Assembly (NCBI GenBank): GCA_017999345.1
Contig: JAGNLY010000004.1
Span: 886 to 64,885 of the forward strand
Reading direction: 5' to 3'
Length of the DNA stretch: 64,000 bases
DNA from: Candidatus Woesebacteria bacterium
GTDB taxonomy: Bacteria > Patescibacteriota > Microgenomatia > UBA1400 > PJMF01
The stretch's first letter is position 1; each line of letters opens with the position of its first letter. Below are positions 1 through 64,000 of this stretch, piece after piece. The notes under the pieces are model-generated. The model ran no database searches. It saw only the letters and a list, made by a program, of their open reading frames with translations, and was not told where the DNA came from. Made by a program: the position numbers and the translations under genes.

Positions 1-2
1 CA

Positions 3-839
3 TACACAGTAACAAGAAATTCATTTGTATGCACACAGCCAGTGGTTGTTTCACAAAAAAGGACAGCTACCGACGAATCTGGAGCCAGTGTTCAAACAGA
101 ATGTTTTTATAATGATTCTACGAGCTGTCTGGACTCAGAAAGCCCGATTACTTTTTCAGTGACTGGACTGCAAAGAGAGAGACCAAATACAGCGATTCAA
201 TCTGACTTTGGATTTTCATCTTTATACACAAGAACTAGAAACAGCACTGGAGCAAATTCTGTTAGCTGGAGCATACAAATGAATCCTGACAACTACACTC
301 TAGCTATTCGTGATTATTTACCTAATTTATTAAATATATATTCTCCATACACTGGGCAAAATTGTGGTGGTTTTGACATTGAAGTTAAGCCTACATGTCC
401 TCCAACTGACTGCGAAGAACAAACCACCAATGCTGCAATATCTCTTGGCCCGGATGTTTTTTCACTTTGCGATCAAATTGCCGATGAACAATCAGAAGAA
501 AAAGCAGCATGCATTGCTTGTACAGGTGGCTCAACTGAGGCTGGCTCCTCTGATGTTGAAGGAATTTGGACTGCCATTGGTTGTATAAAAAAAGATCCAC
601 AAGCAATTATTGGTAAATTTATTAATGTTGGACTTGGAATTGGTGGCGGAGTGGCTCTAATTACATTCTTAGCAGCGGGATTTATATATAGTACTTCTCA
701 GGGAAGCCCAGAAAAGGTCAAAAGTGCCAAAGAAATGATGACTGCATCTATTGTTGGTTTAGTATTTATTATTTTCTCAGTAACAATACTCCAATTTATT
801 GGCTGGACTGTCTTGAAAATTCCAGGATTTGGAGGATAG
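3..839 (+). CDS. Cys-rich exported protein with C-terminal VirB2/TrbC-topology (T4SS-type) pilin module; 5' end probably outside window
   Basis: The frame is open from nt 3, with no stop upstream of the GTG at 42. The C-terminal ~90 aa read hydrophobic helix, polar loop (STSQGSPEKVKSAKEMMTASIVGL), second hydrophobic helix. This is the same module as the paralogs at 845-1291 and 10601-14157. Confidence 0.6.
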   Translation, partial: YTVTRNSFVCTQPVVVSQKRTATDESGASVQTECFYNDSTSCLDSESPITFSVTGLQRERPNTAIQSDFGFSSLYTRTRNSTGANSVSWSIQMNPDNYTLAIRDYLPNLLNIYSPYTGQNCGGFDIEVKPTCPPTDCEEQTTNAAISLGPDVFSLCDQIADEQSEEKAACIACTGGSTEAGSSDVEGIWTAIGCIKKDPQAIIGKFINVGLGIGGGVALITFLAAGFIYSTSQGSPEKVKSAKEMMTASIVGLVFIIFSVTILQFIGWTVLKIPGFGG

Positions 840-844
840 AAATA

Positions 845-1291
845 ATGAAATTAAAATTATTAAAATTCATTCCAATCATAGCAGTATTATTTGTTACGTT
901 GGCATTATTCAGAGTCGACAATGTTTTGGCTCAAGAGGCTGCAGGCGGAGTTAAACCTGCGCCTGCAAATATCACCACCGAACTTACTGCAGAAACATTC
1001 GATGCGCTTAATCCACTTGTTATATCTGGCTCACCTAATGCAGCAGAATTATCCACGCCCGGTGGTATTGTGACCAGAGCGTTAAACTTTTTATTTCCTC
1101 TTGCAGGACTAATATTATTTTTACTTATAAGTTGGGGTGGATTTGAAATGTTGATTAGTTCATCCGACTCAAAAGGCATAGAGGCTGGAAAAAATAGAGT
1201 TACTGCAGCAATTGTTGGATTTATATTGCTCTTCTGTTCTTATTGGTTAGCTCAAATTGTGGAGCTAGTTTTTGGAATTATTATTCTGTAG
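845..1291 (+). CDS. VirB2/TrbC-topology pilin-like protein (paralog P1)
   Basis: Signal peptide ending VLAQ. Then TM1, loop WGGFEMLISSSDSKGIEAGKNRVTAAIVGF, and TM2. Starts 5 nt after the upstream pilin-module gene. Confidence 0.7.
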   Translation: MKLKLLKFIPIIAVLFVTLALFRVDNVLAQEAAGGVKPAPANITTELTAETFDALNPLVISGSPNAAELSTPGGIVTRALNFLFPLAGLILFLLISWGGFEMLISSSDSKGIEAGKNRVTAAIVGFILLFCSYWLAQIVELVFGIIIL

Positions 1292-1368
1292 GTTCGCGCA
1301 AAAAAATCTTGCAGATGTAGATGTCGCCCGCAGACTTCAAGAAAACACTTATCGTCCTCCAACACTAA

Positions 1369-2103
1369 TCAACCACCAAATCGTCTATTTCTAGAATAAA
1401 ATTCTTCCAAAACTTCATCTAATTTTTTGGCTGTGAAATCTGGAAAGTTAAACTTAGGAAAAATTATTTCTGCATACTGATGTTGCCAAGACATAAAACC
1501 TGACAATCTAGTATTGTCTTCACCAGTTCTAACAATAACCTCTGGGTCTGGCATATAGTTAGTATCCAGATTCTCTGCAATCAGTTGTTCGTCAATATCT
1601 TCCGGCTTTAATTTACCATCAGCTACTTTTTTAGCAATTTTTTGCATCGTACGTTTTAGTTCATCGCGACCACCATAGTTCATGGCCAAAGTAACAGTAA
1701 ACTGCTTGCCCGTAGTTTTTAAAACATTATTTTTGGTTTTTTCTACCCCATTTATAATTCTCTCTTGAATATCTTTTTCAAAACCATTGATGTCACCGAT
1801 CATTTTAACTCTTACACCTTTTTTATTCCATTCATCAAGTCTCTCATCAAAAACTTTTCTAAATAAATTCATCAAGAAATCAACTTCAATCTTTTCTCTT
1901 TTCCAATTTTCAGTACTAAATATCCAAAATGTTAGGTATTCTAAGCCTATTTCAATACTGTGATCAATTAAGGTTTCAAAAACCTCATTAACTGCTTTTT
2001 CATGACCCATAAAAACTTTAAGACCTCTTTTTCTAGCCCAAGATCTATTGCCGTCACAGATAATTGCGATGTGTTTTGGAATTTTGTTTTCAATTGAAGT
2101 CAT
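1369..2103 (-). CDS. uppS: Isoprenyl transferase (undecaprenyl-diphosphate synthase family, cis-prenyltransferase)
   Basis: HIAIICDGNRSWARKRG near the N-terminus and RTGEDNTRLSGFMSWQ..YAEIIF near the C-terminus. Both are cis-IPPS signatures. Length 244 aa. Confidence 0.9.
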   Translation of the reverse strand: MTSIENKIPKHIAIICDGNRSWARKRGLKVFMGHEKAVNEVFETLIDHSIEIGLEYLTFWIFSTENWKREKIEVDFLMNLFRKVFDERLDEWNKKGVRVKMIGDINGFEKDIQERIINGVEKTKNNVLKTTGKQFTVTLAMNYGGRDELKRTMQKIAKKVADGKLKPEDIDEQLIAENLDTNYMPDPEVIVRTGEDNTRLSGFMSWQHQYAEIIFPKFNFPDFTAKKLDEVLEEFYSRNRRFGG

Positions 2104-2118
2104 AATATTTTTTATAAT

Positions 2119-2658
2119 TTATATTGTTTTATTATTTTTCCAATAATCGTTTAATACATCCAAATGTTTTAAGTTTGTGCTCTCTCCATTACTAATTAAT
2201 TTTTTAAAATCCTCTTGAGAGAAAAATTCAGTCTTCTCCACCTCTGCAGTTTCTATAATTATTTCTTCTCTATTATACTTCCCTAAATAATAATATACGA
2301 AATGGGTTTCCCAATCATACTTGTGAAGTTCTTTTTTTATAAAAGTTAATTCTGAATCAAATCCAACTTCTTCTAATAACTCTTGATGTGCCGCTGCTAA
2401 AATTTGAGTACCTTTTGTAATATGGCCTTCTATTAAGGACCACATACTGGGATTTACCTTTTTATGACTACTTCTTTTTTCCAGCAAAACTCTACCTTGA
2501 TTATCAACAACAATTATTGCCACCTCTCTATGAATTTTCTTTGGATTTGAATTTGCTTCTTTTCTAATAATCTCACCAATAATTTCGTCATTTTCATTGA
2601 CTAGATCTAAAAGTTCATCTGGTTTGTTAGCTAATTCATTTACACTAATTTTTATCAT
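2119..2658 (-). CDS. Nudix-fold hydrolase (IDI-like, near-canonical Nudix box)
   Basis: GHITKGTQILAAAHQELLEEVGF fits GX5EX7REUXEEXGU except E->T and R->Q. The preceding REVAIIVVDNQGRVLLEKRS beta-strand pattern is typical of the Nudix fold. Confidence 0.7.
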   Translation of the reverse strand: MIKISVNELANKPDELLDLVNENDEIIGEIIRKEANSNPKKIHREVAIIVVDNQGRVLLEKRSSHKKVNPSMWSLIEGHITKGTQILAAAHQELLEEVGFDSELTFIKKELHKYDWETHFVYYYLGKYNREEIIIETAEVEKTEFFSQEDFKKLISNGESTNLKHLDVLNDYWKNNKTI

Positions 2659-2663
2659 AATAT

Positions 2664-3230
2664 TTAGCCTAATAATTCTTTGTGTCTAAAACAATTTTTT
2701 GTGTGGTCATTTACTATGCCAGTGGCTTGCATAAATGCATATATTATAGTTGGTCCTATAAAACTAAACCCTCTTTTTTTTAAATCTTTACTCAAAATTT
2801 CAGCCTCTTTGCTAAAAATAGGAACCTCAGTTATGTTTTTCCATAAATTTATTACTGGCTTATTATTTACAAAATTCCAAATATATTTTGAAAAACTTCC
2901 AAATTCATTTTGAATTTCTAGAAATAATTTAGCATTTTTTACAGCCGATCTTATTTTTAGCTTATTACGAATAATTTCAGGATTGTTAATTAGCTCTAAT
3001 ATTTTTTGTTCACTATAAGCAGCCACTGTTTTTGGATTAAAATTTGAAAAAGCTTTTCTATACCCCCCTCTTCTTTTTATAATTGTCTCCCAAGAAAGTC
3101 CAGCTTGAGCACCTTCTAATACTAAAAATTCAAAAAAAATTTTATCATCAAAAACCGGAACCCCCCACTCATTGTCATGATAATCTACATAATCCTTATT
3201 CTCTAAAGATACCCAAGAACAACGCTGCAT
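2664..3230 (-). CDS. tag: DNA-3-methyladenine glycosylase I
   Basis: RCSWV..YVDYHDNEWGVPVFDD..FEFLVLEGAQAGLSWETIIKRR is the Tag family N-terminal signature. Length 188 aa. Confidence 0.88.
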   Translation of the reverse strand: MQRCSWVSLENKDYVDYHDNEWGVPVFDDKIFFEFLVLEGAQAGLSWETIIKRRGGYRKAFSNFNPKTVAAYSEQKILELINNPEIIRNKLKIRSAVKNAKLFLEIQNEFGSFSKYIWNFVNNKPVINLWKNITEVPIFSKEAEILSKDLKKRGFSFIGPTIIYAFMQATGIVNDHTKNCFRHKELLG

Positions 3231-3235
3231 ATTAG

Positions 3236-4039
3236 CTAACCCTTAGAAACAATTCTTGTTCCAGTAAATTCCTTGCCTGTCAGACAATTTAACAATGTTC
3301 CCTCTTTAACACCTGAAATAATTACTGATTCAATGCCTTGATCAGCTAATTCCAATGATTCTAAAATTTTATGCCACATTCCTCCAGTAACATCAAACCC
3401 TTTTGTATCTCTCATTAAAGTTTTGACTTTTTGTTCATTATCTCTTGAAATCTCACTTATCACCACATTATTTTCGTCTAGAACGCCCGCTACCTCAGTT
3501 ACATGAATAATCCTACTAACCTGATAATCACCTTTTGGCAAATTATTTGCGATATAGCTCAAAACTTTTTCCGTTGACCATATAGTGCACCCAATTTTTT
3601 CATCAATTAAAACATCTCCTCCCGTAACTGGAACCAAACCTTTTTCCAAATAATTTAAAAGTACCTCAGAGCACCAATGTTTTGCTTTTTTATTATTAGT
3701 AACCATACTATTGCTAAATAAAAAGCTTACAGCAGGAATTTGATCACGTAAAAAGTTTTTAACAACAATTCTATTTAATTGAGCTGCGCTATCTTGAGTA
3801 ATTGCCATACCTATTGCACTTTCCTCAGATACAAATCCATCCATTGTTTTATATCTAAGAGCTGGAGCATGAGCAAAACTTCCTTGACCATGGCCTACAA
3901 TATATAAATCTTCAGATTGAGATCTAGCTTGAGAAATTTCCATTATTAGACGATTAAGAGTATCTCTTTGGACCATCATAGGAACTTCTTTATTTGTAAT
4001 AATTGCGCCACCCAATTTAATTAAAGTTATTTTTTTCAT
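3236..4039 (-). CDS. ipk: Isopentenyl phosphate kinase (amino-acid-kinase fold)
   Basis: LIKLGGAIITNKEVP, HGQGSFAH, IPAVSF, LVPVTGGDVLIDE and DVTGGMWHKI align motif-for-motif with archaeal IPK (ILKLGGS, HGGGAFGH, IPAVS, VPVIHGD, DVTGGM). Confidence 0.85.
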   Translation of the reverse strand: MKKITLIKLGGAIITNKEVPMMVQRDTLNRLIMEISQARSQSEDLYIVGHGQGSFAHAPALRYKTMDGFVSEESAIGMAITQDSAAQLNRIVVKNFLRDQIPAVSFLFSNSMVTNNKKAKHWCSEVLLNYLEKGLVPVTGGDVLIDEKIGCTIWSTEKVLSYIANNLPKGDYQVSRIIHVTEVAGVLDENNVVISEISRDNEQKVKTLMRDTKGFDVTGGMWHKILESLELADQGIESVIISGVKEGTLLNCLTGKEFTGTRIVSKG

Positions 4040-4052
4040 AAATTTCTTTCAT

Positions 4053-4814
4053 TTATTCTATTAGACCATATAAAAATTCTGCATCTTCTTGGCTCAAATC
4101 TTTTGGAAGCAAAATATTTCCAGAATTATCAAATGATCCATTTTTAATTGATAAGCCTAGTTTTTTTGATTCATCCTCTATAAAAACGTGGGTTATCCTA
4201 TTCAACCTGTTTGTTTCTAACAATATTGCGTCATTTGTCCATTTCTCAACTAAATCTAAAAACCAAAGATATGATGTTGTATATAAATGAGGCCTAGAAC
4301 TTAGTGATTCTATTACATTCTGTTTTGCTTGCAAAGACATCCACTCGTCTTTAAGTAATTCAAGTTTCTGCCATTTTGCAAGTCCCTGTTCTTCCATTTT
4401 ACTTAAAAAAGTTTCCTGGTGAAGATCTAATTGATCTAACCAATAAAGTGCAGATGTCACTCCTATTTGATTAATATTATTTTTACTCCTCTGACCCACT
4501 AAAAATGGATACCTTTGAACTTTTCCTGAATCTAGAAGTTCTAAAGATAAAGATAGGTTAATCTCCTCTTCCAGTTCATTTTGGATAGTTGCAGATCTTG
4601 TTTCCAATTTACCATTGGCATCAAATGATCTTCCGCCACCTGGAAAAGACCATGCTGGCTCAACTGCTTTAATCCACTGTATGAATCCGGCCGAAACCTC
4701 ATTTTTGGAATTATCATGTACTGATAAAACTTCAATGCCTCTTTTTTTTGTTTCTCGTGACAAAACAAATGAGGCTCCCATCAATCTTTGCTCGTTCTCA
4801 TCTCTTGTGTTCAT
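4053..4814 (-). CDS. Hypothetical protein with degenerate Nudix-box-like segment
   Basis: aa 58-87 read PGGGRSFDANGKLETRSATIQNELEEEINL. This matches EX7REUXEEXGU with R->N and G->N. I recognise no other motif. Embedded in the mevalonate operon. Confidence 0.4.
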   Translation of the reverse strand: MNTRDENEQRLMGASFVLSRETKKRGIEVLSVHDNSKNEVSAGFIQWIKAVEPAWSFPGGGRSFDANGKLETRSATIQNELEEEINLSLSLELLDSGKVQRYPFLVGQRSKNNINQIGVTSALYWLDQLDLHQETFLSKMEEQGLAKWQKLELLKDEWMSLQAKQNVIESLSSRPHLYTTSYLWFLDLVEKWTNDAILLETNRLNRITHVFIEDESKKLGLSIKNGSFDNSGNILLPKDLSQEDAEFLYGLIE

Positions 4815-4890
4815 ACTTTAATATTTTTTATTACAGTTGTAGGACAATATATTAGTCGGAATTTTATATAAAAATCATTCTTTTTGCTCT

Positions 4891-5190
4891 TTAAACTATT
4901 TTAATACCGTAATTGATTAATGATGATTCATCGCAACTGCTAATTTTTCTCAAAGCCAATTTAACCTTGTCACCTTTTTTGAGAATCTCATTTTTTTCTC
5001 CCATAAATTCAAAATTTTTGCCCTCAACTTCAACAATTGCAAAATAATACGGCAGAAACTCTTGAAATTCTGGAGCGGTAACCTCAATTTTAGTGGACAA
5101 TATTACCTTGCCACTTTTTCCAACCAAATTACTCCATTTTTTGTTGTTTCTCCAATAACTTGCTGGACTTATTTTCATTTTATTTTCCAA
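4891..5190 (-). CDS. DUF35-type OB-fold protein (thiolase/HMG-CoA-synthase partner), lacking the Zn-ribbon cysteines
   Basis: 99 aa. The pattern GKVILSTKIEV..FQEFLPYYFAIVEVEGKNF...GDKVKL is typical of the DUF35 OB-fold. Its start abuts the thiolase stop with a 0-nt gap. Confidence 0.65.
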   Translation of the reverse strand: MENKMKISPASYWRNNKKWSNLVGKSGKVILSTKIEVTAPEFQEFLPYYFAIVEVEGKNFEFMGEKNEILKKGDKVKLALRKISSCDESSLINYGIKIV

Positions 5191-6369
5191 TTATTTTTCC
5201 AAAATATGTACAACTGCTGTTGCCCCACTGCCACCAACATTATGTGTCAAGCCATAGGTTTTTTCCTCAACTGCGATTGGCAATTTTTCAAGCAAATTAG
5301 CCATAAATGCAAGTTGCTTAACACCCGTTGCTCCAACTGGATGACCACAAGCTTTTAATCCTCCAGATGGATTAATCACAACTTTTCCACCATAGGTAGT
5401 TTGCTCATTAATCGTGGCCATACCACCGGTACCTTTTTCAAAAAATCCCAAATCTTCAATTGCTAAAATTTCTGCAATGGTAAAACAATCATGAACTTCA
5501 GCAAACTTAATATTTTTTGCAGAAATATTTGCATTTTTATAAGCTTCCTTTGAAGCCTTTACAGTTGCATGAAGACTTGTGAGTGATTTTCTATTTGCTA
5601 AATTTAATGAATCCTGAGCATGACCGTATGACACAATTTTTGGCTTATTAGCATATTCAGGCAAGTCTTTAGTGGTCAAAACTATTGCACTCGAACCATC
5701 AGAAACTGGAGAACAATCTAAAAGTCGCAAAGGACTTGCAACCATACTGCTTAAATTAACCTGTTCAATAGTAAAAGCTTTTCTAAATTGTGCATTTTTA
5801 TTATTCAACGCATGTTTGTGATTTTTGACTGAAACTGCAGAAAGTTGTTCCCTTGTCGTGCCATATTTATTAATATGAGCGTTAGCCAAAAGTGCATAGA
5901 GAGCTGGAAATGTACTACCATATTCAAACTCAAAATCTGAAGCAGATGACAAAATCTTTGTGATCTCATCAGAATTTAAATCGTTCATTTTCTCTACCCC
6001 GACCACCATGACTGTTTTGTATTTTCCAGAAAGCAAGGCGTTTTCTGCTTCCACAGCTGCCAAACTTCCAGAGGCGCAAGCCCCTTCAACTCTAATTGAT
6101 GGAGGGAAATGCTTAAACATCTGACTAACTGCTGCGCCCAAATGCAGTTGATTCTCAAAAATTCCTGACGCCATGTTGGCCACAAAAACAGCTTCAATTT
6201 CTTGCGGATTAAATCCTTCGTACTCAGAAATATTTGAAGCAGAATTCTTAATATTTGCAATGGCTCCAAAAACTGATTCATTGAGTAAATCATAGATAGA
6301 TTTATCCCAAAGCTCACCAAATTTTGATGTGTAAGTTCCAATAATTTTTATAGTTTTGTTGTTAGACAT
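5191..6369 (-). CDS. Thiolase (acetyl-CoA acetyltransferase, archaeal/SCP-x-like type)
   Basis: Catalytic-Cys context VEGACASGS, plus HDCFT and NPSGGLKACGHPVGATG near the C-terminus. Length 392 aa. Confidence 0.85.
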   Translation of the reverse strand: MSNNKTIKIIGTYTSKFGELWDKSIYDLLNESVFGAIANIKNSASNISEYEGFNPQEIEAVFVANMASGIFENQLHLGAAVSQMFKHFPPSIRVEGACASGSLAAVEAENALLSGKYKTVMVVGVEKMNDLNSDEITKILSSASDFEFEYGSTFPALYALLANAHINKYGTTREQLSAVSVKNHKHALNNKNAQFRKAFTIEQVNLSSMVASPLRLLDCSPVSDGSSAIVLTTKDLPEYANKPKIVSYGHAQDSLNLANRKSLTSLHATVKASKEAYKNANISAKNIKFAEVHDCFTIAEILAIEDLGFFEKGTGGMATINEQTTYGGKVVINPSGGLKACGHPVGATGVKQLAFMANLLEKLPIAVEEKTYGLTHNVGGSGATAVVHILEK

Positions 6370-6374
6370 TTCTC

Positions 6375-7445
6375 TTATTTTTCTGCTACATTTTGAATGT
6401 ATGTTTGATAATCAATTTCTTTCATTGAATTGATTTGTGAACTCACAAAATTGTTCCATTTGTTTCTGCTTGTTTCTAGGTTTTTTGTTGTCTCAAATAT
6501 AAAAGCATCACTTCCAGAACCAGAGCCATAAGAGACAAGGATGATTTTCTGTGATTTTTTTGCCACATCCAAAACTGCACTAAAAGCTAACATGCTCGCT
6601 GCGGCATAAGTATTACCTATTTTTTTAACCACCAGGCTTGGAGACAGTTGATCTTCATTAAAACCTAATTTTTTGGCTATTAAACTTGGAAATTTAGCGT
6701 TTGGGGTATGAAAAATACAGTAATCAAAATCTTTTGCTTCTAAGTTTAATTTATTCATTAATTTAGTAGCAGCGTTATAAATATGAGAAAAATATGCTGG
6801 TTCACCACTAAATCTTCCCGCATGTTCTGGATAACTCATTCCTGGCCTACGCCAAAAATCTGGAGTATCGGTTGCGATTGAAACAGTGCCCAATAATTTG
6901 GCCAAAAGATTTTCACTTCCAACTATAAATGAGGCAGACCCAGACCCGGCGGTGTATTCCAAAACATCTCCTTGTTTTGATTGCGCAGTATCAGAACCTA
7001 TGGCCAACCCATATTTTGCAAATCCTGAAGCAACGTATGATAGACAAATTTGCAGGGCTTGTGTACCAGCCTTACATGCAAATTGAAGATCAGCAAGAGA
7101 AATATTATCAGAAAGTCCTAATGCTTGTTTTACAACTGTTCCAGTTGGTTTAACAGCATAAGGATGACTTTCACTACCAATAAAAAGACAACCTATTTCT
7201 TTTTTTATTTCAAGATTATTTTTTGAATCAGCCAAATATCTTTCTATACTTTGATTGGCAGATTCCACAGAAATTGTGACTGTATCTTCATCAATTGCGG
7301 GCACACTTTTTTGAAATACTCCCAGAGATTTATAAATGTTTGCGCCATCTTTATTATGAGCGGCTTCAATAGTTTTACCTTTTATAAAATATTTGGGAAT
7401 GTATGATCCATAGGCAACAATGCCAATTTCATTAGTTTTTTTCAT
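6375..7445 (-). CDS. Hydroxymethylglutaryl-CoA synthase (short archaeal-type)
   Basis: IGIVAYGSYIPKY start, active-site context LQFACKAGTQAL, and FHTPNAKF. Length 356 aa. Lies between the thiolase and HMG-CoA reductase genes. Confidence 0.85.
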   Translation of the reverse strand: MKKTNEIGIVAYGSYIPKYFIKGKTIEAAHNKDGANIYKSLGVFQKSVPAIDEDTVTISVESANQSIERYLADSKNNLEIKKEIGCLFIGSESHPYAVKPTGTVVKQALGLSDNISLADLQFACKAGTQALQICLSYVASGFAKYGLAIGSDTAQSKQGDVLEYTAGSGSASFIVGSENLLAKLLGTVSIATDTPDFWRRPGMSYPEHAGRFSGEPAYFSHIYNAATKLMNKLNLEAKDFDYCIFHTPNAKFPSLIAKKLGFNEDQLSPSLVVKKIGNTYAAASMLAFSAVLDVAKKSQKIILVSYGSGSGSDAFIFETTKNLETSRNKWNNFVSSQINSMKEIDYQTYIQNVAEK

Positions 7446-7446
7446 C

Positions 7447-8799
7447 TTATGAATTCTTTACTTTGCCACGAAGATTCACGTTGCATCGAGCTAAATTTTC
7501 ATGCGCACTTGCTAAAGATTGATTTGTTAGCGCACAAAGTCCTGAAATCTCACCAGCTAGGGCCGCGACGCCGACTGTTAGTGCCAAAACCATTGAGCTA
7601 GCTGATTTTTTTTCAGCAGAAGTAATATTTTCCGTACCAGTATCTTTGGTAACATTTACAGCTTTGTTTTCAGCCGTACCCTCAACTTTGCTTTCAACAT
7701 CAGAATTGCTTTTAGCTTCGTCCATATTTTGAGAAATGATCAGTGATCTGGCCTGTGATTGTTTTGGCAACCACGTGCCTCCTCCTACACTACCAACACT
7801 GATAGTTGGTAAAGTCAAAGCAACATAAACTCCATCATTTTCCTCTTCAAAAGTCACCGATGCTTCGCTACCACCGACTACATGAGCTGGATCTTGGCCC
7901 GTGGCAATATAAAAAGCTGCCAAAGCGTTGGCTACATGCATATTTTGTGCCATTGAACCAGCCACATTGCTGCCAACTAAGTTCTTGGCCACGTGACTTC
8001 TAACCAAATCTTTTGCTGTAACATCAAAAATTTCTGCCAGAATTTCTTTTGATAAAAAAACTTCGACTTCAACATTAAATCCTCTGCCAAACATTCTGTT
8101 TAGAACCGAATCTTTTTTGTCTGTGCAAACATTTCCAGAAAGTGACAATAATTTTACATTTACATGATCTTCTTTTATTTTATTCCAGGCATATTTTAAA
8201 GCGATCGTAACCATGTTCATTCCCATGGCCTCATCCGTGTCAAAACTGAACCTTAAATATACATGTCTGCCTCTAATAAAAGACTGATGTGATAAAAACT
8301 TAAGATGATTACTCGTGCTTTCGCAATACTGAGCAAATGTTTTTATGTTTTTATTCATCCACTCAGAAAATTCATGTGCTTTGAAATTATTCTCACATTT
8401 AAAAACCAAAGCTCTGGCCATTCCAACTTTGTTAATAAAAACAGAAAGACTGTCTGATAAATTTATTGCCTTACAGCCTCTATTTATTGAGGCCACTAAA
8501 GCTCCTTCTGTAGTTGCAAGAGGAATAAACAACCCATTTTTAACGTCTGTAATTTCTTCGACAGTGCCACCAACAAAATTATTAACTTTTACGGGACCAG
8601 CTAGCCCCATTGGAATCTCAACACTTCCAATCATGTTTTCACAATTAGTAGTGCCCGTTCGATCAACAGGAAAATTAATATTAAATAATTCTTTAAAATC
8701 GCCAACTCTTGAGTTTTTTACAATCGCCTGTCTTTTTTCCAGCTTTTCAGACTCTGATAAATTTTCATCTCGAATATATAAACTAAAATGACTAGACAT
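7447..8799 (-). CDS. hmgA: HMG-CoA reductase, class-I-like
   Basis: TTEGALVAS, DEAMGMNMV and GSVGGGTWL resemble the class I motifs EGCLVAS, DAMGMN and GGGT. A low-complexity insert lies near the C-terminus (DEAKSNSDVESKVEGTAENKAVNVTKDTGTENITSAEKK). Confidence 0.85.
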   Translation of the reverse strand: MSSHFSLYIRDENLSESEKLEKRQAIVKNSRVGDFKELFNINFPVDRTGTTNCENMIGSVEIPMGLAGPVKVNNFVGGTVEEITDVKNGLFIPLATTEGALVASINRGCKAINLSDSLSVFINKVGMARALVFKCENNFKAHEFSEWMNKNIKTFAQYCESTSNHLKFLSHQSFIRGRHVYLRFSFDTDEAMGMNMVTIALKYAWNKIKEDHVNVKLLSLSGNVCTDKKDSVLNRMFGRGFNVEVEVFLSKEILAEIFDVTAKDLVRSHVAKNLVGSNVAGSMAQNMHVANALAAFYIATGQDPAHVVGGSEASVTFEEENDGVYVALTLPTISVGSVGGGTWLPKQSQARSLIISQNMDEAKSNSDVESKVEGTAENKAVNVTKDTGTENITSAEKKSASSMVLALTVGVAALAGEISGLCALTNQSLASAHENLARCNVNLRGKVKNS

Positions 8800-8853
8800 A
8801 TATATCTAGTCGCAATTTTAGTTAAAAACCATGCAAAATCTGTGGAGAAATTA

Positions 8854-9507
8854 TTATTTTGAGTTAATTGATTCTAGATAACTTTTCAATCGATCGTCAT
8901 TCAGCATCATAGCAGACCACGGAGCCAGCAAAACTTTTTTGTTATTCAGATTAATTTTTATTGGAGCGGTTTTTTGTTTTAACAACTCTATTGAAAAATC
9001 TAATGTTTCCTTTGGACTTGGAATTGAGCTGTTTTTTTGGATTTCATTAATCAAAAAATTAAAATCAACCCAACAATAATCACTGGCTTCCTCGTGATTC
9101 AACTCAACTTTGCCGTTATATTTTTCAACAAAAACTTGATCGAACTCAAACTCTCCATACTTACTATTACAATATGCTTTGTAAATAAACTGATAAATTG
9201 GTTTTAGTTGCAATTTTTCACCAGCTTCATTTTGATAAATAACCCCAATTTCTTCCCTCAACCTTCTGATGGCACAATCTTCAAATGTCTCGTTTGGTCT
9301 AACATTGCCACAAATCGCGTTTCCCCACCAACCTGCACCAACAATTTTTTGCACGCTCCTCTTTTGTAAGAGCACTTCATTTTTATCATTAATTAGCCAA
9401 ACAGAAGATGCTCGATGAAGTTTAGCCGGATGCTCATGGGCCTTATATTTGTCCATTTCTCCAAGAACATTATTGTTTTCGTCTACCAAAGTTATATTTG
9501 TTGTCAT
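8854..9507 (-). CDS. idi: Isopentenyl-diphosphate delta-isomerase, type 1 (Nudix fold)
   Basis: HRASSVWLIN..LLQKRS..K..GAGWWGNAICGNVRPNETFEDCAIRRLREEIGV parallels E. coli Idi (WTNSVCGHP..ESNEDAVIRRCRYELGV). Confidence 0.85.
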   Translation of the reverse strand: MTTNITLVDENNNVLGEMDKYKAHEHPAKLHRASSVWLINDKNEVLLQKRSVQKIVGAGWWGNAICGNVRPNETFEDCAIRRLREEIGVIYQNEAGEKLQLKPIYQFIYKAYCNSKYGEFEFDQVFVEKYNGKVELNHEEASDYCWVDFNFLINEIQKNSSIPSPKETLDFSIELLKQKTAPIKINLNNKKVLLAPWSAMMLNDDRLKSYLESINSK

Positions 9508-9848
9508 TATTTTTTCTTAAAAGCTAGATTAAATCTTAATAACAAATAAAAAATCATTATTTGCCAATAAATACAGTAAAAAGTAATAAAATTTGAAACA
9601 AAAGTTAACCAGTCGCAATTAAAATACAAGCTTTGCGAACAGGAAAAGACATATCCAACTAATGGAACGATTAAAAACTTCCAAAAAATTGTAATTAACA
9701 TCAATAAGATACTTGGGATTAATGACATCCATACAAATACTTTTTCATTAACCAAAGACTGCATTGTCTGATATGGATGCAAAACCAATCCAAAAGAAAT
9801 TTGTCCGAGTGAATAAGCTATAGATAAAAAAACTTGGCGCTTTTTCAT
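9507..9848 (-). CDS. Small polytopic membrane protein, unknown function
   Basis: 113 aa with 3-4 hydrophobic segments. Its stop overlaps the idi start by 1 nt and its start overlaps the upstream ORF by 4 nt (ATGA). Confidence 0.5.
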   Translation of the reverse strand: MKKRQVFLSIAYSLGQISFGLVLHPYQTMQSLVNEKVFVWMSLIPSILLMLITIFWKFLIVPLVGYVFSCSQSLYFNCDWLTFVSNFITFYCIYWQIMIFYLLLRFNLAFKKK

Positions 9849-10045
9849 ATAATTTCAATTAAAATTGATGATAGTAAAGCCAAAATGAACAGAGTTTGCC
9901 AAGAATATGTGCCCATAAAAGAAGTTATTTCGTCAAAAAATTCTGGAAAAATTCTGCCTTCGTTTATTGTTTTTTGAATTTTGGCCTGTTTTTGTAGTTC
10001 TTCTAAAAAATTATCATTCATAATCATAAAAATTACTCTTGCCAA
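9845..10045 (-). CDS. Small C-terminally anchored membrane protein, possible anti-sigma factor (position only)
   Basis: About 60-66 aa with one C-terminal TM (TLFILALLSSILIEII). It lies immediately downstream of, or overlapping, the sigma gene. The start is uncertain: ATG at 10045, 10027 or 10021. Confidence 0.4.
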   Translation of the reverse strand: MARVIFMIMNDNFLEELQKQAKIQKTINEGRIFPEFFDEITSFMGTYSWQTLFILALLSSILIEII

Positions 10046-10551
10046 ATAGTTCGAAATTCATTTCTCGCCCTAAACAGATCTGATTCCACAGATTTAATAC
10101 TTCTTCCTAATTCTTTTGCAATTGCAGATACTTTTTTGCCATCAACATATTTGAGCATCAATAACTCTCCGTAATAATTTTTCATTTTATTAATAACCGC
10201 GCTAACTTTTTGAGAAATTTCTGCAGAATCAGAAATATTTTCAATCATTAATAATTCTGAAAGATGGGTGGTTTTTAATGCTTTCTTTGCATATTTTTTT
10301 CTAAAATAATCAGCAATTTCATGATGCGCAATTGAGTTCATCCATGTCCAGATACTAGATCTAGCCATAAATAAAGGCAAATGTTTTAAGCAATTTAGAA
10401 AAGTTTGTTGAACAATTTCTTCAGCATCTTGCTTGTCAGAAACTTTGGACAAAACTACTGTCAACAACCTACCATTATAGGTATTAAACCAATAATTGAC
10501 TGCTTTTGGATTGCCTTTTTTAAGCTTGCTGATTAGTGTTTTTTCTTCCAT
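10033..10551 (-). CDS. RNA polymerase sigma-70 family factor, ECF-like
   Basis: 172 aa. Region 2-like EEIVQQTFLNCLKHLPLF...WTWMNSIAHHEIADYFRKK. Region 4 HTH-like GKKVSAIAKELGRSIKSVESDLFRARNEF. Confidence 0.8.
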   Translation of the reverse strand: MEEKTLISKLKKGNPKAVNYWFNTYNGRLLTVVLSKVSDKQDAEEIVQQTFLNCLKHLPLFMARSSIWTWMNSIAHHEIADYFRKKYAKKALKTTHLSELLMIENISDSAEISQKVSAVINKMKNYYGELLMLKYVDGKKVSAIAKELGRSIKSVESDLFRARNEFRTIWQE

Positions 10552-10580
10552 TTTACCTTGTTTACCTGAGTTACCAACAT

Positions 10581-10590
10581 ACTATATAAT
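10581..10590. promoter_or_regulatory. Overlapping divergent -10 elements (ACTATATAAT)
   Basis: TATAAT at 10585-10590 on the + strand lies 10 nt before the ATG at 10601. TATAGT on the - strand (10581-10586) lies upstream of the sigma gene start at 10551. The intergenic region is only 49 bp. Confidence 0.4.
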
Positions 10591-10600
10591 AACATCACAT

Positions 10601-10966
10601 ATGTCTTTTAAGTTAATTCCAACTGTTTATGCACAATGTGGAGCTGGTGGAGGTGGTGGTATTAACTTAGGCGACTGTCTAATCTTAGGTGATGGCGCAA
10701 AAGTAAGCGATGTTTACGACACACCTGCAACCCTAGTAAATATCCTCATCAGAAACATGATTCCAATCTCCGGTGTCATTATTTTTATCATGATTTTCTT
10801 GGCAGGCTTCAAATTTATCACAAAAGGTAAAGAAGGCATGGAAGAAGCTAAAAAAATTATAACCACGACAATCATTGGCTTTTTAGTGATGATCTCAGCA
10901 TATTGGATTGTACAAATTATTTCGTTACTAACTGGAATCCAAATTCCAGGAATAACTGTAGGCTAA
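10601..10966 (+). CDS. VirB2/TrbC-topology pilin-like protein (P2)
   Basis: The start is placed at ATG 10601 because the longer ORF start at 10496 overlaps the sigma gene. N-terminus MSFKLIPTVYAQCGAGGGGG. Module TM1, FKFITKGKEGMEEAKKIITTTIIGF, TM2. Confidence 0.7.
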   Translation: MSFKLIPTVYAQCGAGGGGGINLGDCLILGDGAKVSDVYDTPATLVNILIRNMIPISGVIIFIMIFLAGFKFITKGKEGMEEAKKIITTTIIGFLVMISAYWIVQIISLLTGIQIPGITVG

Positions 10967-10970
10967 TACT

Positions 10971-11369
10971 ATGATTAAATTTCAATTAATCAAACCAGCT
11001 TTTGCCCAAGAATTTGATGCATTGATTGGCACTGTCAGAGCCCCTCAAGCTGTCGGAACAATGAATATTGAAGCCGGTGGTGAAGGAAGTATTGGAATTC
11101 TTTTAATGATCTCTAGGCTAATTCAAATTGTTACTGTTGTTGCGAGTGTTTGGGTTGCGGTCAATGTTGTTATTGCTGCGTACACCTACCTAGCCGGTGG
11201 TGGAAAACCAGACAGTCATCAAAAAGTATCAGACATTCTTAGTATGAGTGTCATAGGTTTAATAATTATCGTAAGTTCATACACAATCGCCGGATTAATT
11301 GGCTTGCTATTTTTTGGCGATGCTATGTTTATTATAAATCCTACTATCTCACCAGCTGGAGGAATTTAA
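10971..11369 (+). CDS. VirB2/TrbC-topology pilin-like protein (P3)
   Basis: N-terminus MIKFQLIKPAFAQ. Module TM1, YLAGGGKPDSHQKVSDILSMSVIGL, TM2. 4-nt gap from P2. Confidence 0.7.
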   Translation: MIKFQLIKPAFAQEFDALIGTVRAPQAVGTMNIEAGGEGSIGILLMISRLIQIVTVVASVWVAVNVVIAAYTYLAGGGKPDSHQKVSDILSMSVIGLIIIVSSYTIAGLIGLLFFGDAMFIINPTISPAGGI

Positions 11370-11370
11370 G

Positions 11371-11934
11371 ATGATAAGCAGCATATTAAATATTAAAAAA
11401 TACTTTACTTTCCTGATAACCTTTCTGTTTTTGTTAAATTTTTTAGTATTAATGACCCCAAATAAAATATTAGCTGGAGGCGCATGCTCAGCTGCTGGAG
11501 AATGTTCTGGAAATCAAATTTGTGTTTGGATTGCAGATCCAACGCAACCAGCTGGTGGTTATTTGTCAAACACTGGTGGACCATGCGGTTCTTCTGCAAT
11601 TGGAGGAGTTGCGGCTCCAACAGCGATTGCAAACATTAATTCAACGACCGGCATTGGACTTTTAGCATTTATTTCTAAATTACTCAATTTCGGAGCAATA
11701 GTTGGCGGAATTATAGTAATGTTAAATTTTGTTTCCGCAGGAATGATGTATATAACTGGGGCCGGAAATGCAGAAGTGCACACAAAAGTTAGGGATAAAA
11801 TCACCTATAGTATTATTGGAATAGTTATTATTGTTTCTGCCTATACTATCGTTGGCCTAATTGGATTAATATTCTTTAAAGATGTAACCTACTTACTTAA
11901 TCCTCGTCTACAGGGTGCATTTGATGGTATATAA
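11371..11934 (+). CDS. VirB2/TrbC-topology pilin-like protein with 4-Cys ectodomain (P4)
   Basis: Signal peptide, then GGACSAAGECSGNQICVW...GGPCGSS. Module TM1, MMYITGAGNAEVHTKVRDKITYSIIGI, TM2. GGAGGA SD at 11357-11362. Confidence 0.7.
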   Translation: MISSILNIKKYFTFLITFLFLLNFLVLMTPNKILAGGACSAAGECSGNQICVWIADPTQPAGGYLSNTGGPCGSSAIGGVAAPTAIANINSTTGIGLLAFISKLLNFGAIVGGIIVMLNFVSAGMMYITGAGNAEVHTKVRDKITYSIIGIVIIVSAYTIVGLIGLIFFKDVTYLLNPRLQGAFDGI

Positions 11935-11967
11935 TTAATAAGTTTGTTAAAGTAAAAAAATAAAAAT

Positions 11968-12348
11968 ATGTTTTTACCAACACTAATTGCTCAATTTGGA
12001 AATGGAATCACTTCTCCATCTGAAGCATATACTGAAAATGGCACCACTCAAGAAGGAGTCTTGGCAAATTTTGACCTAATTATTTCAAACCTTCTTGGAT
12101 TGTTTACGATTCTTGGCGCCCTAATCTTTGTTATTTACTTTTTAATCGCTTCTATTCAATGGATAACTGCTGGTGGCGATGCCGGAAAGCTTACTCAAGC
12201 AAGAGAAAAAATGCTTCAAGGAGTAATTGGTCTAGTAATTTTAGTCGGTGCTTATGGAATATTAGGTCTAATTGGCACAATTGTCGGTATAGATATAATT
12301 AACCCAGTAACTCAAATAGAAAAAATAATTCCTACCGTAGGACCTTAA
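11968..12348 (+). CDS. VirB2/TrbC-topology pilin-like protein (P5)
   Basis: N-terminus MFLPTLIAQ, with an in-frame TAA at 11953. Module TM1, IQWITAGGDAGKLTQAREKMLQGVIGL, TM2. Confidence 0.7.
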   Translation: MFLPTLIAQFGNGITSPSEAYTENGTTQEGVLANFDLIISNLLGLFTILGALIFVIYFLIASIQWITAGGDAGKLTQAREKMLQGVIGLVILVGAYGILGLIGTIVGIDIINPVTQIEKIIPTVGP

Positions 12349-12351
12349 ATA

Positions 12352-13146
12352 ATGAAAAAAATTAAATCAATCATACTCGGCGCAGTAAGTTTTTTAACCC
12401 TAATGGTCGTGAGTGTTTCTGCATTCACTAATCCAGTTGTTGGCGAAGCTTTGGGCGCTGATGCTGAAAGCGCTACTAGTGGCGCTACATTTGTTAGCTA
12501 TTTTGTCACTATTTGGCAAGCTTTTATTACCATCGGAGCAATTTTAGTTTTAATTTATTTCTTGTGGGGCGCAATTGAATGGGTCACTGCAGGAGCTGAC
12601 AAAAGCATTCTTGATAGAGCTAGAAATAGAATTACTCAAGCAATGATTGGTCTTTTGATCTTGATTAGTGCTTTTGTAATTATCGAATTTGTAAGTCAAC
12701 TTTTCTTTGGAGATGAGTTCTCTATTCTAAACTTCCAATTTGTGGCTCCATTAGAGCAAGGCGTAGATTCAAGTCTTTTGCACAAATATAATTTATTTGC
12801 ACCTCAAATTGCGCATGCAGTTGATATAAACATTGGCTCAACAGCACAAGGCCAAGCCCTTCCAGGCACTGCCGACTACACAGCCGGCGATGGCGAGGCA
12901 GGTTTTGGACTTTTCATGACAAGAGTTTTAAATATTGTCTTAGTTGTTGGTTCAATTATTGTTCTCTTTTATCTAGTCTGGGGTGGATTAGAATGGGTTA
13001 GTTCTGGTGGTGACAAGAGCAAAGTTGAAGCAGCAAGAACAAAAATTACGCAGTCCATGATTGGATTAATTGTTATGGCCGCCGCCATAGCACTGTTTGT
13101 AATGCTTCAAGGTTTCTTGGGAGTTGAACTATTTACATTCAACTAA
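12352..13146 (+). CDS. Tandem (fused) double VirB2/TrbC-topology pilin (P6)
   Basis: One 264-aa ORF carries two complete modules. The first is LWGAIEWVTAGADKSILDRARNRITQAMIGL. The second is VWGGLEWVSSGGDKSKVEAARTKITQSMIGL. Each is flanked by its own pair of hydrophobic helices. Confidence 0.7.
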   Translation: MKKIKSIILGAVSFLTLMVVSVSAFTNPVVGEALGADAESATSGATFVSYFVTIWQAFITIGAILVLIYFLWGAIEWVTAGADKSILDRARNRITQAMIGLLILISAFVIIEFVSQLFFGDEFSILNFQFVAPLEQGVDSSLLHKYNLFAPQIAHAVDINIGSTAQGQALPGTADYTAGDGEAGFGLFMTRVLNIVLVVGSIIVLFYLVWGGLEWVSSGGDKSKVEAARTKITQSMIGLIVMAAAIALFVMLQGFLGVELFTFN

Positions 13147-13177
13147 CAGGCAACTGGGAGCAAAAAAGGAAATAAAC

Positions 13178-13207
13178 TTGACGAAATTTCTAATTAGCAG
13201 GTATAAT
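13178..13207 (+). promoter_or_regulatory. Sigma70-type promoter for pilin P7
   Basis: TTGACG (13178-13183), 18 nt spacer, TATAAT (13202-13207). AAGGAG SD at 13248-13253 precedes the ATG at 13257. Confidence 0.55.
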
Positions 13208-13256
13208 TAGTTATTCAGCATAGAAAACTGATATATAAAAGTAAATTAAGGAGACT

Positions 13257-13625
13257 ATGACAAAAAAATTAAAAAGCTTAGCCGTAACTGCAGCTGCCTT
13301 AGCAGCATCAAGTAGCAGAGTGCTCGCAGCAACAGCAATTGAAGTTCCAGATGCATTCTTTACCGATGTGGGTGCTTTAATTAGTAAAGCATTGAATTTT
13401 GTTTTGATTATTGGTGCTCTTTTAGTTTTCATGTACCTCATCTGGGGTGGTATTGAGTGGATTACCTCAGGCGGCGATAAAGGAAAGACAGAATCAGCAC
13501 GTAACAAAATTACTGCTGCTATCGTTGGTTTGATCGTTCTTGCATCAGCATGGGCAGTCTTACTCTTGGTCCTAGGATTCTTAAACACAGACCTAGACAC
13601 TTTGTTTACAGAAGCAGGAGTCTAA
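13257..13625 (+). CDS. VirB2/TrbC-topology pilin-like protein (P7), candidate major pilin
   Basis: Signal peptide ...SSRVLA. Module IWGGIEWITSGGDKGKTESARNKITAAIVGL. It is the only paralog with its own consensus promoter, a strong SD and a dedicated terminator. Confidence 0.75.
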   Translation: MTKKLKSLAVTAAALAASSSRVLAATAIEVPDAFFTDVGALISKALNFVLIIGALLVFMYLIWGGIEWITSGGDKGKTESARNKITAAIVGLIVLASAWAVLLLVLGFLNTDLDTLFTEAGV

Positions 13626-13649
13626 TAGCTAATTGTAAATTTGAATTTA

Positions 13650-13677
13650 AACCCCCGCCAATGGCGGGGGTTTTTGA
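13650..13677 (+). terminator. Rho-independent terminator
   Basis: CCCCCGCC (13652-13659), loop AATG, GGCGGGGG (13664-13671), followed by TTTTT. Confidence 0.85.
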
Positions 13678-13731
13678 TTTTCCTCAATAATAAATTTACT
13701 GGTATAATTCAATTAGTATAGTTCAACAAAT

Positions 13732-14157
13732 ATGAAAAAGAATTCCATTAAAAATAATTTGATTGCTATTTTTATTACGCTTTTTGCAAGTTTTTACCTA
13801 GCCTCCCCCGTCATGGCTCAAACAGTTGAGTGGACAGGTGAAGGTAATGTTTGTACGGGTGGAGCTGACAATGATGTGGCTACTATTCAGGGCTTAGAAT
13901 GTTTAATTGCTAATGTTTTTATGGTAATCATCACCTTAATTGGTTTGGCTGCATTTGTAATGTTCATAGTTGGATCTATTCAATGGCTTTTGGCTGGCAG
14001 TAGCGCAGAGGGAACAAAAAAAGCCAAAGACACTTTCACATATGCAGTTATCGGAATTGTTGTAGCTCTGAGTGCCTTCATAGCACTTAATTTAATAGCT
14101 GGATTTACTGGCGTTGAAGCAATAAAACAATTTATAATCCCTGCCTCTAACTCTTAA
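13732..14157 (+). CDS. VirB2/TrbC-topology pilin-like protein with Cys pair (P8)
   Basis: Signal peptide ending PVMAQ, then GNVCTGG...GLECL. Module IQWLLAGSSAEGTKKAKDTFTYAVIGI. TGGTATAAT extended -10 at 13700-13708. Confidence 0.7.
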   Translation: MKKNSIKNNLIAIFITLFASFYLASPVMAQTVEWTGEGNVCTGGADNDVATIQGLECLIANVFMVIITLIGLAAFVMFIVGSIQWLLAGSSAEGTKKAKDTFTYAVIGIVVALSAFIALNLIAGFTGVEAIKQFIIPASNS

Positions 14158-14162
14158 AAAAA

Positions 14163-16964
14163 TTGTATAATAGGTTTGTGTTTAAAAACAAATCTATTTT
14201 ATTAACCTTAGTTTTTTCGTTTTCTATTTTTGTTGGCTCTGTCTATTCTGTTTTTGCCCTAGATACTGTTGATGCGAACGCCGAAGGCGCAGCAGCGGGT
14301 TCTGAGACTACTGGTGGAGTATTAACGGGCAGCAGTGCCTATGAAACTGATCAGTATCGAACCTATAATACCAAAGGATATCCTGATTTTGACGATAAAT
14401 TTTATGTATCCACAATTAAATCTGTTCTTCAGGCTGATGACAATAAAGATGCCGAAGCAGCTGGCGCTTATGAAGATATAAGACAAGAGTTAGCACTAAC
14501 TGGCTATGAAACATATTGCTTACAAGAAAATGTAAAAATTGAACCTCAATATAACTCCAAGGAAATAATTGAAAGATTTTTAGAACTTTATCCAGAAGGA
14601 GTTAATCTTAGATCATTTTCAAGAGAAGTTCTTGGAATGGATAATGCTAACTTTCCAATATGGCGTGATCTAGGAGGTAAACAATTCTTAATGAACTCGC
14701 TTGAAGAATACTTTGGTTTTAAAGATTTATATGTAGGTGACGCTCCTAAAGCTGAAATTAACTCAGCAGCTATTAACTCTCTTCTCTCTCAAAGACAATC
14801 CTGTGTACAGGGGTGGAAAACTTTAGGAGCTCAAAGAAGGGATTGTGATAAACTTGAAGATCCAAGCACTTGTGAATTAATTAAAAGAAGAATTCCTGGA
14901 TCTGGATATGAGGTCCATGACATAATGGGTCTATTAAATGACTTTACCGGAGGAGGCTGGGCCGGTGGTGATGAAAAAAAAGGGGAAGCCTTAGCAGTCA
15001 AGTGGTGTGACACAATTTTTAGTGAACCTGAAGACCCTTCAAAATCAACTTTAACTGAAGCACAAAAAGCAATTCTCAAACCAATTAAAGATACAATTAT
15101 CAATGTTCCAACGTACATTGATAAAGCTTATAGATTTGGTTTTATTATTGCTGTTGTTGAAACGAGGCAACCTGGAAATCAACCTATTGGTGATTTTTTA
15201 ACAGAAAATGAAGAAGAATCTACGGTAATCTGGAATTTCTTTACTAAAAAAACTCAAGTTGTTCCTTGGGATGAAGTTCTAGTTGTTGCTTTTAAGCTTC
15301 CTGATATTGGAACAAATAAAGGTGGCGGAGCTCTTGAGAAATGGAATGATCCTCTAGATTTAACTAGAATAGTTTTATCTAATAAAGATGAGCTCGCACT
15401 ACATGAAGAAGCAGCCAAAAAAAAGCGAACCAGTACTCTTGAAGCTGCTATAGCTGCCTCAAATCAATCACCTGATAGTAGGGCATATTGTTATAGCGGC
15501 GATTTTCCATCTGGTGGTGGAACAAGAAGTTGCACGGTACCCTTGCCAAAAGCACTCACAGATTTTGTCAATGCGTCTGTTGTAAAGTGTGATCCAAAAG
15601 TTGAGCCCGTAAGCGAAATTAGTGATTTAGCTGGACTCAGGGATCCTTCCGATACAGGAAAAATATTTACAAAAGAAAATGGTGGCCAAATATTAATCAA
15701 TCTATTTTTAGATTCGACATATAATGTAAATGGATTAAGCCCTGATTACGCTGCAATTGTTCCAGATCACGAAGCTATCAAATCTATTTGGACAGTTACT
15801 CCTGAAAATTGGCCTCCAAAAGGAAATGACAGCTTTGTTCATTTTTATTTAGTCTATCCAGTTGGCTATGAACTTTCCACTATTGAACAAGAAATATCTG
15901 GTGCTTTTTTCAACAAAGAGCAGATAGCTTCAATGGGTACTGATCCAAGTATTGTGGAAAAATTTGAGGTTACTGGACAAACTCAAATCCTAGAAGCTGG
16001 AAAAGCGGGTTGGAAATATACAGATTGGCCAGCAACCCGAGCTTGGGAATGTGGACCATTAAAGATATTAGGAATTGAAACTGGCCTGCCAAAACCATGT
16101 ACTAAAAATCCAAGCTTAACCGCAAAACAAGAAGGCGCAAAAATCGATGTATTAGGAGGTAGACTCAGCTGGTGGTTAAGAAAAGTTCAGGTGGCTCTAA
16201 GTGCAAGATCAAGCTTCGCTCACTCTTACTTTGAATCATGCAAAACTATGGAAGAATTTTTATTAGGAAAATGTGCTGGCGCTGCAGACGGTGGTGGCGG
16301 CAGTGGTAATGGCAATGGAGTAGAACTTAGTTGCGATGAACTCAAACAACAAAAAGCAGAGCTGCCAACCATGAACAAATTGATGAAAATGACTTGCGAG
16401 ATTGCGAATAAAGATTCTAATGATGCCCAGCTACTTTGGGGACTTTTGCAGATTGAAGGAAGTCCTTTCCTGAGAGAAATATTAAAGCGTCAGAATGCAG
16501 GAAGTTGCAGTGGAGATAGTTGCGGTTCAATGAGCTGCGCAGATCTATTAACAAATTCATGCGGAGCTTCAAATATAATTGGAGTTTTGATTCCTCAATG
16601 TATTGATCCAATCGCATGCTCTCAAGCTGCATACTTTATTGATAGCACTGATGATCCTTGGATCAATGAGTCAAGAGAAAACCCACAGGTTGCTTGTGAT
16701 GTAGCAACTTCTTTAGATTATATTCTTAGAAAGAGAAAATCTGAAAAAACTTGGCTGACAGATCAATATATTGCTGCAAATGGATCAAGTCCATCCACTC
16801 AACAACTCTACTATATGATGGCAGGCAGAAACTATGGTGTTCCTCTTGAGAATTTAGTGCAGCCAGCTTGTGGCAACTATGATCCAGTTCAAGGTTGTGG
16901 TGGAGCCAATTATTGTGTATGTGCAATGGATACTTTTAAATTAAACTGCGGAGGCGGTAAATAA
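14163..16964 (+). CDS. Large Cys-rich exported protein; C-terminal region resembles a lytic transglycosylase (VirB1-like role proposed)
   Basis: N-terminal signal/anchor. More than 30 Cys. The C-terminus reads LLWGLLQIEGSPF (E codon at 16455), CGASNIIGVLIPQ and YYMMAGRNYG, which resembles the SLT ES/GLMQ/AYNAG pattern. The start could be GTG 14178 instead of TTG 14163. Confidence 0.45.
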   Translation: MYNRFVFKNKSILLTLVFSFSIFVGSVYSVFALDTVDANAEGAAAGSETTGGVLTGSSAYETDQYRTYNTKGYPDFDDKFYVSTIKSVLQADDNKDAEAAGAYEDIRQELALTGYETYCLQENVKIEPQYNSKEIIERFLELYPEGVNLRSFSREVLGMDNANFPIWRDLGGKQFLMNSLEEYFGFKDLYVGDAPKAEINSAAINSLLSQRQSCVQGWKTLGAQRRDCDKLEDPSTCELIKRRIPGSGYEVHDIMGLLNDFTGGGWAGGDEKKGEALAVKWCDTIFSEPEDPSKSTLTEAQKAILKPIKDTIINVPTYIDKAYRFGFIIAVVETRQPGNQPIGDFLTENEEESTVIWNFFTKKTQVVPWDEVLVVAFKLPDIGTNKGGGALEKWNDPLDLTRIVLSNKDELALHEEAAKKKRTSTLEAAIAASNQSPDSRAYCYSGDFPSGGGTRSCTVPLPKALTDFVNASVVKCDPKVEPVSEISDLAGLRDPSDTGKIFTKENGGQILINLFLDSTYNVNGLSPDYAAIVPDHEAIKSIWTVTPENWPPKGNDSFVHFYLVYPVGYELSTIEQEISGAFFNKEQIASMGTDPSIVEKFEVTGQTQILEAGKAGWKYTDWPATRAWECGPLKILGIETGLPKPCTKNPSLTAKQEGAKIDVLGGRLSWWLRKVQVALSARSSFAHSYFESCKTMEEFLLGKCAGAADGGGGSGNGNGVELSCDELKQQKAELPTMNKLMKMTCEIANKDSNDAQLLWGLLQIEGSPFLREILKRQNAGSCSGDSCGSMSCADLLTNSCGASNIIGVLIPQCIDPIACSQAAYFIDSTDDPWINESRENPQVACDVATSLDYILRKRKSEKTWLTDQYIAANGSSPSTQQLYYMMAGRNYGVPLENLVQPACGNYDPVQGCGGANYCVCAMDTFKLNCGGGK

Positions 16965-16977
16965 TTTTTAAGTTCTC

Positions 16978-17823
16978 TTATTTTTTAATTTTTCTATTAC
17001 GTTTTTTTAGTCTAGGTTGGACATTATCTTGATCTTTAGCTTGGTCTTTATCTTTAACGAACGCTTGACTGACTGCATTTTTGTTTCCGGAAATTCTTCT
17101 TGCCCCTGCCCTCATCAATTTGGCAACAACTTCAAAGGTATTTGCCGTAGTAGAGAAAGAACTAAAATTATTGGTTTCTTCACTAATTCCTCTCAATAAG
17201 TTGGTGGCTGATTCTGATGAAACAAACAAATCCAAAGAACTTATTAATTGAAAAACAAACTCGCTGTAACAAGAGAGCTGAGAAGCATCAAATTTAATAT
17301 TTCCAAACTCGGTTTCATATTTATTAATGCTCACTATCGCAGCCTGATTATAAAGATTCTCATAGCCAAAATAAAATTCTCCCAAGGAATCTAGTTCATT
17401 AACACCAATCACAATTACTAAGTCTGCCTCAGCTCCGGTATATGAAAACTCAACATTTTTATCAGAAAGTGGCGAAAAACCTTTTTTTGGCTTGATAGTT
17501 AGATAAAATTTCTTAGTTTCTTCACTTACATGATAACTAACTTTATCAATTGAATTTTCTAAATAATCCAAACCAATGCATAAATTTTCATGACCGATTT
17601 CTACTAAGGCTTCTTTCAAGTAGGCAATTTGTTTATTTTTAACTAGAACTTCCTTGTTGCAAAGTAGTTTGACAGTTTTTTTTGAATACAATTTTAGCGC
17701 TGCATAAAGCGAAGCTAAAGAAAGAAGTTGATCTTGAGAGGAGTCTTGAGAGCAAACAATCAAAATAGAATTTGAGTTGTTCAAAAGTTCATTAAACAAA
17801 TCTATTTTTCTTTTATCTATCAT
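16978..17823 (-). CDS. DHH-family (NrnA-like) fold protein with degenerate catalytic motifs
   Basis: Layout resembles an NrnA N-domain. ILIVCSQDSSQDQLLS replaces H..PDGDxxGS. ADLVIVIGVN and IVSINKYETEFG replace IDHH. GISEETNNFS replaces G..DTG.F. Basic tail KKRNRKIKK. Confidence 0.35.
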   Translation of the reverse strand: MIDKRKIDLFNELLNNSNSILIVCSQDSSQDQLLSLASLYAALKLYSKKTVKLLCNKEVLVKNKQIAYLKEALVEIGHENLCIGLDYLENSIDKVSYHVSEETKKFYLTIKPKKGFSPLSDKNVEFSYTGAEADLVIVIGVNELDSLGEFYFGYENLYNQAAIVSINKYETEFGNIKFDASQLSCYSEFVFQLISSLDLFVSSESATNLLRGISEETNNFSSFSTTANTFEVVAKLMRAGARRISGNKNAVSQAFVKDKDQAKDQDNVQPRLKKRNRKIKK

Positions 17824-17881
17824 TTGATGTCTTAATGTATCAGCTTTTTATTATTCTTACTATACCCGATTAAACATATTT

Positions 17882-17890
17882 TGTTATAAT
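17882..17890 (+). promoter_or_regulatory. Extended -10 (TGTTATAAT) 6 nt upstream of ATG 17897; leaderless candidate
   Basis: TG-n-TATAAT at 17882-17890. Only TAACAG separates it from the start codon, and there is no SD. Confidence 0.45.
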
Positions 17891-17896
17891 TAACAG

Positions 17897-19648
17897 ATGA
17901 TAAAAAGAGGCCTCTTTTTACTAGCTATATTTTTTTGTATTTTTTCTACTAATTCTTTTGATGTAAATGCAGCTGCACCTCTTCCTGATGCCAACGCCGA
18001 AGCAGGAGTTGCCGCTCCACTTCCTCCTGACCCTGCAGATTCCAGTGCTATGGAAGAAGCCTGGGGACCAAAATATGATCAAAGTCAAATTGATAGCTAT
18101 AGATATGCGGTTGAAACAGACAATTGTGCCACTCCTTCGCTAGAGTGCTTAGTTCACCAAACCTCAAGATTTGTTGCAATCGAATGGGTAAATAGCATTT
18201 TATATCCTGGATCAAAAGGATTAACTGATCCAAATGCTCCGGTCACAGACGCAGGAAGCAATAATGTTCTTTCCAACCAAGGCGGATTTGTCGGAGGCAT
18301 TACCTATTTAATGGGCGAAATGTATCGATACCCTGTCGCTAGAACTTCAGTATACGTTGCAGATGTACTTGAGAGCGCACACATCATCACTCCAGCATAT
18401 GCACAAGGACTCGGTTTTGCTTCATTAAATCCAGTTTTAGATCTTTGGAAAGTTTTTAGAAATGTTTCGTACATGCTTTTTGTTTTCATATTCATAGTTC
18501 TTGGTTTTATGATTATGTTTAGACAAAAAATTGGTGGCCAGACCGCAGTTACCGCCCAACAAGCCATTCCAAATGTAGTTGCTAGTTTAATTTTTGTCAC
18601 TTTTTCTTACGCTATCGCGGGATTTTTAATAGACCTAATGTATTTATTGATGTTTATGATTATTGGAATTTTTGGTCAAACAGCGCCTGGAGTAGATGGT
18701 GGAATTATTGACTTTAATATACTAGAACTTATGGGCAGGTTATTTCAAGATGTGAGTGGTTTTTCCAATAATGTTGACATTGTTACCCAATTAATGGGAT
18801 CAATGGTCAACAACGAAACTCTTGGAAATACCTTGGGAATCGTTGGAGGCGTTACTCTTTCATTAGTTTTGGCAGTTGCGATCTTGATTGGAACATTCAA
18901 ATTATTCTTTGAACTACTAAAATCATATGCCACAGTGGTTTTATCTGTTGTTACCGCTCCTCTGCTACTATTGGGTGGTGCATTTCCAGGTAAAAATGTT
19001 TTTGGGCCATGGGTTAAAAACATCGTTGCCAATTTATCAGCTTTCCCTGTCGTATTAATGGTCGTCATACTTTTCTATCAATTCACGGCAGTAGCTCCAA
19101 CAGCCGGTGGTTTTATCCCTCCTTTCTTACTTGGTAGAGGTCAATCTGGTGCAATTACCACTCTGATGGGATTGGCCATCATTCTTGCCTTGCCAGAAAT
19201 AGTTAAAGACATTAAGAAAAATCTTGGTGCTACTGAGGGCTTTGGCACAATGATCTTCAACGCTGCTGGCGCAAGAGCAAAGGAAAGTTGGGGCAGAACT
19301 GTTAAAGCTCCAGGACAAATTTACAATGCTCAGCCATTTGGCACTGGAGATGGAATGCCATTTAGAACCACTGGCACTGAAAGTGCTTTGGAAAGATTTA
19401 TTATTGGCTCCAGAGCTCAACGAAAAAGCGAGTACGATTATCAAAGACAGAGAGCTTTGCATGGTCAGGGTGCTACACCTACTAAAGAGGGTGGTTTATA
19501 TGGCATGTTGGTTAATGATAGGAGAGCTCGACTTAGATCACAGCAAGAAACAGGAAGTGGCGCTGGTGCCAATGTTAACATTAATGTAGATGCTGGTGGC
19601 AACGTTAGAAGAAGAACGTCGCAACAAATAAGAAGAAGACAGCCATAA
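17897..19648 (+). CDS. VirB6/TrbL-like polytopic membrane protein
   Basis: Signal peptide, an exported domain of about 170 aa, then 6 or more hydrophobic helices, then an R/G/Q-rich cytoplasmic tail. The size, topology and position in the locus match VirB6-type channel subunits. No diagnostic motif can be checked by eye. Confidence 0.5.
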   Translation: MIKRGLFLLAIFFCIFSTNSFDVNAAAPLPDANAEAGVAAPLPPDPADSSAMEEAWGPKYDQSQIDSYRYAVETDNCATPSLECLVHQTSRFVAIEWVNSILYPGSKGLTDPNAPVTDAGSNNVLSNQGGFVGGITYLMGEMYRYPVARTSVYVADVLESAHIITPAYAQGLGFASLNPVLDLWKVFRNVSYMLFVFIFIVLGFMIMFRQKIGGQTAVTAQQAIPNVVASLIFVTFSYAIAGFLIDLMYLLMFMIIGIFGQTAPGVDGGIIDFNILELMGRLFQDVSGFSNNVDIVTQLMGSMVNNETLGNTLGIVGGVTLSLVLAVAILIGTFKLFFELLKSYATVVLSVVTAPLLLLGGAFPGKNVFGPWVKNIVANLSAFPVVLMVVILFYQFTAVAPTAGGFIPPFLLGRGQSGAITTLMGLAIILALPEIVKDIKKNLGATEGFGTMIFNAAGARAKESWGRTVKAPGQIYNAQPFGTGDGMPFRTTGTESALERFIIGSRAQRKSEYDYQRQRALHGQGATPTKEGGLYGMLVNDRRARLRSQQETGSGAGANVNINVDAGGNVRRRTSQQIRRRQP

Positions 19649-19739
19649 GCCGCGACTGAGGGAAAATAAAACTTTTATAAAAAAATAATTTGAGCCAATT
19701 AGAACACTCTTCTTGGACAAAATTTTTCAAGACTGAAAA

Positions 19740-22700
19740 TTAATTTTTTGCGCCTAGCTTATCTTTATTAAATAAGAAATGGAGTAGCTTAATTCTATCT
19801 ACAACCCACTGTGTTGTAGGACGAGAGCCTTTATCACGCTTTAGTTGCCAAAATTCTTTGCGTAAGTTTGTTTCCTGAATCTTGTAATGACATCCCTGTG
19901 CCAAATCAAAGCCGTTAGCCAATCTTAATAGATCTGCATGAGTAAATATTTCCTCTATACCTTCATCATTTGCATAGTCCATAGCATCTCTATCTTCTGG
20001 AGCAACTAGATTTAAAGATCGTTTATCATCATATAACTTATATCCAGATTTAGCTATTTTTTCTGTTTCTTCTGGAATGAGATCTAATAATAATTTTGCT
20101 TGGTTTATGACATACATAACTTGAGCGGTATTTAAAAGCGGACCTCCGCTAACGGATTGAACTGATAAATCTTCATAGCTACCAAAATCTAAACCGTTAT
20201 AAGTCTTTTCAATTTTTTCTGGAGATGACATATCTGGAATATTTCTAAAGTCTGGCTTGAATAAATAAAAATTTGCACGCATGAGTACATCGAAGTTAAA
20301 ATATCCTTGAAGCCATGGTTTAAACTTTTTATTAACAAACTCTTCCCTTTTTGCTGGTAGGACTGTCTTTGCTGCCTCAATCATTTTGCCGATTTTTTCA
20401 TTGACATAATATTCCGTCCCATTTTGAGCTCCTTCATTTTTGTCATCTCTAGAAAAAACATATTGCATCATTCTCATGACATCTTGAGGATATTGATTTG
20501 ATTCTGCAAGAAAAGCATTTATCCAATAATCTCTAGACTCTTTATAAAGAGCCTTTAGTCTTTGTTTTCTATCTCCAGATAAAGGTACTGATTCTGAACG
20601 AAAGCCATATTGTTCTAATTCCTCTGAGGTAGCCTTTAATGTGAATTTACCAATGGCTCTTACTAATGCCTTTTGAGTCTCTCCTTGATATCCAAATTCT
20701 TTTGCGACTCTAGACCATTCTTCAGGTCTATCTAAAGTGGTATTCACAGAAATTGGAACTTCTCTTGGACTTGAGAAAAAACTATATTTTTGCTCTGATG
20801 CAGAAGAAATTTTACTTGATGGCCATAAAAACATAATTGTTTGCACAGCTGATTGGTAAATAACTTTGTCAGGATTGGTTGAACGAGATGCCCAGTTTTC
20901 CGGAGTCATTGACTTAATTCCATCTTTGACTGAAAGAATAGTTGCTAAAGTAGCTCTTCCATCACCAAATCCTCCGGGATCTCCCGGCAAAGAATGTGAA
21001 TATTGAGCAGCAACTGGATATGGAGGATAGCCGTGAACCAACACGTCGCCAAAAGGAGCCACAAAGTCTGGGCGAGCCGTATTAGCGTGAGCACTTTCAA
21101 CATAAAGTCCTATAGACGCACCTTTTGCCTCTCCTTCTTGAGCCTGAACCCCAACATTACCACCATTGCCTCTAGTTTCATTCTTGTAACTTGCGTCTAA
21201 GAAAGCTTCTATTCCGCCACCGATTCTGTAACACTCTCCTATGTGATAGGCCATTAAAGATTCTTTTTCTGAAAGACCCATTGATCTCAGGTCGGCAAGT
21301 ATTTTTTCAATCATCGATTTTCTTGACTCATCTGTACTTGTATATCTAGGGACAACTGCATATTCTTTTTTTATTGCATATTTATTTCTTCCATTTGCAT
21401 CCCCAGCCGGTCCGTAAAAAAAGTTTTGTACTGCGGGATTCATACTATTCCAGATAGCTTCTCTTTGTGGTTTTTTCAAAATCATAGCTGACCAAATAGC
21501 CATACTATATTCAACTCCTTCCACAAATCTAAGTTCTTGAGGAGTTGCATTTTCTCTATTACTAAGCAAGGCGCCTAGATTTGGTGAATAACCAGTACTA
21601 TCATATAATTTTTGAATTGCAGCTAGGGCTCCCTCAGGTCCTACGGCCGATTCATTATTTCTTCTAACCACAGCTCTATTGTGCCAAGTAGATATTTCCC
21701 TAAATTTTTCTTTCATTGATCCGCAAAACTCCTTAACCTCAGCATACTCATTTTCATCAAAATAATTAAAAAACTGGTCGAAAAAAGATTCATAAGATTT
21801 AATTCTGTTTTCGTCACTTTGGTCATAAGTAAAACCAAGAAGATTCAAACTAAACTCTTTGGCTGGACCAGCCATAGGATTGACTTTATACGATGTTGTT
21901 CTTGGATCATCAACTAAATCTAATAGTCCGTTTAAGGTGGACACTGTTGCAATTCCAATCATTTTTTCATGGATTATGCCCAAATACTCTGCTAAGGTTT
22001 GTCCTTCTTTTCTTGTCTCATTATCAAGTCTTTGGGCCAAAAATAGTTCTACAGATTTTTTGACTGCTTGCTTATTCCTATAACCAGCTGAATTCTCTAT
22101 TTTTCCTTTTGCTTCTAATAACGGATTCAATATTTTATTAATTCTTTCTTGCGCTGCAACATATTTATTATTTATGTCTGATATCCATGCATTTGCCACC
22201 ACATCATACTTAGAATCTTGATTAAAATAATTTGCACTATTTTTTAACTGCTCAAGTGAATCCAATAGTTCTTGTAATTTGTCAATTTCGGTTAATGAGT
22301 CAACTGGGGTGACACCGGAGATAATTTTTTCGCACTCTTGCTCTAGGTCATTTAAATCAATTCTGACCTCAATTAAAATTCTTACAGACTCTGCTCGTCT
22401 CCATATTTCAGATAAATATGTTTCTTTTCTATTTGATAACTCAGAATCATCAGGTACTTTGGTCTCAATCTTTGCTTTTTCAAGTACTCCATCACTACTA
22501 AACAATGTGCTTTTTATATCTAGTAAATCAGAGTTATCTTCTGGTAAATCTACATCAATTATTGACAGTAAAATATTTAAGTTTTCAAATCCTGGCAATT
22601 CGTTATCAACCCACTCATTGAAGGCCTTATCAAGCAGCTGATCTTTTCTAATCTCCATTTTAATAAGTAGTTCATTTGCCGGCTCAACAACCGTTGTAGA

Positions 22701-23687
22701 TATTTCTTCTAACAAGTCCTCACGTTTCAATGCTTCAGCTATACTTTTAACCCCGCTGCCATCCGACATAGTTAATATTATTTTTTGAACAGCCTCAAGT
22801 CTTTTTCTAAGTAAATTAATTGCCGAAAGGTTTTTGTCTCTTTCGTTTAAAACAATATTCTCATCAACAATCAGCTGAGTTGGGTCAAAATTAGGATCTA
22901 AAATTTTGTTTTCTAGGTAAGTGCTTAATAATTCTAAGTCTTTAAATACTTTTGATTTGCGATAGTCGTCCTCAACATTTTCTCGTTCATTTAAAGATCC
23001 TCTAATTTCATCAAATCTTTTTCGCAAGGCTTTAATTATCTTTTCACAATTATTTAAAAAATCACTTTCTTCTAAATTGTTTATCAGCACTCGATCCACA
23101 ACACTCTCTTCTAATTCAAAAATTGCTTCTTCTATCAGCTTGGCTTCATCTTTACTTCCATTAAATTCTTGTATCAATTTGGCTATTATTTTTCTCTTCT
23201 CTTTAAATCCATTTAGCCAAGATTCAAAATCTACATTTTCTTCTTCTTTTCCTGATTCAGGTTTTGGCGTATCATCCTTATCATCTGGTTTATCTTGATC
23301 GAGATCAATAAAATCATCTTTAGTAAAACCCCACTTCTCAAGCACTAAAAATATATCTTGAAGCTGATTCTTTATTTTTTTAATATAATCTTTTTCTGTT
23401 GAGGATAAATGCGATGTGTCATGACTAGATAAGTATTCCTTAATACTGTTGCCTATAGACTTAATAAAATCAATTATTTTTTTCCTTTCATCTGGTGTGA
23501 AATCACCACTTTCAAGTCTTAATGGATCAATTGATCCCATAAATTCATTTAGTCTTTGAAATAATGAATTTATTAAACCTGAAAAATTTTCAAAGTCTGG
23601 GCTGGTCTCATGGTCGGGAAGCATGGCACTGTAATGCTGATCATCAGCATTATTAGGAGCAAGTATGTCTCTTTCTTCTTTAGTCAT
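19740..23687 (-). CDS. Giant (1315 aa) acidic, helix-rich soluble protein of unknown function
   Basis: Uninterrupted ORF with no signal peptide or TM. The N-terminal ~550 aa are D/E/K/L-rich and heptad-like. I recognise no catalytic motif. Confidence 0.6.
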   Translation of the reverse strand: MTKEERDILAPNNADDQHYSAMLPDHETSPDFENFSGLINSLFQRLNEFMGSIDPLRLESGDFTPDERKKIIDFIKSIGNSIKEYLSSHDTSHLSSTEKDYIKKIKNQLQDIFLVLEKWGFTKDDFIDLDQDKPDDKDDTPKPESGKEEENVDFESWLNGFKEKRKIIAKLIQEFNGSKDEAKLIEEAIFELEESVVDRVLINNLEESDFLNNCEKIIKALRKRFDEIRGSLNERENVEDDYRKSKVFKDLELLSTYLENKILDPNFDPTQLIVDENIVLNERDKNLSAINLLRKRLEAVQKIILTMSDGSGVKSIAEALKREDLLEEISTTVVEPANELLIKMEIRKDQLLDKAFNEWVDNELPGFENLNILLSIIDVDLPEDNSDLLDIKSTLFSSDGVLEKAKIETKVPDDSELSNRKETYLSEIWRRAESVRILIEVRIDLNDLEQECEKIISGVTPVDSLTEIDKLQELLDSLEQLKNSANYFNQDSKYDVVANAWISDINNKYVAAQERINKILNPLLEAKGKIENSAGYRNKQAVKKSVELFLAQRLDNETRKEGQTLAEYLGIIHEKMIGIATVSTLNGLLDLVDDPRTTSYKVNPMAGPAKEFSLNLLGFTYDQSDENRIKSYESFFDQFFNYFDENEYAEVKEFCGSMKEKFREISTWHNRAVVRRNNESAVGPEGALAAIQKLYDSTGYSPNLGALLSNRENATPQELRFVEGVEYSMAIWSAMILKKPQREAIWNSMNPAVQNFFYGPAGDANGRNKYAIKKEYAVVPRYTSTDESRKSMIEKILADLRSMGLSEKESLMAYHIGECYRIGGGIEAFLDASYKNETRGNGGNVGVQAQEGEAKGASIGLYVESAHANTARPDFVAPFGDVLVHGYPPYPVAAQYSHSLPGDPGGFGDGRATLATILSVKDGIKSMTPENWASRSTNPDKVIYQSAVQTIMFLWPSSKISSASEQKYSFFSSPREVPISVNTTLDRPEEWSRVAKEFGYQGETQKALVRAIGKFTLKATSEELEQYGFRSESVPLSGDRKQRLKALYKESRDYWINAFLAESNQYPQDVMRMMQYVFSRDDKNEGAQNGTEYYVNEKIGKMIEAAKTVLPAKREEFVNKKFKPWLQGYFNFDVLMRANFYLFKPDFRNIPDMSSPEKIEKTYNGLDFGSYEDLSVQSVSGGPLLNTAQVMYVINQAKLLLDLIPEETEKIAKSGYKLYDDKRSLNLVAPEDRDAMDYANDEGIEEIFTHADLLRLANGFDLAQGCHYKIQETNLRKEFWQLKRDKGSRPTTQWVVDRIKLLHFLFNKDKLGAKN

Positions 23688-23790
23688 ATATCCACATATT
23701 GTAACATTTTAAATCAAAAACATAAACGCTTTTTAGGATCAAAAATACCAGCTTACTAATCTGTTCTAGCTATCAACATTTATCACAGGG

Positions 23791-23796
23791 TATAAT
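23791..23796 (+). promoter_or_regulatory. TATAAT 6 nt upstream of GTG 23803; leaderless candidate
   Basis: TATAATAGTTTCGTG here parallels TATAATAGGTTTGTG at 14166-14180. Confidence 0.35.
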
Positions 23797-23802
23797 AGTT
23801 TC

Positions 23803-26800
23803 GTGGCTGAAGAAAAACCAAAATTCAAGTTTTTAAGAAGAATTGATGATCTAAAAGACATCATTGGAAATAGTGACGCCAAAGCGAAGGTTTTCTATCT
23901 TAAATCCTTAGAAAAAATTGTTAATACAAAGGGATTTTTTGTGGACGGAACTGGTCCAGAAAGTTTTTCTATTAGTGATGGGGTAATTGTAGCTCCGGCC
24001 AATTTAATAAGCCTCCAAAATGGAGAAATTAATATAGATAGGAACAGATATTATTCGTACATTTTTCCTAGTGAGTTTGTAAAAGCATTATCTGATTTGG
24101 CAAAAATATTTGTTAAAAAGGATCAAACTCTAAGTCAATACACCGATGAGGAAGAAACAGTTAAAAACTGGGGAGATTACAGAGAGAACAATGCCGTTGA
24201 CGAAACAGCATATATAAAAAAAATTAATGAGATTGAAACGCTAAGAAGATTGATTGTAGATGCTTTTCAAAAAAACCCCGATCTTATAAAAGATACCGAA
24301 GACAACGTTCTTCCAATACTTTCGGATGAAAAACAAGCAGAAGAAGGTGTGGATAGCGATAGCCAAGGTGACAAAAATGGCGATGGATCAGACTCTGATA
24401 AAATAAATACCGCCGTAGTTCCAGTTGCAGCTTTACAGCTAACAAGAGCTGACAAAGTCCTCCAAGCCAACGATATTGCTCCAGAAATCAAACAAAAAAT
24501 CCAATATGAGACTGGTTGGTTATACAACCGCGCAGTTTATGAAATGTTCACTGCTCATGGGATAGATAAAAATGACATTGATCCAAATGTTCTTGAGAAA
24601 TTAAGACTGGATGTCTTCGATTTTACTTCCCAAATGGATGAAAAACAGCTTTTTGCAATGCTTGGAAGCGCGTCACAAAGACAAACTGCTCTTTTAAGAT
24701 TTTATCCAAAATTTGCCAGCCAAAATAGAGGAGTTCTTGAGGAATATTATAAAAAATTAACTGGTTCCCCTGCATTTCAAAACCTTGATCAAAAACAAAA
24801 AGAAGAATTTAACCAATTTAATGACAATTTATTAGGTGGGAATATTTCTAAACTAACTTCTCCAATAGAACTACTAAAACAATCTCTAATGGTTGCGCTT
24901 GGGTCTGACAGCGCAAAACTCAACAAAAACGTCCAAAACACTCTTGACGCAATGATTTTGCAATACGGCATAGATCAAGAATATTTTGCACAAGACGAAA
25001 ATGGACAAGTCATCTTAGTTAAAGGAAATAAAAACAAACACGACGTTATAAATATTCTTAAAAACATGGATGATGAAAAAATTAAAATAATTTTTGATCT
25101 CCCAGGATCAACAACATCTAAAGAAATAAGACAATTAAAAGAAGTTCTTTACAGCTACACAACCTACAGAGCATCTGAACTAACTCTTCATGTTATGGAC
25201 ACGTCCCTGTCTAGAGGACTGATAAAAGTCAGCGATGATGAAGCCAAAAAGCTAGCAATTAAAGGTTCTGGAACAGAAGCAATCCATAGAGATGTTTTAA
25301 CAAACACTAGAAGTGCAATAGAAGAAAATGGCGCAGAAACTGTGGCTGGAGGACTAGACAGCAAAAACGAAAACAGCAGAAAAAAAGATAAAATCAACAA
25401 AATTACCAAGCAATATAAAACTTTTCTTCCACTATGGGCAAATTTATCTGCTGAAGAACAAAGAATTGTTTATAATCAGTTTAACCTCCCGTTTCAACAA
25501 GGCAACAAGGACGCAGGACTTGAATTCATTCCCGAGTTTTTATTTTTTGATATTTCAACCTTAAACACATTTAAAAACATTAAAAACGCTGAAAAAATGA
25601 CTGCCGATCAGCAAGCTGAAGCCCTAAAGTTGTATGAATTACTCGATAGGGAGCAACTTATAAAAGATGTTGAGGAACTACAGTCCTTAGATTTTATCGC
25701 ACTAGGCAACCAAATTGCTGATGAGAAAAAATATGGTCAGTTTTTACAAGATTCATATATCTACAACACCGAGTTAGAAAAACAGTTGTTAATGGCTGAC
25801 TTTGTCAACGATGGAGCATCTATTGAAGATCAAGTAACCTATGTTTCATCTGGAGCAGGAAATACAAATCCAAGTATAAACAATGGTTTTTTCAATAAGC
25901 ATTCTCCAAGAGAGCTCATGGAGTTTGATCAACATATTATAGATTCTGACTATAATTTTTCACAACCAAATCAACAATTTTCAAAATATGGCGGGGTTTC
26001 TAGCAGAATTAAAAATTCAAAAATATATAAAGGTCTTACTAAAAGATTTGGTGGTGACAAACTAAATCCAGCTAAAAAAATGGCTGGTTCTTTGGGAAAA
26101 TCGGCTGCTTCAAAAACTTTCGTTAACGTGGCAAAAGCCGCTAATCTTGCTCTTCCCGGCGGAGCTGTTCTAAACAAAATTTACGATTTTGGAAATAAAG
26201 TCGGTTTTAAAAATGCCTCATTTATTATAGGCGGACTTCTAACTGCATTAGTTGCGCAAACAATTCGTGCGCTCTCAACTGTAGGCGGATTCATTGGAGG
26301 AGCACTTGGCGGTACAGTAGGATTTATCGTTGCCGGCGGGCCTGTTGGAATCATTCCAGGCGTTATTGTAGGATCAAATGCGGGCTTCATGGTGAATTCA
26401 ACTCCTTTGGTCAACTCAATTTTTGGAAATAACGGAGGTCTTCCAGCAACAGAAGCTGCAATGGCTAATTCATCCGCAAACACCGCTGCACTAAAAATAG
26501 CCGGCAAGGAAGCGCTTCTAGGTGCTACTGCCGATGTTTTTTTTGGTGTTCCAATTGCAATTTTGGCCCCTGGTATGGCAATGTTTATTGGCATAGTAGT
26601 TACAATTCATGCGATTTTTACAATTCAAAGTGCTTTTTTAATACCTGTGCCAACTGGTTTATCATCGATGGGCGGTGGATTAATTTTAGGAGATTTGGCC
26701 TGTTTCCAACTGATGCCGGGCGGAGATTCTCAAACAATAGTACTTGAGTCTGGAGAATCTGTAACACTAACCTCTCTCGATTGGGATCAGGCTTCAATTG

Positions 26801-34105: not shown

Positions 34106-35218
34106 ATGAAACTTAAAGTATTACAAGAAAATTTAAACAACTCATTAAATAATTTACAGAAAGCAATTCCTAGTAGACCTCAGTTACCCATTCTTTCTTC
34201 AATTTTAATAGAATCAACAAAAGACGGTTGCACTGCTTCAGCAACAGATCTTTATTTCGGAGTTAGATCTGTTATTCAAGTCGACTCCGAGATTGAAGGA
34301 AAAGTTGTAGTTCCCGGAAAGCAATTCAAAGAAATTGTTTCTTCACTAAGTCCAGGAGTATTGACTTTAGAGTCTGACGAAGGAAGCTTGAATATAATCT
34401 CTGAAAAGACAAAAACAACGCTCTCATGTCAATCTAGTGATGAATATCCTCCTTTTCCTCAAGTTGAAGGAGAAGAATTTATACTTTCTTTTGATCAGTT
34501 AGACAAAATTGAGAAAAATGTCTCTTTTAGCACATCTATTGACATGGCGAGACCTGTTTTAACAGCAATTCTTTTTAAATTTTCAAACAACTCTCTTGAG
34601 GCAGTTGGAACTGATGGATTCAGGCTATCAGTTTTAAAATTAGCAAATAATAAAGATAATATCGAGGAAAGTTCTTTCTTAGTGCCGGCGAAGGCACTGT
34701 CTGAAGTTTTTAGAATTATGGTTAAACTAGAGGCAAAGGAGATAAAACTCAAAATTTCTAGAAAATTAAAACAAATTTTCTTTTCAATTAATGGCGTTCT
34801 TATTTTTGTTAGACTAATTGACGGCAATTATCCTCCGTATGAAAAAATAATTCCTTCAGAAGTAAAAACAGAAGTAATTATCGATTCTGACGAGTTGATG
34901 GATAATTTGAAGAGAGCTATGATCTTTGCTAGAGAGTCTTCAAATATTGTGAGACTTATTGTCAACGAAAATGATATGGAAATTAAGTCATCCTCCCCTT
35001 CATTCGGAAACTACAGTGGAAAAATTAAGAACGTCAAAATAAAAGGAACTCCTGGAGAAATTGCTTTTAATATTAAGTATTTGATGGAATATCTATCCTC
35101 AACGAAAGAAAACGAGCACTGGTTTGGTATGAACGAAAGCCTTAGGCCAGCTATTTTTAAACCAGGAAAGAACAGCGACCATAGGTATGTTATTATGCCG
35201 TTTAAAGTAAATGGATAA
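34106..35218 (+). CDS. dnaN: DNA polymerase III beta sliding clamp
   Basis: 370 aa. N-terminus MKLKVLQENL...LQKAIPSRPQLPILSSILIE. DGFRLS and RLIDGNYPPYEKIIP motifs. Follows dnaA. Confidence 0.92.
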   Translation: MKLKVLQENLNNSLNNLQKAIPSRPQLPILSSILIESTKDGCTASATDLYFGVRSVIQVDSEIEGKVVVPGKQFKEIVSSLSPGVLTLESDEGSLNIISEKTKTTLSCQSSDEYPPFPQVEGEEFILSFDQLDKIEKNVSFSTSIDMARPVLTAILFKFSNNSLEAVGTDGFRLSVLKLANNKDNIEESSFLVPAKALSEVFRIMVKLEAKEIKLKISRKLKQIFFSINGVLIFVRLIDGNYPPYEKIIPSEVKTEVIIDSDELMDNLKRAMIFARESSNIVRLIVNENDMEIKSSSPSFGNYSGKIKNVKIKGTPGEIAFNIKYLMEYLSSTKENEHWFGMNESLRPAIFKPGKNSDHRYVIMPFKVNG

Positions 35219-35261
35219 TTTGTAGTGTAAACCAGAAAAACTCTGATATAATACTATCCTT

Positions 35262-35408
35262 ATGAAAAGAACATGGAATCCAAAAAAATATAAAAGAATG
35301 AAGAAACACGGCTTTTTGAAGAGATTGGGAAGCCTTGGAGGACTTAAAGTCCTTAAGAGAAGACGTGCTAAAGGCAGAAAAAAACTGACCGTTCTTAAGA
35401 AAAAATAA
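35262..35408 (+). CDS. rpmH: 50S ribosomal protein L34
   Basis: Hand translation gives [48 protein letters not shown]. This matches the L34 consensus MKRT.QP...KR...HGF..RM....G..VL..RR.KGRK.L. It is below the ORF-track length cutoff. Confidence 0.9.
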
Positions 35409-35417
35409 GGTTTAATT

Positions 35418-35753
35418 ATGCTGTCTAAACAGCTTAAACTAGATTTAAGAAAAAATAAAGATTTTTTTTCAAGTTGCAAAAAGAAACACTTCACTAATTT
35501 TAGCTTGTTTTATAGTAAAAAAAAGTCTGAAGTATCGAAGGCGATTGTAATTGTTCCAAAAAAAACCAATAAATTAGCATCGCAAAGAAATAAAATTAAG
35601 CGAGCTGCTTATTTATTGATTGAAAATGTCTTCTCAATGAATAAAGAAAATAATATTGATTTAATTATTGTTATTAAAAAACAAATTTCTCAAAAAAATC
35701 TAAAAGACACGCTATATCAAATTAAAGAAAGATTACTTGAAACGAAGGCATAA
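35418..35753 (+). CDS. rnpA: Ribonuclease P protein component
   Basis: VPKKTNKLASQRNKIKRAAY matches the RnpA RNR-motif (KK.g.AV.RNRiKR). Sits in the rpmH-rnpA-yidD-yidC order. Confidence 0.8.
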   Translation: MLSKQLKLDLRKNKDFFSSCKKKHFTNFSLFYSKKKSEVSKAIVIVPKKTNKLASQRNKIKRAAYLLIENVFSMNKENNIDLIIVIKKQISQKNLKDTLYQIKERLLETKA

Positions 35754-35940
35754 AATAATTTTATTAGTTTATCAATTTTTTAGAAGTATGAGGTATAATC
35801 TCCTACGAAGCGTTTTTGGTGTTGTGATTCACTGTAAACATTCTCCAACCTGTGGAACCTATGCTTTTAGACAAATACAAAAAAGAGGGATCTTTATTGG
35901 CGGATTTAGAGGATTATTAAGAGTTATCACCTGTTGGTAA
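35737..35940 (+). CDS. yidD: Membrane protein insertion efficiency factor YidD
   Basis: CKHSPTCGTYAFRQIQKRGIFIGGFRGLLRVITCW matches the YidD pattern C.F.PSCS.Y...A....G...G......R..RC. Overlaps the rnpA end by 17 nt. Confidence 0.75.
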   Translation: MKRRHKIILLVYQFFRSMRYNLLRSVFGVVIHCKHSPTCGTYAFRQIQKRGIFIGGFRGLLRVITCW

Positions 35941-35968
35941 CAATATTTTAGAGACACGTGAGGTAAAT

Positions 35969-36742
35969 ATGGACATTTTTTCAAACATTTTTCATAACTT
36001 TTTAGTTTTTTTAGTGGGTACCACCGGAAGTTTGGGTTATGCGATTATTATTTTCACTTTTTTAATTAGAAGTGCTCTTTTACCTTTAACACTTCCTTCA
36101 CTTAGATCTAGTGAAAAAATGAAAAAAGTTCAGCCAGAAATCAAGTTGCTTCAGAAAAAACATGGAAAAGACAAGCAAGGATTCCAAAAGGCTCAATTGG
36201 AACTTTATAAAAAATACAACATCAACCCTTTAGCTGGATGTATACCTCAGTTAGCTCAACTAGGAATCTTAATAGTTTTATATAACGTTTTAATTAAATT
36301 TTTAAATTCACCAGTTATCAATGGAGCCATAGTTGAGTCAAATTTTTGGTGGTTAAACCTAAGTCAACCAGATTCAAAATATATTCTGCCAGTCTTGGCA
36401 GCTGTAACACAATTAATTTTATCTCTAATGATTGCACCTGGAGCTGAAACCAGAGATGTAGTTCCTAATAAAAGTAAAAGTAAAAAAATTCAGACAGAGA
36501 ATAAAAAAGAAGAAAGTACCGCTGATATGGCTCAATCCATGCAACAACAGATGTTGGTTTTAATGCCGATTATGACTGGATTTATAGCACTTAAATTTCC
36601 ATCTGGATTAGCTTTATACTGGGTAGCAACCACCATTTTTAGTATCGGACAACAACTTTACATATCTGGACCAGGAGGATTAATAATTTATTATAATAGA
36701 GCCTTAAATTTTATTTCAAGGAAAGTAATAGCGAAACAATAA
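35969..36742 (+). CDS. yidC: Membrane protein insertase YidC (short form)
   Basis: YAIIIFTFLIRSALLPLT, KMKKVQPEIKLLQKKH, YKKYNINPLAGCIPQLAQL and SGLALYWV are YidC/Oxa1 signatures. Confidence 0.9.
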   Translation: MDIFSNIFHNFLVFLVGTTGSLGYAIIIFTFLIRSALLPLTLPSLRSSEKMKKVQPEIKLLQKKHGKDKQGFQKAQLELYKKYNINPLAGCIPQLAQLGILIVLYNVLIKFLNSPVINGAIVESNFWWLNLSQPDSKYILPVLAAVTQLILSLMIAPGAETRDVVPNKSKSKKIQTENKKEESTADMAQSMQQQMLVLMPIMTGFIALKFPSGLALYWVATTIFSIGQQLYISGPGGLIIYYNRALNFISRKVIAKQ

Positions 36743-36752
36743 GGAAATAATT

Positions 36753-37214
36753 ATGAAAATAAAAACATTTTTAGCACAATTATGTGAACACTGCGGTTTA
36801 TCAGAAGAAGAAATTAAAATAGAGACAGTCGAAACTGACGAAAAAATTGAAATTAAGTTGTCTGTTCCAGAGGATGATTCGGGAGTTTTTATCGGACATC
36901 ATGGAGATTCAATAGATTCAATTCAAAGAATATTAAGAGTAATTTTTCAAGAAGAGTCTGAAAACAAAAGAATCGTACTAAACATTAATGATTATAGAGA
37001 AAAACGAGAAGATAGACTTAAAGATCTTACTTATTCTGCAGCAAATAAAGTTTTGGAAACTAAAGAAGAATATTCTTTTAACTCATATCTTCCAGCCCAC
37101 GAAAGATACATTATCCACTTTACCCTAGCAGAAGATGAAAAGTTTTCTGAACTAGAAAGTGTATCTGAAGGAATTGGTAGAAACAGGAAATTAGTAATAA
37201 AAATCAAAAAATAA
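36753..37214 (+). CDS. jag: Jag-like KH plus R3H RNA-binding protein
   Basis: KH-like FIGHHGDSIDSIQRILRVI and R3H-like ERYIIHFTLAED. Conserved position after yidC. Confidence 0.7.
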   Translation: MKIKTFLAQLCEHCGLSEEEIKIETVETDEKIEIKLSVPEDDSGVFIGHHGDSIDSIQRILRVIFQEESENKRIVLNINDYREKREDRLKDLTYSAANKVLETKEEYSFNSYLPAHERYIIHFTLAEDEKFSELESVSEGIGRNRKLVIKIKK

Positions 37215-37226
37215 AATTACGTTCAT

Positions 37227-37679
37227 ATGAATTTAATTGTTTTTACCGATGGAGGATCTAGAGGTAACCCCGGAAACGCTGCAATTGGAGTTATTGCTTA
37301 TATGACTGACAAACAATTTTCTTTCGAAAATAAAGCAAATCTAGAAATTGCTTATGAATATTCTGGATTTATCGGTCAAGCAACTAATAATGAGGCAGAA
37401 TATCAGGCTATTATTAATGCAATTAAATGGATTTCTACAGAGCAGTTAAAATACGAAAAAATTGTTTTTTATTTAGATTCAAAATTAGTGGTTGAACAGA
37501 TAAACAAGAATTGGAAAATAAAAGACGAAAGAATGAAAAAATACGCTCATGAATTTTGGAAAATTGCCGAAGAAAACAAAATTATTTTGGAAATAATCCA
37601 TGTTAGAAGAGAGTTTAATTCAGAGGCAGATGCCCTTGTTAATCAAGCTCTAGATAATCAAGAATTGCTGAAAAATTAA
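37227..37679 (+). CDS. rnhA: Ribonuclease HI
   Basis: FTDGGSRGNPGNAAIG, NNEAEYQAIINAIKW, LDSKLVVEQI and NSEADALVNQALD are the DEDD RNase H motifs. Confidence 0.85.
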   Translation: MNLIVFTDGGSRGNPGNAAIGVIAYMTDKQFSFENKANLEIAYEYSGFIGQATNNEAEYQAIINAIKWISTEQLKYEKIVFYLDSKLVVEQINKNWKIKDERMKKYAHEFWKIAEENKIILEIIHVRREFNSEADALVNQALDNQELLKN

Positions 37680-37723
37680 ACTCCTCTTTAATAAGTCTTT
37701 TTTATTTTCTACAATTAACTCAA

Positions 37724-40700
37724 ATGAATCAGTTAGAAACTCAGTTATTATCTGACGGCCCTTTAGTGGTTTTGATTGGAAGCAACAGCTCTTTTCGTTT
37801 TCACGTGTCGGAAGTTCTCAAAAAATTTGATTTAAATATCAAACAGTGTTCATCGTCTGAAATTTTGGAGGGAAAAGTTGATCTAAACATTATTTCTGGC
37901 GCTTATAAGATTATCTGGCTCTATGAGAATAATGCTGAAAATTTAGAAAATTATCTTGATTTGTTGAGTGTCTTGAAACAAGTGCAAACTCCAGTAGTTA
38001 TTGTGGCAAATATTTTTTCAAGCATAAGCTCTTTTTCTAGTGATTTATTTAAAGAATGGCTGGATTTATCCAACAAACAGAGTCGTTTTATAGAAGATTG
38101 TATTTTGCATTTGCCCAAAGCAAGTTTTATTTTTGGCCAAAACCTAATAGTTGATTCTCAAGAGAATGACATTTTAAGATTTTTAACCAAAAACATTCAC
38201 AGAAATATCATTATTGACCCAAGTTTTAATTTAAATTTTTTAAACCCTGAGACATTTGTCAAAATAGTTGAAGATTCTTTGTTTAGACCTGGAAAACAAG
38301 CTAGTGTTTTAGTGAGAGGGATAGACGTTCATTCACAAGTAGTTGTTGGGTCAATTAAAAAACTATATGACGTGTATCACAACTCAAATATAGAAATAAT
38401 TAATGACACCGTGTCGATCGCAAACTCTATCCCCTTCTCTGCTAAGGAAAATATTGTTGATTTTGATTTTAATTCGATTGTTGCCGGCTTTGTAAAAAAA
38501 CTTAAAGCTCCTCAAGTAGAATTAATTAAAAAAGAAATAATTTTTAAGCCAAATATTCCTCAACAAGGTCGCGTTGAAGTAAAAGAAATAATTTTTAAGC
38601 CAAATGTTCCTCAACAAAGTCGCGTTGAAGTAATTGAAAAACAAGAAATAAAACTTACGCCAAAACCTCCTGTTTACGAGAGCCAAGACACTAATTCATC
38701 TTCATTGAGAATTGAGACTACTGAGGTAACTGAGAAAAAATTCTTTGAAAATAAATATATTCCTGAAGTAAATTATGCTCAGAACATAGTAAAAACAGGT
38801 GATCAATCTCTTAACGAAAAGTCAAATATAGTCAAGAAAAACATTGATTCTATAAGCGTCGACGACGAAATAAAGCGAATTTTTAAGAGCACTAGGACTG
38901 AAACAAAAGTCGATAGAATTAGGGAAATTGCCAAAAATACTAAAAAAAATTCAAAGCGAAGTGGTAGAAAAAAAGTGTTGTTTGTTGGCGGGATTGTCGC
39001 TACTGGAGTGGCAAGTGCAGTCTTGGTGTTGGCAGGAGTATTTTTTGCTTCTCAATCATTTCTCAAAAAAGAGTTGGTTAGTTTTGTCTTAAAAAAATCT
39101 AGTGGCGAAGACATGACGCTTGAGAATAAAAAACTAAAGACGATAACAGATTTTGTTAATTTTCAGGCTAATGGCTATTCATTAATTTTAGACACGGACA
39201 CAATTTCTAGTGCTAAATCTATGGTGGCAGCTAGTAATGGACTTCAATCCGCAATAGAAACACTCTCTGAAGTCAATGAAACGTCCAAAAATCTTGTTTT
39301 GAAGATGCTTACTGGAAATGGTAATAAAACTAGTGAAATGGCCGAAATTTTGGGTCAGCAGTCTCAAAATGCATATGAAGCTCTTTCTGATTTAGAAGCT
39401 AATTTGAAACTTGTTAATTTAGACATTAGTTCAGAGGAAAAAGAAAAAGCATTTGGCAATTATGAGGCAGAATTAAGATCAATAAAAAACGATATATCAG
39501 TACAAGCGCAATTACAACCAATTTTGTCATCCCTTACTGGAGAAGATTCTAAAAAAACATACGCTGTTATTTTCCAAAATAATCAAGAGTTGAGGCCTAC
39601 AGGAGGATTTATTCAGGCCGTTGCTTTATTAAATTTTGATGGCGGCAGTCTAGTTTCTCATGATGTTTATAGCGTTTATTCCTTGGATCAAAAATTATCT
39701 GGCGCAGTTGTCCCTCCAGAAGAAGTAACCACATACTTGGGTGAGGAAAAATGGTATTTAAGAGACAGCAACTGGAACCCAGACTTTCCTTCCACGAGTA
39801 GACAAATCGAGTGGTTTATCTCTAAAAGCACCGGAGTTCAAGTGGATGGTGTGATCGCCGTTAATTTATTTACTATCAAGGACTTGTTGGAGGCAATAGG
39901 CCCGGTGGATTTACCAGATTACAACGAAGTAATAAACTCAAAAAATATTTTAGAGAGAATGGAGTTCCACTCAGAGGTAGTTTTGATAGATTCTCCTGAT
40001 TCAATCGACTATTCCGTAGTTTTATTGGAAAAAATTCTTGAAAAAGTTACGAAGATAAGTGATGAAAAAGTCAGTCCCCTTCTCTATTCACTGAAAAAAT
40101 CAATTTCAGAGAACCAGCTTGCCTTCTCAGTGAGTGAAAAAGAGAATCAACAAGTTTTACATGATTTAGGCTGGACTGGAGGTTTGATTAAACCAAGCTG
40201 CCCAGCTGAGCTGAGCTTGGTTGACTGCAGAGTCGACAGCATTTCTCAAGTTGAGGCTAATGTGGGAATAAATAAGGCCAATTATTATCTTGATAGAGCT
40301 ATCGATCAAAAAATAACAATAGATAAAGAAAAAGCAGTTCACCAGAGAAAAATCACCTTTAAAAACAATGCTAAATCTAATTCTTGGCCAAAAGGTACAT
40401 ACAAATCTTTCCAAAGGTTTTTTATAGATGAAGACTCACTCGTTGAGGGTGTTTTTATAAACGGCTCGCCATTAATTGAGGAGCAAATCTCGAAGAAGAT
40501 TTCTAATGGTTTCTTAGAGATTGGAATTAGCGTTGATGTGCCAATCCAAAAAACACTAGAAGTTGAGATTGACTACTCTACCCCACTTAATTTTGATAAG
40601 GGATTCTCTTATGTCTTTTTTAACAAGAAACAGGCAGGAACTTCTGGTGATCCTGTTAATATTGTTTTTGAACATTCAAGCGATATATCACCTGTTTTAA

Positions 40701-40786
40701 TATCTCCTTCTGCAGACGTTGTGGGTAGAAAAATTATTTTTGATACAAAAAATAGCAATTCTCTATTTAGTGTTGAGTTTGAGTAA
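37724..40786 (+). CDS. Large membrane-anchored DUF4012-like protein
   Basis: 1020 aa with a single TM near aa 425. QNNQELRPTGGFIQAVALLNFDGG matches the DUF4012 hallmark (N.ElR.tGG.ig). TACAAT at 37710-37715 lies 8 nt before the ATG. Confidence 0.6.
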   Translation: MNQLETQLLSDGPLVVLIGSNSSFRFHVSEVLKKFDLNIKQCSSSEILEGKVDLNIISGAYKIIWLYENNAENLENYLDLLSVLKQVQTPVVIVANIFSSISSFSSDLFKEWLDLSNKQSRFIEDCILHLPKASFIFGQNLIVDSQENDILRFLTKNIHRNIIIDPSFNLNFLNPETFVKIVEDSLFRPGKQASVLVRGIDVHSQVVVGSIKKLYDVYHNSNIEIINDTVSIANSIPFSAKENIVDFDFNSIVAGFVKKLKAPQVELIKKEIIFKPNIPQQGRVEVKEIIFKPNVPQQSRVEVIEKQEIKLTPKPPVYESQDTNSSSLRIETTEVTEKKFFENKYIPEVNYAQNIVKTGDQSLNEKSNIVKKNIDSISVDDEIKRIFKSTRTETKVDRIREIAKNTKKNSKRSGRKKVLFVGGIVATGVASAVLVLAGVFFASQSFLKKELVSFVLKKSSGEDMTLENKKLKTITDFVNFQANGYSLILDTDTISSAKSMVAASNGLQSAIETLSEVNETSKNLVLKMLTGNGNKTSEMAEILGQQSQNAYEALSDLEANLKLVNLDISSEEKEKAFGNYEAELRSIKNDISVQAQLQPILSSLTGEDSKKTYAVIFQNNQELRPTGGFIQAVALLNFDGGSLVSHDVYSVYSLDQKLSGAVVPPEEVTTYLGEEKWYLRDSNWNPDFPSTSRQIEWFISKSTGVQVDGVIAVNLFTIKDLLEAIGPVDLPDYNEVINSKNILERMEFHSEVVLIDSPDSIDYSVVLLEKILEKVTKISDEKVSPLLYSLKKSISENQLAFSVSEKENQQVLHDLGWTGGLIKPSCPAELSLVDCRVDSISQVEANVGINKANYYLDRAIDQKITIDKEKAVHQRKITFKNNAKSNSWPKGTYKSFQRFFIDEDSLVEGVFINGSPLIEEQISKKISNGFLEIGISVDVPIQKTLEVEIDYSTPLNFDKGFSYVFFNKKQAGTSGDPVNIVFEHSSDISPVLISPSADVVGRKIIFDTKNSNSLFSVEFE
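38532..38633 (+). repeat. In-frame 51-bp tandem duplication (2 copies, 2 mismatches)
   Basis: AAAGAAATAATTTTTAAGCCAAAT(A/G)TTCCTCAACAA(G/A)GTCGCGTTGAAGTA occurs twice. It encodes KEIIFKPN(I/V)PQQ(G/S)RVEV. Confidence 0.9.
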
Positions 40787-40952
40787 TATTAATTTTTTGG
40801 CTATATATCCGATAAAAATTGATTAGCAAGTGCTTGTTTTACCTATATCTAATTTGCTTATTTCCCTCAAGAGCTTTATACTAGCTATTCTTACTTACAA
40901 AAATTGACAAAAAAACTAAAATAAACCAGTTTAAAGAAAGTATATCAAAAAT

Positions 40953-41663
40953 ATGACAAATGCATCAGAAAAAGTAGTGTTTCACGTATCTACAAGACAA
41001 GTGAAGGGAACTGGGAATGTTTCCAGATTAAGATCTGAAGGAAAATTGCCAGGAAACGTCTATGGTCTTAGTGAAAAATCAATCGCCATCATAGCTGACT
41101 ATAGAGGCGTCAAAAAACTTTATGATTCTCAGGGTGATACCGGACTTATTTACTTACAAATCGACGACGAAAAGAAACAACTTCCAGTTTTGATTGATGA
41201 AGTTGCTTATACAAAAATAGGGGAGAGTATTTTACATATTTCCTTCAAAAGAGTCAGTTTGAGTGTCAAGATTGAAGCTGAAATTCCTGTGGTTATGACT
41301 GGTGAAACAAAAATTGATGGAGCAATCGTTTCTTTGGTTAAAGACTTTGTTTTGATCGAAGCTTTGCCTACAGATTTATTAGAAAGTTTCGAGGTTGATA
41401 TATCCGTACTTAAAGAAGTAGGGCAGAGTATTACTCTTGAAGACCTTAATTTTGATAAATCAAAAATTTCTCTAGTTCTTAATGAGGGTGAGACCCCATC
41501 TGACGTTATGTTAGTCAATGTACAAGAACTTAAAGAAGAGGTAGCAGAAGAGCCTGAAGCAAGTGTTTCAGATATGGCTGAGACTGCAGATGGCACAAAG
41601 ACTGAAGATGGTGCTTCTGAAAATGATAAACCATCAGACAATAAGTCTGAAAGTGCTTCTTAA
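40953..41663 (+). CDS. rplY: 50S ribosomal protein L25 / general stress protein Ctc with acidic C-terminal tail
   Basis: TRQVKGTGNVSRLRSEGKLPGNVYG matches the L25 N-terminal signature (R...GKg..r.lR..G.iPavvYG). Length 236 aa. Confidence 0.85.
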   Translation: MTNASEKVVFHVSTRQVKGTGNVSRLRSEGKLPGNVYGLSEKSIAIIADYRGVKKLYDSQGDTGLIYLQIDDEKKQLPVLIDEVAYTKIGESILHISFKRVSLSVKIEAEIPVVMTGETKIDGAIVSLVKDFVLIEALPTDLLESFEVDISVLKEVGQSITLEDLNFDKSKISLVLNEGETPSDVMLVNVQELKEEVAEEPEASVSDMAETADGTKTEDGASENDKPSDNKSESAS

Positions 41664-41681
41664 AAAGACAGATTTAAATTT

Positions 41682-41712
41682 AAAAAAACCCTCATTTATT
41701 GAGGGTTTTTTA
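41682..41712. terminator. Bidirectional rho-independent terminator between convergent genes
   Basis: AAAAAAA, CCCTC (41689-41693), loop ATTTATT, GAGGG (41701-41705), TTTTTT. Confidence 0.7.
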
Positions 41713-42132
41713 TTTATTAAAAAGTTTATTATTGGGATCCAAGTCTTTTGCTTTTTGCCAAAATTCTTGAGCAATTTCGTTATCGCCCAAAGACTTGTTT
41801 AATGAATGTAAATTTAATAGCGCGTCAATAGAATTTGGTTGTTTTTGAATTACTGCTTCCCAAAAAATAATTTCATTTTTTATCTCATTTTCTGTCATGA
41901 TTTTTTGTGTGTAATAATCTTGATTTTCAGGCTTGAAAGAGACAATGTTTTTAATTTCTTGGTTTAAGAGTCTTGATTTAATCAGAAAAAACAAAGCTAG
42001 ACTAATCAGGGCAAATAAGAAAAAAATTGAAAGAAATAAACCTCTGGCTTTTTTTATTTTTTCTAAACCCAAGCGTGAGATAAAAATTGCCAAATAAAAA
42101 AGCAACCTAGCTTTTAGAATAATTAATTTCAT
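41710..42132 (-). CDS. Membrane-anchored protein with a TPR-like C-terminal helix pair
   Basis: 140 aa with two N-terminal hydrophobic segments. The C-terminus WEAVIQKQPNSIDALLNLHSLNKSLGDNEIAQEFWQKAKDLDPNN is TPR-like. Confidence 0.45.
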   Translation of the reverse strand: MKLIILKARLLFYLAIFISRLGLEKIKKARGLFLSIFFLFALISLALFFLIKSRLLNQEIKNIVSFKPENQDYYTQKIMTENEIKNEIIFWEAVIQKQPNSIDALLNLHSLNKSLGDNEIAQEFWQKAKDLDPNNKLFNK

Positions 42133-42138
42133 TATTCT

Positions 42139-44559
42139 TTATGATAACGGAGTGGGCCAGTCAGAAACAATGAGTAATTTTTCATTGACCATTTTCTTCT
42201 CGAGTAGTTCTTGCCAAATTGCTTCTGTTACGAACGGCATAAAAGGATGCAAAAGTTTTAGAAAAACTATTAATCCTGTTTTAGTTTTTTCTAAAGAGAT
42301 ATTTCCTTTTTTTGTTTCTTCAATACAGATATCACAAAACCAATGCCAGAATTCATTGTAGACAGTTTCTGCGGCAAGGCCAATTTTTAAATCTGAAAGA
42401 TGATTAGTTGTCTGTAAAATGACATCATTTAATTTGTTAATAAATTCAGCATCACCGGGCGCATTTTTAGTCTTGATTTGATCATTTAGTGACTTGGCCT
42501 GTTTATCTTCAGTCTTGATTTGTTCATTTAGTGACTTGACCTGTTCATCTTCAGTCTCGATTTGATCCTGTGGAGATTTTAGGCTTGGATCATTTGTAGA
42601 TTCAAACATCAGCATTGTAAACCTAGCGGCATTCCAGATCTTATTTGTTAGATTTCTCATGGCTTTAAAATCAGGGCTTCCAACAGATTTATCTAGTCCT
42701 GGAGTTGATCTGATTACAAGAGCCATTCTGAGTGCGTCAGCGCCAAATTCTTGTTTTACGCTTAAAGGATTAATAACATTTCCCTTAGACTTGCTCATTT
42801 TTTTACCTTTTTCATCTCTGACTAAGCCATGTAGATACACTTTTTCAAAAGGAGATTTTTTAGTTAAATAGCTACCCAAAAGCATCATTCTCATTACCCA
42901 AATTGGTAAAATATCGTAACCGGTTTCCATTACTGAAGTAGGGTAGAATCTTTCAAAGTCATTTTTTAAATTTGTTTTTAGAGTTACCACCGGCCACTGA
43001 CTAGAGGAAAACCAAGTGTCAAACGTGTCTGTTTCTTGAATGTACTTTTCTGAACCATCATTTTTGGTCGGATCTTCAACCGAGACAGAGTAGGGGACAG
43101 AAATTTCAGCAGTAATAATTTGGATTTTTTCTTTAATTTTTTCTATTGAGTTTTCTTTAAGAAGTTCTTTTAGGGTGCCCGTCTGGTATTCTCCAGAATT
43201 ATTAATAAATCCGGCGGTGATTTTATCTTCATTTCCATTGATCTTATACCAAATCGGAATAGGAATACCCCAGACTATTTGTCTAGAAATATTCCAATCT
43301 TTCAAGTTTTTTAACCAATTAACTAAAATTGTTTTTCTTCCAGCACCATATATTTCTGTTTCTCCGGTTTCAATTGATTCAAGGGCATTTTTTACTAGAT
43401 TAAAGTCTTTTTTTGACGAATCGGCAACTCTGATAAATAGTTGAGGAAGTGGTAATGGCTCAATTTGTCTTGAACAGCGATAGCAAACACTCAAGGCATG
43501 TTTGTAATTTTTGTCGATAGAAACCAAAAGTGAATTTCCATTGGAATCTTTATATGATTGATAATCATCTAAAACTTGCTTTCTAGCGTTCACAATCCCA
43601 AGTCCATTATATTTCTCTGGAGAATTGTATATTTTCCCTTTGGTATTAATTATCGGAAGTGGCTTTTCCTCTATTTCGTCTTTATGATCCTCCCACATGC
43701 GGAAGTCATTTTGATCATGATATGGGGTAACTTTTACTGCGCCAGTTCCAAACTCGGGATCAACATAATTGTCGGCAATCACTGGAACAACTTTTTTGCC
43801 CCACGGATATTCAACTTCTATTTTTGTTCCAATAAATTTTTTATATCTTTTGTCCTTTGGATTTACCGCAACGGCAACGTCTCCAAAAATTGTTTCAAGT
43901 CTCACGGTGGAAACTTGAAGAGGGCCATATTGAATTGTGTATAGGGGATCTTGTTTTTCTTCGTGATTAACTTCTAGTTCTGAATAACTGGTTCCACAGT
44001 TTATACAGTAGTTAACTAGCTTTAAATCGCGATATATCAATCCATCTTTGTAAAGATTCATGAAAGAACCTAAGACATTTTCTACAATATCTTTGTCTAA
44101 GGTAAACTTGAATCTAGACCAGTCTGCACTAGCTCCTAGTTTTTTAATTTGATCTTTGGCAACCTCAGAATTTTCTTGAACATAATCCCAAATCATTTTG
44201 AATAGGGTAGAGCGATCAAAATTAAAGCGGCTTTTGCCTTCTTTTTTTAGTTTTTTTTCAAAAACAAATTGAGTTTCAATTCCCGCGTGATCTGTGCCTG
44301 GAATCCAGACTGTGTCTTCTCCCAACATTCTGTGATATCTAACCATAATATCCTCGATGGAGACAAACATTGCGTGACCCACGTGGAGAGGATCGTTTGC
44401 ATTAGGAGGGGGCATTATGATTGAAAACTTTTTTTGACTGACTTTAGCTTTGTTATTTTCTCTTAATTTTTTGACACTATCAGGATTAAAGGCGTCATTT
44501 TCCTCCCATAATTTATATATAGCGTCTTCAGTTAGTTGGGAGTTATATCTCGAGTCCAT
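42139..44559 (-). CDS. valS: Valine--tRNA ligase
   Basis: PPPNANDPLHVGHA (HIGH motif), WIPGTDHAGIETQ (ValRS-diagnostic) and KMSKSKGN. Length 806 aa. Confidence 0.9.
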   Translation of the reverse strand: MDSRYNSQLTEDAIYKLWEENDAFNPDSVKKLRENNKAKVSQKKFSIIMPPPNANDPLHVGHAMFVSIEDIMVRYHRMLGEDTVWIPGTDHAGIETQFVFEKKLKKEGKSRFNFDRSTLFKMIWDYVQENSEVAKDQIKKLGASADWSRFKFTLDKDIVENVLGSFMNLYKDGLIYRDLKLVNYCINCGTSYSELEVNHEEKQDPLYTIQYGPLQVSTVRLETIFGDVAVAVNPKDKRYKKFIGTKIEVEYPWGKKVVPVIADNYVDPEFGTGAVKVTPYHDQNDFRMWEDHKDEIEEKPLPIINTKGKIYNSPEKYNGLGIVNARKQVLDDYQSYKDSNGNSLLVSIDKNYKHALSVCYRCSRQIEPLPLPQLFIRVADSSKKDFNLVKNALESIETGETEIYGAGRKTILVNWLKNLKDWNISRQIVWGIPIPIWYKINGNEDKITAGFINNSGEYQTGTLKELLKENSIEKIKEKIQIITAEISVPYSVSVEDPTKNDGSEKYIQETDTFDTWFSSSQWPVVTLKTNLKNDFERFYPTSVMETGYDILPIWVMRMMLLGSYLTKKSPFEKVYLHGLVRDEKGKKMSKSKGNVINPLSVKQEFGADALRMALVIRSTPGLDKSVGSPDFKAMRNLTNKIWNAARFTMLMFESTNDPSLKSPQDQIETEDEQVKSLNEQIKTEDKQAKSLNDQIKTKNAPGDAEFINKLNDVILQTTNHLSDLKIGLAAETVYNEFWHWFCDICIEETKKGNISLEKTKTGLIVFLKLLHPFMPFVTEAIWQELLEKKMVNEKLLIVSDWPTPLS
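42469..42567 (-). repeat. In-frame 42-bp tandem repeat (~2.4 copies) inside valS
   Basis: Units at 42469-42510 and 42511-42552, plus a partial unit at 42553-42567. They encode EDKQAKSLNDQIKT, EDEQVKSLNEQIKT and DQIET. Confidence 0.85.
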
Positions 44560-44585
44560 AGGTCATTATTATATCATTAGTATTT

Positions 44586-46427
44586 TTAAATACCGACCAT
44601 GTACTTGGCTGACCAAGGTCTATAATTTGAGTAGTAAACATCTTCGCTCATAACATTTCCAAACTTATCCTTTATGGTATGAGTGAATTCAGTTTTTAGA
44701 CCAGACACTGACCAGTCAATTTGCTTGGTCTGTCCATGAGGGAGCTCATTTGTTGGATAATATTCTGTGGCCGGTGGATTTCTAAAGTCCCATTTTTTAT
44801 AGTTTGAAATTTCTGTTGTTCGGCCGTCACTAGTGCCATATAGTTCAACATTCATATATCTGTTTTCTGAGTCTACAAATGTAGAAATTAAAACATGATT
44901 CTCTGTGTCATTAACAAATTTAAAATCTATATCTCCGGCATATACAGTGGCGTCAAAACCTGGGTCAGAGTTTAATTCATAATAAGAGACTCTGTAAGAA
45001 TGCTGAAGTCTTTTTGTTACTTCAAGTCCCGAATCTAGCACGGCTCTAAAGAGGGTGCTGCTAACCTGACAAACTCCGCCTCCATCACCCAAAACTGTTT
45101 TTCCACCAGATATAACATATGCAGATCTATATCCTGTTCGGGCAGATACTTCTCCAATAGTTTTATTAAATGAGAACTCTTTTTTTGGGGGAATAATTGC
45201 TAAATTAATTCTGTTGGCGGTAATTTCAACGTTATGCACTCTATTGATAATCGAGTGATCATAGTTGCTTTCTCCAAAACCAATAAGCTCTTTGATTCCC
45301 AAATCATTGGTTTGTTCAAGAGAAATGTTAGGGGCAGTTTTTTTAGTTGGAACTTGAATTTCAATTTTATTTTTATTTTCAGGATCAGAATCATCCTTTT
45401 CTATCATTAATTCAATAAGGCTGTCGGTAATTAGATGTTCTGTTTGGATTTTATCTAGTTCAAGTCCATCTTTGCTTGGTATAAAGCTTTCAACTTTTAG
45501 TGTGTCTTTGTCATATTTGAATTCAGCATCCTGTGGTGATCTATTTATCTCTTCATTTAAATATTCTATGTATTTAGAAATATTTTCTTGATGTATCTGG
45601 TTGATAGGTTTCAAAAAGCTAATTAGTTCGGTGTCATCCAGCTTAAAATTGTCATTTTCTGATTTTAAACTTATAGATTTGCCTACTAAAACTTTTGCTC
45701 GTTCCACTTCTTGTTTTACTTGATCATCAGAAAGAACTGCGCTGGTGGAAGCGACTATGACATCAATTTTTACCTCTTCATTGTCAAAACCTTTTTTTAA
45801 ATTTTCTTCAAACTTGCCATTCACAATCTCTTCCGTTTGTTTTGTGGTTTGTTCAAGATCTATTGTTCTTCCAGGTTCACCCTTAAATACAATGATACTA
45901 TTTTCGTTACCTGATATTTTTAAGGATATCTCTGGATTTTTACCTACAATTTCAACATTTTTATTGAGTTCATTAATCAGGTTCTTTAAGCCTTCGCTTT
46001 CGTAGGTAATTTTACTTTCTAAGTTTCTTTTGTTAAAAAATGATTTCAATAGATTAACTCTGGTTTTGTATTTTGAACTTTCTCTGGTCGAGTTAAAAGC
46101 TTCAGTAGAGACCTCTGAGAAATTAATTGCTGCCCCAAGCTCTGCCGATGAACTTGAAATTTTAATATCATCTACTACTATAATTAAATCATGATTTGGA
46201 ACATTGCTATTAGATTTTAGTTTTGAGATAGCGTCTTCAATTCTTAGTCCAGAAACATTTACACTATCTATATATGTATTTGGATATATCTTGTCTCTAT
46301 AAAATTTGTCGTTTAGATAAATTCCAGAAGAGAGAAAAATAACTCCGCCTACAAAAAGAATTTTGGTAAAGCGTAAATATAAAGGAGACAAACTTAATTT
46401 CATTATGTTATTATTATATATGAGCAA
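44586..46427 (-). CDS. VanW-family protein, N-terminally membrane-anchored
   Basis: GGGVCQVSSTLFRAVLDSGLEVTKRLQHSYRVSYY...GFDATVYAGDIDFKFVNDT is the VanW domain signature. It has an N-terminal TM. Confidence 0.8.
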   Translation of the reverse strand: MLIYNNNIMKLSLSPLYLRFTKILFVGGVIFLSSGIYLNDKFYRDKIYPNTYIDSVNVSGLRIEDAISKLKSNSNVPNHDLIIVVDDIKISSSSAELGAAINFSEVSTEAFNSTRESSKYKTRVNLLKSFFNKRNLESKITYESEGLKNLINELNKNVEIVGKNPEISLKISGNENSIIVFKGEPGRTIDLEQTTKQTEEIVNGKFEENLKKGFDNEEVKIDVIVASTSAVLSDDQVKQEVERAKVLVGKSISLKSENDNFKLDDTELISFLKPINQIHQENISKYIEYLNEEINRSPQDAEFKYDKDTLKVESFIPSKDGLELDKIQTEHLITDSLIELMIEKDDSDPENKNKIEIQVPTKKTAPNISLEQTNDLGIKELIGFGESNYDHSIINRVHNVEITANRINLAIIPPKKEFSFNKTIGEVSARTGYRSAYVISGGKTVLGDGGGVCQVSSTLFRAVLDSGLEVTKRLQHSYRVSYYELNSDPGFDATVYAGDIDFKFVNDTENHVLISTFVDSENRYMNVELYGTSDGRTTEISNYKKWDFRNPPATEYYPTNELPHGQTKQIDWSVSGLKTEFTHTIKDKFGNVMSEDVYYSNYRPWSAKYMVGI

Positions 46428-46506
46428 TAAACTCGGTTATGTAATTATCACACATATCTAGTTCATTTTGCCAAATCTGAGGAGATATTACTAGATATAG
46501 ATTATT

Positions 46507-48633
46507 ATGAATAATCAACCACTGCCTAAACCTACACAAAAAACAGATTCTTCTTCTGATGCAGGAGCAACGATGGCAGCACCACCATCCGCTATGGGAA
46601 AACCACCGGCTTCGGCTGTTAGTCCAGTTTCTAGCACAACGGCTGCTCCAACTTCTTCAACTGTTGTTGCAACCGATCTTGCTGTAGGCTCGACAGTTTC
46701 TGCAGTAGCACCTTCAGCTGGCCCAACCGTCACTTTAGATGCTACAAAAAACCAATCAAATTTACCAAAGCCAGTAAATGCTGGAGCTACATCAACTCCA
46801 GCTAATGGAACCAAGCTTCCAGCTGATGATAAAAAAGATGGCGTTGTATTTGATGGGGGAATTGCTAAGTCTAGAATTCCTTTAGCTCAAAAAGATAATC
46901 AAAAAGCAATGGGCGTCAAAGAGGAGACGAAATTACCACCAACTTCACTTAGCGCGCTATCATCTATGAGTAGTAATGCGATTCCAGGTTCTTCTTCTGG
47001 TAAACCTGCCTCAATTCCCGTTGCAGGAGCAGAACAAATAATCAAGCCTTCCAATAAACTAGTTATGCCTGAGAGAACAGTCTTGGGAAGACCAATCCCT
47101 CAATCTATAAGGGGAGAAGATTTGCCAAAGGGACTTAGATCTAACGTACCTGCGCCAAAAATAGTCGACCAAAAATCAGCACCTATGCCTGAGATTAGTA
47201 AGGATTCTTCAGCTCCAAATCAGGGTAACCAAAAACCTCAATTTGCAGCTGAAAAGAAATCACCACTAAAATTTTTACCATTAATTTTGGGAGGACTAGC
47301 TTTAGTGGCAGTAATCGGGTTAGTTGTTTCTAAATTATTTGGTGGAGGCTCATCATCATTGCCTAAGACCGTGACTTCAACAGGAAACAACACCAGTGCT
47401 CCAACTACTAACACAACAGAAGAAGTAGGCAAAAGAACTGAAGTTCCTTCCGATCAAGTAGAGCTAACTTATTGGGGTCTTTGGGAGCCAGATGAAGTTG
47501 TTGATGGAATTATTTCTGATTTTGAAACAGCAAATCCTGGAGTCAAAATAAATTATGTAAAACAGTCTCATAAAGATTATCGCGAGAGATTACAAACAGC
47601 TTTGGGTACCGCCACCGGGCCGGATATATTTAGATTTCATGCTTCTTGGACACCGATGCTAAAAACAAGTCTAGCACCTGTTCCTTCTAGTGTAATTTCA
47701 CCAAAAGACTTTAAGGATAATTATTATCCAATCGTCACCGACCAGCTAGTTGTTGAGGGACAATATGTGGGAGTGCCATTAATGTATGACGGTTTGGCCC
47801 TCTATTATAATGAAGATATTTTGGAATCTGCAAATGAAGTCGCTCCTTCTACATGGGCAGAGTTAAGAGTTCTGGCCAATAAATTAACAGTCAGATCTGC
47901 CAATGGTATTCAAAGAGCGGGATTAGCAATTGGAAATGCAACTAATGTGGATCATTTCTCCGATATTTTGGCAATTTTAATGTTGCAAAATGGAGCTGAT
48001 TTTACCAAGCCAAATTCTCAAGAAACCGTAGACGCCCTTACTTTTTATACTAACTTTGTTTTGAAAGATGAAGTTTGGGATAATAAATTTCCAAGCTCAA
48101 CAGTTGCTTTTGCAAGAGGAGACGTTGCAATGATGTTTGCTCCTTCATGGAGAGCTCATGAAATCAAAGCTCAAAACCCTGAATTGAAGTTTAAAACTAT
48201 GACGTTGCCACAGCTTTCTGATGAAAGAATTGCTTGGGGTTCATACTGGGCTGAGGGAGTAAATACCAATAGTAAGAATAAAGAAATGGCTGCAAAATTT
48301 CTCGGTTTCTTAAGTAGCGATGAAAACTTAATGAAGTTATATTCCAAAGCAAGTGAAATCAGAGCCTTTGGCGAGATTTATCCAAAAGCAAGTATGGCTG
48401 AAAAACTCGTTGATGATGAAATAGTCTCAACATATTTGGACGATGCTGTTTATGCAAAAAATTGGTATTTAAATTCTTTCACGCATGATAATGGATTGAA
48501 TGATCAATTAATTTCATATTATAGAGATGGAGTCACTGGACTGATTGAGGGTGAAAAGATTGAAGATGTAATGGTTGCTATAGAATCTGGTACGAAACAA
48601 GTTCTCAAGCAGTACGCTGTTAGCTCTAAGTAG
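46507..48633 (+). CDS. Extracellular solute-binding protein (ABC sugar-type) with long disordered N-terminal region and TM anchor
   Basis: About 250 aa are P/S/A/T-rich, then a TM (LKFLPLILGGLALVAVIGLVV). The SBP pattern follows: LTYWGLWEP...FETANPGVKINYV...GPDIFRFHASW. Confidence 0.7.
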   Translation: MNNQPLPKPTQKTDSSSDAGATMAAPPSAMGKPPASAVSPVSSTTAAPTSSTVVATDLAVGSTVSAVAPSAGPTVTLDATKNQSNLPKPVNAGATSTPANGTKLPADDKKDGVVFDGGIAKSRIPLAQKDNQKAMGVKEETKLPPTSLSALSSMSSNAIPGSSSGKPASIPVAGAEQIIKPSNKLVMPERTVLGRPIPQSIRGEDLPKGLRSNVPAPKIVDQKSAPMPEISKDSSAPNQGNQKPQFAAEKKSPLKFLPLILGGLALVAVIGLVVSKLFGGGSSSLPKTVTSTGNNTSAPTTNTTEEVGKRTEVPSDQVELTYWGLWEPDEVVDGIISDFETANPGVKINYVKQSHKDYRERLQTALGTATGPDIFRFHASWTPMLKTSLAPVPSSVISPKDFKDNYYPIVTDQLVVEGQYVGVPLMYDGLALYYNEDILESANEVAPSTWAELRVLANKLTVRSANGIQRAGLAIGNATNVDHFSDILAILMLQNGADFTKPNSQETVDALTFYTNFVLKDEVWDNKFPSSTVAFARGDVAMMFAPSWRAHEIKAQNPELKFKTMTLPQLSDERIAWGSYWAEGVNTNSKNKEMAAKFLGFLSSDENLMKLYSKASEIRAFGEIYPKASMAEKLVDDEIVSTYLDDAVYAKNWYLNSFTHDNGLNDQLISYYRDGVTGLIEGEKIEDVMVAIESGTKQVLKQYAVSSK

Positions 48634-48635
48634 TC

Positions 48636-48663
48636 TTGAATATGTGTTTTTCCAGCTTATAAT
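48636..48663 (+). promoter_or_regulatory. Sigma70-type promoter placed for a leaderless transcript
   Basis: TTGAAT (48636-48641), 16 nt spacer, TATAAT (48658-48663). Only GATCTC lies before the ATG at 48670. Confidence 0.5.
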
Positions 48664-48669
48664 GATCTC

Positions 48670-49593
48670 ATGATTAATGGACTTGAAGAGAGAATTCTTC
48701 TTATTTTTTCCCACACGTTTCAATTTAGTTACCCCCTTACAAAAGAAGAGATAATCTTAAGATTTGTCGGCAATATTGACGATATTTCTGATGATGATTT
48801 ATATAAATCTCTTTCAAAGTTGTTGGCTGATGGTAAATTATTTTTTACAAATGGTTTTTATCACATAGATAAAGATGGTGAATCTGTAAAAATTAGATTG
48901 AATAGAATGGCTTATTCAAAAGAAAAGTGGCAAGAAGTGGAAAGTTTTGTCCGCAAAGTAAGATCATTGCCTTCAGTCTTGGGAATATTGGTCACAGGTT
49001 CGTTAGCTCTAGATAACGTTACTAAAAATGATGACATAGATTTTTTTATAATTACAGAAAATAACAGACTTTGGTTAACCAGAATAATCATTTCTATTTT
49101 TGCGCTTTTTAATGGAAAAAAGAGGTCTTGGCATGGCAGATTTCAAAATACCTGGTGTTTAAACATGTGGCTTGAAATAGATCGGATAAAACTGCCAGAC
49201 AGACTGAGAAATATTTATGGATCGTTTGAAGTTGTTCAGGCAGTTTGGGTTTATGACAAAAAGAATACTAAGGAACAGTTTTTTACAATTAATAGTTGGG
49301 CAAAAAACTATTTACCAAATTATTATGAATATCAAAAAAATAATAGCTCAAGAATTTCTAAAATTGACCACAATAACATTATTAACAACAATATAGCCGT
49401 TGTTGAAAATAAGCTTGTAAATGAGCTTCTAAACTTATTAAATTATTTAGCTTATTATCTTCAAAAGTTGTATATGATTCCTCACATAACCAGAGAAAAA
49501 GTGGGAAAATCTTTTGCATTCTTCCATCCAAGAGACACAAAAAAAATTATACTTGGAAAATGGTATAAAAAATATTTGGAGCTAGTTTCTTAA
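48670..49593 (+). CDS. Nucleotidyltransferase-domain protein (Pol-beta-like NTase)
   Basis: GILVTGSLALDNVTKNDDIDFFIIT fits the GS-X(n)-D.D NTase motif. The N-terminus is winged-helix-like. Confidence 0.5.
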   Translation: MINGLEERILLIFSHTFQFSYPLTKEEIILRFVGNIDDISDDDLYKSLSKLLADGKLFFTNGFYHIDKDGESVKIRLNRMAYSKEKWQEVESFVRKVRSLPSVLGILVTGSLALDNVTKNDDIDFFIITENNRLWLTRIIISIFALFNGKKRSWHGRFQNTWCLNMWLEIDRIKLPDRLRNIYGSFEVVQAVWVYDKKNTKEQFFTINSWAKNYLPNYYEYQKNNSSRISKIDHNNIINNNIAVVENKLVNELLNLLNYLAYYLQKLYMIPHITREKVGKSFAFFHPRDTKKIILGKWYKKYLELVS

Positions 49594-49596
49594 TAT

Positions 49597-50133
49597 ATGA
49601 AAAAGACTATATCTAATTTACAGGCAGAAAGTTCATCAAATTTACCTCGCTTTATAGATATATTTATAAAAAAATGTCGAGCTGACAGTAATTCTCTAGT
49701 GCTTGTGACAGGAGTTTTTGATATTCTACATAAAGAACATGAGAAGTTTTTGAAAAAAGCAAGCGATTTAGCAGATTGTTTGATTGTTGGTATTGAATCT
49801 GATTTGAGAGTTCAAATTATTAAAGGTGAAAGTAGGCCAATCAATAATCAAGAAGTGAGATTAGATAATTTGAACAATTTAAAAATAAATATGAGAGTTT
49901 TTATTTTACCAAATGAATTTAATAAACCTCAAGACCATATTGATTTAATTAAGAAAATTAAGCCAAATTTTTTGGCGGTTTCCTCTCATACCGAACACCT
50001 TGATAAAAAAAGAGAAATTATGGCTTTGGTAGGAGGGGAAGTTGTTGTCATACACGACCATAATAAAAAAATTTCTAGCACTAAAATAATCGAATCGAGA
50101 AAAATCACTGAAAAGAGATTTAAAAATAAGTAA
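49597..50133 (+). CDS. Cytidylyl/adenylyltransferase-family protein (RfaE domain II / TagD-like)
   Basis: LVTGVFDILHKEHEKFLKKASDLADCLIVGIESD...KGESRPI matches G.FD..H.GH...L..A.....L.V.v.sD...KG..RP. Confidence 0.7.
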   Translation: MKKTISNLQAESSSNLPRFIDIFIKKCRADSNSLVLVTGVFDILHKEHEKFLKKASDLADCLIVGIESDLRVQIIKGESRPINNQEVRLDNLNNLKINMRVFILPNEFNKPQDHIDLIKKIKPNFLAVSSHTEHLDKKREIMALVGGEVVVIHDHNKKISSTKIIESRKITEKRFKNK

Positions 50134-50179
50134 CTAGCTCGTTGTCAAAGTTGATGGAAAATAGTTTATATTAGTATCT

Positions 50180-50506
50180 ATGAAAAAAAATAATTTTTTT
50201 AAACTTTTAATCATATTTATTTTTATAGTTTCAGGATGTACAAAAAAACCACTTGATTCAAAAGAATCAGATGGCCTAGAGCTTCTTAATTCTGGATCTG
50301 AAATGAAGCTTGAAGATAAAAATAGCGAGACATCTATAACTGGTAAAATAAGCAAATCTGGAGATCTTTATTTAATTTCAACAGCCCAGGGAAAAACTCA
50401 AGATTTAGAAAGTTATAGCATCAACTTTGATAATTATGTTGGTAAAACAATTACTGTAGTTGGTGAGTTTAGTGGTAATACGCTTTTTGTCACTGAAGTA
50501 AAGTAG
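50180..50506 (+). CDS. Small lipoprotein
   Basis: Signal peptide with the lipobox-like FIVSGC. Length 108 aa. Confidence 0.55.
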   Translation: MKKNNFFKLLIIFIFIVSGCTKKPLDSKESDGLELLNSGSEMKLEDKNSETSITGKISKSGDLYLISTAQGKTQDLESYSINFDNYVGKTITVVGEFSGNTLFVTEVK

Positions 50507-50515
50507 GTTTGGTAT

Positions 50516-51901
50516 ATGTCAAAAAAATCTAGCATATTTGTTTGTCAAAATTGCGCATGGTCATCTTTAAGATGGGTTGGCCAATGTCAGTCATGCAATA
50601 GTTGGAATACTTTGGTGGAAGAGGTTTCTGAATTAAGTAAATCTGGTAAAGAAATAACTTCTGATGAAAATATTGCTGATTTTACGACCAATCTTTCTCA
50701 AGTCGACACTCTGAAATCCTCAAAAAAGCGCCTTTCAACTTTTATCGATGAGTTTGATAGGGTTTTGGGCGGAGAAGATGCTAATCGTGGAATGGTTAAT
50801 GGGGCAGTGATGCTAATTGGTGGTGAACCCGGGATTGGTAAGTCTACCTTATTAACCCAAGCTGTGATTAGCATGCTCGCTCACGCAGAATCGTCAAATT
50901 TTGCAAATAAAAAAATAGCCTATGTGTGCGGGGAAGAAAATCCTGCTCAAATCTCAATGAGAATCAGTAGGCTTAATGAAAAAGATTATGATCAAGATAA
51001 TTTAATTTTTATTACATCATCAAATGTCGATTCTGTTTCAAAGGCAATTAAAAAACTTAAGCCAAGCGTGGTGGTTGTTGATAGTATTCAAACACTTACA
51101 ACTTTTGATTTAACTGGCAGCGCCGGAAGCGTTGGACAAGTTAGAGAATGTGCCGAAAGACTTACGACATTGGCAAAATCAATAGACGTTCCAATTTTTT
51201 TGGTGGGTCATGTTACCAAAGAAGGTACGATTTCTGGGCCAAAAGTCTTAGAACACATTGTTGATGCTGTACTAGAACTAAGTGGTGATAGAACAGGGGA
51301 TCTTAGAATACTAAGATCTGTAAAAAATCGTTTTGGAGCCACCGACGAGGTGGGTGTTTTTAGAATGAGAGACTATGGCTTTGAATCAGTCACTAATCCT
51401 AGTGAATTATTTTTGGAGTATGCAGATGGTAATGTACCAGGCAGCGCGACTGTTTGTGTAATGGAAGGAACTAGACCTTTGTTAGTTGAAATTCAAGCGC
51501 TCGTGGTTGACTCTCAGCTGGCAATGCCTAGAAGAGTGGGTCGAGGACTAAAGTTATCCAGAATTCAGGTTTTGGCTGCAGTTTTGCAAAAACACTGTAA
51601 ATTACCCCTAAGTAGCAATGATATTTTTGCCAGTGTTGCCGGTGGCTTTAATGTTAATGAGCCAGCACTAGACTTGGGGTTGGCAATCGCTATGGCCAGC
51701 TCGTTGGTCAATAAACCGATCAATGAGAAAACAGTATTTATCGGAGAGATTGGTCTTTTGGGGGAAATAAGATCAGTTAATTTACTCGATAGAAGAATTA
51801 AAGAAGCTAAGAGATTGGGGTTCAATAAAGTCATCTCCAAAAAAACTCACTCAACAGTTGCTTCAGTTTTAAAAGAACTTAAGCTTATTCGGTCTTCTTA
51901 G
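50516..51901 (+). CDS. radA: DNA repair protein RadA/Sms
   Basis: Zn-finger CQNCAWSSLRWVGQCQSCNSWN. Walker A GGEPGIGKSTL. KNRFG motif. Lon-like C-terminal domain. Confidence 0.93.
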   Translation: MSKKSSIFVCQNCAWSSLRWVGQCQSCNSWNTLVEEVSELSKSGKEITSDENIADFTTNLSQVDTLKSSKKRLSTFIDEFDRVLGGEDANRGMVNGAVMLIGGEPGIGKSTLLTQAVISMLAHAESSNFANKKIAYVCGEENPAQISMRISRLNEKDYDQDNLIFITSSNVDSVSKAIKKLKPSVVVVDSIQTLTTFDLTGSAGSVGQVRECAERLTTLAKSIDVPIFLVGHVTKEGTISGPKVLEHIVDAVLELSGDRTGDLRILRSVKNRFGATDEVGVFRMRDYGFESVTNPSELFLEYADGNVPGSATVCVMEGTRPLLVEIQALVVDSQLAMPRRVGRGLKLSRIQVLAAVLQKHCKLPLSSNDIFASVAGGFNVNEPALDLGLAIAMASSLVNKPINEKTVFIGEIGLLGEIRSVNLLDRRIKEAKRLGFNKVISKKTHSTVASVLKELKLIRSS

Positions 51902-54077
51902 AAAATCTCTCACTACTAACTTGAATTACTTTTTCTTTATTACTATTACTGCTTTTTGCGAGTCCAAGTGTTAGGGCAGGGAATGGTTTTGAGACAATAT
52001 TATCAATCGATAACTTATTAATAACTTGATGTCTTTCTAGAGAGACAAGGTCTTCACTTGTATAATGATCTCCATATTCTTTGGCAAAAACCTGGGCATC
52101 TTCAGCGCCCATCACAAAACTAATCATGCTTCCGCAGTTGCCAAAAATTGCTTTTTGAACCTCTTCTGGGATTTGAGCAATATATTGATTCGCTAGGGTT
52201 AAATTTAAGCGATATTTTCTGGCTTCTGACAAAATTTTACTGAAAGAATCAGTGGCAAAATTTTGAAACTCATCAACATAAAGATAAAAATCTTTTCTTT
52301 CTTCTTCAGGTACATTCACTCTAGCCATTGCAGCTAATTGAATTTTTGTAATTAACATCGAGCCGAGTAGAGTGGCATTGTCTTCTCCAAGTTTTCCCTG
52401 AGACAAATTAACTAAAATTATTTTTCCAGTGTTCATTGCTTCTTCAATGCTAAAAGAGCTTTTTCTAGCGTTAACAATGTTTCTAACAATCGGTGAGGAC
52501 ACAAATTGTCCAACTTTGTTTAAAATAGACGCTATAGCCTCAGTTCTTTGCCTATCTTGCATTTTGTTGTATTCATCCACCCAGAAGCTTTTTAGAATTG
52601 GGTCGTCGAGCGTTTCAACAATATTATCCCTAAACTTTTTATTTGTAAGCAACTCTAAAATGTCAGAAAGTCTTGATTGCTCGGCTTTGAGTAGAGTCAA
52701 AAGAGAGTTTCTGAGGATGTATTCAAGTCTTGGGCCCCATGAATAACCATATAGTTTTTTGAAAACTGAAACAATTCCCGAAGCAATTAATTCTCTGTGA
52801 ACAATATTTTCTCCCTCAAATAAGTTTAATTTTACAGTTCTGTTTTTTTCACTTGGATCAAAATAAATAACGTCGTTAATTCTACGTGAAGGTATATAGT
52901 TTAAAATTGTTTCAATTAAGTCTCCATGCGGATCAATGACACACATGCCCTCATCATTTTTTAAATCGTTGATAGCCATGTTGGCCAGTAGAGTAGACTT
53001 TCCTGTTCCAGTCTTACCAATCACGTACATATGCCTTCTGCGGTCGTTTCGTTTCAATCCATATATAACGTCATTATTTTTATAGTGGGTTTTGGCAAAT
53101 GCATTAATATCTCTTTTTAATTCTGGATCCATATCCTTAGTAATGACTGGTAGGTTTTCAGGTGGCTCGCCCAATAAATTCTTCCCCCAGGCTATATTTG
53201 GAATGGTAGACAACTTTTCATTTGGCATATGAAGAATTGTGGCCGTCTCATCCAACGAAAGGTGAAATTTTGGAGATGCCTTAAATGACCTAGCCTTCAT
53301 TTGTTTGAGGAAATAATCTTTAAACAAATATTTTCTTCTAAGTCGAAGACTATTTCCTTCACTATCTGCCACTGATTCAAACGATGCCTCAAGAGTTTCT
53401 AAAAGCATTCTGCTTCTTAGTTTGTCATTTGATGAAATGACAATTTTTATTATGCTTTTTAGAGACTTGCTGTCGATTTTTTTATTAATTTTTTGTTTTT
53501 GACTGCTTAATATTTGAATAGGAGATTCTGCGCTTTGAGTATTGGCGATTCTCTCGACTGGAGATCCAGATTTCCAATGTTCATTACTTTTGCTAAAAAC
53601 GTATTGAATAGTTGCTCTGTCATATTCTTGGAGTTTTGAAAGGGTAGATAGAATAGTTGACATTGGATCTGTATCGCTAAAATCTCTATATGTTTTTAAG
53701 GGCAGATAGTTAGGTCTTCTTAGAGAGAGATTTCCCATTTCAAAAAACTGACTATTAGTGTCTACATAATTTTCTGGGGGCAGGAGGAAGCTATCTATGG
53801 CATCTTCTGGTATTTCATTGATAAGAATTTCAGGATAACTAGCTCTAAGTATGCTTTTAATGTAATTAATCAATCTATCTGGTACATATATTTGGAAAAA
53901 TATTGTTTGATTTTTAACGATAATTTCAAAACTTAAACGCTCGTCTTTTTTGAGCAATTTCCAGTACCACTGGTTTCTGAGGTTGGGAATTGAACCAAAA
54001 AACTGAGCAGCAGATTCAGGCGTGTGTTCGCTGTCTCTTCCAGTTCTTAGCTCTAAAATACTATGTTTTGCAGGCAT
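51885..54077 (-). CDS. virD4: VirD4/TraD-type coupling-protein-like ATPase (no obvious TM segments)
   Basis: Walker A GKTGTGKST (52993-53019). Walker B FYLYVDEFQNF. C-terminal NCGSMISF. An N-terminal ~330 aa soluble domain. Its 3' end overlaps the radA 3' end by 17 nt. Confidence 0.65.
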   Translation of the reverse strand: MPAKHSILELRTGRDSEHTPESAAQFFGSIPNLRNQWYWKLLKKDERLSFEIIVKNQTIFFQIYVPDRLINYIKSILRASYPEILINEIPEDAIDSFLLPPENYVDTNSQFFEMGNLSLRRPNYLPLKTYRDFSDTDPMSTILSTLSKLQEYDRATIQYVFSKSNEHWKSGSPVERIANTQSAESPIQILSSQKQKINKKIDSKSLKSIIKIVISSNDKLRSRMLLETLEASFESVADSEGNSLRLRRKYLFKDYFLKQMKARSFKASPKFHLSLDETATILHMPNEKLSTIPNIAWGKNLLGEPPENLPVITKDMDPELKRDINAFAKTHYKNNDVIYGLKRNDRRRHMYVIGKTGTGKSTLLANMAINDLKNDEGMCVIDPHGDLIETILNYIPSRRINDVIYFDPSEKNRTVKLNLFEGENIVHRELIASGIVSVFKKLYGYSWGPRLEYILRNSLLTLLKAEQSRLSDILELLTNKKFRDNIVETLDDPILKSFWVDEYNKMQDRQRTEAIASILNKVGQFVSSPIVRNIVNARKSSFSIEEAMNTGKIILVNLSQGKLGEDNATLLGSMLITKIQLAAMARVNVPEEERKDFYLYVDEFQNFATDSFSKILSEARKYRLNLTLANQYIAQIPEEVQKAIFGNCGSMISFVMGAEDAQVFAKEYGDHYTSEDLVSLERHQVINKLSIDNIVSKPFPALTLGLAKSSNSNKEKVIQVSSERFSKKTE

Positions 54078-54279
54078 ATAAAAATTATAGCACCTCTACA
54101 AGTTGGAGTATATTGGTTTGTTGGTTGAAGGCCAAATTGTTTATTCCAGACAAGAGGATAGTTATCCACATTAAATTATATTTATATATTGATGTGAATA
54201 ACTATTGTATTTCTCTCTATAAATTATAAATTTAATTAAATATAGGTTGCTAATTTATTTAAGACAAATAACTTATAGG

Positions 54280-54307
54280 TTGACTATTTAAAGAAAAAAG
54301 TTATACT
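54280..54307 (+). promoter_or_regulatory. Sigma70-type promoter in the long rho-upstream intergenic region
   Basis: TTGACT (54280-54285), 16 nt spacer, TATACT (54302-54307). Confidence 0.45.
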
Positions 54308-54327
54308 AGAAAAAGGCAATAAAAAAA

Positions 54328-54372
54328 AGCATTATTATCGCTGGACAGACCACGAATAACAATGCTCTTTTT
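54328..54372 (+). terminator. Terminator/attenuator-like hairpin about 15 nt after the predicted TSS
   Basis: AGCATTATTATCG (54328-54340) pairs imperfectly with CGAATAACAATGCT (54353-54366), then CTTTTT. A perfect 9-bp hairpin follows: TTCACATGG 54374-54382 with CCATGTGAA 54407-54415. Confidence 0.35.
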
Positions 54373-54575
54373 GTTCACATGGCGTTTAATTAAAAACTTT
54401 TAAGAACCATGTGAAACAGAGATTATCTGAAATTGCCTAGATTGTAAATTCTATCTTTTTGATTCTTAATACATAGAACTGCATCGTAGACTAAATTTAT
54501 AACCTAAATAGATAAAAAATTCTTTCAAAATTAGCAAAAACAGCTTTTTTTGAAGTCAAATAGAGGGTGTTTTGC

Positions 54576-54632
54576 GGAGGTTCGGTAGTTGGGCAGGCAA
54601 CCGAGCTTCCACATAGCATCTTGTAAAAGATG
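54576..54632 (+). other. Structured 5' leader upstream of the small ORF
   Basis: GGAGGTTCGGT (54576-54586) pairs with ACCGAGCTTCC (54600-54610). That is 11 bp including two G-U pairs, valid only as + strand RNA. Then CATCTT-GTAA-AAGATG (54617-54632) and the GGGGGT SD at 54651-54656. Confidence 0.35.
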
Positions 54633-54660
54633 ACATATTTATTTAGAATAGGGGGTAATT

Positions 54661-54867
54661 ATGTTTTTGCCTGGTAGATTTGATAGGCCAACTTCGTTAG
54701 GTAGAGAAAAGCTCGAAGCAAGACTTCGCGGCTTATATCTTCAAATTCAAGGTATGATTAGCATAGGAATTTTAGGATCAACAGATCAATCTAAAAAAGA
54801 AGAAGCTAATGTTGAGGTTGAGGCAGCCGCTCCAACGGAAGAAGAGATATCAGCAGAAGAGAATTAG
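54661..54867 (+). CDS. Small hypothetical protein (68 aa), acidic C-terminus
   Basis: A strong SD (AGGGGGT) lies 5 nt upstream of the ATG. I recognise no homology. Confidence 0.4.
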   Translation: MFLPGRFDRPTSLGREKLEARLRGLYLQIQGMISIGILGSTDQSKKEEANVEVEAAAPTEEEISAEEN

Positions 54868-55097
54868 GTTTAAATTTATTCGTTGTCTTTCGCTTTTATT
54901 TGACATTTCACACATTATTTGGAATAATATCACCAACTTCGTGATTTCTTATTAATGTCCCTAAAGAATGTTTCTACAGAACTTGCTTCATAAATGGGTT
55001 TCTCGTAATAAAAATTATCATTGTAGGTTGCAATTATTTATTTAAATTATCATTTTTACCATAAAAAAATATTGTTATATTAATTAACGAACAAATT

Positions 55098-56660
55098 ATG
55101 ACGGAAGAAAAAACCAAAACAACAAAAAAAACTGTTCAAAATTCAAAACCAGAAAACACTGAAGAAAAAATTATTTCAGCACAGCCAAGCACAGAGGCAA
55201 GCGCGCAGCCAACCACGGAGTCAACCACAGAGCTAATTGCAGAAAAAACCGCAAAATCAACTTCTAAGCCAATTGTAAAATTTAGCGTAAAACCAACCAC
55301 CGAGTTAATTTCAGAACCAACCACAGAACCAACGCTTGCTCTAGATCAAGCTGAAGCAACCCTGAGATTATCCAAACCATCAGAGAAAAAAGAATTACCA
55401 GAAGAAATTACCAAAGTTCCTCAATTGGATTCAAAATCAGACATGAAAAGAGTTCCAGTTATGCCTCTCAAAAATTTCAACAATAACATGCAAAAAAGAC
55501 CATCCTTTGTAAAAACAGAAGAAAATGAGAATGATAAAACCATTACTGGATTTTTAGATCTTTCCAGAGATGGCCATGGAGTTCTTAGAGCTTCTTTGAT
55601 GGGCGAAGACGATCTTGATGCTTATATTTCAACTTCACAGATTAGAAGATTTAGACTAAGAGCAGGCGATGTTATCACTGGACCTGCAAGAGAGCCTAAA
55701 GATAGTGAGAGATTTTGGGGCTTGTTAAAAGTTACTCAAGTTAACGGAAGACCGGCAGAAGAATTAAAAAATGCTGACAGACCAAGATTTCAGAAATTTA
55801 CCCCAGTTTATCCTGATTCTAGAATCAAATTAGAAATAGATCCAGAGCTCCTTTCTTTGAGAATTATTGACATGATCGCTCCAATTGGAAAAGGTCAAAG
55901 AAGTTTAATTGTTTCTCCTCCAAAAGCTGGAAAGACAAATTTGCTTAAAGATATAGCTACTGGTGTTGCAATAAATCATCCAGAGATCCACATTATCGCA
56001 GTGCTTGTTGGTGAGAGACCAGAAGAAGTGACCGATATTAAGCGCCATATCTCTAGAATAACTAATGGAAAAGGTGAGGTTGCTGCAAGTAATTTTGATG
56101 AAGCAGCAAAAGATCAATGTCGAGTGGCTGAACTAGCTCTAGAAAGAGCAAAAAGATTGGTTGAAGAAGGCCAAGACGTTCTTATTCTTCTAGATTCAAT
56201 TACTCGTTTGGCTCGTGCATATAATCTTTCTATTCCAACATCTGGCAGAACACTTTCGGGTGGTTTTGATCCAGCTGCATTATTTCCTCCAAAGAAATTT
56301 TTTGGCGCAGCTAGAAACTTCGAGGTTGACGGCAGTTTAACAATCGTTGGTACTGCTTTGGTTGAGACTGGTTCAAGAATGGACGACTTAGTTTATGAAG
56401 AATTCAAAGGTACAGGAAATCAAGAAGTTCATTTGGATAGAAAATTAGCAGAAAGAAGAATTTTTCCTGCAATTGATGTTCAAAAATCTGGAACAAGAAG
56501 AGATGACTTGCTCATAGATAGCATGGATTATCTCTCAATAACAACTTTACATAGAATGCTTGATATGTTGGACAAAGACAAGCGAACCTCCACCATAATC
56601 CAGCAACTTAAGAAAACCAAAACTAATAAAGAGTTCTTGGCTTCTTTAAAAAACGGCTAA
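55098..56660 (+). CDS. rho: Transcription termination factor Rho with ~145-aa low-complexity N-terminal region
   Basis: From GFLDLSRDGHGVLR onward it is collinear with E. coli Rho. Shared elements are SQIRRF.LR.GD, PIGKGQRSLIVSPPKAGKT, DSITRLARAYN, FFGAARN and EFKGTGN.E..L.R. Confidence 0.93.
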   Translation: MTEEKTKTTKKTVQNSKPENTEEKIISAQPSTEASAQPTTESTTELIAEKTAKSTSKPIVKFSVKPTTELISEPTTEPTLALDQAEATLRLSKPSEKKELPEEITKVPQLDSKSDMKRVPVMPLKNFNNNMQKRPSFVKTEENENDKTITGFLDLSRDGHGVLRASLMGEDDLDAYISTSQIRRFRLRAGDVITGPAREPKDSERFWGLLKVTQVNGRPAEELKNADRPRFQKFTPVYPDSRIKLEIDPELLSLRIIDMIAPIGKGQRSLIVSPPKAGKTNLLKDIATGVAINHPEIHIIAVLVGERPEEVTDIKRHISRITNGKGEVAASNFDEAAKDQCRVAELALERAKRLVEEGQDVLILLDSITRLARAYNLSIPTSGRTLSGGFDPAALFPPKKFFGAARNFEVDGSLTIVGTALVETGSRMDDLVYEEFKGTGNQEVHLDRKLAERRIFPAIDVQKSGTRRDDLLIDSMDYLSITTLHRMLDMLDKDKRTSTIIQQLKKTKTNKEFLASLKNG

Positions 56661-56734
56661 ATAAATTGTCCAAATAAGCTGTCTAAATAAATTGCCGTTT
56701 GTTCTAGATTTGAGTTATAATTTCTTTAAATAAT

Positions 56735-57847
56735 ATGGTAAAAATTACTCTTAGATTTAGGTTTCCACGATTTATAAAAGAACTATTTTCTTATTTTTCG
56801 TTTTTAAAGTTTTATTTTAGAAAAAGAGTATATAGTTGGTTTTCCAGATTTGAACTTTTTAAAGACAGAATTGTTGATCTTTTATATAGAAAAAGGGGCA
56901 AATATGTTCGTCCTTTTCTTCATTTTGGCACGATAGGATTAATTTTTTTGGCTATTACAGTTGGACCACTAATTATTTCTGGATCTGATGATCAAAATCA
57001 GGATTTATCGAGTGGAATTTTAACTTCAAAAGCCTATGGATCAAATTTTTTTACTCAACAAGCAGAGGAAGTTAAGCTTTTTAGAGGTGGAGAAATAATT
57101 GCCCATGTGGTGGAAGAAGGAGAAACAATTTCAAGTATCGCCCAGCGATATGGACTGGAAGCTAATACCATTCTTTGGGAAAACGACTTGACCTCTACGA
57201 GCAAAATTAAACCCGGTGACGAACTAAATATTTTACCTATTAACGGTGTGAGACATAAAGTTCAAAGAGGAGAAACAATTTATTCCATTGGTAAGAAATA
57301 CAGCTTGGATGAATCTCAGGTGCAGGTGATTGTCGACTATCCTTTCAACGAATTTTTAAATGACGAGACTTTTGAGTTGGCAACGGGCCAATATATTATG
57401 GTTCCTGAGGGAATTAAGATTACAAAGTCTGCTCCAGTTATAAGTAGAACTGCGCAAATTACTCCAGATGCTGGATCGGTCACAGCCATGGGATCTTTTG
57501 TTTGGCCAGCAGCTGGAAAAATTACTCAAGGGTATAGTTTTTACCACAAGGCTTTCGACATTGCTAACAGATCCGGTGGTTCGATTCTGGCTGCAGACAG
57601 CGGTACAGTTGTTGCTGCAGGATGGGATCCTTCTGGATATGGAAACAAGATTATTGTTGATCATGGCAACGGATTTGTTACTCTTTATGGACATTTAAAC
57701 TTAATTCAAGTTGTTGCTGGTCAAAGAGTTAGCCGTGGAGACGTGGTCGGACAAATGGGAAGTACTGGAAGATCAACGGGCACACATCTGCACTTTGAGA
57801 TTAGACAGGGTGGTGTTTTACTCAACCCAGGAAGTTTCTTGAGGTAG
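56735..57847 (+). CDS. Membrane-anchored 2xLysM plus M23 peptidoglycan metalloendopeptidase
   Basis: LysM domains: HVVEEGETISSIAQRYGL and HKVQRGETIYSIGKKYSL. M23 domain: GNKIIVDHGNGFVTLYGHL...GSTGRSTGTHLHFEI. Confidence 0.88.
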   Translation: MVKITLRFRFPRFIKELFSYFSFLKFYFRKRVYSWFSRFELFKDRIVDLLYRKRGKYVRPFLHFGTIGLIFLAITVGPLIISGSDDQNQDLSSGILTSKAYGSNFFTQQAEEVKLFRGGEIIAHVVEEGETISSIAQRYGLEANTILWENDLTSTSKIKPGDELNILPINGVRHKVQRGETIYSIGKKYSLDESQVQVIVDYPFNEFLNDETFELATGQYIMVPEGIKITKSAPVISRTAQITPDAGSVTAMGSFVWPAAGKITQGYSFYHKAFDIANRSGGSILAADSGTVVAAGWDPSGYGNKIIVDHGNGFVTLYGHLNLIQVVAGQRVSRGDVVGQMGSTGRSTGTHLHFEIRQGGVLLNPGSFLR

Positions 57848-57860
57848 CAAGCTAAATCAG

Positions 57861-57869
57861 TGATATAAT
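57861..57869 (+). promoter_or_regulatory. Extended -10 (TGATATAAT) 5 nt upstream of the obg ATG; leaderless candidate
   Basis: TG-n-TATAAT at 57861-57869. Only GTATT lies before the ATG at 57875. Confidence 0.45.
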
Positions 57870-57874
57870 GTATT

Positions 57875-59263
57875 ATGATAGATTTAGTAAAGTTAATTTT
57901 AACAGCTGGTGACGGTGGTCTTGGTAAAGTTTCATTTTTGCGTGAAAGAAGAATTCCAAAAGGTGGCCCTGATGGTGGTGATGGTGGTAAGGGTGGATCT
58001 GTAATTATTCGCGGCAACAAAAATCTCGCAACTCTCAAAAATTTCAAAGGCAAAGTTCTGTTTGAAGCAGAAGATGGCCATCCAGGTGAAAAAAAGAACA
58101 TGATTGGAGCCAAGGGCAAAGATTTGGTGTTAGATGTTCCAATCGGAACATCAATTTCAGTTGTTGCTGAGAATGGTAATGCCAAAAAAAGAAGAACTTT
58201 TGTTGGTATTAATTCTCAATTAAATAGAGATGGCATCAGACACGAAAAATACTACTTAGAAAAAGAAGGAATGTCTGTCCCACCAAGAGAAGTTGATAGC
58301 TTTTATCTTCTCAGAGAAGCCGTATTTGATGAAAAATTAGCCAAAAGTAAAGAGAGTTTGGAGGATGTAGACTTAGAAGTTTTTGATTTGGAAGCTTTTG
58401 AATCAACCAAAGCAGAAGTAGATGAGCCAATTTATCCTGACGTTCAAACAATTTTATCTGCAGTAAGAGGATTCATTCCAGTTGAAGTCGAGAGAATACT
58501 GGAAGATGGACAAGAAGTTGTCATCTGTCAGGGTGGTTTTGGAGGCAGAGGAAATGATAGATTCAAGAGTTCGAGGAACGTTACTCCTTTGGAAGCAGAG
58601 TATGGATCTTTTGGTGAAAAAAGAGCAGTGGTTTTGGAACTTAAGCTTCTGGCTGATGTTGGACTTGTAGGCTTTCCTAACGCTGGAAAGAGCACTTTAT
58701 TATCTGTTGTTACTAAGGCAAGGCCAAAAATTGCATCTTACCCATTTACGACAATAGAGCCTAATCTTGGAATTCTGGAATTTGGTGATTATCAACAAAC
58801 AGATGGAATTGAAGAAATCGTAATTGCTGATATTCCTGGATTAATTGATGGTGCAAGCGAAGGAAAAGGCTTGGGTCATTCATTTTTAAGACACGTAGAA
58901 AATTGTTCAACAATGTTATATGTGTTGGCTCTAAATGAAGCAGATGTATTTGATCAAGAAGCCACCGACAAACAGAAGGCAGAAATTTTGTATAAACAAT
59001 TAACCAGTCTGCAAAAAGAACTTGAAAACCATGCAAAAAAGAGCAGTGGAGCACTTAATAGTTTGGGATCAAAGTTGTTTGAGGATAAGAAATTTTTGGT
59101 TAGTGTTAATAAAATAGATCTATATTCTGAAAGTTTAATAAGCGAAATAAAGAAACTATTTAAGAAAAAAAAGATTTCACCAATATTTTTTAGTGGTGCT
59201 ACTAAAATTGGAATGCCAGAACTAGCAGGCAAGCTAAGAGAAGTTGTTTCGTTGAATAAGTGA
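57875..59263 (+). CDS. obg: GTPase Obg/CgtA with ~110-aa insertion in the Obg fold
   Basis: GDGGLGKVSFLRERRIPKGGPDGGDGGKGG, GGFGGRGNDRF, LKLLADVGLVGFPNAGKSTLL and DIPGLIDGASEGKGLG. Insertion between VPIGTSI and VVICQGG. Confidence 0.9.
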   Translation: MIDLVKLILTAGDGGLGKVSFLRERRIPKGGPDGGDGGKGGSVIIRGNKNLATLKNFKGKVLFEAEDGHPGEKKNMIGAKGKDLVLDVPIGTSISVVAENGNAKKRRTFVGINSQLNRDGIRHEKYYLEKEGMSVPPREVDSFYLLREAVFDEKLAKSKESLEDVDLEVFDLEAFESTKAEVDEPIYPDVQTILSAVRGFIPVEVERILEDGQEVVICQGGFGGRGNDRFKSSRNVTPLEAEYGSFGEKRAVVLELKLLADVGLVGFPNAGKSTLLSVVTKARPKIASYPFTTIEPNLGILEFGDYQQTDGIEEIVIADIPGLIDGASEGKGLGHSFLRHVENCSTMLYVLALNEADVFDQEATDKQKAEILYKQLTSLQKELENHAKKSSGALNSLGSKLFEDKKFLVSVNKIDLYSESLISEIKKLFKKKKISPIFFSGATKIGMPELAGKLREVVSLNK

Positions 59264-59281
59264 TTTTAATAAATATTTAAA

Positions 59282-59541
59282 AGCTCTCTGCTAAGCAAAG
59301 CTTAGATGTTCGCTTTTAAACATTTGGTAAATTTAAGGATCGTAACAGGTTAGCTCTCTGCTAAGCAAAGCTTAGATGTTCGCTTTTAAACATTTGGTAA
59401 AGCTAAGAATTACGTAGTAAAAACTCTCGCAGGCAGTTCGCCTGAATGTTCGTTTTTGAATATTTATTAAAATTAAGAACCACAAAAGAAAAGCTCTCTG
59501 CTAAGCAAAGCTTAGATGTTCGCTTTTAAACATTTGGTAAA
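59282..59541. repeat. Four-unit 70-bp-period tandem array (50-nt two-hairpin core plus 20-nt semi-variable linker)
   Basis: Cores start at 59282, 59352, 59422 and 59492. Cores 1, 2 and 4 are identical (AGCTCTCTGCTAAGCAAAGCTTAGATGTTCGCTTTTAAACATTTGGTAAA). Core 3 is diverged but keeps both hairpins. Confidence 0.9.
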
Positions 59542-59549
59542 GCTAAACC

Positions 59550-64000: not shown

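What the first reader, a model, noticed from the sequence alone, without database searches (positions are those of the whole stretch)
12352..13146. Fused double pilin: two complete pilin modules in one polypeptide
The 264-aa ORF holds two full copies of the module, each with its own flanking helices:
- ...LVLIYFLWGAIEWVTAGADKSILDRARNRITQAMIGLLILISAFVII...
- ...IVLFYLVWGGLEWVSSGGDKSKVEAARTKITQSMIGLIVMAAAIALF...

The two are joined by a ~75-aa linker. A covalent pilin dimer with four TM helices is unusual for VirB2-type pilins. It could act as a filament-nucleating, capping or base-adaptor subunit.
Basis: seen in the sequence. Interest (0 to 1): 0.55.

Follow-up and report, generated by a model that had tools for sequence, protein, structure and literature searches.

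The report
Two neighbouring pilin genes fused
In one small clade of ultrasmall (Patescibacteria) bacteria, two neighbouring genes for membrane "pilin" subunits of a type IV secretion system have fused into one real, conserved gene. This is a modest new variant of a known pilin gene array, and it hints that these pilins work as fixed partners.

Summary
ORF 12352-13146 (+) encodes 264 aa with two PF18895 T4SS_pilin modules, 36% identical to each other (E 2e-19).

It is not an assembly artefact:
- A second assembly is identical over 2,612 nt.
- At least nine orthologues (54-65% identity, 259-277 aa) keep the frame open across the junction.

It is not an internal duplication either. The halves are orthologues of two distinct neighbouring pilin genes, A and B, the fifth and sixth modules of a conserved array. 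In the four more distant relatives examined, A and B are separate, abutting genes, and B has its own signal peptide.

Flanking markers place the six fused loci in one clade (100% bootstrap), so one fusion event is most likely. The fusion removed the charged and hydrophobic parts of B's signal peptide but kept its cleavage-site end (P-6, A/V-3, A-1).

Charge distribution predicts four membrane helices with the junction outside the cell.

My reading is one precursor that delivers A and B 1:1 to the secretion system. Whether it is then cut at A156|V157 or stays tethered is open.

Other junctions of the array are fused in other lineages, and proteins with 3-6 modules exist. I found no paper describing any of this.

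Verdict: new variant of a known kind, moderate interest.

The parts
12352..13146 (+). Fused A-B pilin gene, 264 aa plus stop. Identical to NCBI hypothetical protein KA111_02325, Candidatus Woesebacteria.
   Evidence: ORF list and sequence. Two PF18895 stretches. Exact match P0001.
12352..12423 (+). Signal peptide of module A (MKKIKS / IILGAVSFLTLMVV / SVSA|F). Predicted cleavage is after A24.
   Evidence: 3 K/R in aa 1-6, then a hydrophobic stretch, then SVSA. A24 F25 N27 P28 V29 are invariant in the fused orthologues. The cleavage itself is inferred.
12424..12750 (+). Module A, mature part (aa 25-133): acidic N-tail, hairpin helices at about aa 52-79 and 97-118 with a basic loop at 80-96, and the conserved C-tail FGDEFSILNFQFVAP.
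   Evidence: Helices in the AF2 model. Loop has 4 K/R. Regions are 64-75% identical among the fused proteins. Best match of 85 homologues.
12751..12786 (+). Variable junction (aa 134-145, LEQGVDSSLLHK). This is the only real linker.
   Evidence: 18% pairwise identity. 14 of 24 alignment columns have gaps. 12-26 aa long in orthologues. pLDDT below 50.
12787..12819 (+). Remnant of the end of module B's former signal peptide (aa 146-156, YNLFAPQIAHA). P at -6, A at -3 and A at -1 relative to the putative cleavage point A156|V157.
   Evidence: 67% identity. P151 and A156 are invariant. It aligns with the c-region of the signal peptides of split B pilins, e.g. IKTIFMPHIVQA|VELNIG in P0012.
12820..13143 (+). 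Module B, mature part (aa 157-264): N-tail VDINIG...PGTADY...GEAGFG, hairpin helices at about aa 187-214 and 234-256, basic loop at 215-233.
   Evidence: AF2 helices. Loop has 4 K/R. Best Pfam stretch is aa 190-249. Best match of 73 homologues.
10628..12348 (+). Upstream pilin paralogues of the same array: p1 (10628-10966; the ORF finder starts it at TTG 10496), p2 (10971-11369), p3 (11371-11934), p4 (11968-12348). They are tightly packed; the p4 stop is 3 nt before the fused gene.
   Evidence: PF18895 hits. 1:1 orthologues in the same order in all loci examined.
13257..14157 (+). Downstream pilin paralogues p6 (13257-13625) and p7 (13732-14157). p6 has a promoter-like site at 13178-13207 and a terminator-like hairpin at 13649-13673.
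   Evidence: PF18895 E 1.8e-10 and 2.3e-8. Pattern scan. Conserved 80-281 nt gaps around p6.
14163..16964 (+). 933-aa protein that always follows the array (873-1174 aa in relatives). No Pfam family.
27942..32140 (+). Type IV secretion core genes on the same strand: PrgI/VirB3-like (27942-29129), a 313-aa ORF, and a VirB4-like ATPase (30104-32140). dnaA follows at 32261.
   Evidence: PF12666 PrgI E 1.4e-5 (26.0 bits, just under the cut-off of 27). PF19044, PF12846 and PF03135 on the ATPase, and dnaA and dnaN.
10033..10551 (-). ECF-type sigma factor, divergent from the array and conserved beside it in relatives. A possible regulator; not tested.
   Evidence: Sigma70_r2 and r4_2. Synteny.

Best explanation
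The ORF is a genuine, selectively maintained fusion of two adjacent and anciently diverged VirB2-like pilin genes, A and B. They belong to the conserved pilin array (p1 p2 p3 p4 | A B | p6 p7) of a chromosomal type IV secretion system in a Patescibacteria (Microgenomatia/Woesebacteria-like) genome.

Shown:
- In the nearest unfused relatives, A and B abut or overlap by 1-4 nt, in different frames. B there carries its own full signal peptide, which ends in AxA just before (V/I)ELNIG.
- In one clade, A's stop codon, B's start codon and the charged and hydrophobic parts of B's signal peptide are gone. That is about 25 residues in the comparison with L007.
- What remains is a short variable junction plus the cleavage-site end of the old signal peptide.

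Inferred (how it works):
- The protein is exported by A's signal peptide, which is cut after A24.
- Hairpin A inserts with its basic loop in the cytoplasm. Its second helix runs from inside to outside and carries the acidic junction across the membrane, so hairpin B can insert without a signal peptide of its own. That redundancy is why B's signal peptide could be lost.
- The product is a four-helix membrane precursor that delivers A and B together, in a fixed 1:1 ratio, to the VirB4/PrgI-type machine that uses these pilins.

Open step: I put about 50% on the precursor then being cut at the retained site A156|V157, by a signal-peptidase-type enzyme, into two ordinary pilins. I put about 40% on it staying tethered by the flexible extracellular junction and occupying two neighbouring positions in the assembly.
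For: It is real:
- Identical DNA in an independent assembly.
- Nine full-length orthologues at 54-65% identity.
- The same array position in WIN, L003, L004, L005, L014, L015 and the P0008 contig.

It is a fusion of two paralogues:
- The halves are only 36% identical.
- A-type and B-type sequences separate with 100% bootstrap.
- Of 171 homologues, 85 match A best and 73 match B best, and nearly all have a single module.
- Split A + B genes sit at the same array position in L001/L007, L008, L009 and L019.

The fusion happened once and is derived:
- In a tree of flanking markers (1,351-1,374 columns, excluding A and B), the six fused loci form one side of a bipartition with 100% bootstrap, against four split loci.
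- Only one cluster at 50% identity in a library of 1.84 billion representatives is a full-length fused orthologue.

The signal peptide was lost but its end was kept:
- Compare split MKTKNKSIYKKLNISVFFVFFFIFATFNTVLLPNNFIKTIFMPHIVQA|VELNIG with fused ...APAPAEEASLEKFDFFAPPVAYA|VELNIG.
- In the fused clade, -6 is P in 10 of 10 sequences, -3 is A in 9 and V in 1, and -1 is A in 10 of 10. Positions -2, +1 and +2 vary, and P0005 has an insertion right after the site.

Topology:
- The loops at aa 80-96 and 215-233 have 4 K/R each.
- The stretch 119-186 has 1 K/R against 8 D/E.
- The model shows two hairpins and a disordered junction.

Secretion-system context:
- VirB4-like and PrgI-like genes lie next to dnaA, as published for Patescibacteria (PMC12102498).
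- Pilin arrays are essential in Southlakia epibionticum (PMC10633639, PMC12857230).
Against: - No protein-level data exist. Export, topology, cleavage and assembly are all inferred.
- The AF2 model is poor overall (pLDDT 54, pTM 0.38), so it says nothing about how A and B pack.
- The NJ tree of the A and B modules themselves did not recover the fused sequences as one group, with bootstrap below 10% on 116 columns. The single-event claim therefore rests on the flanking markers.
- Against cleavage: the hydrophobic core that a type I signal peptidase normally needs next to its site is gone. The nearest membrane helix ends about 38 residues upstream. Other fusions in the family have no AxA at their junctions.
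- Against permanent tethering: the pattern of conservation at -6, -3 and -1 is hard to explain otherwise.
- That these proteins form a pilus at all has not been shown for any Patescibacteria.
Confidence: 0.75

Rival explanations
1. Permanently covalent heterodimer. The junction is never cut, and A-B enters the assembly as one four-helix unit occupying two adjacent subunit positions. This is the first reader's structural premise, without the specific cap or nucleator role.
For: - The hydrophobic part of B's signal peptide is gone, so canonical signal-peptidase recognition is unlikely.
- Other two-module fusions lack any AxA at the junction: P0040 has ...QQDTW|ITNP, and P0038 and P0103 have none either.
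- Proteins with 3-6 modules have short plain linkers, so covalent concatenation is tolerated in this family.
- In solved VirB2/TraA pili both termini lie on the outer face (established knowledge), so a 12-26 aa flexible tether plus a 30-aa N-tail could reach a neighbouring subunit.
Against: - The 11 residues before A156|V157 are 67% conserved and follow the -6/-3/-1 rule exactly.
- The residues just after the site vary and accept an insertion. That fits a scissile site better than a passive tether.
Confidence: 0.4
2. The fusion creates a special subunit with a role of its own, such as filament nucleator, cap or base adaptor.
For: - Each paralogue has a conserved 1:1 orthologue across the clade, at 38-85% identity, while paralogues within one genome share only 19-31%. 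That suggests specialised, non-redundant roles.
- p6 looks like a separately transcribed unit, so the other pilins could be minor ones.
Against: - The same A and B are separate genes in most relatives, with the rest of the array unchanged. Whatever A and B do, they do it unfused.
- Nothing distinguishes the fused clade's locus otherwise.
- No data bear on position within a filament.
Confidence: 0.1
3. Assembly or sequencing artefact, or a decaying pseudogene: really two genes with a missed stop or frameshift.
For: - In relatives, A and B abut or overlap and lie in different frames, so a single indel could mimic a fusion.
- One MAG (L006) does carry a frameshift, but it is inside module A and not at the junction.
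Against: - Identical sequence in a second assembly.
- Nine orthologues from different samples keep one frame, with whole-codon indels and 54-65% identity.
- The fused forms lack about 25 residues of signal peptide. That is a structured difference, not a single-base error.
- Both modules are well conserved, 58-75% in the helices.
Confidence: 0.02
4. Recent internal duplication of one pilin module within a gene.
For: Homotypic proteins with 4-6 near-identical modules exist elsewhere in the family: P0068, P0112, P0135, P0150, P0155.
Against: - The halves are only 36% identical.
- Each half is closer to its own orthologue group in other genomes, with margins of 30-78 bits for A-type and 5-48 bits for B-type singles.
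- The split counterparts are syntenic.
Confidence: 0.02

Closest known systems
VirB2-like pilin arrays of Patescibacteria T4SS (Pfam PF18895). Examples: the essential pilin series within SEML1_0006-0019 of Ca. Southlakia epibionticum ML1, and the 441 arrays of 2-11 genes reported in PMC12102498.
   Same: - Same Pfam family.
- Same tandem array of divergent paralogues.
- Same MPF-FATA-like VirB4/PrgI context beside dnaA (PMC12102498, PMC10633639, PMC12857230).
   Different: - Those papers describe arrays of separate genes. The text I searched and read mentions only VirB3-VirB4 fusions, as absent, and no fused pilins.
- Here two array members are one gene.
- The strict 1:1 orthology of each array member across relatives fits fixed, distinct roles better than the antigenic or host-range variation suggested in PMC12102498.
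Canonical VirB2/TrbC/TraA conjugative pilins (Pfam PF04956; Agrobacterium VirB2, RP4 TrbC, F TraA).
   Same: - Small helical hairpin with a short basic loop.
- A long signal peptide ending in AxA, often followed by Q.
- Both termini outside the membrane and the loop inside (established knowledge). This matches the charge pattern here.
- Neighbours p4 and p7 give sub-threshold PF04956 hits, E 5e-4 and 7e-4.
   Different: - One hairpin per polypeptide in all characterised cases, against two here.
- PF04956 does not hit the fused protein.
- No sequence or fold match to solved pilins was obtained.
- The host has a single membrane.
Bartonella Trw system with multiple tandem trwL (VirB2) copies.
   Same: Tandem arrays of sequence-divergent VirB2 genes in a T4SS that lacks a coupling protein (PMC12857230).
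   Different: - The Trw copies are separate genes, interpreted as variable surface pili.
- Here the paralogues are individually conserved, and two are fused.
Multi-hairpin proteolipid (c) subunits of rotary ATPases: four-helix V-type c subunits and archaeal concatenated c subunits. This is an analogy from general knowledge, not homology.
   Same: A two-helix membrane hairpin that normally assembles as many separate copies has been covalently concatenated by gene fusion or duplication, while the assembly is kept. The only weak PDB sequence hits of the module profile were c subunits, at E 0.03, which I treat as compositional.
   Different: - Unrelated family and function.
- Ring rotor versus presumed helical filament or channel.
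- No membership is claimed.
RP4 TrbC maturation by TraF, a signal-peptidase homologue that trims and cyclises the pilin (general knowledge).
   Same: It is a precedent for a LepB-like enzyme cutting a pilin tail outside the classical signal-peptide context. The cleavage sub-model needs that.
   Different: - No TraF-like or LepB-like gene was found in the window by motif search.
- Cyclisation cannot be tested here.

Membership tests
PF18895 T4SS_pilin (Patescibacteria VirB2-like pilins) | Match to the family HMM above Pfam's gathering score | tested here: met
   30.2 bits against a cut-off of 26.6, E 4.8e-7, in two stretches. The precomputed PF18895 hit is present on all fused orthologues.
PF18895 T4SS_pilin (Patescibacteria VirB2-like pilins) | Two hydrophobic helices forming a hairpin around a short basic loop (..GGDK..AR..IT..) | tested here: met
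   Present twice. Helices 45-79/84-122 and 181-217/222-256. Hydrophobic windows, and 4 K/R in each loop.
PF18895 T4SS_pilin (Patescibacteria VirB2-like pilins) | Encoded in a pilin array linked to VirB4/PrgI-type T4SS genes | tested here: met
   The array has seven pilin genes carrying eight modules, at 10628-14157. The PrgI-like gene is at 27942 and the VirB4-like gene at 30104, on the same strand. dnaA is at 32261. The PrgI score of 26.0 is just below the cut-off of 27.
PF18895 T4SS_pilin (Patescibacteria VirB2-like pilins) | One module per polypeptide, each with its own N-terminal leader | tested here: not met
   Two modules. Module B has only the last 11 residues of a leader. Of the 171 relatives fetched, 146 have one module and 25 have two to six.
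Canonical VirB2/TrbC (PF04956) | Match to PF04956 above its gathering score | tested here: not met
   No PF04956 hit on the fused protein. Neighbours p4, p7 and p6 score 20.8, 20.1 and 13.7 bits against a cut-off of 27.9.
Canonical VirB2/TrbC (PF04956) | Sequence or fold similarity to solved conjugative pilins | tested here: inconclusive
   The profile search of PDB sequences gave only chance-level ATP synthase c hits. Foldseek with the low-confidence model gave nothing at E <= 0.001. A simple hairpin and a poor model make this a weak test.
Canonical VirB2/TrbC (PF04956) | Polymerises, with phospholipid, into an extracellular pilus built by the T4SS | not testable with these tools
   No pilus has yet been demonstrated for any Patescibacteria T4SS. 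PMC12857230 calls it a possibility.
Polyprotein or precursor cut by a type I signal peptidase | Small residues at -1 and -3, and a helix breaker near -6, on the outer side of the membrane | tested here: met
   In 10 fused sequences, A is at -1 in all, A or V at -3 in all, and P at -6 in all. The outside location follows from the charge distribution and is inferred.
Polyprotein or precursor cut by a type I signal peptidase | A hydrophobic core (h-region) immediately upstream of the site | tested here: not met
   Only NFFA remains. The preceding membrane helix ends about 38 residues upstream. Neighbours p1, p2 and p4 have equally short leaders that end in AxA|Q.
Polyprotein or precursor cut by a type I signal peptidase | Demonstrated cleavage products | not testable with these tools
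   This needs proteomics or expression of a tagged protein.

The most novel reading that the evidence does not exclude
The fusion is one sign of a general, undescribed property of Patescibacteria VirB2-like pilins: they act as a fixed hetero-oligomeric set, not as interchangeable variants, and the machine accepts covalently concatenated hairpins.

What I saw in support:
- Different neighbouring pairs of the same conserved array are fused in different lineages. These are p2/3+p4 (P0165), p4+A (P0040, P0133), A+B (this clade), and a B-like module with a p6/B-like module (P0038).
- Elsewhere in the family single polypeptides carry 3, 4, 5 or 6 modules, that is up to 12 membrane helices.

If these stay uncut, either the T4SS extracts multi-hairpin units from the membrane into a filament, or these 'pilins' build a membrane-embedded ring or channel rather than an extruded pilus. 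Either way they would parallel the concatenated c subunits of rotary ATPases.
Probability: 0.3. Interest if true: 0.7.

Novelty: new variant of a known kind. Interest (0 to 1): 0.5.

Why it matters
Patescibacteria make up a large share of bacterial diversity. Their type IV secretion system and its pilin array are essential in the one species tested (PMC10633639). What the array builds, and why it has so many pilins, is unknown.

A conserved fusion of two specific array members suggests that A and B are obligate partners needed in equal amounts. So do fusions at other junctions and the strict one-to-one orthology of every array member. This points to a defined multi-pilin assembly rather than a wardrobe of variants.

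The fusion also gives a clean natural experiment on membrane-protein biogenesis. A signal peptide became dispensable once an upstream hairpin could export the segment, yet its cleavage-site end stayed under selection.

The fused and the multi-module forms are practical handles for structural work and for testing how a T4SS takes pilins out of a membrane.

For this window alone, the finding is a narrow-clade gene fusion in a known family. It is worth a note, not a headline.

Tried and rejected
1. Structure. AlphaFold2 on the nine fused orthologues gave mean pLDDT 54 and pTM 0.38. It is good enough to see two hairpins and a disordered junction, but not their packing.
2. Fold search. Foldseek of that model against the PDB gave no match at E <= 0.001. 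Uninformative.
3. PDB sequence search. A profile of the eight window modules hit only ATP synthase c subunits (E 0.03-0.2) and sensory rhodopsin transducers (E above 1). I treat these as compositional. No solved VirB2 or TraA was reached.
4. Deeper alignment. I built a 22-sequence alignment for a second prediction. MAFFT split the A-type singles across both halves, so I ran no further search on it.
5. Module tree. An NJ tree of the A and B modules alone separated A from B at 100% but did not resolve the fused sequences as one group. I replaced it with a flanking-marker tree. One worrying split B pilin, P0026, grouped near the fused B modules. I traced it to locus L019, which falls outside the fused clade.
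6. Signal peptidase. A motif search for a type I signal peptidase in the six-frame translation of the window found nothing credible. This says nothing about the rest of the genome.
7. Internal start. I considered an internal start codon for module B (TTG at L142). It has no conserved counterpart and no well-placed ribosome-binding site in orthologues, so I dropped it.
8. Literature. I searched PF18895/T4SS_pilin, fused/tandem/poly-pilin terms, and Saccharibacteria VirB2 pilus cryo-EM. No paper in the library describes multi-module VirB2-like pilins. Subscription journals are not covered.
9. Module typing. Blast typing of the second modules of P0040, P0038 and P0103 is ambiguous between A, B and p6. 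I assigned them partly by array position and N-terminal motifs, so these labels are provisional.
Full report
WHAT IS THERE

ORF 12352-13146 (+) encodes 264 aa. Pfam PF18895 (T4SS_pilin) matches above threshold, in two stretches. The two halves align at 36% identity, E 2e-19.

The protein is identical to NCBI hypothetical protein KA111_02325 of a Candidatus Woesebacteria MAG. The window is chromosomal. It carries dnaA, dnaN, yidC, leuS and ribosomal protein L25. A PrgI/VirB3-like gene (27942-29129) and a VirB4-like ATPase (30104-32140) lie just upstream of dnaA. This is the arrangement published for Patescibacteria type IV secretion systems (PMC12102498).

The ORF is the fifth of seven consecutive pilin genes:
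- p1, 10628-10966
- p2, 10971-11369
- p3, 11371-11934
- p4, 11968-12348
- the fused gene, 12352-13146
- p6, 13257-13625
- p7, 13732-14157

A conserved 933-aa protein follows the array. A divergent ECF-type sigma factor precedes it.

IS IT REAL?

Yes.
- A Logan assembly of run SRR11088486 is identical to the window over 2,612 nt, including the whole ORF.
- A search of 5.8 billion protein clusters returned eight full-length orthologues besides the protein itself (P0002-P0009, 259-277 aa, 54-65% identity). They come from different samples.
- Loci L003, L004, L005, L014, L015 and the P0008 contig have the fused gene at the same place in the same array.
- Length differences at the junction are whole codons.
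- L006 has a frameshift, but it lies inside module A. Its junction is fused like the others.

WHAT ARE THE TWO HALVES?

They are not duplicates of each other.

In a tree, the N-terminal halves group with one set of single-module pilins (A-type) and the C-terminal halves with another (B-type). The two groups separate with 100% bootstrap. Of the 171 homologues fetched, 85 match A best and 73 match B best, with margins of 30-78 bits for A-type and 5-48 bits for B-type singles. 146 of the 171 have a single module.

In four more distant relatives the array is the same, but A and B are separate genes:
- L001/L007: 141 + 156 aa, overlapping in TAATG.
- L008: 140 + 173 aa, 4-nt overlap.
- L009: 145 + 144 aa, 16-nt gap.
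- L019: 139 + 143 aa, 4-nt gap.

I built a tree from p1-p4, p6, p7 and the large downstream protein (1,351-1,374 gap-free columns, A and B excluded). It puts all six fused loci on one side of a bipartition with 100% bootstrap. L007 and L019 are the nearest split outgroups.

In the library of 1.84 billion 50%-identity representatives, only one cluster (P0006) is a full-length fused orthologue. Split A-type and B-type pilins fill most of the top 150 hits.

The simplest history is one fusion in the ancestor of a narrow clade. The module-only tree was too short to show this, so the claim rests on the flanking markers.

ANATOMY OF THE JUNCTION

Split B pilins start with an ordinary signal peptide whose end is AxA, directly before the mature (V/I/Q)E(L)N(I/F)G. 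Examples:
- MKTKNKSIYKKLNISVFFVFFFIFATFNTVLLPNNFIKTIFMPHIVQA|VELNIG
- MTKIFIALFISFLTLTGSAYA|QEPLELNFG

Fused proteins read ...FSILNLEFIAP-APAEEASLEK-FDFFAPPVAYA|VELNIG. The charged and hydrophobic parts of the signal peptide are gone. The last 11 residues remain and align with the c-region of the split forms.

Among the fused proteins, pairwise identity by region is:

| Region | Identity |
|---|---|
| Membrane helices | 58-75% |
| Loops | 71-72% |
| A's C-tail | 74% |
| B's N-tail | 63% |
| Signal-peptide remnant (aa 146-156) | 67% |
| Variable junction (aa 134-145, 12-26 residues with indels) | 18% |

Within the remnant, P at -6 and A at -1 are invariant. Position -3 is A in nine sequences and V in one. 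Positions -2, +1 and +2 vary, and one orthologue has a two-residue insertion immediately after the site. That is the signature of a type I signal-peptidase site.

TOPOLOGY (INFERRED)

- Residues 1-24 look like a signal peptide (3 K/R, a hydrophobic stretch, SVSA|F).
- The two hairpin loops carry 4 K/R each.
- The N-tail of A has 0 K/R and 3 D/E. The whole 119-186 stretch has 1 K/R and 8 D/E.
- By the positive-inside rule, the loops are cytoplasmic and the tails and junction are outside. This is the known topology of VirB2/TraA propilins.
- The AF2 model agrees on two hairpins and a disordered junction, but it is otherwise of low confidence.

This explains why the fusion is viable. The second helix of A runs from inside to outside and exports the junction, so B's own signal peptide became redundant and could be deleted.

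MECHANISM AND ITS OPEN STEP

The robust part is this: one Sec-exported precursor delivers A and B, in a 1:1 ratio and side by side, to the T4SS. I give this about 0.75.

Whether the precursor is then cut at A156|V157 is open.
- For cutting: the conservation pattern above. In addition, p1, p2 and p4 in every genome carry 9-13-residue N-termini that end in the same kind of motif, such as MFLPTLIA|Q, with no hydrophobic core. One B-type pilin (P0075) uses exactly such a short leader. If those are processed, the enzyme does not need a classical signal peptide.
- Against cutting: the hydrophobic core is missing and the nearest membrane helix ends about 38 residues upstream. Other fusions in the family have no such motif.
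- I put about 50% on cutting and about 40% on a permanent tether.

BEYOND THIS GENE

Other members of the family are fused too:
- P0040 (L010) and P0133 (L017) join a p4-like module to an A-like module, at the p4/A position of otherwise canonical arrays. A's signal peptide is completely gone there, and no AxA remains (...QQDTW|ITNP...).
- P0165 (L012) joins a p2-like module to a p4-like module and is followed by an A-like gene.
- P0038 (L018) follows an A-type gene and joins a B-like module to a p6/B-like module.
- P0030, P0039 and P0069 have three modules plus a Cys-rich C-terminal domain.
- P0135 and P0150 have four modules, P0155 has five, and P0068 and P0112 have six.
- P0068 sits inside a pilin array (L013).

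Some module types are provisional, because blast scores for A, B and p6 are close.

Each array member has a 1:1 orthologue across all loci, at 38-85% identity. Paralogues within the window share only 19-31%. Together these observations fit a fixed set of distinct partners better than a collection of interchangeable variants. This is inference, not demonstration.

COMPARISON WITH WHAT IS KNOWN

Arrays of VirB2-like pilins in Patescibacteria are published (PMC10633639, PMC12102498, PMC12857230). They are essential in Southlakia epibionticum, and no pilus has yet been seen.

None of these papers, and nothing else in the searchable library, mentions fused or multi-module VirB2-like pilins.

The protein is a member of PF18895. 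It does not reach the PF04956 threshold, and I could not link it to solved pilins by sequence or fold.

The closest working analogy for covalently joined hairpins is the multi-hairpin c subunit of rotary ATPases. This comes from general knowledge and does not imply homology.

VERDICT

Its functional guess is unsupported, and its 'two copies' wording is misleading.
- The feature is a new variant of a known kind: a clade-specific gene fusion inside a known pilin array.
- It has a neat biogenesis logic and a useful hint about pilin partnership.
- Interest is 0.5.

Noticed in passing
window 13178-13673: p6 (13257-13625) looks like its own transcription unit. TTGACG-18-TATAAT lies at 13178-13207. 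An 11-bp hairpin with 8 G-C pairs plus a T-run lies at 13649-13673. In all ten loci p6 is flanked by gaps of 80-281 nt upstream and 82-680 nt downstream, while most other array genes abut. p6 is also the best conserved pilin at long range (64% to L009). It is a candidate major pilin.
   Followed up: partly
window 10628-10663, 10971-11009, 11968-11994: p1, p2 and p4 begin with conserved 9-13-residue N-termini that end in AxA|Q (MSFKLIPTVYAQ, MIKFQLIKPAFAQ, MFLPTLIAQ). These are too short to be Sec signal peptides. Orthologues sometimes carry a full signal peptide that ends in the same motif (L007 p2: MKILKSLFLTLISFFTIKPVFAQ). This may be a dedicated short-leader maturation site.
   Followed up: partly
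window 10496-10966: The mechanical ORF for p1 starts at TTG 10496 and overlaps the sigma-factor gene on the opposite strand. All orthologues start at the internal MSFK(L/F) = 10628, which is the likely true start.
   Followed up: yes
window 9507-10551 (- strand): An ECF-type sigma factor (10033-10551) and two small hydrophobic ORFs (9845-10045, 66 aa; 9507-9848, 113 aa) are transcribed divergently from the pilin array. They are conserved beside it in most loci examined. They could be a sigma/anti-sigma pair controlling the array.
   Followed up: no
window 14163-16964; L004 6277-8934, L005 8135-10879, L007 8036-11560, L008 7993-11511: The large protein after the array has a conserved part of about 600-740 aa (38-60% identity) but different N- or C-terminal extensions in different genomes. 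It has no Pfam hit. The window's C-terminus contains an LLWGLLQIEGSPF stretch that recalls lytic transglycosylases. That resemblance is from memory and was not tested.
   Followed up: no
L010 203-919, L017 748-1467, L012 173-889, L018 287-1081: Other neighbouring pairs of the same array are fused in other lineages: p4-like + A-like (P0040, P0133), p2-like + p4-like (P0165), and B-like + p6/B-like (P0038). The junctions lack an AxA motif.
   Followed up: partly
P0068 (L013 1777-3435), P0112, P0155, P0135, P0150, P0030, P0039, P0069: Single polypeptides carry 3-6 PF18895 modules, that is up to 12 predicted membrane helices. The three-module ones carry long Cys- and Pro-rich C-terminal domains. 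P0068 lies inside a pilin array.
   Followed up: partly
L006 30-874: The Paceibacterota MAG Bin_61_66 has a frameshift inside module A of its fused gene (called as 93 + 217 aa). This is either an assembly error or a decaying copy. The A-B junction itself is intact.
   Followed up: no
L009 7299-7952: The most distant split relative has an extra 217-aa pilin gene with a p6-like C-terminal module, inserted between p6 and p7.
   Followed up: no
window 11371-11934, 10628-10966, 13732-14157: p3, p1 and p7 carry cysteine pairs or clusters in their predicted extracellular N-tails (for example GGACSAAGECSGNQICVW...GPCGSS in p3). These may form disulfide-stabilised ectodomains. A and B have no cysteines.
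   Followed up: no
window 5191-9507 (- strand): Mevalonate-pathway genes (HMG-CoA reductase at 7447-8799, then a NUDIX/IPP-isomerase-like gene at 8854-9507) sit next to the sigma factor and pilin array. This synteny is conserved in L001, L003, L015, L019 and the P0008 contig.
   Followed up: no

Follow-up and report, generated by a model that had tools for sequence, protein, structure and literature searches.

In a Candidatus Woesebacteria bacterium and its relatives, roughly one third of the transcription units carry a -10 box 6–10 nt 5′ of the start codon. The source lineage is an ultra-small bacterium of the Patescibacteria/CPR, of the Microgenomates type. The mRNAs of these -10-proximal genes should have their 5′ end at the start codon itself, with neither a leader nor a ribosome binding site. 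We favor, with a probability of about 80%, the interpretation that the sites are sigma-70-type promoters which produce leaderless or near-leaderless mRNAs, throughout the lineage, in operon-first genes. The motif, its position and enrichment, its promoter-like flanks, its operon context, the exclusion of Shine–Dalgarno (SD) sequences and the gene-by-gene conservation were all observed directly. We found no published description of leaderless starts in the Microgenomates-type CPR lineage; the mechanism is well known in other groups.

The window, that is, the whole stretch of DNA that was analysed, is 64,000 nt long (JAGNLY010000004.1:886-64885, GCA_017999345.1) and has a G+C content of about 35%. 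Its sites are the following, N being the number of nucleotides between the hexamer and the start codon:

10585–10603, + strand: T4SS-pilin paralogue 1 (121 aa); TATAAT 10585–10590, N10, ATG 10601
14166–14180, + strand: 928-aa secreted protein; TATAAT 14166–14171, N6, GTG 14178
17882–17899, + strand: 583-aa polytopic membrane protein; extended -10 TGTTATAAT 17882–17890, N6, ATG 17897
23685–23706, - strand: 1315-aa protein; TGTTACAAT 23706–23698, N10, ATG 23687
23791–23805, + strand: 1157-aa protein; TATAAT 23791–23796, N6, GTG 23803
35244–35264, + strand: rpmH (ribosomal protein L34); TGATATAAT (TATAAT 35247–35252), N9 pyrimidine-rich, ATG 35262
37710–37726, + strand: DUF4012 protein (1020 aa); TACAAT 37710–37715, N8, ATG 37724
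44557–44576, - strand: valS; TGATATAAT 44576–44568, N8, ATG 44559
46401–46418, - strand: VanW-family protein (605 aa); TATAAT 46418–46413, N9, ATG 46403
48636–48672, + strand: nucleotidyltransferase (307 aa); TTGAAT-16-TATAAT 48636–48663, N6, ATG 48670
50167–50182, + strand: 108-aa lipoprotein-like ORF; TATATT, N7, ATG 50180 (weaker candidate)
54075–54092, - strand: T4SS coupling-protein-like (VirD4-like) ATPase (730 aa); TGCTATAAT 54092–54084, N6, ATG 54077
57861–57877, + strand: obg; TGATATAAT 57861–57869, N5, ATG 57875

The original prediction had listed eight of these sites, and all eight hexamers and start codons are indeed present, as is the identity of 13 out of 15 positions between TATAATAGGTTTGTG and TATAATAGTTTCGTG. 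The list was correct in every entry and too short, since at least five further sites occur in the window: 54077(-), 44559(-), 46403(-), 23687(-) and 50180, the last of which has no diverged orthologue. None of the eight sites has an SD, GGAG, GAGG and AGGA all being absent from positions -17 to -4. Among the genes that had been contrasted with them as having clear SDs, 13257 (AAGGAG) and 11371 (GGAGG) fit that description, while the motifs of 54661 (AGGGGG), 63079 (AAGGGG) and 62472 (AGGA) are weaker.

TATAAT is common in DNA of 35% G+C, and some copies are expected at any distance from starts by chance; the window contains 70 of them, both strands together, and a generic scan for -35/-10 hexamer pairs returns no more sites than shuffled sequences (56 against 65.6, and 59 against 69.6), which also means that most sites lack a good -35 element. 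The positional statistics nevertheless reject a chance origin of the spacing, to which we attach practically no weight. The signal lies, as had been proposed, in the repeated spacing: a perfect TATAAT is found at a spacer of 5–8 nt before 7 of the 52 called genes, compared to 0.55 expected (Poisson p = 1.8e-6), and none of 5000 shuffles gives seven such genes. At spacer 6 alone, five TATAAT are counted, compared to 0.136 expected (p = 3.5e-7). The expected counts are the positional background within the same upstream regions.

The sample of relatives comprises 68 loci, de-duplicated and taken from related CPR genomes, with about 0.9 Mb in total; the loci are centred on the T4SS-cluster and dnaA–valS neighbourhoods rather than spanning whole genomes. 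The sample contains 632 TATAAT. In a count that used no gene calls, and in which the ATG had to open an ORF of 100 aa or more, such an ATG occurs 28, 24, 24, 10 and 17 times at spacers 6, 7, 8, 9 and 10, respectively, and about twice at each of the other spacers. In these loci, where orthologous families are counted repeatedly, 160 of the 580 called genes have a -10-class hexamer (T1, A2 and T6 required, at most one mismatch) 6–10 nt before the first ATG or GTG. The counts at spacers 6 to 10 are 52, 35, 21, 32 and 20, against a background of about 5 per spacer at 11–49 nt and a flat background of about 2 per spacer before internal ATGs; this sharp peak also argues against chance. At least one member has the geometry in 55 of 190 gene families, and in 25 of 130 singleton families. 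The original prediction had called for -10 hexamers to be tested for enrichment at a fixed distance from starts, and the outcome is strongly positive in the window, in the 68 related loci and in six syntenic housekeeping loci, which replicate the peak at spacers 6–10.

An unbiased count of hexamers 5–9 nt before starts gives TATAAT as the most frequent by far (75 hits, 15-fold enrichment), and its overlapping variants ATAATA and GTATAA are enriched 17–21-fold. Hexamers of the SD family are enriched 12–16-fold, with far fewer hits (8–18). The control was pCF10, a Gram-positive T4SS plasmid whose G+C content (36%) is close to that of the window (35%): the same pipeline finds no hexamer at spacers 0–12 before its 36 genes, 72% of which are preceded by an SD. 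The absence of a peak in DNA of this composition is again difficult to reconcile with chance.

The flanks and the composition of the hexamers resemble those of promoters. At positions -3/-2 of the near-start hexamers, the T and G of an extended -10 have frequencies of 0.51 and 0.60, compared to 0.27 and 0.23 in coding controls; in the window, this TG is present at 17897, 57875, 54077(-), 44559(-), 23687(-) and rpmH. A weak TTGa trace at -23 to -20 corresponds to a 17-bp spacer, and 48670 is the only window site with a good -35 element (TTGAAT at 48636). At the free positions 4 and 5 of the hexamer, the frequency of A is 94% and 88% in the near-start sites, compared to 61% and 78% in the coding controls: the near-start hexamers are closer to the Pribnow consensus. 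Across 49 bacteria, the modal transcription start site (TSS) is the seventh base after the -10 (PMC12641261). With a spacer of 6, the start codon's first base, A or G, falls exactly there.

The A/T-rich hexamer could be read differently: instead of being a promoter, it would serve the translation of leadered mRNAs, as a ribosome- or S1-binding site other than an SD, similar to GeneMarkS-2 group B. Indeed, the other genes in the same genomes have a modest SD or neither signal, many upstream regions in the clade are merely A-rich, and SD-like 4-mers are present in 21% of the genes outside the start-proximal -10 class (3% within it, p = 4e-10; background 7%); with so little use of SDs across the clade, some SD-independent mechanism must exist. 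A translation signal should, however, precede operon-internal genes too, yet the motif is 5-fold rarer there. The geometry is found in 43% of the divergent genes (90/207) and of the genes with a 26–60 nt gap (30/69), compared to 8% (14/171) of those located at most 25 nt from an upstream same-strand gene (p = 1.8e-15 for the contrast). Moreover, the TG and the -35 trace at 17 bp are features that matter for RNA polymerase and not for ribosomes, positions 4 and 5 are closer to the Pribnow consensus, and the modal spacer equals the -10-to-TSS distance (PMC12641261). A translation signal is thus very improbable.

The start codons were compared with several sources. The NCBI-deposited proteins of the contig begin at the same codons as the sites' starts: the 583-aa protein of 17897 (P0001) is identical to the deposited one, the deposited 10601 pilin has the same start, and the 928-aa protein is deposited from GTG 14178, the version starting at TTG 14163 being absent from the protein collection. 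Read by eye, with no formal test, the N-termini of L34 (MKRTWNP) and Obg (MIDLVKL..GDGG) are canonical from the predicted starts, these starts fit signal peptides, and orthologue N-termini are conserved from the same codons. GTG is as frequent in the start-proximal -10 class (27/180) as in the other genes (72/452) and is kept in orthologues. A pyrimidine immediately precedes the start codon in 81–86% of the N6/N7 cases.

The geometry is kept gene by gene across deep divergence, even where the flanks diverge, which is also unexpected if the sites arose by chance. Upstream of the 10601 pilin, whose mRNA is predicted to be near-leaderless with a 5′UTR of 0–3 nt, a TATAAT at N10, N8 or N6 is kept in about nine loci. 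The 14178 promoter is internal, 9 nt past the stop codon of the preceding pilin gene; the pipeline finds a TATAAT-class hexamer at N6–8 before GTG or ATG in 21 of 25 orthologues, and the remaining four have the same motif before a downstream start codon. The 17897 gene is divergent from the gene at 16978–17823, with an intergenic region of 73 bp, and TGnTAtAAT is found 6–10 nt before the ATG in nearly all of about 35 diverged loci. Both detectable orthologues of 23687(-) have TGYTACAAT-N10-ATG, and the three orthologues of 23803 have TATAAT-N6-GTG (two) or TATAAT-N6-ATG (one).

The housekeeping sites behave similarly. TGRTAYAAT-N9-ATG precedes rpmH in 5 of 6 syntenic relatives, TACAAT or TAGAAT lies at N7–8 before the DUF4012 gene in 7 of 7 genomes, and TGnTATAAT is kept before valS in 7 of 7 genomes, with spacers N6–N9 and one at N14. 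The VanW-family gene keeps its N9–10 geometry in 4 of 6 genomes. At 48670, TTGAAW-16-TATAAT-N6/7-ATG is kept in loci L001, L084, L085 and L086, where the spacer and discriminator sequences diverge; the L001 orthologue of 54077(-) has TGATATACT-N7-ATG. The obg orthologues (71–74% identity) have TGTTACAAT about 24 nt upstream instead and are therefore leadered: as judged from these sequences, obg keeps a promoter of its own, and its leaderless geometry is not conserved.

This bears on a third possibility, namely that the promoters are real and expression nevertheless proceeds mainly from leadered transcripts, either because the true start codon is further downstream or because upstream promoters and read-through dominate. 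The genes at 14178, 48670 and 57875 each follow a same-strand gene after 20–36 nt, and no terminator is predicted in between, so leadered read-through transcripts may coexist there. Leader length also evolves, as in obg and in the pilin 13732 family, whose leaders span about 5–32 nt. A downstream start, however, conflicts with the deposited annotation, which uses the predicted codons. It is from these codons, too, that the signal peptides, the conservation among orthologues and the N-termini of L34, Obg and ValRS begin. At 17897, 23803 and 23687(-), which are divergent with 73–115 bp intergenic regions, no other candidate -10 lies closer than 18 nt. Dominant read-through would leave genes with neither an SD nor a 5′ end for ribosome recruitment, and among the 25 orthologues of 14178 the promoter is kept almost without exception, regardless of the upstream gap. 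We thus regard mainly leadered expression as unlikely, while giving it some weight.

The T4SS-like genes are among those affected, as had been predicted. The cluster is, by its content, T4SS-like (conjugation-type): it encodes pilins of the VirB2/TrbC type, an ATPase resembling VirB4 and a coupling-protein-like ATPase. Of the tandem pilin paralogues tested, three (10601, 13257 and 13732) have a match to T4SS_pilin in Pfam; for 27942, the PrgI family is hit just under the Pfam cut-off (E = 1.4e-5, 26.0 bits against 27.0). Near-identical proteins provide the matches of 29163–30104 (TraC-like), of the VirB4-like 30104–32140 (DUF87/P-loop_TraG/AAA_10) and of 51885–54077 (TrwB_AAD_bind and TraG-D_C). 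The large proteins of 14178, 17897 and 19740–23687(-) have no match in Pfam, and that of 23803 matches only DUF6861, below threshold. The pattern is not special to T4SS-like genes, however, since it also occurs at valS, obg and rpmH, among others.

The leaderless reading that had been proposed is supported by the -10 enrichment, the promoter flanks, the operon-first context and the SD depletion, the 5′ ends being predicted. Most promoters would be of the extended -10 type (TGnTATAAT), their -35 being weak or missing, and would be recognized by a primary sigma factor whose involvement and specificity are assumed. With spacers of 6–8 nt, RNA polymerase would initiate at the first base of the start codon, an A or a G. 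With spacers of 9–10 nt, transcription would begin 1–4 nt before it; these spacers exceed the usual discriminator length and may give short leaders of 2–4 nt instead of none. The resulting mRNAs would lack an SD, and their 5′-terminal AUG or GUG would be translated by SD-independent initiation. We infer the position of the 5′ ends from the promoter geometry, and the mode of initiation from the conserved full-length ORFs and N-termini at these codons. About 30–45% of the operon-first genes of the Microgenomates-type CPR clade would be expressed in this way, T4SS-like or not.

Leaderless transcription is frequent in the GeneMarkS-2 group C genomes, which include Mycobacterium tuberculosis, Streptomyces, Corynebacteriales and Deinococcus-Thermus, and about 25–50% of their operons are predicted to be leaderless (PMC6028130). 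In this group, a Pribnow box lies 6–8 nt from operon-first starts, and SD-type sites are found at the same distance elsewhere (PMC6028130). The CPR pattern matches this dual use of -10 and SD signals (PMC6028130). In both cases, a -10 lies at a short distance from operon-first starts, here in 30–45% of operon-first-like genes, with SDs elsewhere. In contrast to group C, the host belongs to the Patescibacteria/CPR (Microgenomates-type), its G+C content is low instead of high, and the pattern is known here from sequence alone. In Actinobacteria, the -10 has the degenerate form TAnnnT, whereas here it is near the full TATAAT, usually with an extended TG, and SD use is weak in the remaining genes.

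The sites also resemble the extended -10 promoters of Gram-positives and Terrabacteria, with TGnTATAAT, a poor -35 and, here, 60% G at the TG position. However, those of the Bacillota normally drive leadered, SD-containing mRNAs, as pCF10 illustrates (72% SD, no start-proximal -10).

The leaderless mRNAs known in E. coli systems, such as lambda cI transcribed from PRM and Tn1721 tetR, are transcribed from the A of the AUG and translated without an SD. They stand alone in a genome where SDs predominate, and their translation depends strongly on AUG, whereas here about a quarter of all genes belong to the class, GTG starts included.

In archaeal leaderless transcription (GeneMarkS-2 group D), a TATA box is located about 22–26 nt upstream (PMC6028130). 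Group D and the CPR genes share a fixed promoter-to-start distance at operon-first genes and the absence of an SD, but the element used here is a bacterial -10, located 6–10 nt upstream of the start codon.

Eight TATAAT-type hexamers lying a few nucleotides upstream of start codons, at genes without SD, formed the basis of the original prediction of leaderless mRNAs. All eight hexamer/start-codon pairs are found exactly at the positions assigned to them, none is accompanied by an SD-like 4-mer (0/8), and the identity of 13 of 15 positions between two of the sites is correct. The start codons agree with the deposited proteins, including ATG 10601 (a T4SS-pilin paralogue). GTG 14178 opens a deposited 928-aa secreted protein, and a longer version starting at TTG 14163 is absent from the protein collection. 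Further start-proximal sites had been missed (N6, N8, etc. give the spacer in nt between hexamer and start codon; (-) is the minus strand):

54077(-), coupling-protein-like gene, TGCTATAAT-N6-ATG
44559(-), valS, TGATATAAT-N8-ATG
46403(-), VanW, TATAAT-N9-ATG
23687(-), large protein, TGTTACAAT-N10-ATG
50180, TATATT-N7-ATG

A perfect TATAAT stands at spacers 5–8 before 7 of the 52 window genes, for 0.55 expected from the other spacers within the same upstream regions (Poisson p=1.8e-6), and none of 5000 shuffles gave 7. At spacer 6 alone, 5 are found for 0.136 expected. Several pipeline matches were left uncounted: TATAGT-N9 at 13732, another pilin paralogue, whose conserved promoter is TGGTATAAT at N23, so that this gene is leadered; and TAAAAT-N9 at 37227 and TATCAT-N8 at 42132(-), which lie inside operons and are not backed by orthologues.

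The positional enrichment of -10 hexamers near starts, proposed initially as a check, is present in the window, in relatives and in syntenic loci. The relatives are 79 fetched metagenome loci (~0.9 Mb) that encode homologues of the polytopic membrane protein 17897 (28–80% identity, genomes of 32–50% G+C), from which 11 redundant loci were dropped; the sample is one of gene neighbourhoods, and biased toward them, rather than genome-wide. Two other cluster relatives, L082 and L083, come from essentially the same strain as the window and are uninformative on conservation because their upstream DNA is nearly identical. Without gene calling, the 632 TATAAT in relatives are followed by an ATG that opens an ORF of 100 aa or more in 28, 24, 24, 10 and 17 cases at spacers 6, 7, 8, 9 and 10, versus ~2 at each other spacer. 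Mechanical gene calls (longest non-overlapping ORFs, first ATG or GTG as start, which makes some percentages approximate) gave 580 genes, with 52, 35, 21, 32 and 20 hexamers of the -10 class (T1, A2 and T6 invariant, one mismatch at most) at spacers 6–10; the background amounts to ~5 per spacer at 11–49 and to ~2 per spacer where the ATG is internal and in frame. Six syntenic housekeeping loci, reached via valS homologues, have 4, 6, 8 and 6 hexamers at spacers 6–9 for 104 genes. In the control plasmid pCF10 (Enterococcus, 36% G+C, Gram-positive T4SS), the same pipeline detects no hexamer at spacers 0–12, and SD precedes 72% of the genes. A chance origin of the start-codon hexamers is excluded.

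Two artefacts were considered and rejected. The TAA of TATAAT falls in frame, as a stop, at no spacers other than 2, 5, 8 and 11, so the peaks at 6, 7, 9 and 10 cannot result from ORF boundaries; the lack of excess at spacers 2 and 11 and of any peak in pCF10 also speaks against this. Nor is the signal made by a few oversampled orthologue families, since the geometry is carried by 55 of 190 families and by 25 of 130 singleton families.

The sequences around the hexamers resemble promoters. At the extended -10 positions, T and G have frequencies of 0.51 and 0.60 near starts, compared to 0.27 and 0.23 for intragenic hexamers of this class, and a weak TTGa trace appears, when sites are aligned on the hexamer, exactly where a -35 element with a 17-bp spacer should start. 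A generic -35/-10 scan did not exceed shuffled sequence in its number of sites and picked up only 3 of the start-proximal ones; since a -35 is missing from most of these promoters, such a scan is uninformative in DNA this rich in A and T. The geometry is seen at 43% of divergent genes and 43% of genes located 26–60 nt past a same-strand gene, versus only 8% of genes at most 25 nt from the upstream gene (p=1.8e-15). The hexamer could instead be a translational motif unrelated to SD; this is unlikely, since TG and -35 flanks are read by RNA polymerase and not by ribosomes, and internal genes are depleted.

In data from 49 bacteria, transcription start sites centre on the position 7 bp downstream of the -10 (PMC12641261). 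A 6-nt spacer places the A/G of the start codon on the seventh base after the -10, and the base preceding the codon is a pyrimidine in 81–86% of the N6/N7 cases, which points to the Y-R start preference. Spacers of 9–10 may correspond to leaders of 2–4 nt.

The reading proposed here, with a probability of about 0.8, is that extended -10 promoters abut the start codon (sigma-factor specificity being assumed), which would produce leaderless or near-leaderless mRNAs that would be translated without SD. One rival remains, in which leadered transcripts exist alongside the start-proximal promoters or outweigh them: read-through is possible at 14178, 48670 (nucleotidyltransferase) and 57875 (obg), where no terminator intervenes, but N-termini, signal peptides and orthologue conservation indicate that the start codons are right.

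The geometry is conserved at individual genes. In the 17897 family, nearly all of the ~35 diverged loci have TGnTAtAAT 6–10 nt ahead of ATG, although their flanking sequence cannot be aligned. In the 14178 family, a TATAAT-class hexamer stands at N6–8 before GTG or ATG in essentially all 25 loci (13 GTG and 8 ATG among 21 pipeline calls, the remaining loci adding 3–4 GTG), however far upstream the pilin gene lies (20–238 nt). The orthologues of 23803, a large protein, have TATAAT-N6-GTG/ATG (3/3), those of 23687(-) TGYTACAAT-N10 (2/2), and four relatives of 48670 have TTGAAW-16-TATAAT-N6/7 with diverged spacer and discriminator. The same holds for valS (TGnTATAAT in 7/7 genomes, N6–9 and one N14), DUF4012 (TACAAT/TAGAAT, N7–8, 7/7), rpmH (TGRTAYAAT-N9 with a pyrimidine tract ahead of ATG, 5/6) and VanW (N9–10, 4/6); the counterpart of 54077(-) in the related locus L001 has TGATATACT-N7. 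In the same genomes, dnaN, L25 and yidC are consistently leadered, so membership of the start-proximal class depends on the individual gene.

Leader length, as deduced from predicted promoter positions, evolves in some families. A search of genome contigs for Obg gave two loci only, and in both relatives TGTTACAAT is ~24 nt upstream; the leaderless placement is not conserved. Leaders of about 5 up to 32 nt occur in the pilin 13732 family, and their length also varies in the 17823(-) family.

SD-like motifs precede 3% of the genes of the start-proximal -10 class and 21% of the others; against a background of 7%, SD use in this CPR clade appears weak overall. In an unbiased count of hexamers ending 5–9 nt before starts, TATAAT is by far the commonest enriched one (75 matches, 15-fold), and a second enriched group at the same distance is an SD-type family (AAGGAG, GGAGGA, AAAGGA; 8–18 matches, 12–16-fold). 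This is the dual pattern by which GeneMarkS-2 defines group C, the class of bacterial genomes with frequent leaderless transcription (PMC6028130).

The majority of genes show neither signal: 203 of the 403 that are operon-first-like and 121 of the 171 that are operon-internal (window and loci L003–L081). The 10 nt before their starts are A-rich and G-poor, as in the window operon 1369–9848 (-). Together with the weak SD use, these genes suggest a third, SD-independent mode of initiation in the clade. Some Parcubacteria are reported to have no anti-SD motif (PMC9297842).

The window spans 64 kb; the contig to which it belongs has 68,960 bp and was deposited under the name 'Candidatus Woesebacteria bacterium' (locus tags KA111_), while close relatives carry the labels Ca. 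Pacebacteria or Patescibacteria. The window has a G+C content of ~35% and contains:

dnaA-dnaN-rpmH-rnpA-yidC
T4SS-like cluster: tandem T4SS-pilin paralogues 10601–14157 (three of them compared with Pfam, all matching T4SS_pilin), PrgI-like gene, TraC-like gene, VirB4-like ATPase
coupling-protein-like ATPase
valS, rho, obg, radA and type IV pilin-like genes

An Rfam scan of the window returned zero matches, so a riboswitch or leader RNA does not explain the upstream regions. Strong intrinsic-terminator-like hairpins, with stems of 11 and 12 bp followed by T runs, lie at 13649–13673, 3' of the pilin gene 13257–13625, and at 41683–41711, between gene 41710–42132 and the L25 gene convergent with it; they help to set the limits of transcription units. 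At 10550–10601, a sigma-factor gene (10551-) diverges from the first pilin gene (10601+), and both share a near-palindromic AT-rich segment, ACTATATAATAAC, which reads TATAAT on the plus strand and TATAGT on the minus strand, so their promoters would overlap back to back. The sigma-factor gene is leadered, with the SD-like motif AAGG, and directly adjoins the equivalent segment in two related loci (L003 and L021). The three tandem type IV pilin-like genes at 61744–63534 (N-terminal prepilin motif GFTLIELL) have SD-like AAGGA, AGGA and AAGGGG and no leaderless geometry, unlike the T4SS-pilin cluster.

DnaA-box-like 9-mers (TTATCCACA, at most one mismatch) occur four times in the 125 bp between dnaA and dnaN (33839–33963) and twice immediately 5' of dnaA (32182–32202). 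This clustering makes it likely that oriC is at the dnaA-dnaN intergenic region or upstream of dnaA, the excess over the whole window being only marginal (31 versus 20.3 in shuffles). The 1,020-bp gap at 54078–55097, from which the coupling-protein-like gene and rho diverge, has two DnaA boxes, one perfect (54162) and one with a single mismatch (54193), as well as a 68-aa ORF at 54661 (SD AGGGGG) that is an annotated gene in a near-identical contig; Rfam gives no match in this gap. At 23688–23696, the spacer between TACAAT and ATG 23687(-) includes ATATCCACA in reverse complement, a DnaA box with one mismatch that is only partly kept in the two orthologues and is probably a coincidence. In the near-identical strain (L083 4539–6103, GCA_964496685.1), dnaA is called as two pieces of 422 and 82 aa, versus a single 521-aa gene in the window (32261–33826), and the L25 region contains a run of N; both look like MAG assembly problems rather than biology.

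A wider proposal, to which we give slightly less than even odds, is that leaderless initiation could be the main expression mode of operon-first genes in much of the CPR/Patescibacteria (Microgenomates-type lineages, 32–50% G+C), with deeply conserved GUG-initiated mRNAs. If true, leaderless operon-first genes and weak SD elsewhere would mean that translation initiation in these reduced-ribosome bacteria is largely SD-independent. An AT-rich major lineage would then join the bacteria heavily dependent on leaderless mRNAs, hitherto mostly Actinobacteria and Deinococcus-Thermus, and leaderless translation could be linked to the pared-down ribosome of CPR.

CPR genomes are almost exclusively metagenome-derived, and the models of gene starts and expression signals were trained elsewhere. 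Should about one third of transcription units lack a leader, a dual promoter-plus-RBS model would be needed to predict starts; the conserved GTG 14178, as opposed to the longer TTG 14163 ORF, illustrates the practical effect. Present-day annotation pipelines (GeneMarkS-2 in PGAP) may already model the pattern implicitly. Start-proximal TGnTATAAT boxes would allow promoters to be read directly, and hence operon boundaries, including internal promoters within apparent operons such as the T4SS-like cluster. The pattern is useful for annotating CPR gene starts and operons, and the genes described here also provide a clean set of conserved, natural GUG-initiated leaderless candidates.

The mechanism is not new, and in a full-text literature search no paper linked leaderless mRNAs with CPR/Patescibacteria, the nearest being PMC9297842; the link to this lineage is thus unreported in the literature searched. 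Every testable sequence-level feature of the group C pattern is found here. The CPR case differs from the classical group C cases of Actinobacteria and Deinococcus by its low G+C content, which is high in the latter, by a near-consensus -10 (TGnTATAAT), by the weak use of SD among the other genes, and by a GTG start that is equally frequent in the leaderless class (27/180) and elsewhere (72/452).

Follow-up and report, generated by a model that had tools for sequence, protein, structure and literature searches.

A tandem array of a covarying hairpin element between the convergent obg and TPR protein genes of a Woesebacteria genome

The spacer between obg and the convergent gene of a 709-aa TPR protein in a Candidatus Woesebacteria genome is occupied by a 260-bp repeat array, which raises the question of what kind of element has been multiplied there and what it may do for the two genes. 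The array was the strongest tandem repeat that TRF found in the stretch of 64,000 nucleotides analysed here (the window), with a 70-bp period and 3.8 copies at 59280-59541 (score 281), and a repeat search of the window gave four units with start-to-start spacings of 70, 70 and 70. The four units and the exact 70-bp phasing described in an earlier, sequence-only reading of this locus were thus borne out. The 50-nt cores from 59282, 59352 and 59492, said to be identical, indeed had 0 mismatches, and the 49-mer GCTCTCTGCTAAGCAAAGCTTAGATGTTCGCTTTTAAACATTTGGTAAA matched exactly at 59283, 59353 and 59493 (0 expected from shuffles). The core from 59422 (unit 3) is diverged as claimed, but the count of 19 of 50 differing positions was corrected to 20 of 50 in the ungapped register. 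The 20-nt linkers have pairwise identities of 30-60% (6-12 of 20 positions), and simple duplication does not account for cores that stay identical beside linkers that have diverged. Since the linkers are distinct, every repeat junction is unique, and an independent Logan assembly (L002) contains the same junction from obg to unit 1 before it breaks inside unit 1; therefore, the array is not an assembly artefact. The proposed search for other copies of the 50-nt core, run on the window, returned none, even when 2-3 mismatches were allowed or a covariance model was used. One window site (54714-54728), which has the tail AGCTTTTCT in common with an array unit, was treated as a chance match because it lies inside a small ORF whose counterpart was called as a 68-aa gene in L002.

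The obg stop codon TGA is located at 59261..59263 on the + strand (ORF 57875-59263, assigned to Obg), and the first paired base of the element is at 59265 (+) in the fold of 59263-59335. The sole left arm of the long outer stem, ATTTTAATAAATATTTAAAA, was placed at 59263..59282 (+) by inverted repeats I2 and I3, alignment A1 and the whole-array fold; it is essentially the left arm of the relatives L001 and L013 described below, and it pairs imperfectly with the right arm of unit 1 and at 19 of 20 positions with that of unit 3. The array consists of one complete and three truncated tandem copies, all written here on the + strand, units 2-4 being without the 5' arm. Unit 1 (59282..59351) is the only complete element according to its MFE fold, the covariance model (76.5 bits) and inverted repeat I1, the longest of the window. 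It comprises a closing stem AAAAGC/GCTTTT (59279-59284/59312-59317), an internal loop TCTCTG/ATGTTC (59285-59290/59306-59311), an apical hairpin CTAAGC-AAA-GCTTAG (59291-59305; read directly from the letters, like that of unit 3) and a right arm to about 59331, followed by a 20-nt linker; its MFE fold is a single long hairpin of -17.3 kcal/mol (z -3.9). Unit 2 (59352..59421) has the core of unit 1 and its own linker, with no left arm, a closing stem reduced to AGC/GCT and an ambiguous fold. In the diverged unit 3 (59422..59491), the closing stem is AAAAAC/GTTTTT, in which A:T stands for G:C with both sides replaced, the internal loop is TCTCG/AATGTTC, the apical hairpin is CAGGC-AGTTC-GCCTG (59430-59444), and the right arm TTTTGAATATTTATTAAAAT (59454-59473; inverted repeat I3) is the best complement of the left arm. 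Unit 4 (59492..59549) has the core of units 1 and 2 and the closing stem AAAAGC/GCTTTT, its MFE fold consists of this stem plus the apical hairpin, and its end lies 8 nt short of the convergent gene's stop. That stop, TAG at 59550..59552 on the minus strand, belongs to the 709-aa TPR protein gene identified by ORF and domain searches, so the ORF coordinates agree with the earlier statement that the stops of the two genes bracket the array. Folded alone, units 2-4 were no better than shuffled sequence (z -1.0, -2.7 and -0.08, respectively), and the fold of the whole + strand array reached a z of only -1.8.

Homologous copies of the element were found in three other Microgenomates genomes (L001, L013 and L014), each directly after the stop codon of miaB; neither miaB nor miaA is present in the window. 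The L019 contig is identical to that of L014 and adds no lineage, and the family evidence spans only four distinct lineages. In these relatives the conserved structure is not the two-hairpin unit proposed in the sequence-only reading, but one long hairpin made of an outer stem, an internal loop and an apical stem. The outer stem is 20-23 bp long, A/U-rich and covarying; the internal loop is invariant and asymmetric (5' CUCUC-N, 3' (A)AUGUUC); and the apical stem of 5-6 bp is free in sequence and covarying. For example, the apical stem occurs as CTAAGC/GCTTAG, CAGGC/GCCTG, TCGAA/TTCGA and TTGGG/CCCAA, with four of five pairs changed on both sides, and the claim that this first hairpin is kept by compensatory changes therefore holds across genomes too. 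The arms are complementary over 20-23 bp in L001, L013 and L014 and imperfectly so in unit 1 of the window, and the five positions at which the L014 arms differ from those of L001 are all compensated, giving a perfect 20/20 stem. Across 8 units, 79.9% of the outer and apical stem positions were paired, against 38-52% in slid controls, and 11 pairs had double-sided changes, a level reached in 0 of 500 shuffles. RNAalifold, applied to the 4 full-length elements, returned the same single hairpin with 28 pairs, 8 of them compensated, and the MFE fold of the full-length copies always contained the long outer stem (z -3.9 to -7.1). The position is also conserved. The stop codons TGA (window), TAA (L001), TAG (L013) and TAG (L014) immediately precede the first paired base, the element starts 0-2 nt after the upstream gene's stop, and its orientation to that gene is the same at both loci. 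The element is single in L013 and L014 and forms a 53-bp doublet in L001, so that the strict 70-bp phasing is true of the window and is not a trait of the family. At the miaB locus, element identity was 74-86% versus 54-58% at third-codon positions, which indicates that the element is under purifying selection. Covariation and conservation at the miaB locus thus uphold the view that selection maintains the array as a structured element and that it did not arise by chance. These facts identify the array as tandem copies of a small hairpin element that belongs to an undescribed family in Microgenomates (Woesebacteria/Pacebacteria-like CPR bacteria). In the window and seven related loci, no Rfam 15 family was found at the gathering threshold, tRNAs excepted; around the array the best Rfam E-value was 0.34, with all matches far below gathering, and a tRNA/tmRNA search found none.

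Conservation in relatives, which the sequence-only reading had named as a test, was not seen at the orthologous site, the element being absent from the obg site of six obg relatives. In four of them (L009, L010, L011 and L012) the obg/TPR spacer, which is 30-49 nt long in L010-L012 and 184 nt in L009, contains a canonical bidirectional terminator, AAAAAACCACC..GGTGGTTTTTT, and the array occupies exactly the position of this terminator; the spacer of L007 has another canonical terminator. With a canonical terminator defined as a G+C-rich stem of at least 5 bp with a U-run within 0-2 nt, terminators were recognised in the relatives' spacers and none in that of the window. Only two weak or marginal terminator-like matches were found in the window spacer, both inside the array, one at 59430-59444 on the + strand (tail AATGTTCGTT) and one at 59510-59496 on the minus strand, where a U-rich tail (GCUUUUCUUUUGUGG) comes after the hairpin of unit 4. 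The T-run and the apical stem lie 6-7 nt apart in all units, and the full hairpin on the + strand is followed by A-rich or mixed sequence. The neighbouring genes (obg, the TPR protein gene and pilin genes) are syntenic in relatives lacking the array. A second hairpin family of the same architecture was found after the stop of an M23 peptidase gene or in the obg/TPR spacer of relatives, which indicates that long hairpins at gene 3' ends recur in these genomes; the apical 13-mer of unit 3 also occurs in that family. The second palindromic family was seen to shift its place and orientation among relatives.

The explanation we favour, which is held tentatively and at a little below an even chance, is a tandem amplification, specific to this lineage, of a hairpin element of about 75 nt in the 3' UTR that would terminate, process or stabilise transcripts and would have replaced the terminator. 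This is close to one candidate of the sequence-only reading, a multi-hairpin terminator/insulator for both genes, and the spacer terminator of the relatives is gone here. The array would form the 3' UTR of the obg transcript and, read in antisense, that of the transcript of the convergent TPR gene; it would act as a 3'-end element whose hairpins stop or insulate convergent transcription. Alternatively, the internal loop may be cut by a double-strand-specific RNase such as RNase III, and the upstream mRNA would then keep a protective stem at its 3' end; the geometry of the predicted folds, with a 20-23-bp outer stem and an asymmetric loop, fits an RNase III processing hairpin. Between miaB and miaA, the hairpin would keep the two cistrons apart. 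The extra units would supply more modules of closing stem, loop and apical stem, the presumed functional core that is conserved. Slippage-type events probably gave rise to the array by duplicating the element's 3' part, which is also found duplicated, independently, in L001 as the 53-bp doublet. It is possible that the family itself spread by mobility or recombination of a palindromic module.

The last point leads to the main rival, which we consider unlikely though a serious competitor, namely that the element is a selfish palindromic repeat resembling MITEs or REP/ERIC/Correia elements. The outer stem would then represent terminal inverted repeats, the terminator would have been destroyed when the element entered the obg/TPR spacer by insertion or recombination, and the array would be neutral slippage without a function for the cell. 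Its patchy presence agrees with this, since besides the obg site of six relatives the miaB sites of L016-L018 are also without the element, and absence from orthologous sites of close relatives implies that it is dispensable. The perfect inverted arms of 20-23 bp, the unrelated short tandem repeats that have accumulated in the same spacer of L007 and L009, and the shifting second palindromic family can be read in the same way. Furthermore, non-orthologous loci have almost the same arms in genomes that are fairly distant (the Obg proteins of FLOH01 and the window share only 71% identity), and this likeness hints at mobility rather than local function. When the family was compared with MITEs and palindromic repeats, however, terminal inverted repeats were found and many dispersed copies were not. 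Pattern scans of 185,579 species genomes and JGI metagenomes, with strict patterns and in MAGs that lose repeats, gave one locus per matching genome and two other genomes; L014 was missed because its diverged right arm falls outside the pattern, and it was reached through its MiaB homologue. The covariance model found no extra copy in 209 kb (window and relatives), and its weak matches at L006:5960 and L010:6044 (E ~2.7) lie inside a TraG-like gene and were regarded as noise. Two pattern scans of a viral collection gave a single match (L005), and the left-arm pattern gave nothing; the L005 match is inside coding sequence, has neither CTCTC nor a hairpin and was ascribed to chance. A literature search on MITEs in Patescibacteria returned nothing relevant. 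There is also no transposase or integrase among the 54 window ORFs, and no target-site duplication was recognisable between the filled sites (L001, L013 and L014) and the empty site (L016), because the flanks are too diverged. The five changes in the orthologous miaB arms are all compensated while nearby synonymous sites are near saturation, which means selection on pairing and is not expected of immobile terminal repeats.

A reading to which we give a small probability is the original model, in which the + strand RNA of every 70-bp unit forms two neighbouring hairpins, and the array serves for RNA-protein docking or as a series of tandem sRNAs, perhaps after processing to unit-length RNAs. 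Hairpin 2 can indeed pair in 8 of 8 units, and the described changes were confirmed, one pair being G-C in three rows and G-U in five and another G-U in three and A-U in five, changes that work only on the + strand. The MFE fold of unit 3 is exactly the two hairpins (z -2.7), the invariant loops CUCUC and AUGUUC could serve as a protein-docking site, and the cores stay identical while the linkers drift. However, no compensatory change was found in hairpin 2, whose pairs are invariant or changed on one side (0 double-sided changes in 8 sequences), and it is incompatible with the better-supported outer/closing stem, which uses the same bases and has 7 pairs with double-sided changes. A combination of the closing stem and hairpin 2 in an H-type pseudoknot was excluded by loop lengths, as 1-2 nt would have to span a 6-bp stem. 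The step from G-U tolerance to a + strand RNA did not hold up either: it draws on hairpin 2 alone, and the better-supported outer stem has G.U pairs and C.A mismatches in about equal numbers, the latter being G.U on the opposite strand. In or before the array there is no promoter-like site to support tandem sRNA genes, related genomes have single copies and not arrays, and no linked gene for a partner protein was seen, the neighbours being housekeeping genes that are syntenic in array-free relatives. A bolder reading, which is a long shot, would see in the hairpin a structured RNA of a new class in CPR bacteria. A dedicated protein or RNA partner would dock at the invariant internal loop (CUCUC-N/A-AUGUUC), which is presented on a helix free to evolve, the array would be transcribed and cut into unit RNAs as a 3'-UTR-derived regulatory RNA array, and the right arm would act as a conformational switch between the left arm/closing stem and AUGUU.

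It is very unlikely that the element works as a DNA-level site, that is, as a set of protein-binding iterons or as a dif/att-type recombination site duplicated by integration, with the palindromes as symmetric binding sites or cruciforms. The single locus per genome matched in the pattern scans, the perfect palindromic arms with TAAATATTTA within each, and the intergenic position between convergent genes would suit such a site. But the iteron candidate of the sequence-only reading fits poorly with stems that change their sequence and keep pairing: the L014 arms differ at five positions with pairing kept, as a sequence-specific binding site would not, and the apical stem is free in sequence. 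In addition, the 70-bp spacing is a non-integer number of helical turns, and no recombinase gene was found nearby. A dif site occurs once, close to the replication terminus; the dif reading was rejected because of the proximity to dnaA, as dnaA-dnaN (32261-35218) in the origin region are about 25 kb away and the array does not lie at a terminus, and there is no cumulative GC-skew extremum at 59 kb. A LexA (Cheo) box, an IHF site, a K-turn and attC were compared by eye with consensus sequences, and none fits.

Close to refuted is a guide-RNA array of TIGR stem-loop or CRISPR type, for which speak the occurrence of TIGR arrays in CPR, including a stem-loop variant with variable palindromic stems and short conserved loop motifs (PMC12045711), and the layout of repeats and variable linkers, against 0 of 54 window ORFs with a Nop/Tas or Cas domain in Pfam and NCBIfam scans (several large ORFs located at 14-27 kb have no Pfam match), loop strands (CTCTC-N/A-ATGTTC) of 5-7 nt that are invariant across units and genomes instead of two variable 8-12-nt spacers, a third repeat diverged at 20 of 50 positions (40%) in mid-array, linkers that are partly homologous and, at 20 nt, 0.4x the repeat length, and single-copy homologues in L013 and L014. 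The same verdict applies to an array of tiny ORFs (ATG TTC GCT TTT AAA CAT TTG GTA AA., MFAFKHLVK...), which would start at the ATG in the conserved 3' loop of each unit, but this ATG has no upstream Shine-Dalgarno sequence, the predicted peptides are not conserved, with non-conservative differences in L014, the conserved GCTAA motif falls into another frame in L013, and the period of 70 is not divisible by 3.

CPR/Patescibacteria have small genomes, and their non-coding elements are almost undescribed. The family provides a testable example of a short covarying hairpin at stop codons that is under purifying selection, can replace a classical terminator and can undergo tandem amplification. 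Should it prove to be an RNase III-type processing or termination signal, the annotation of transcript ends in uncultured Microgenomates would benefit; as a mobile palindrome, it would be among the first such elements defined in this group.

Several known systems resemble the array in part. CREE (Correia repeat-enclosed elements) of Neisseria are 100-155 bp long and occur in a hundred or more copies per genome. Like the array element, they are small, bounded by inverted repeats, have a conserved core and lie in transcribed intergenic regions beside genes. However, the array element has about 75 nt, one locus per matched genome, unrelated arm sequences and tandem direct units, and the evidence for its mobility is limited to the patchy distribution. 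PMC2649163 describes long hairpins of CREE transcripts that bind RNase III and are cleaved or protected, altering the expression of adjacent genes. This RNase III mechanism is the same as the one proposed above for the array element. REP/BIME and ERIC sequences are likewise imperfect palindromes just after stop codons or between cistrons and sometimes clustered, and so resemble the array element; they protect the upstream mRNA from 3' exonucleases, and near a stop codon they can affect translation termination. REPs, however, are about 35 nt long, G+C-rich, highly repeated, arranged in alternating orientation in BIMEs and mobilised by RAYT transposases, whereas the array element is A/T-rich, low-copy and directly repeated, and a RAYT/IS200-like gene is absent from the window. 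Bidirectional intrinsic (Rho-independent) terminators occupy the same spacer position, and the closing stem AAAAGC/GCTTTT resembles their flanking pair of A-tract and T-tract; but the G+C-containing apical stem is a 6-7-nt loop away from the T-run, and the stems are weak. The R1.1-type RNase III signals of phage T7 early mRNA share with the array element an intercistronic irregular hairpin in which a conserved asymmetric internal loop lies between upper and lower stems; when this loop is cleaved in T7, the upstream message keeps a protective hairpin at its 3' end. The miaB-miaA copies have the layout and position of T7 R1.1, a likeness of predicted fold with no sequence relation. TIGR arrays are, like ours, tandem stem-loops in CPR with variable palindromic stems and short conserved loop motifs, and each of their units has, between box C and box D, a pair of variable spacers of 8-12 nt (PMC12045711). 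They adjoin a Tas (Nop-domain) gene, whereas the loops of our array are invariant with 5-7 nt and no Nop protein was detectable in the window. MIRU (mycobacterial interspersed repetitive units) share with the array a size of 40-100 bp, direct tandem repetition in intergenic sequence of operons, an orientation along the flanking genes and a variable copy number; they are dispersed over about 40 loci, and small overlapping ORFs have been proposed for them, whereas the present family is defined by a covarying hairpin and its small ORFs are not conserved. Taken together, the array is a variation on the known terminator biology of REP, ERIC and Correia elements and involves no new principle.

The tandem repeat at 59280-59541 scores highest in the window (3.8 copies, period 70, score 281), and its four units, each made of a 50-nt core and a 20-nt linker, are spaced exactly 70, 70 and 70 bp from start to start. 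It occupies the spacer between the obg stop codon (59261-59263) and that of the convergent 709-aa TPR gene (59550-59552). A 49-mer core matches exactly at 59283, 59353 and 59493 (three times, none expected); in the 50-nt register, the cores of units 1, 2 and 4 do not differ at all and that of unit 3 departs from them at 20 of 50 positions, so the four-unit, 70-bp array proposed in the sequence-only reading was borne out. Mutual identity of the linkers is only 30-60%. Since these distinct linkers make every junction unique, and the obg-to-unit-1 junction recurs in an independent Logan assembly which ends inside unit 1, an assembly artefact is ruled out; the array is confirmed as real and non-random. 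The identical cores of units 1, 2 and 4 lie beside linkers that have drifted to only 30-40% identity, a combination which calls for core-restricted conversion, selection or repeated insertion.

The genome-scan pattern was built from the positions common to the identical and the diverged units, with the apical stem unconstrained. Among 185,579 species representatives, one other genome matched, a Patescibacteria MAG (L001), and the metagenome scan returned its organism again (L004) together with a second organism (L003/L013) from assembly FLOH01, which is also the source of the obg/TPR locus L006; these pattern scans gave one locus per matched genome. MiaB homologues led to a third carrier lineage (L014 = L015 = L019) and to one that lacks the element (L016-L018). 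In L001, L013 and L014, miaB and miaA share a strand and flank the element, which begins 0-1 nt past the miaB stop and has, relative to the gene upstream, the orientation seen in the window. The sequence-only reading had suggested a search for other copies of the core: neither a mismatch search nor a covariance model found any in the window, and the element family was found at miaB in these three loci. An 8-unit covariance model run on 209 kb (the window and ten related loci) recovered known sites only, and no Rfam family matches the element. The strict 70-bp phasing, earlier read as significant, is not shared by the family, as L013 and L014 carry a single copy at the miaB locus and L001 carries one complete and one 5'-truncated copy with a 53-bp period. 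The same 3' part has been duplicated in tandem independently in two lineages. The family is positioned at stop codons, with low copy number and patchy distribution.

In full-length copies the left arm pairs with the right arm over 20-23 bp (TTTTTTAATAAATATTTAAAAAC and GTTTTTAAATATTTATTAAAAAA in L001), and this outer stem encloses an invariant 5' loop CTCTC-N, a variable 5-6-bp apical stem and an invariant 3' loop (A)ATGTTC. The L014 arms, TTTATCAAACATTTTGAAAA and TTTTCAAAATGTTTGATAAA, differ from those of L001 at five positions, all compensated, giving 20/20 pairs. The apical stem is CTAAGC/GCTTAG in window units 1, 2 and 4, CAGGC/GCCTG in unit 3, TCGAA/TTCGA in L001 and L014, and TTGGG/CCCAA in L013; these four forms uphold the earlier claim that the apical hairpin is kept by compensatory change. 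When the long-hairpin model was applied to an 8-unit alignment, 79.9% of cells were paired and 11 pairs showed double-sided change. None of 500 shuffles reached that number of pairs, and in slid controls 38-52% of cells were paired. Cells stayed unpaired chiefly in units without a left arm, and where the register of the apical stem is shifted by one column, as in units 1, 2 and 4. When given only the four full-length elements, RNAalifold arrived at this single hairpin too, with 28 pairs of which 8 are compensated, and each of these elements folds individually into the long hairpin on either strand (z -3.9 to -7.1). The closing pair of the outer stem covaries within the window, being A:T in unit 3 but G:C in the remaining three units (alignment columns 30/60). 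Only unit 1, whose hairpin is the longest inverted repeat of the entire window, has a left arm there (59263-59282), and this arm complements the right arm of unit 3 (19/20) better than unit 1's own. In units 2-4 the closing stem is reduced to 3-6 bp and the fold is no better than that of shuffled sequence. In the outer stem, G.U on the + strand is about as frequent as C.A mismatches, which are G.U on the - strand; the strand is therefore not callable from wobble pairs, and the earlier step from G-U tolerance to + strand RNA did not hold.

Over the last 300 nt of miaB, third-codon identity is 54-58% (L001, L013, L014 and L016), whereas the adjoining elements are 74-86% identical and their differences fall mostly in compensated pairs. 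This comparison shows purifying selection on the hairpin and loops at the orthologous miaB site, which is the strongest argument for a functional family.

The window (G+C about 35%) encodes an Obg protein 100% identical to a Candidatus Woesebacteria entry. It carries dnaA-dnaN at 32.2-35.2 kb, and also a T4SS-like pilin cluster, rho, a LysM/M23 peptidase gene, obg, the TPR gene and type IV pilin-like genes; relatives with Obg 66-74% identical share the gene order rho, M23, obg, convergent TPR gene, pilins. In L010 the obg/TPR spacer (49 nt) is scarcely more than one canonical bidirectional terminator, AAAAAACCACCAGTTTTTAGCCGGTGGTTTTTT, and L011 (30 nt) and L012 (31 nt) have terminators of this type. 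The spacers of L009 (184 nt) and L007 (205 nt) hold unrelated short tandem repeats followed by a canonical terminator, and that of L006 (124 nt) holds a different long hairpin with a near-perfect outer stem of 26-27 bp. The unrelated repeats are A/T-rich, with a 15-nt unit x2.1 at L009:11565-11595 and 16/17/31-nt units at L007:11293-11394. Since the 70-bp array is absent from the spacers of all six relatives and the window has no CCACC/GGTGG terminator, the array is lineage-specific and stands in the terminator's place, the element having replaced the canonical terminator. A consensus terminator scan of the window gave two marginal terminator-like matches only, both within the array. Across the group, the obg 3' spacer is prone to repeats.

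Unit 3 looks like a chimera of two hairpin families. Its apical 13-mer AGGCAGTTCGCCT (59431-59443; one in the window vs 0.02 expected) is identical to that of a second family, with the core GAGC(AT)-AGGC.AGTTC.GCCT-AAAAGGCTC within variable, compensated outer stems. In L009 (9867-9937), L012 (760-827) and L010 (9942-9965) the hairpin is on the + strand, just past the stop of the M23 peptidase gene, with the obg promoter-like TGTTACAAT downstream of it; in L006 (11456-11536) the core is on the - strand, at the tip of a large palindrome in the obg/TPR spacer. This family (z -6 to -11) is built like the first: a long outer stem that covaries, then a small loop, then an apical stem of 5 bp with loop AGUUC. 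Long hairpins set directly against stop codons thus recur in these genomes. Upstream of obg, an extended -10-like motif, GCGTGTTACAAT(A/C)C(C/T)TCAG, is conserved at L009:9950-9985, L010:9962-9985 and L012:845-870, and GTGATATAAT takes the corresponding position in the window (57858-57868), where the spacer is much shorter (27 nt).

Other features of the region were also recorded. The window Obg (57875-59263, 462 aa) exceeds a 327-aa model by about 100 residues in the N-terminal half, residues 208-458 aligning to model positions 107-325; Obg proteins of relatives span 411-513 aa, so this insert varies in length. Eight consecutive small T4SS-pilin-like genes (PF18895; 10496-14157), followed by four large ORFs without Pfam match (583-1315 aa) and PrgI-like and TraG/VirB4-like genes (14163-27276), form a CPR-type conjugation or T4SS-like island adjoining dnaA. 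The 1-kb spacer from a TraG/TrwB-like gene to rho, about 20 kb from dnaA, contains an inverted pair of DnaA-box-like sequences, ATAGTTATCCACA ... TGTGAATAACTAT (54158-54205; 23-nt arms, 83% complementary). The long spacer upstream of rho also has a small ORF (MFLPGRFDRPTSLGREKLEARLRGLYLQ...; 54662-54868), which may encode a rho leader peptide or a small protein; in the Logan contig L002 its counterpart is annotated as a gene of 68 aa (2401-2607). In-frame coding repeats occur in a DUF4012 ORF (near-perfect 51-bp x2, 38530-38633) and a class I aminoacyl-tRNA synthetase (LeuRS-like) ORF (42-bp x2.5, 42462-42567). Downstream of the pilin genes, relatives carry giant ORFs (2295 to >5400 aa; L007:15656-21269, L009:16483-21542 and the JGI contig of P0007) that combine a Peptidase_S74 domain with phage-integrase SAM-like domains at the N terminus.

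The long-hairpin family is conserved, covarying and selected. Tentatively, we consider that the hairpin could well act in RNA as a 3'-end element, which would terminate or insulate transcription between the convergent genes; alternatively, a double-strand-specific RNase would process it, with the upstream message protected. The terminator/insulator role for both genes proposed in the sequence-only reading is plausible, with the array in place of the relatives' canonical terminator. The main rival, a selfish palindromic repeat without host function, is rather unlikely: the patchy distribution favours it, as do arms almost identical at non-orthologous loci of genomes with Obg only 71% identical, but copy number is low, no transposase or integrase domain occurs among the 54 window ORFs, and changes at the orthologous site are compensated. 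Element similarity does not track host or locus relatedness. A 3'-end element and a selfish repeat would not be mutually exclusive, as with REP, ERIC and Correia elements. The two-hairpin sRNA or docking array of the sequence-only reading is improbable. Its second hairpin (ATGTT/AACAT) is indeed pairable in 8/8 units, but it has three invariant and three one-sided pairs with no double change, and because it takes right-arm bases needed by the outer stem, the two are mutually exclusive. A DNA-level site is graded lower still, as very doubtful, and a TIGR, CRISPR or small-ORF reading is hardly credible, with no Nop (Tas) or Cas domain in the same 54 ORFs. The family is undescribed, but belongs to a familiar kind, the intergenic palindromic or 3'-UTR hairpin elements. 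REP elements and T7 RNase III signals are among the analogues of the 3'-end role suggested here. Another analogue is the Correia elements, which bind RNase III, with cleavage or protection as the outcome (PMC2649163).
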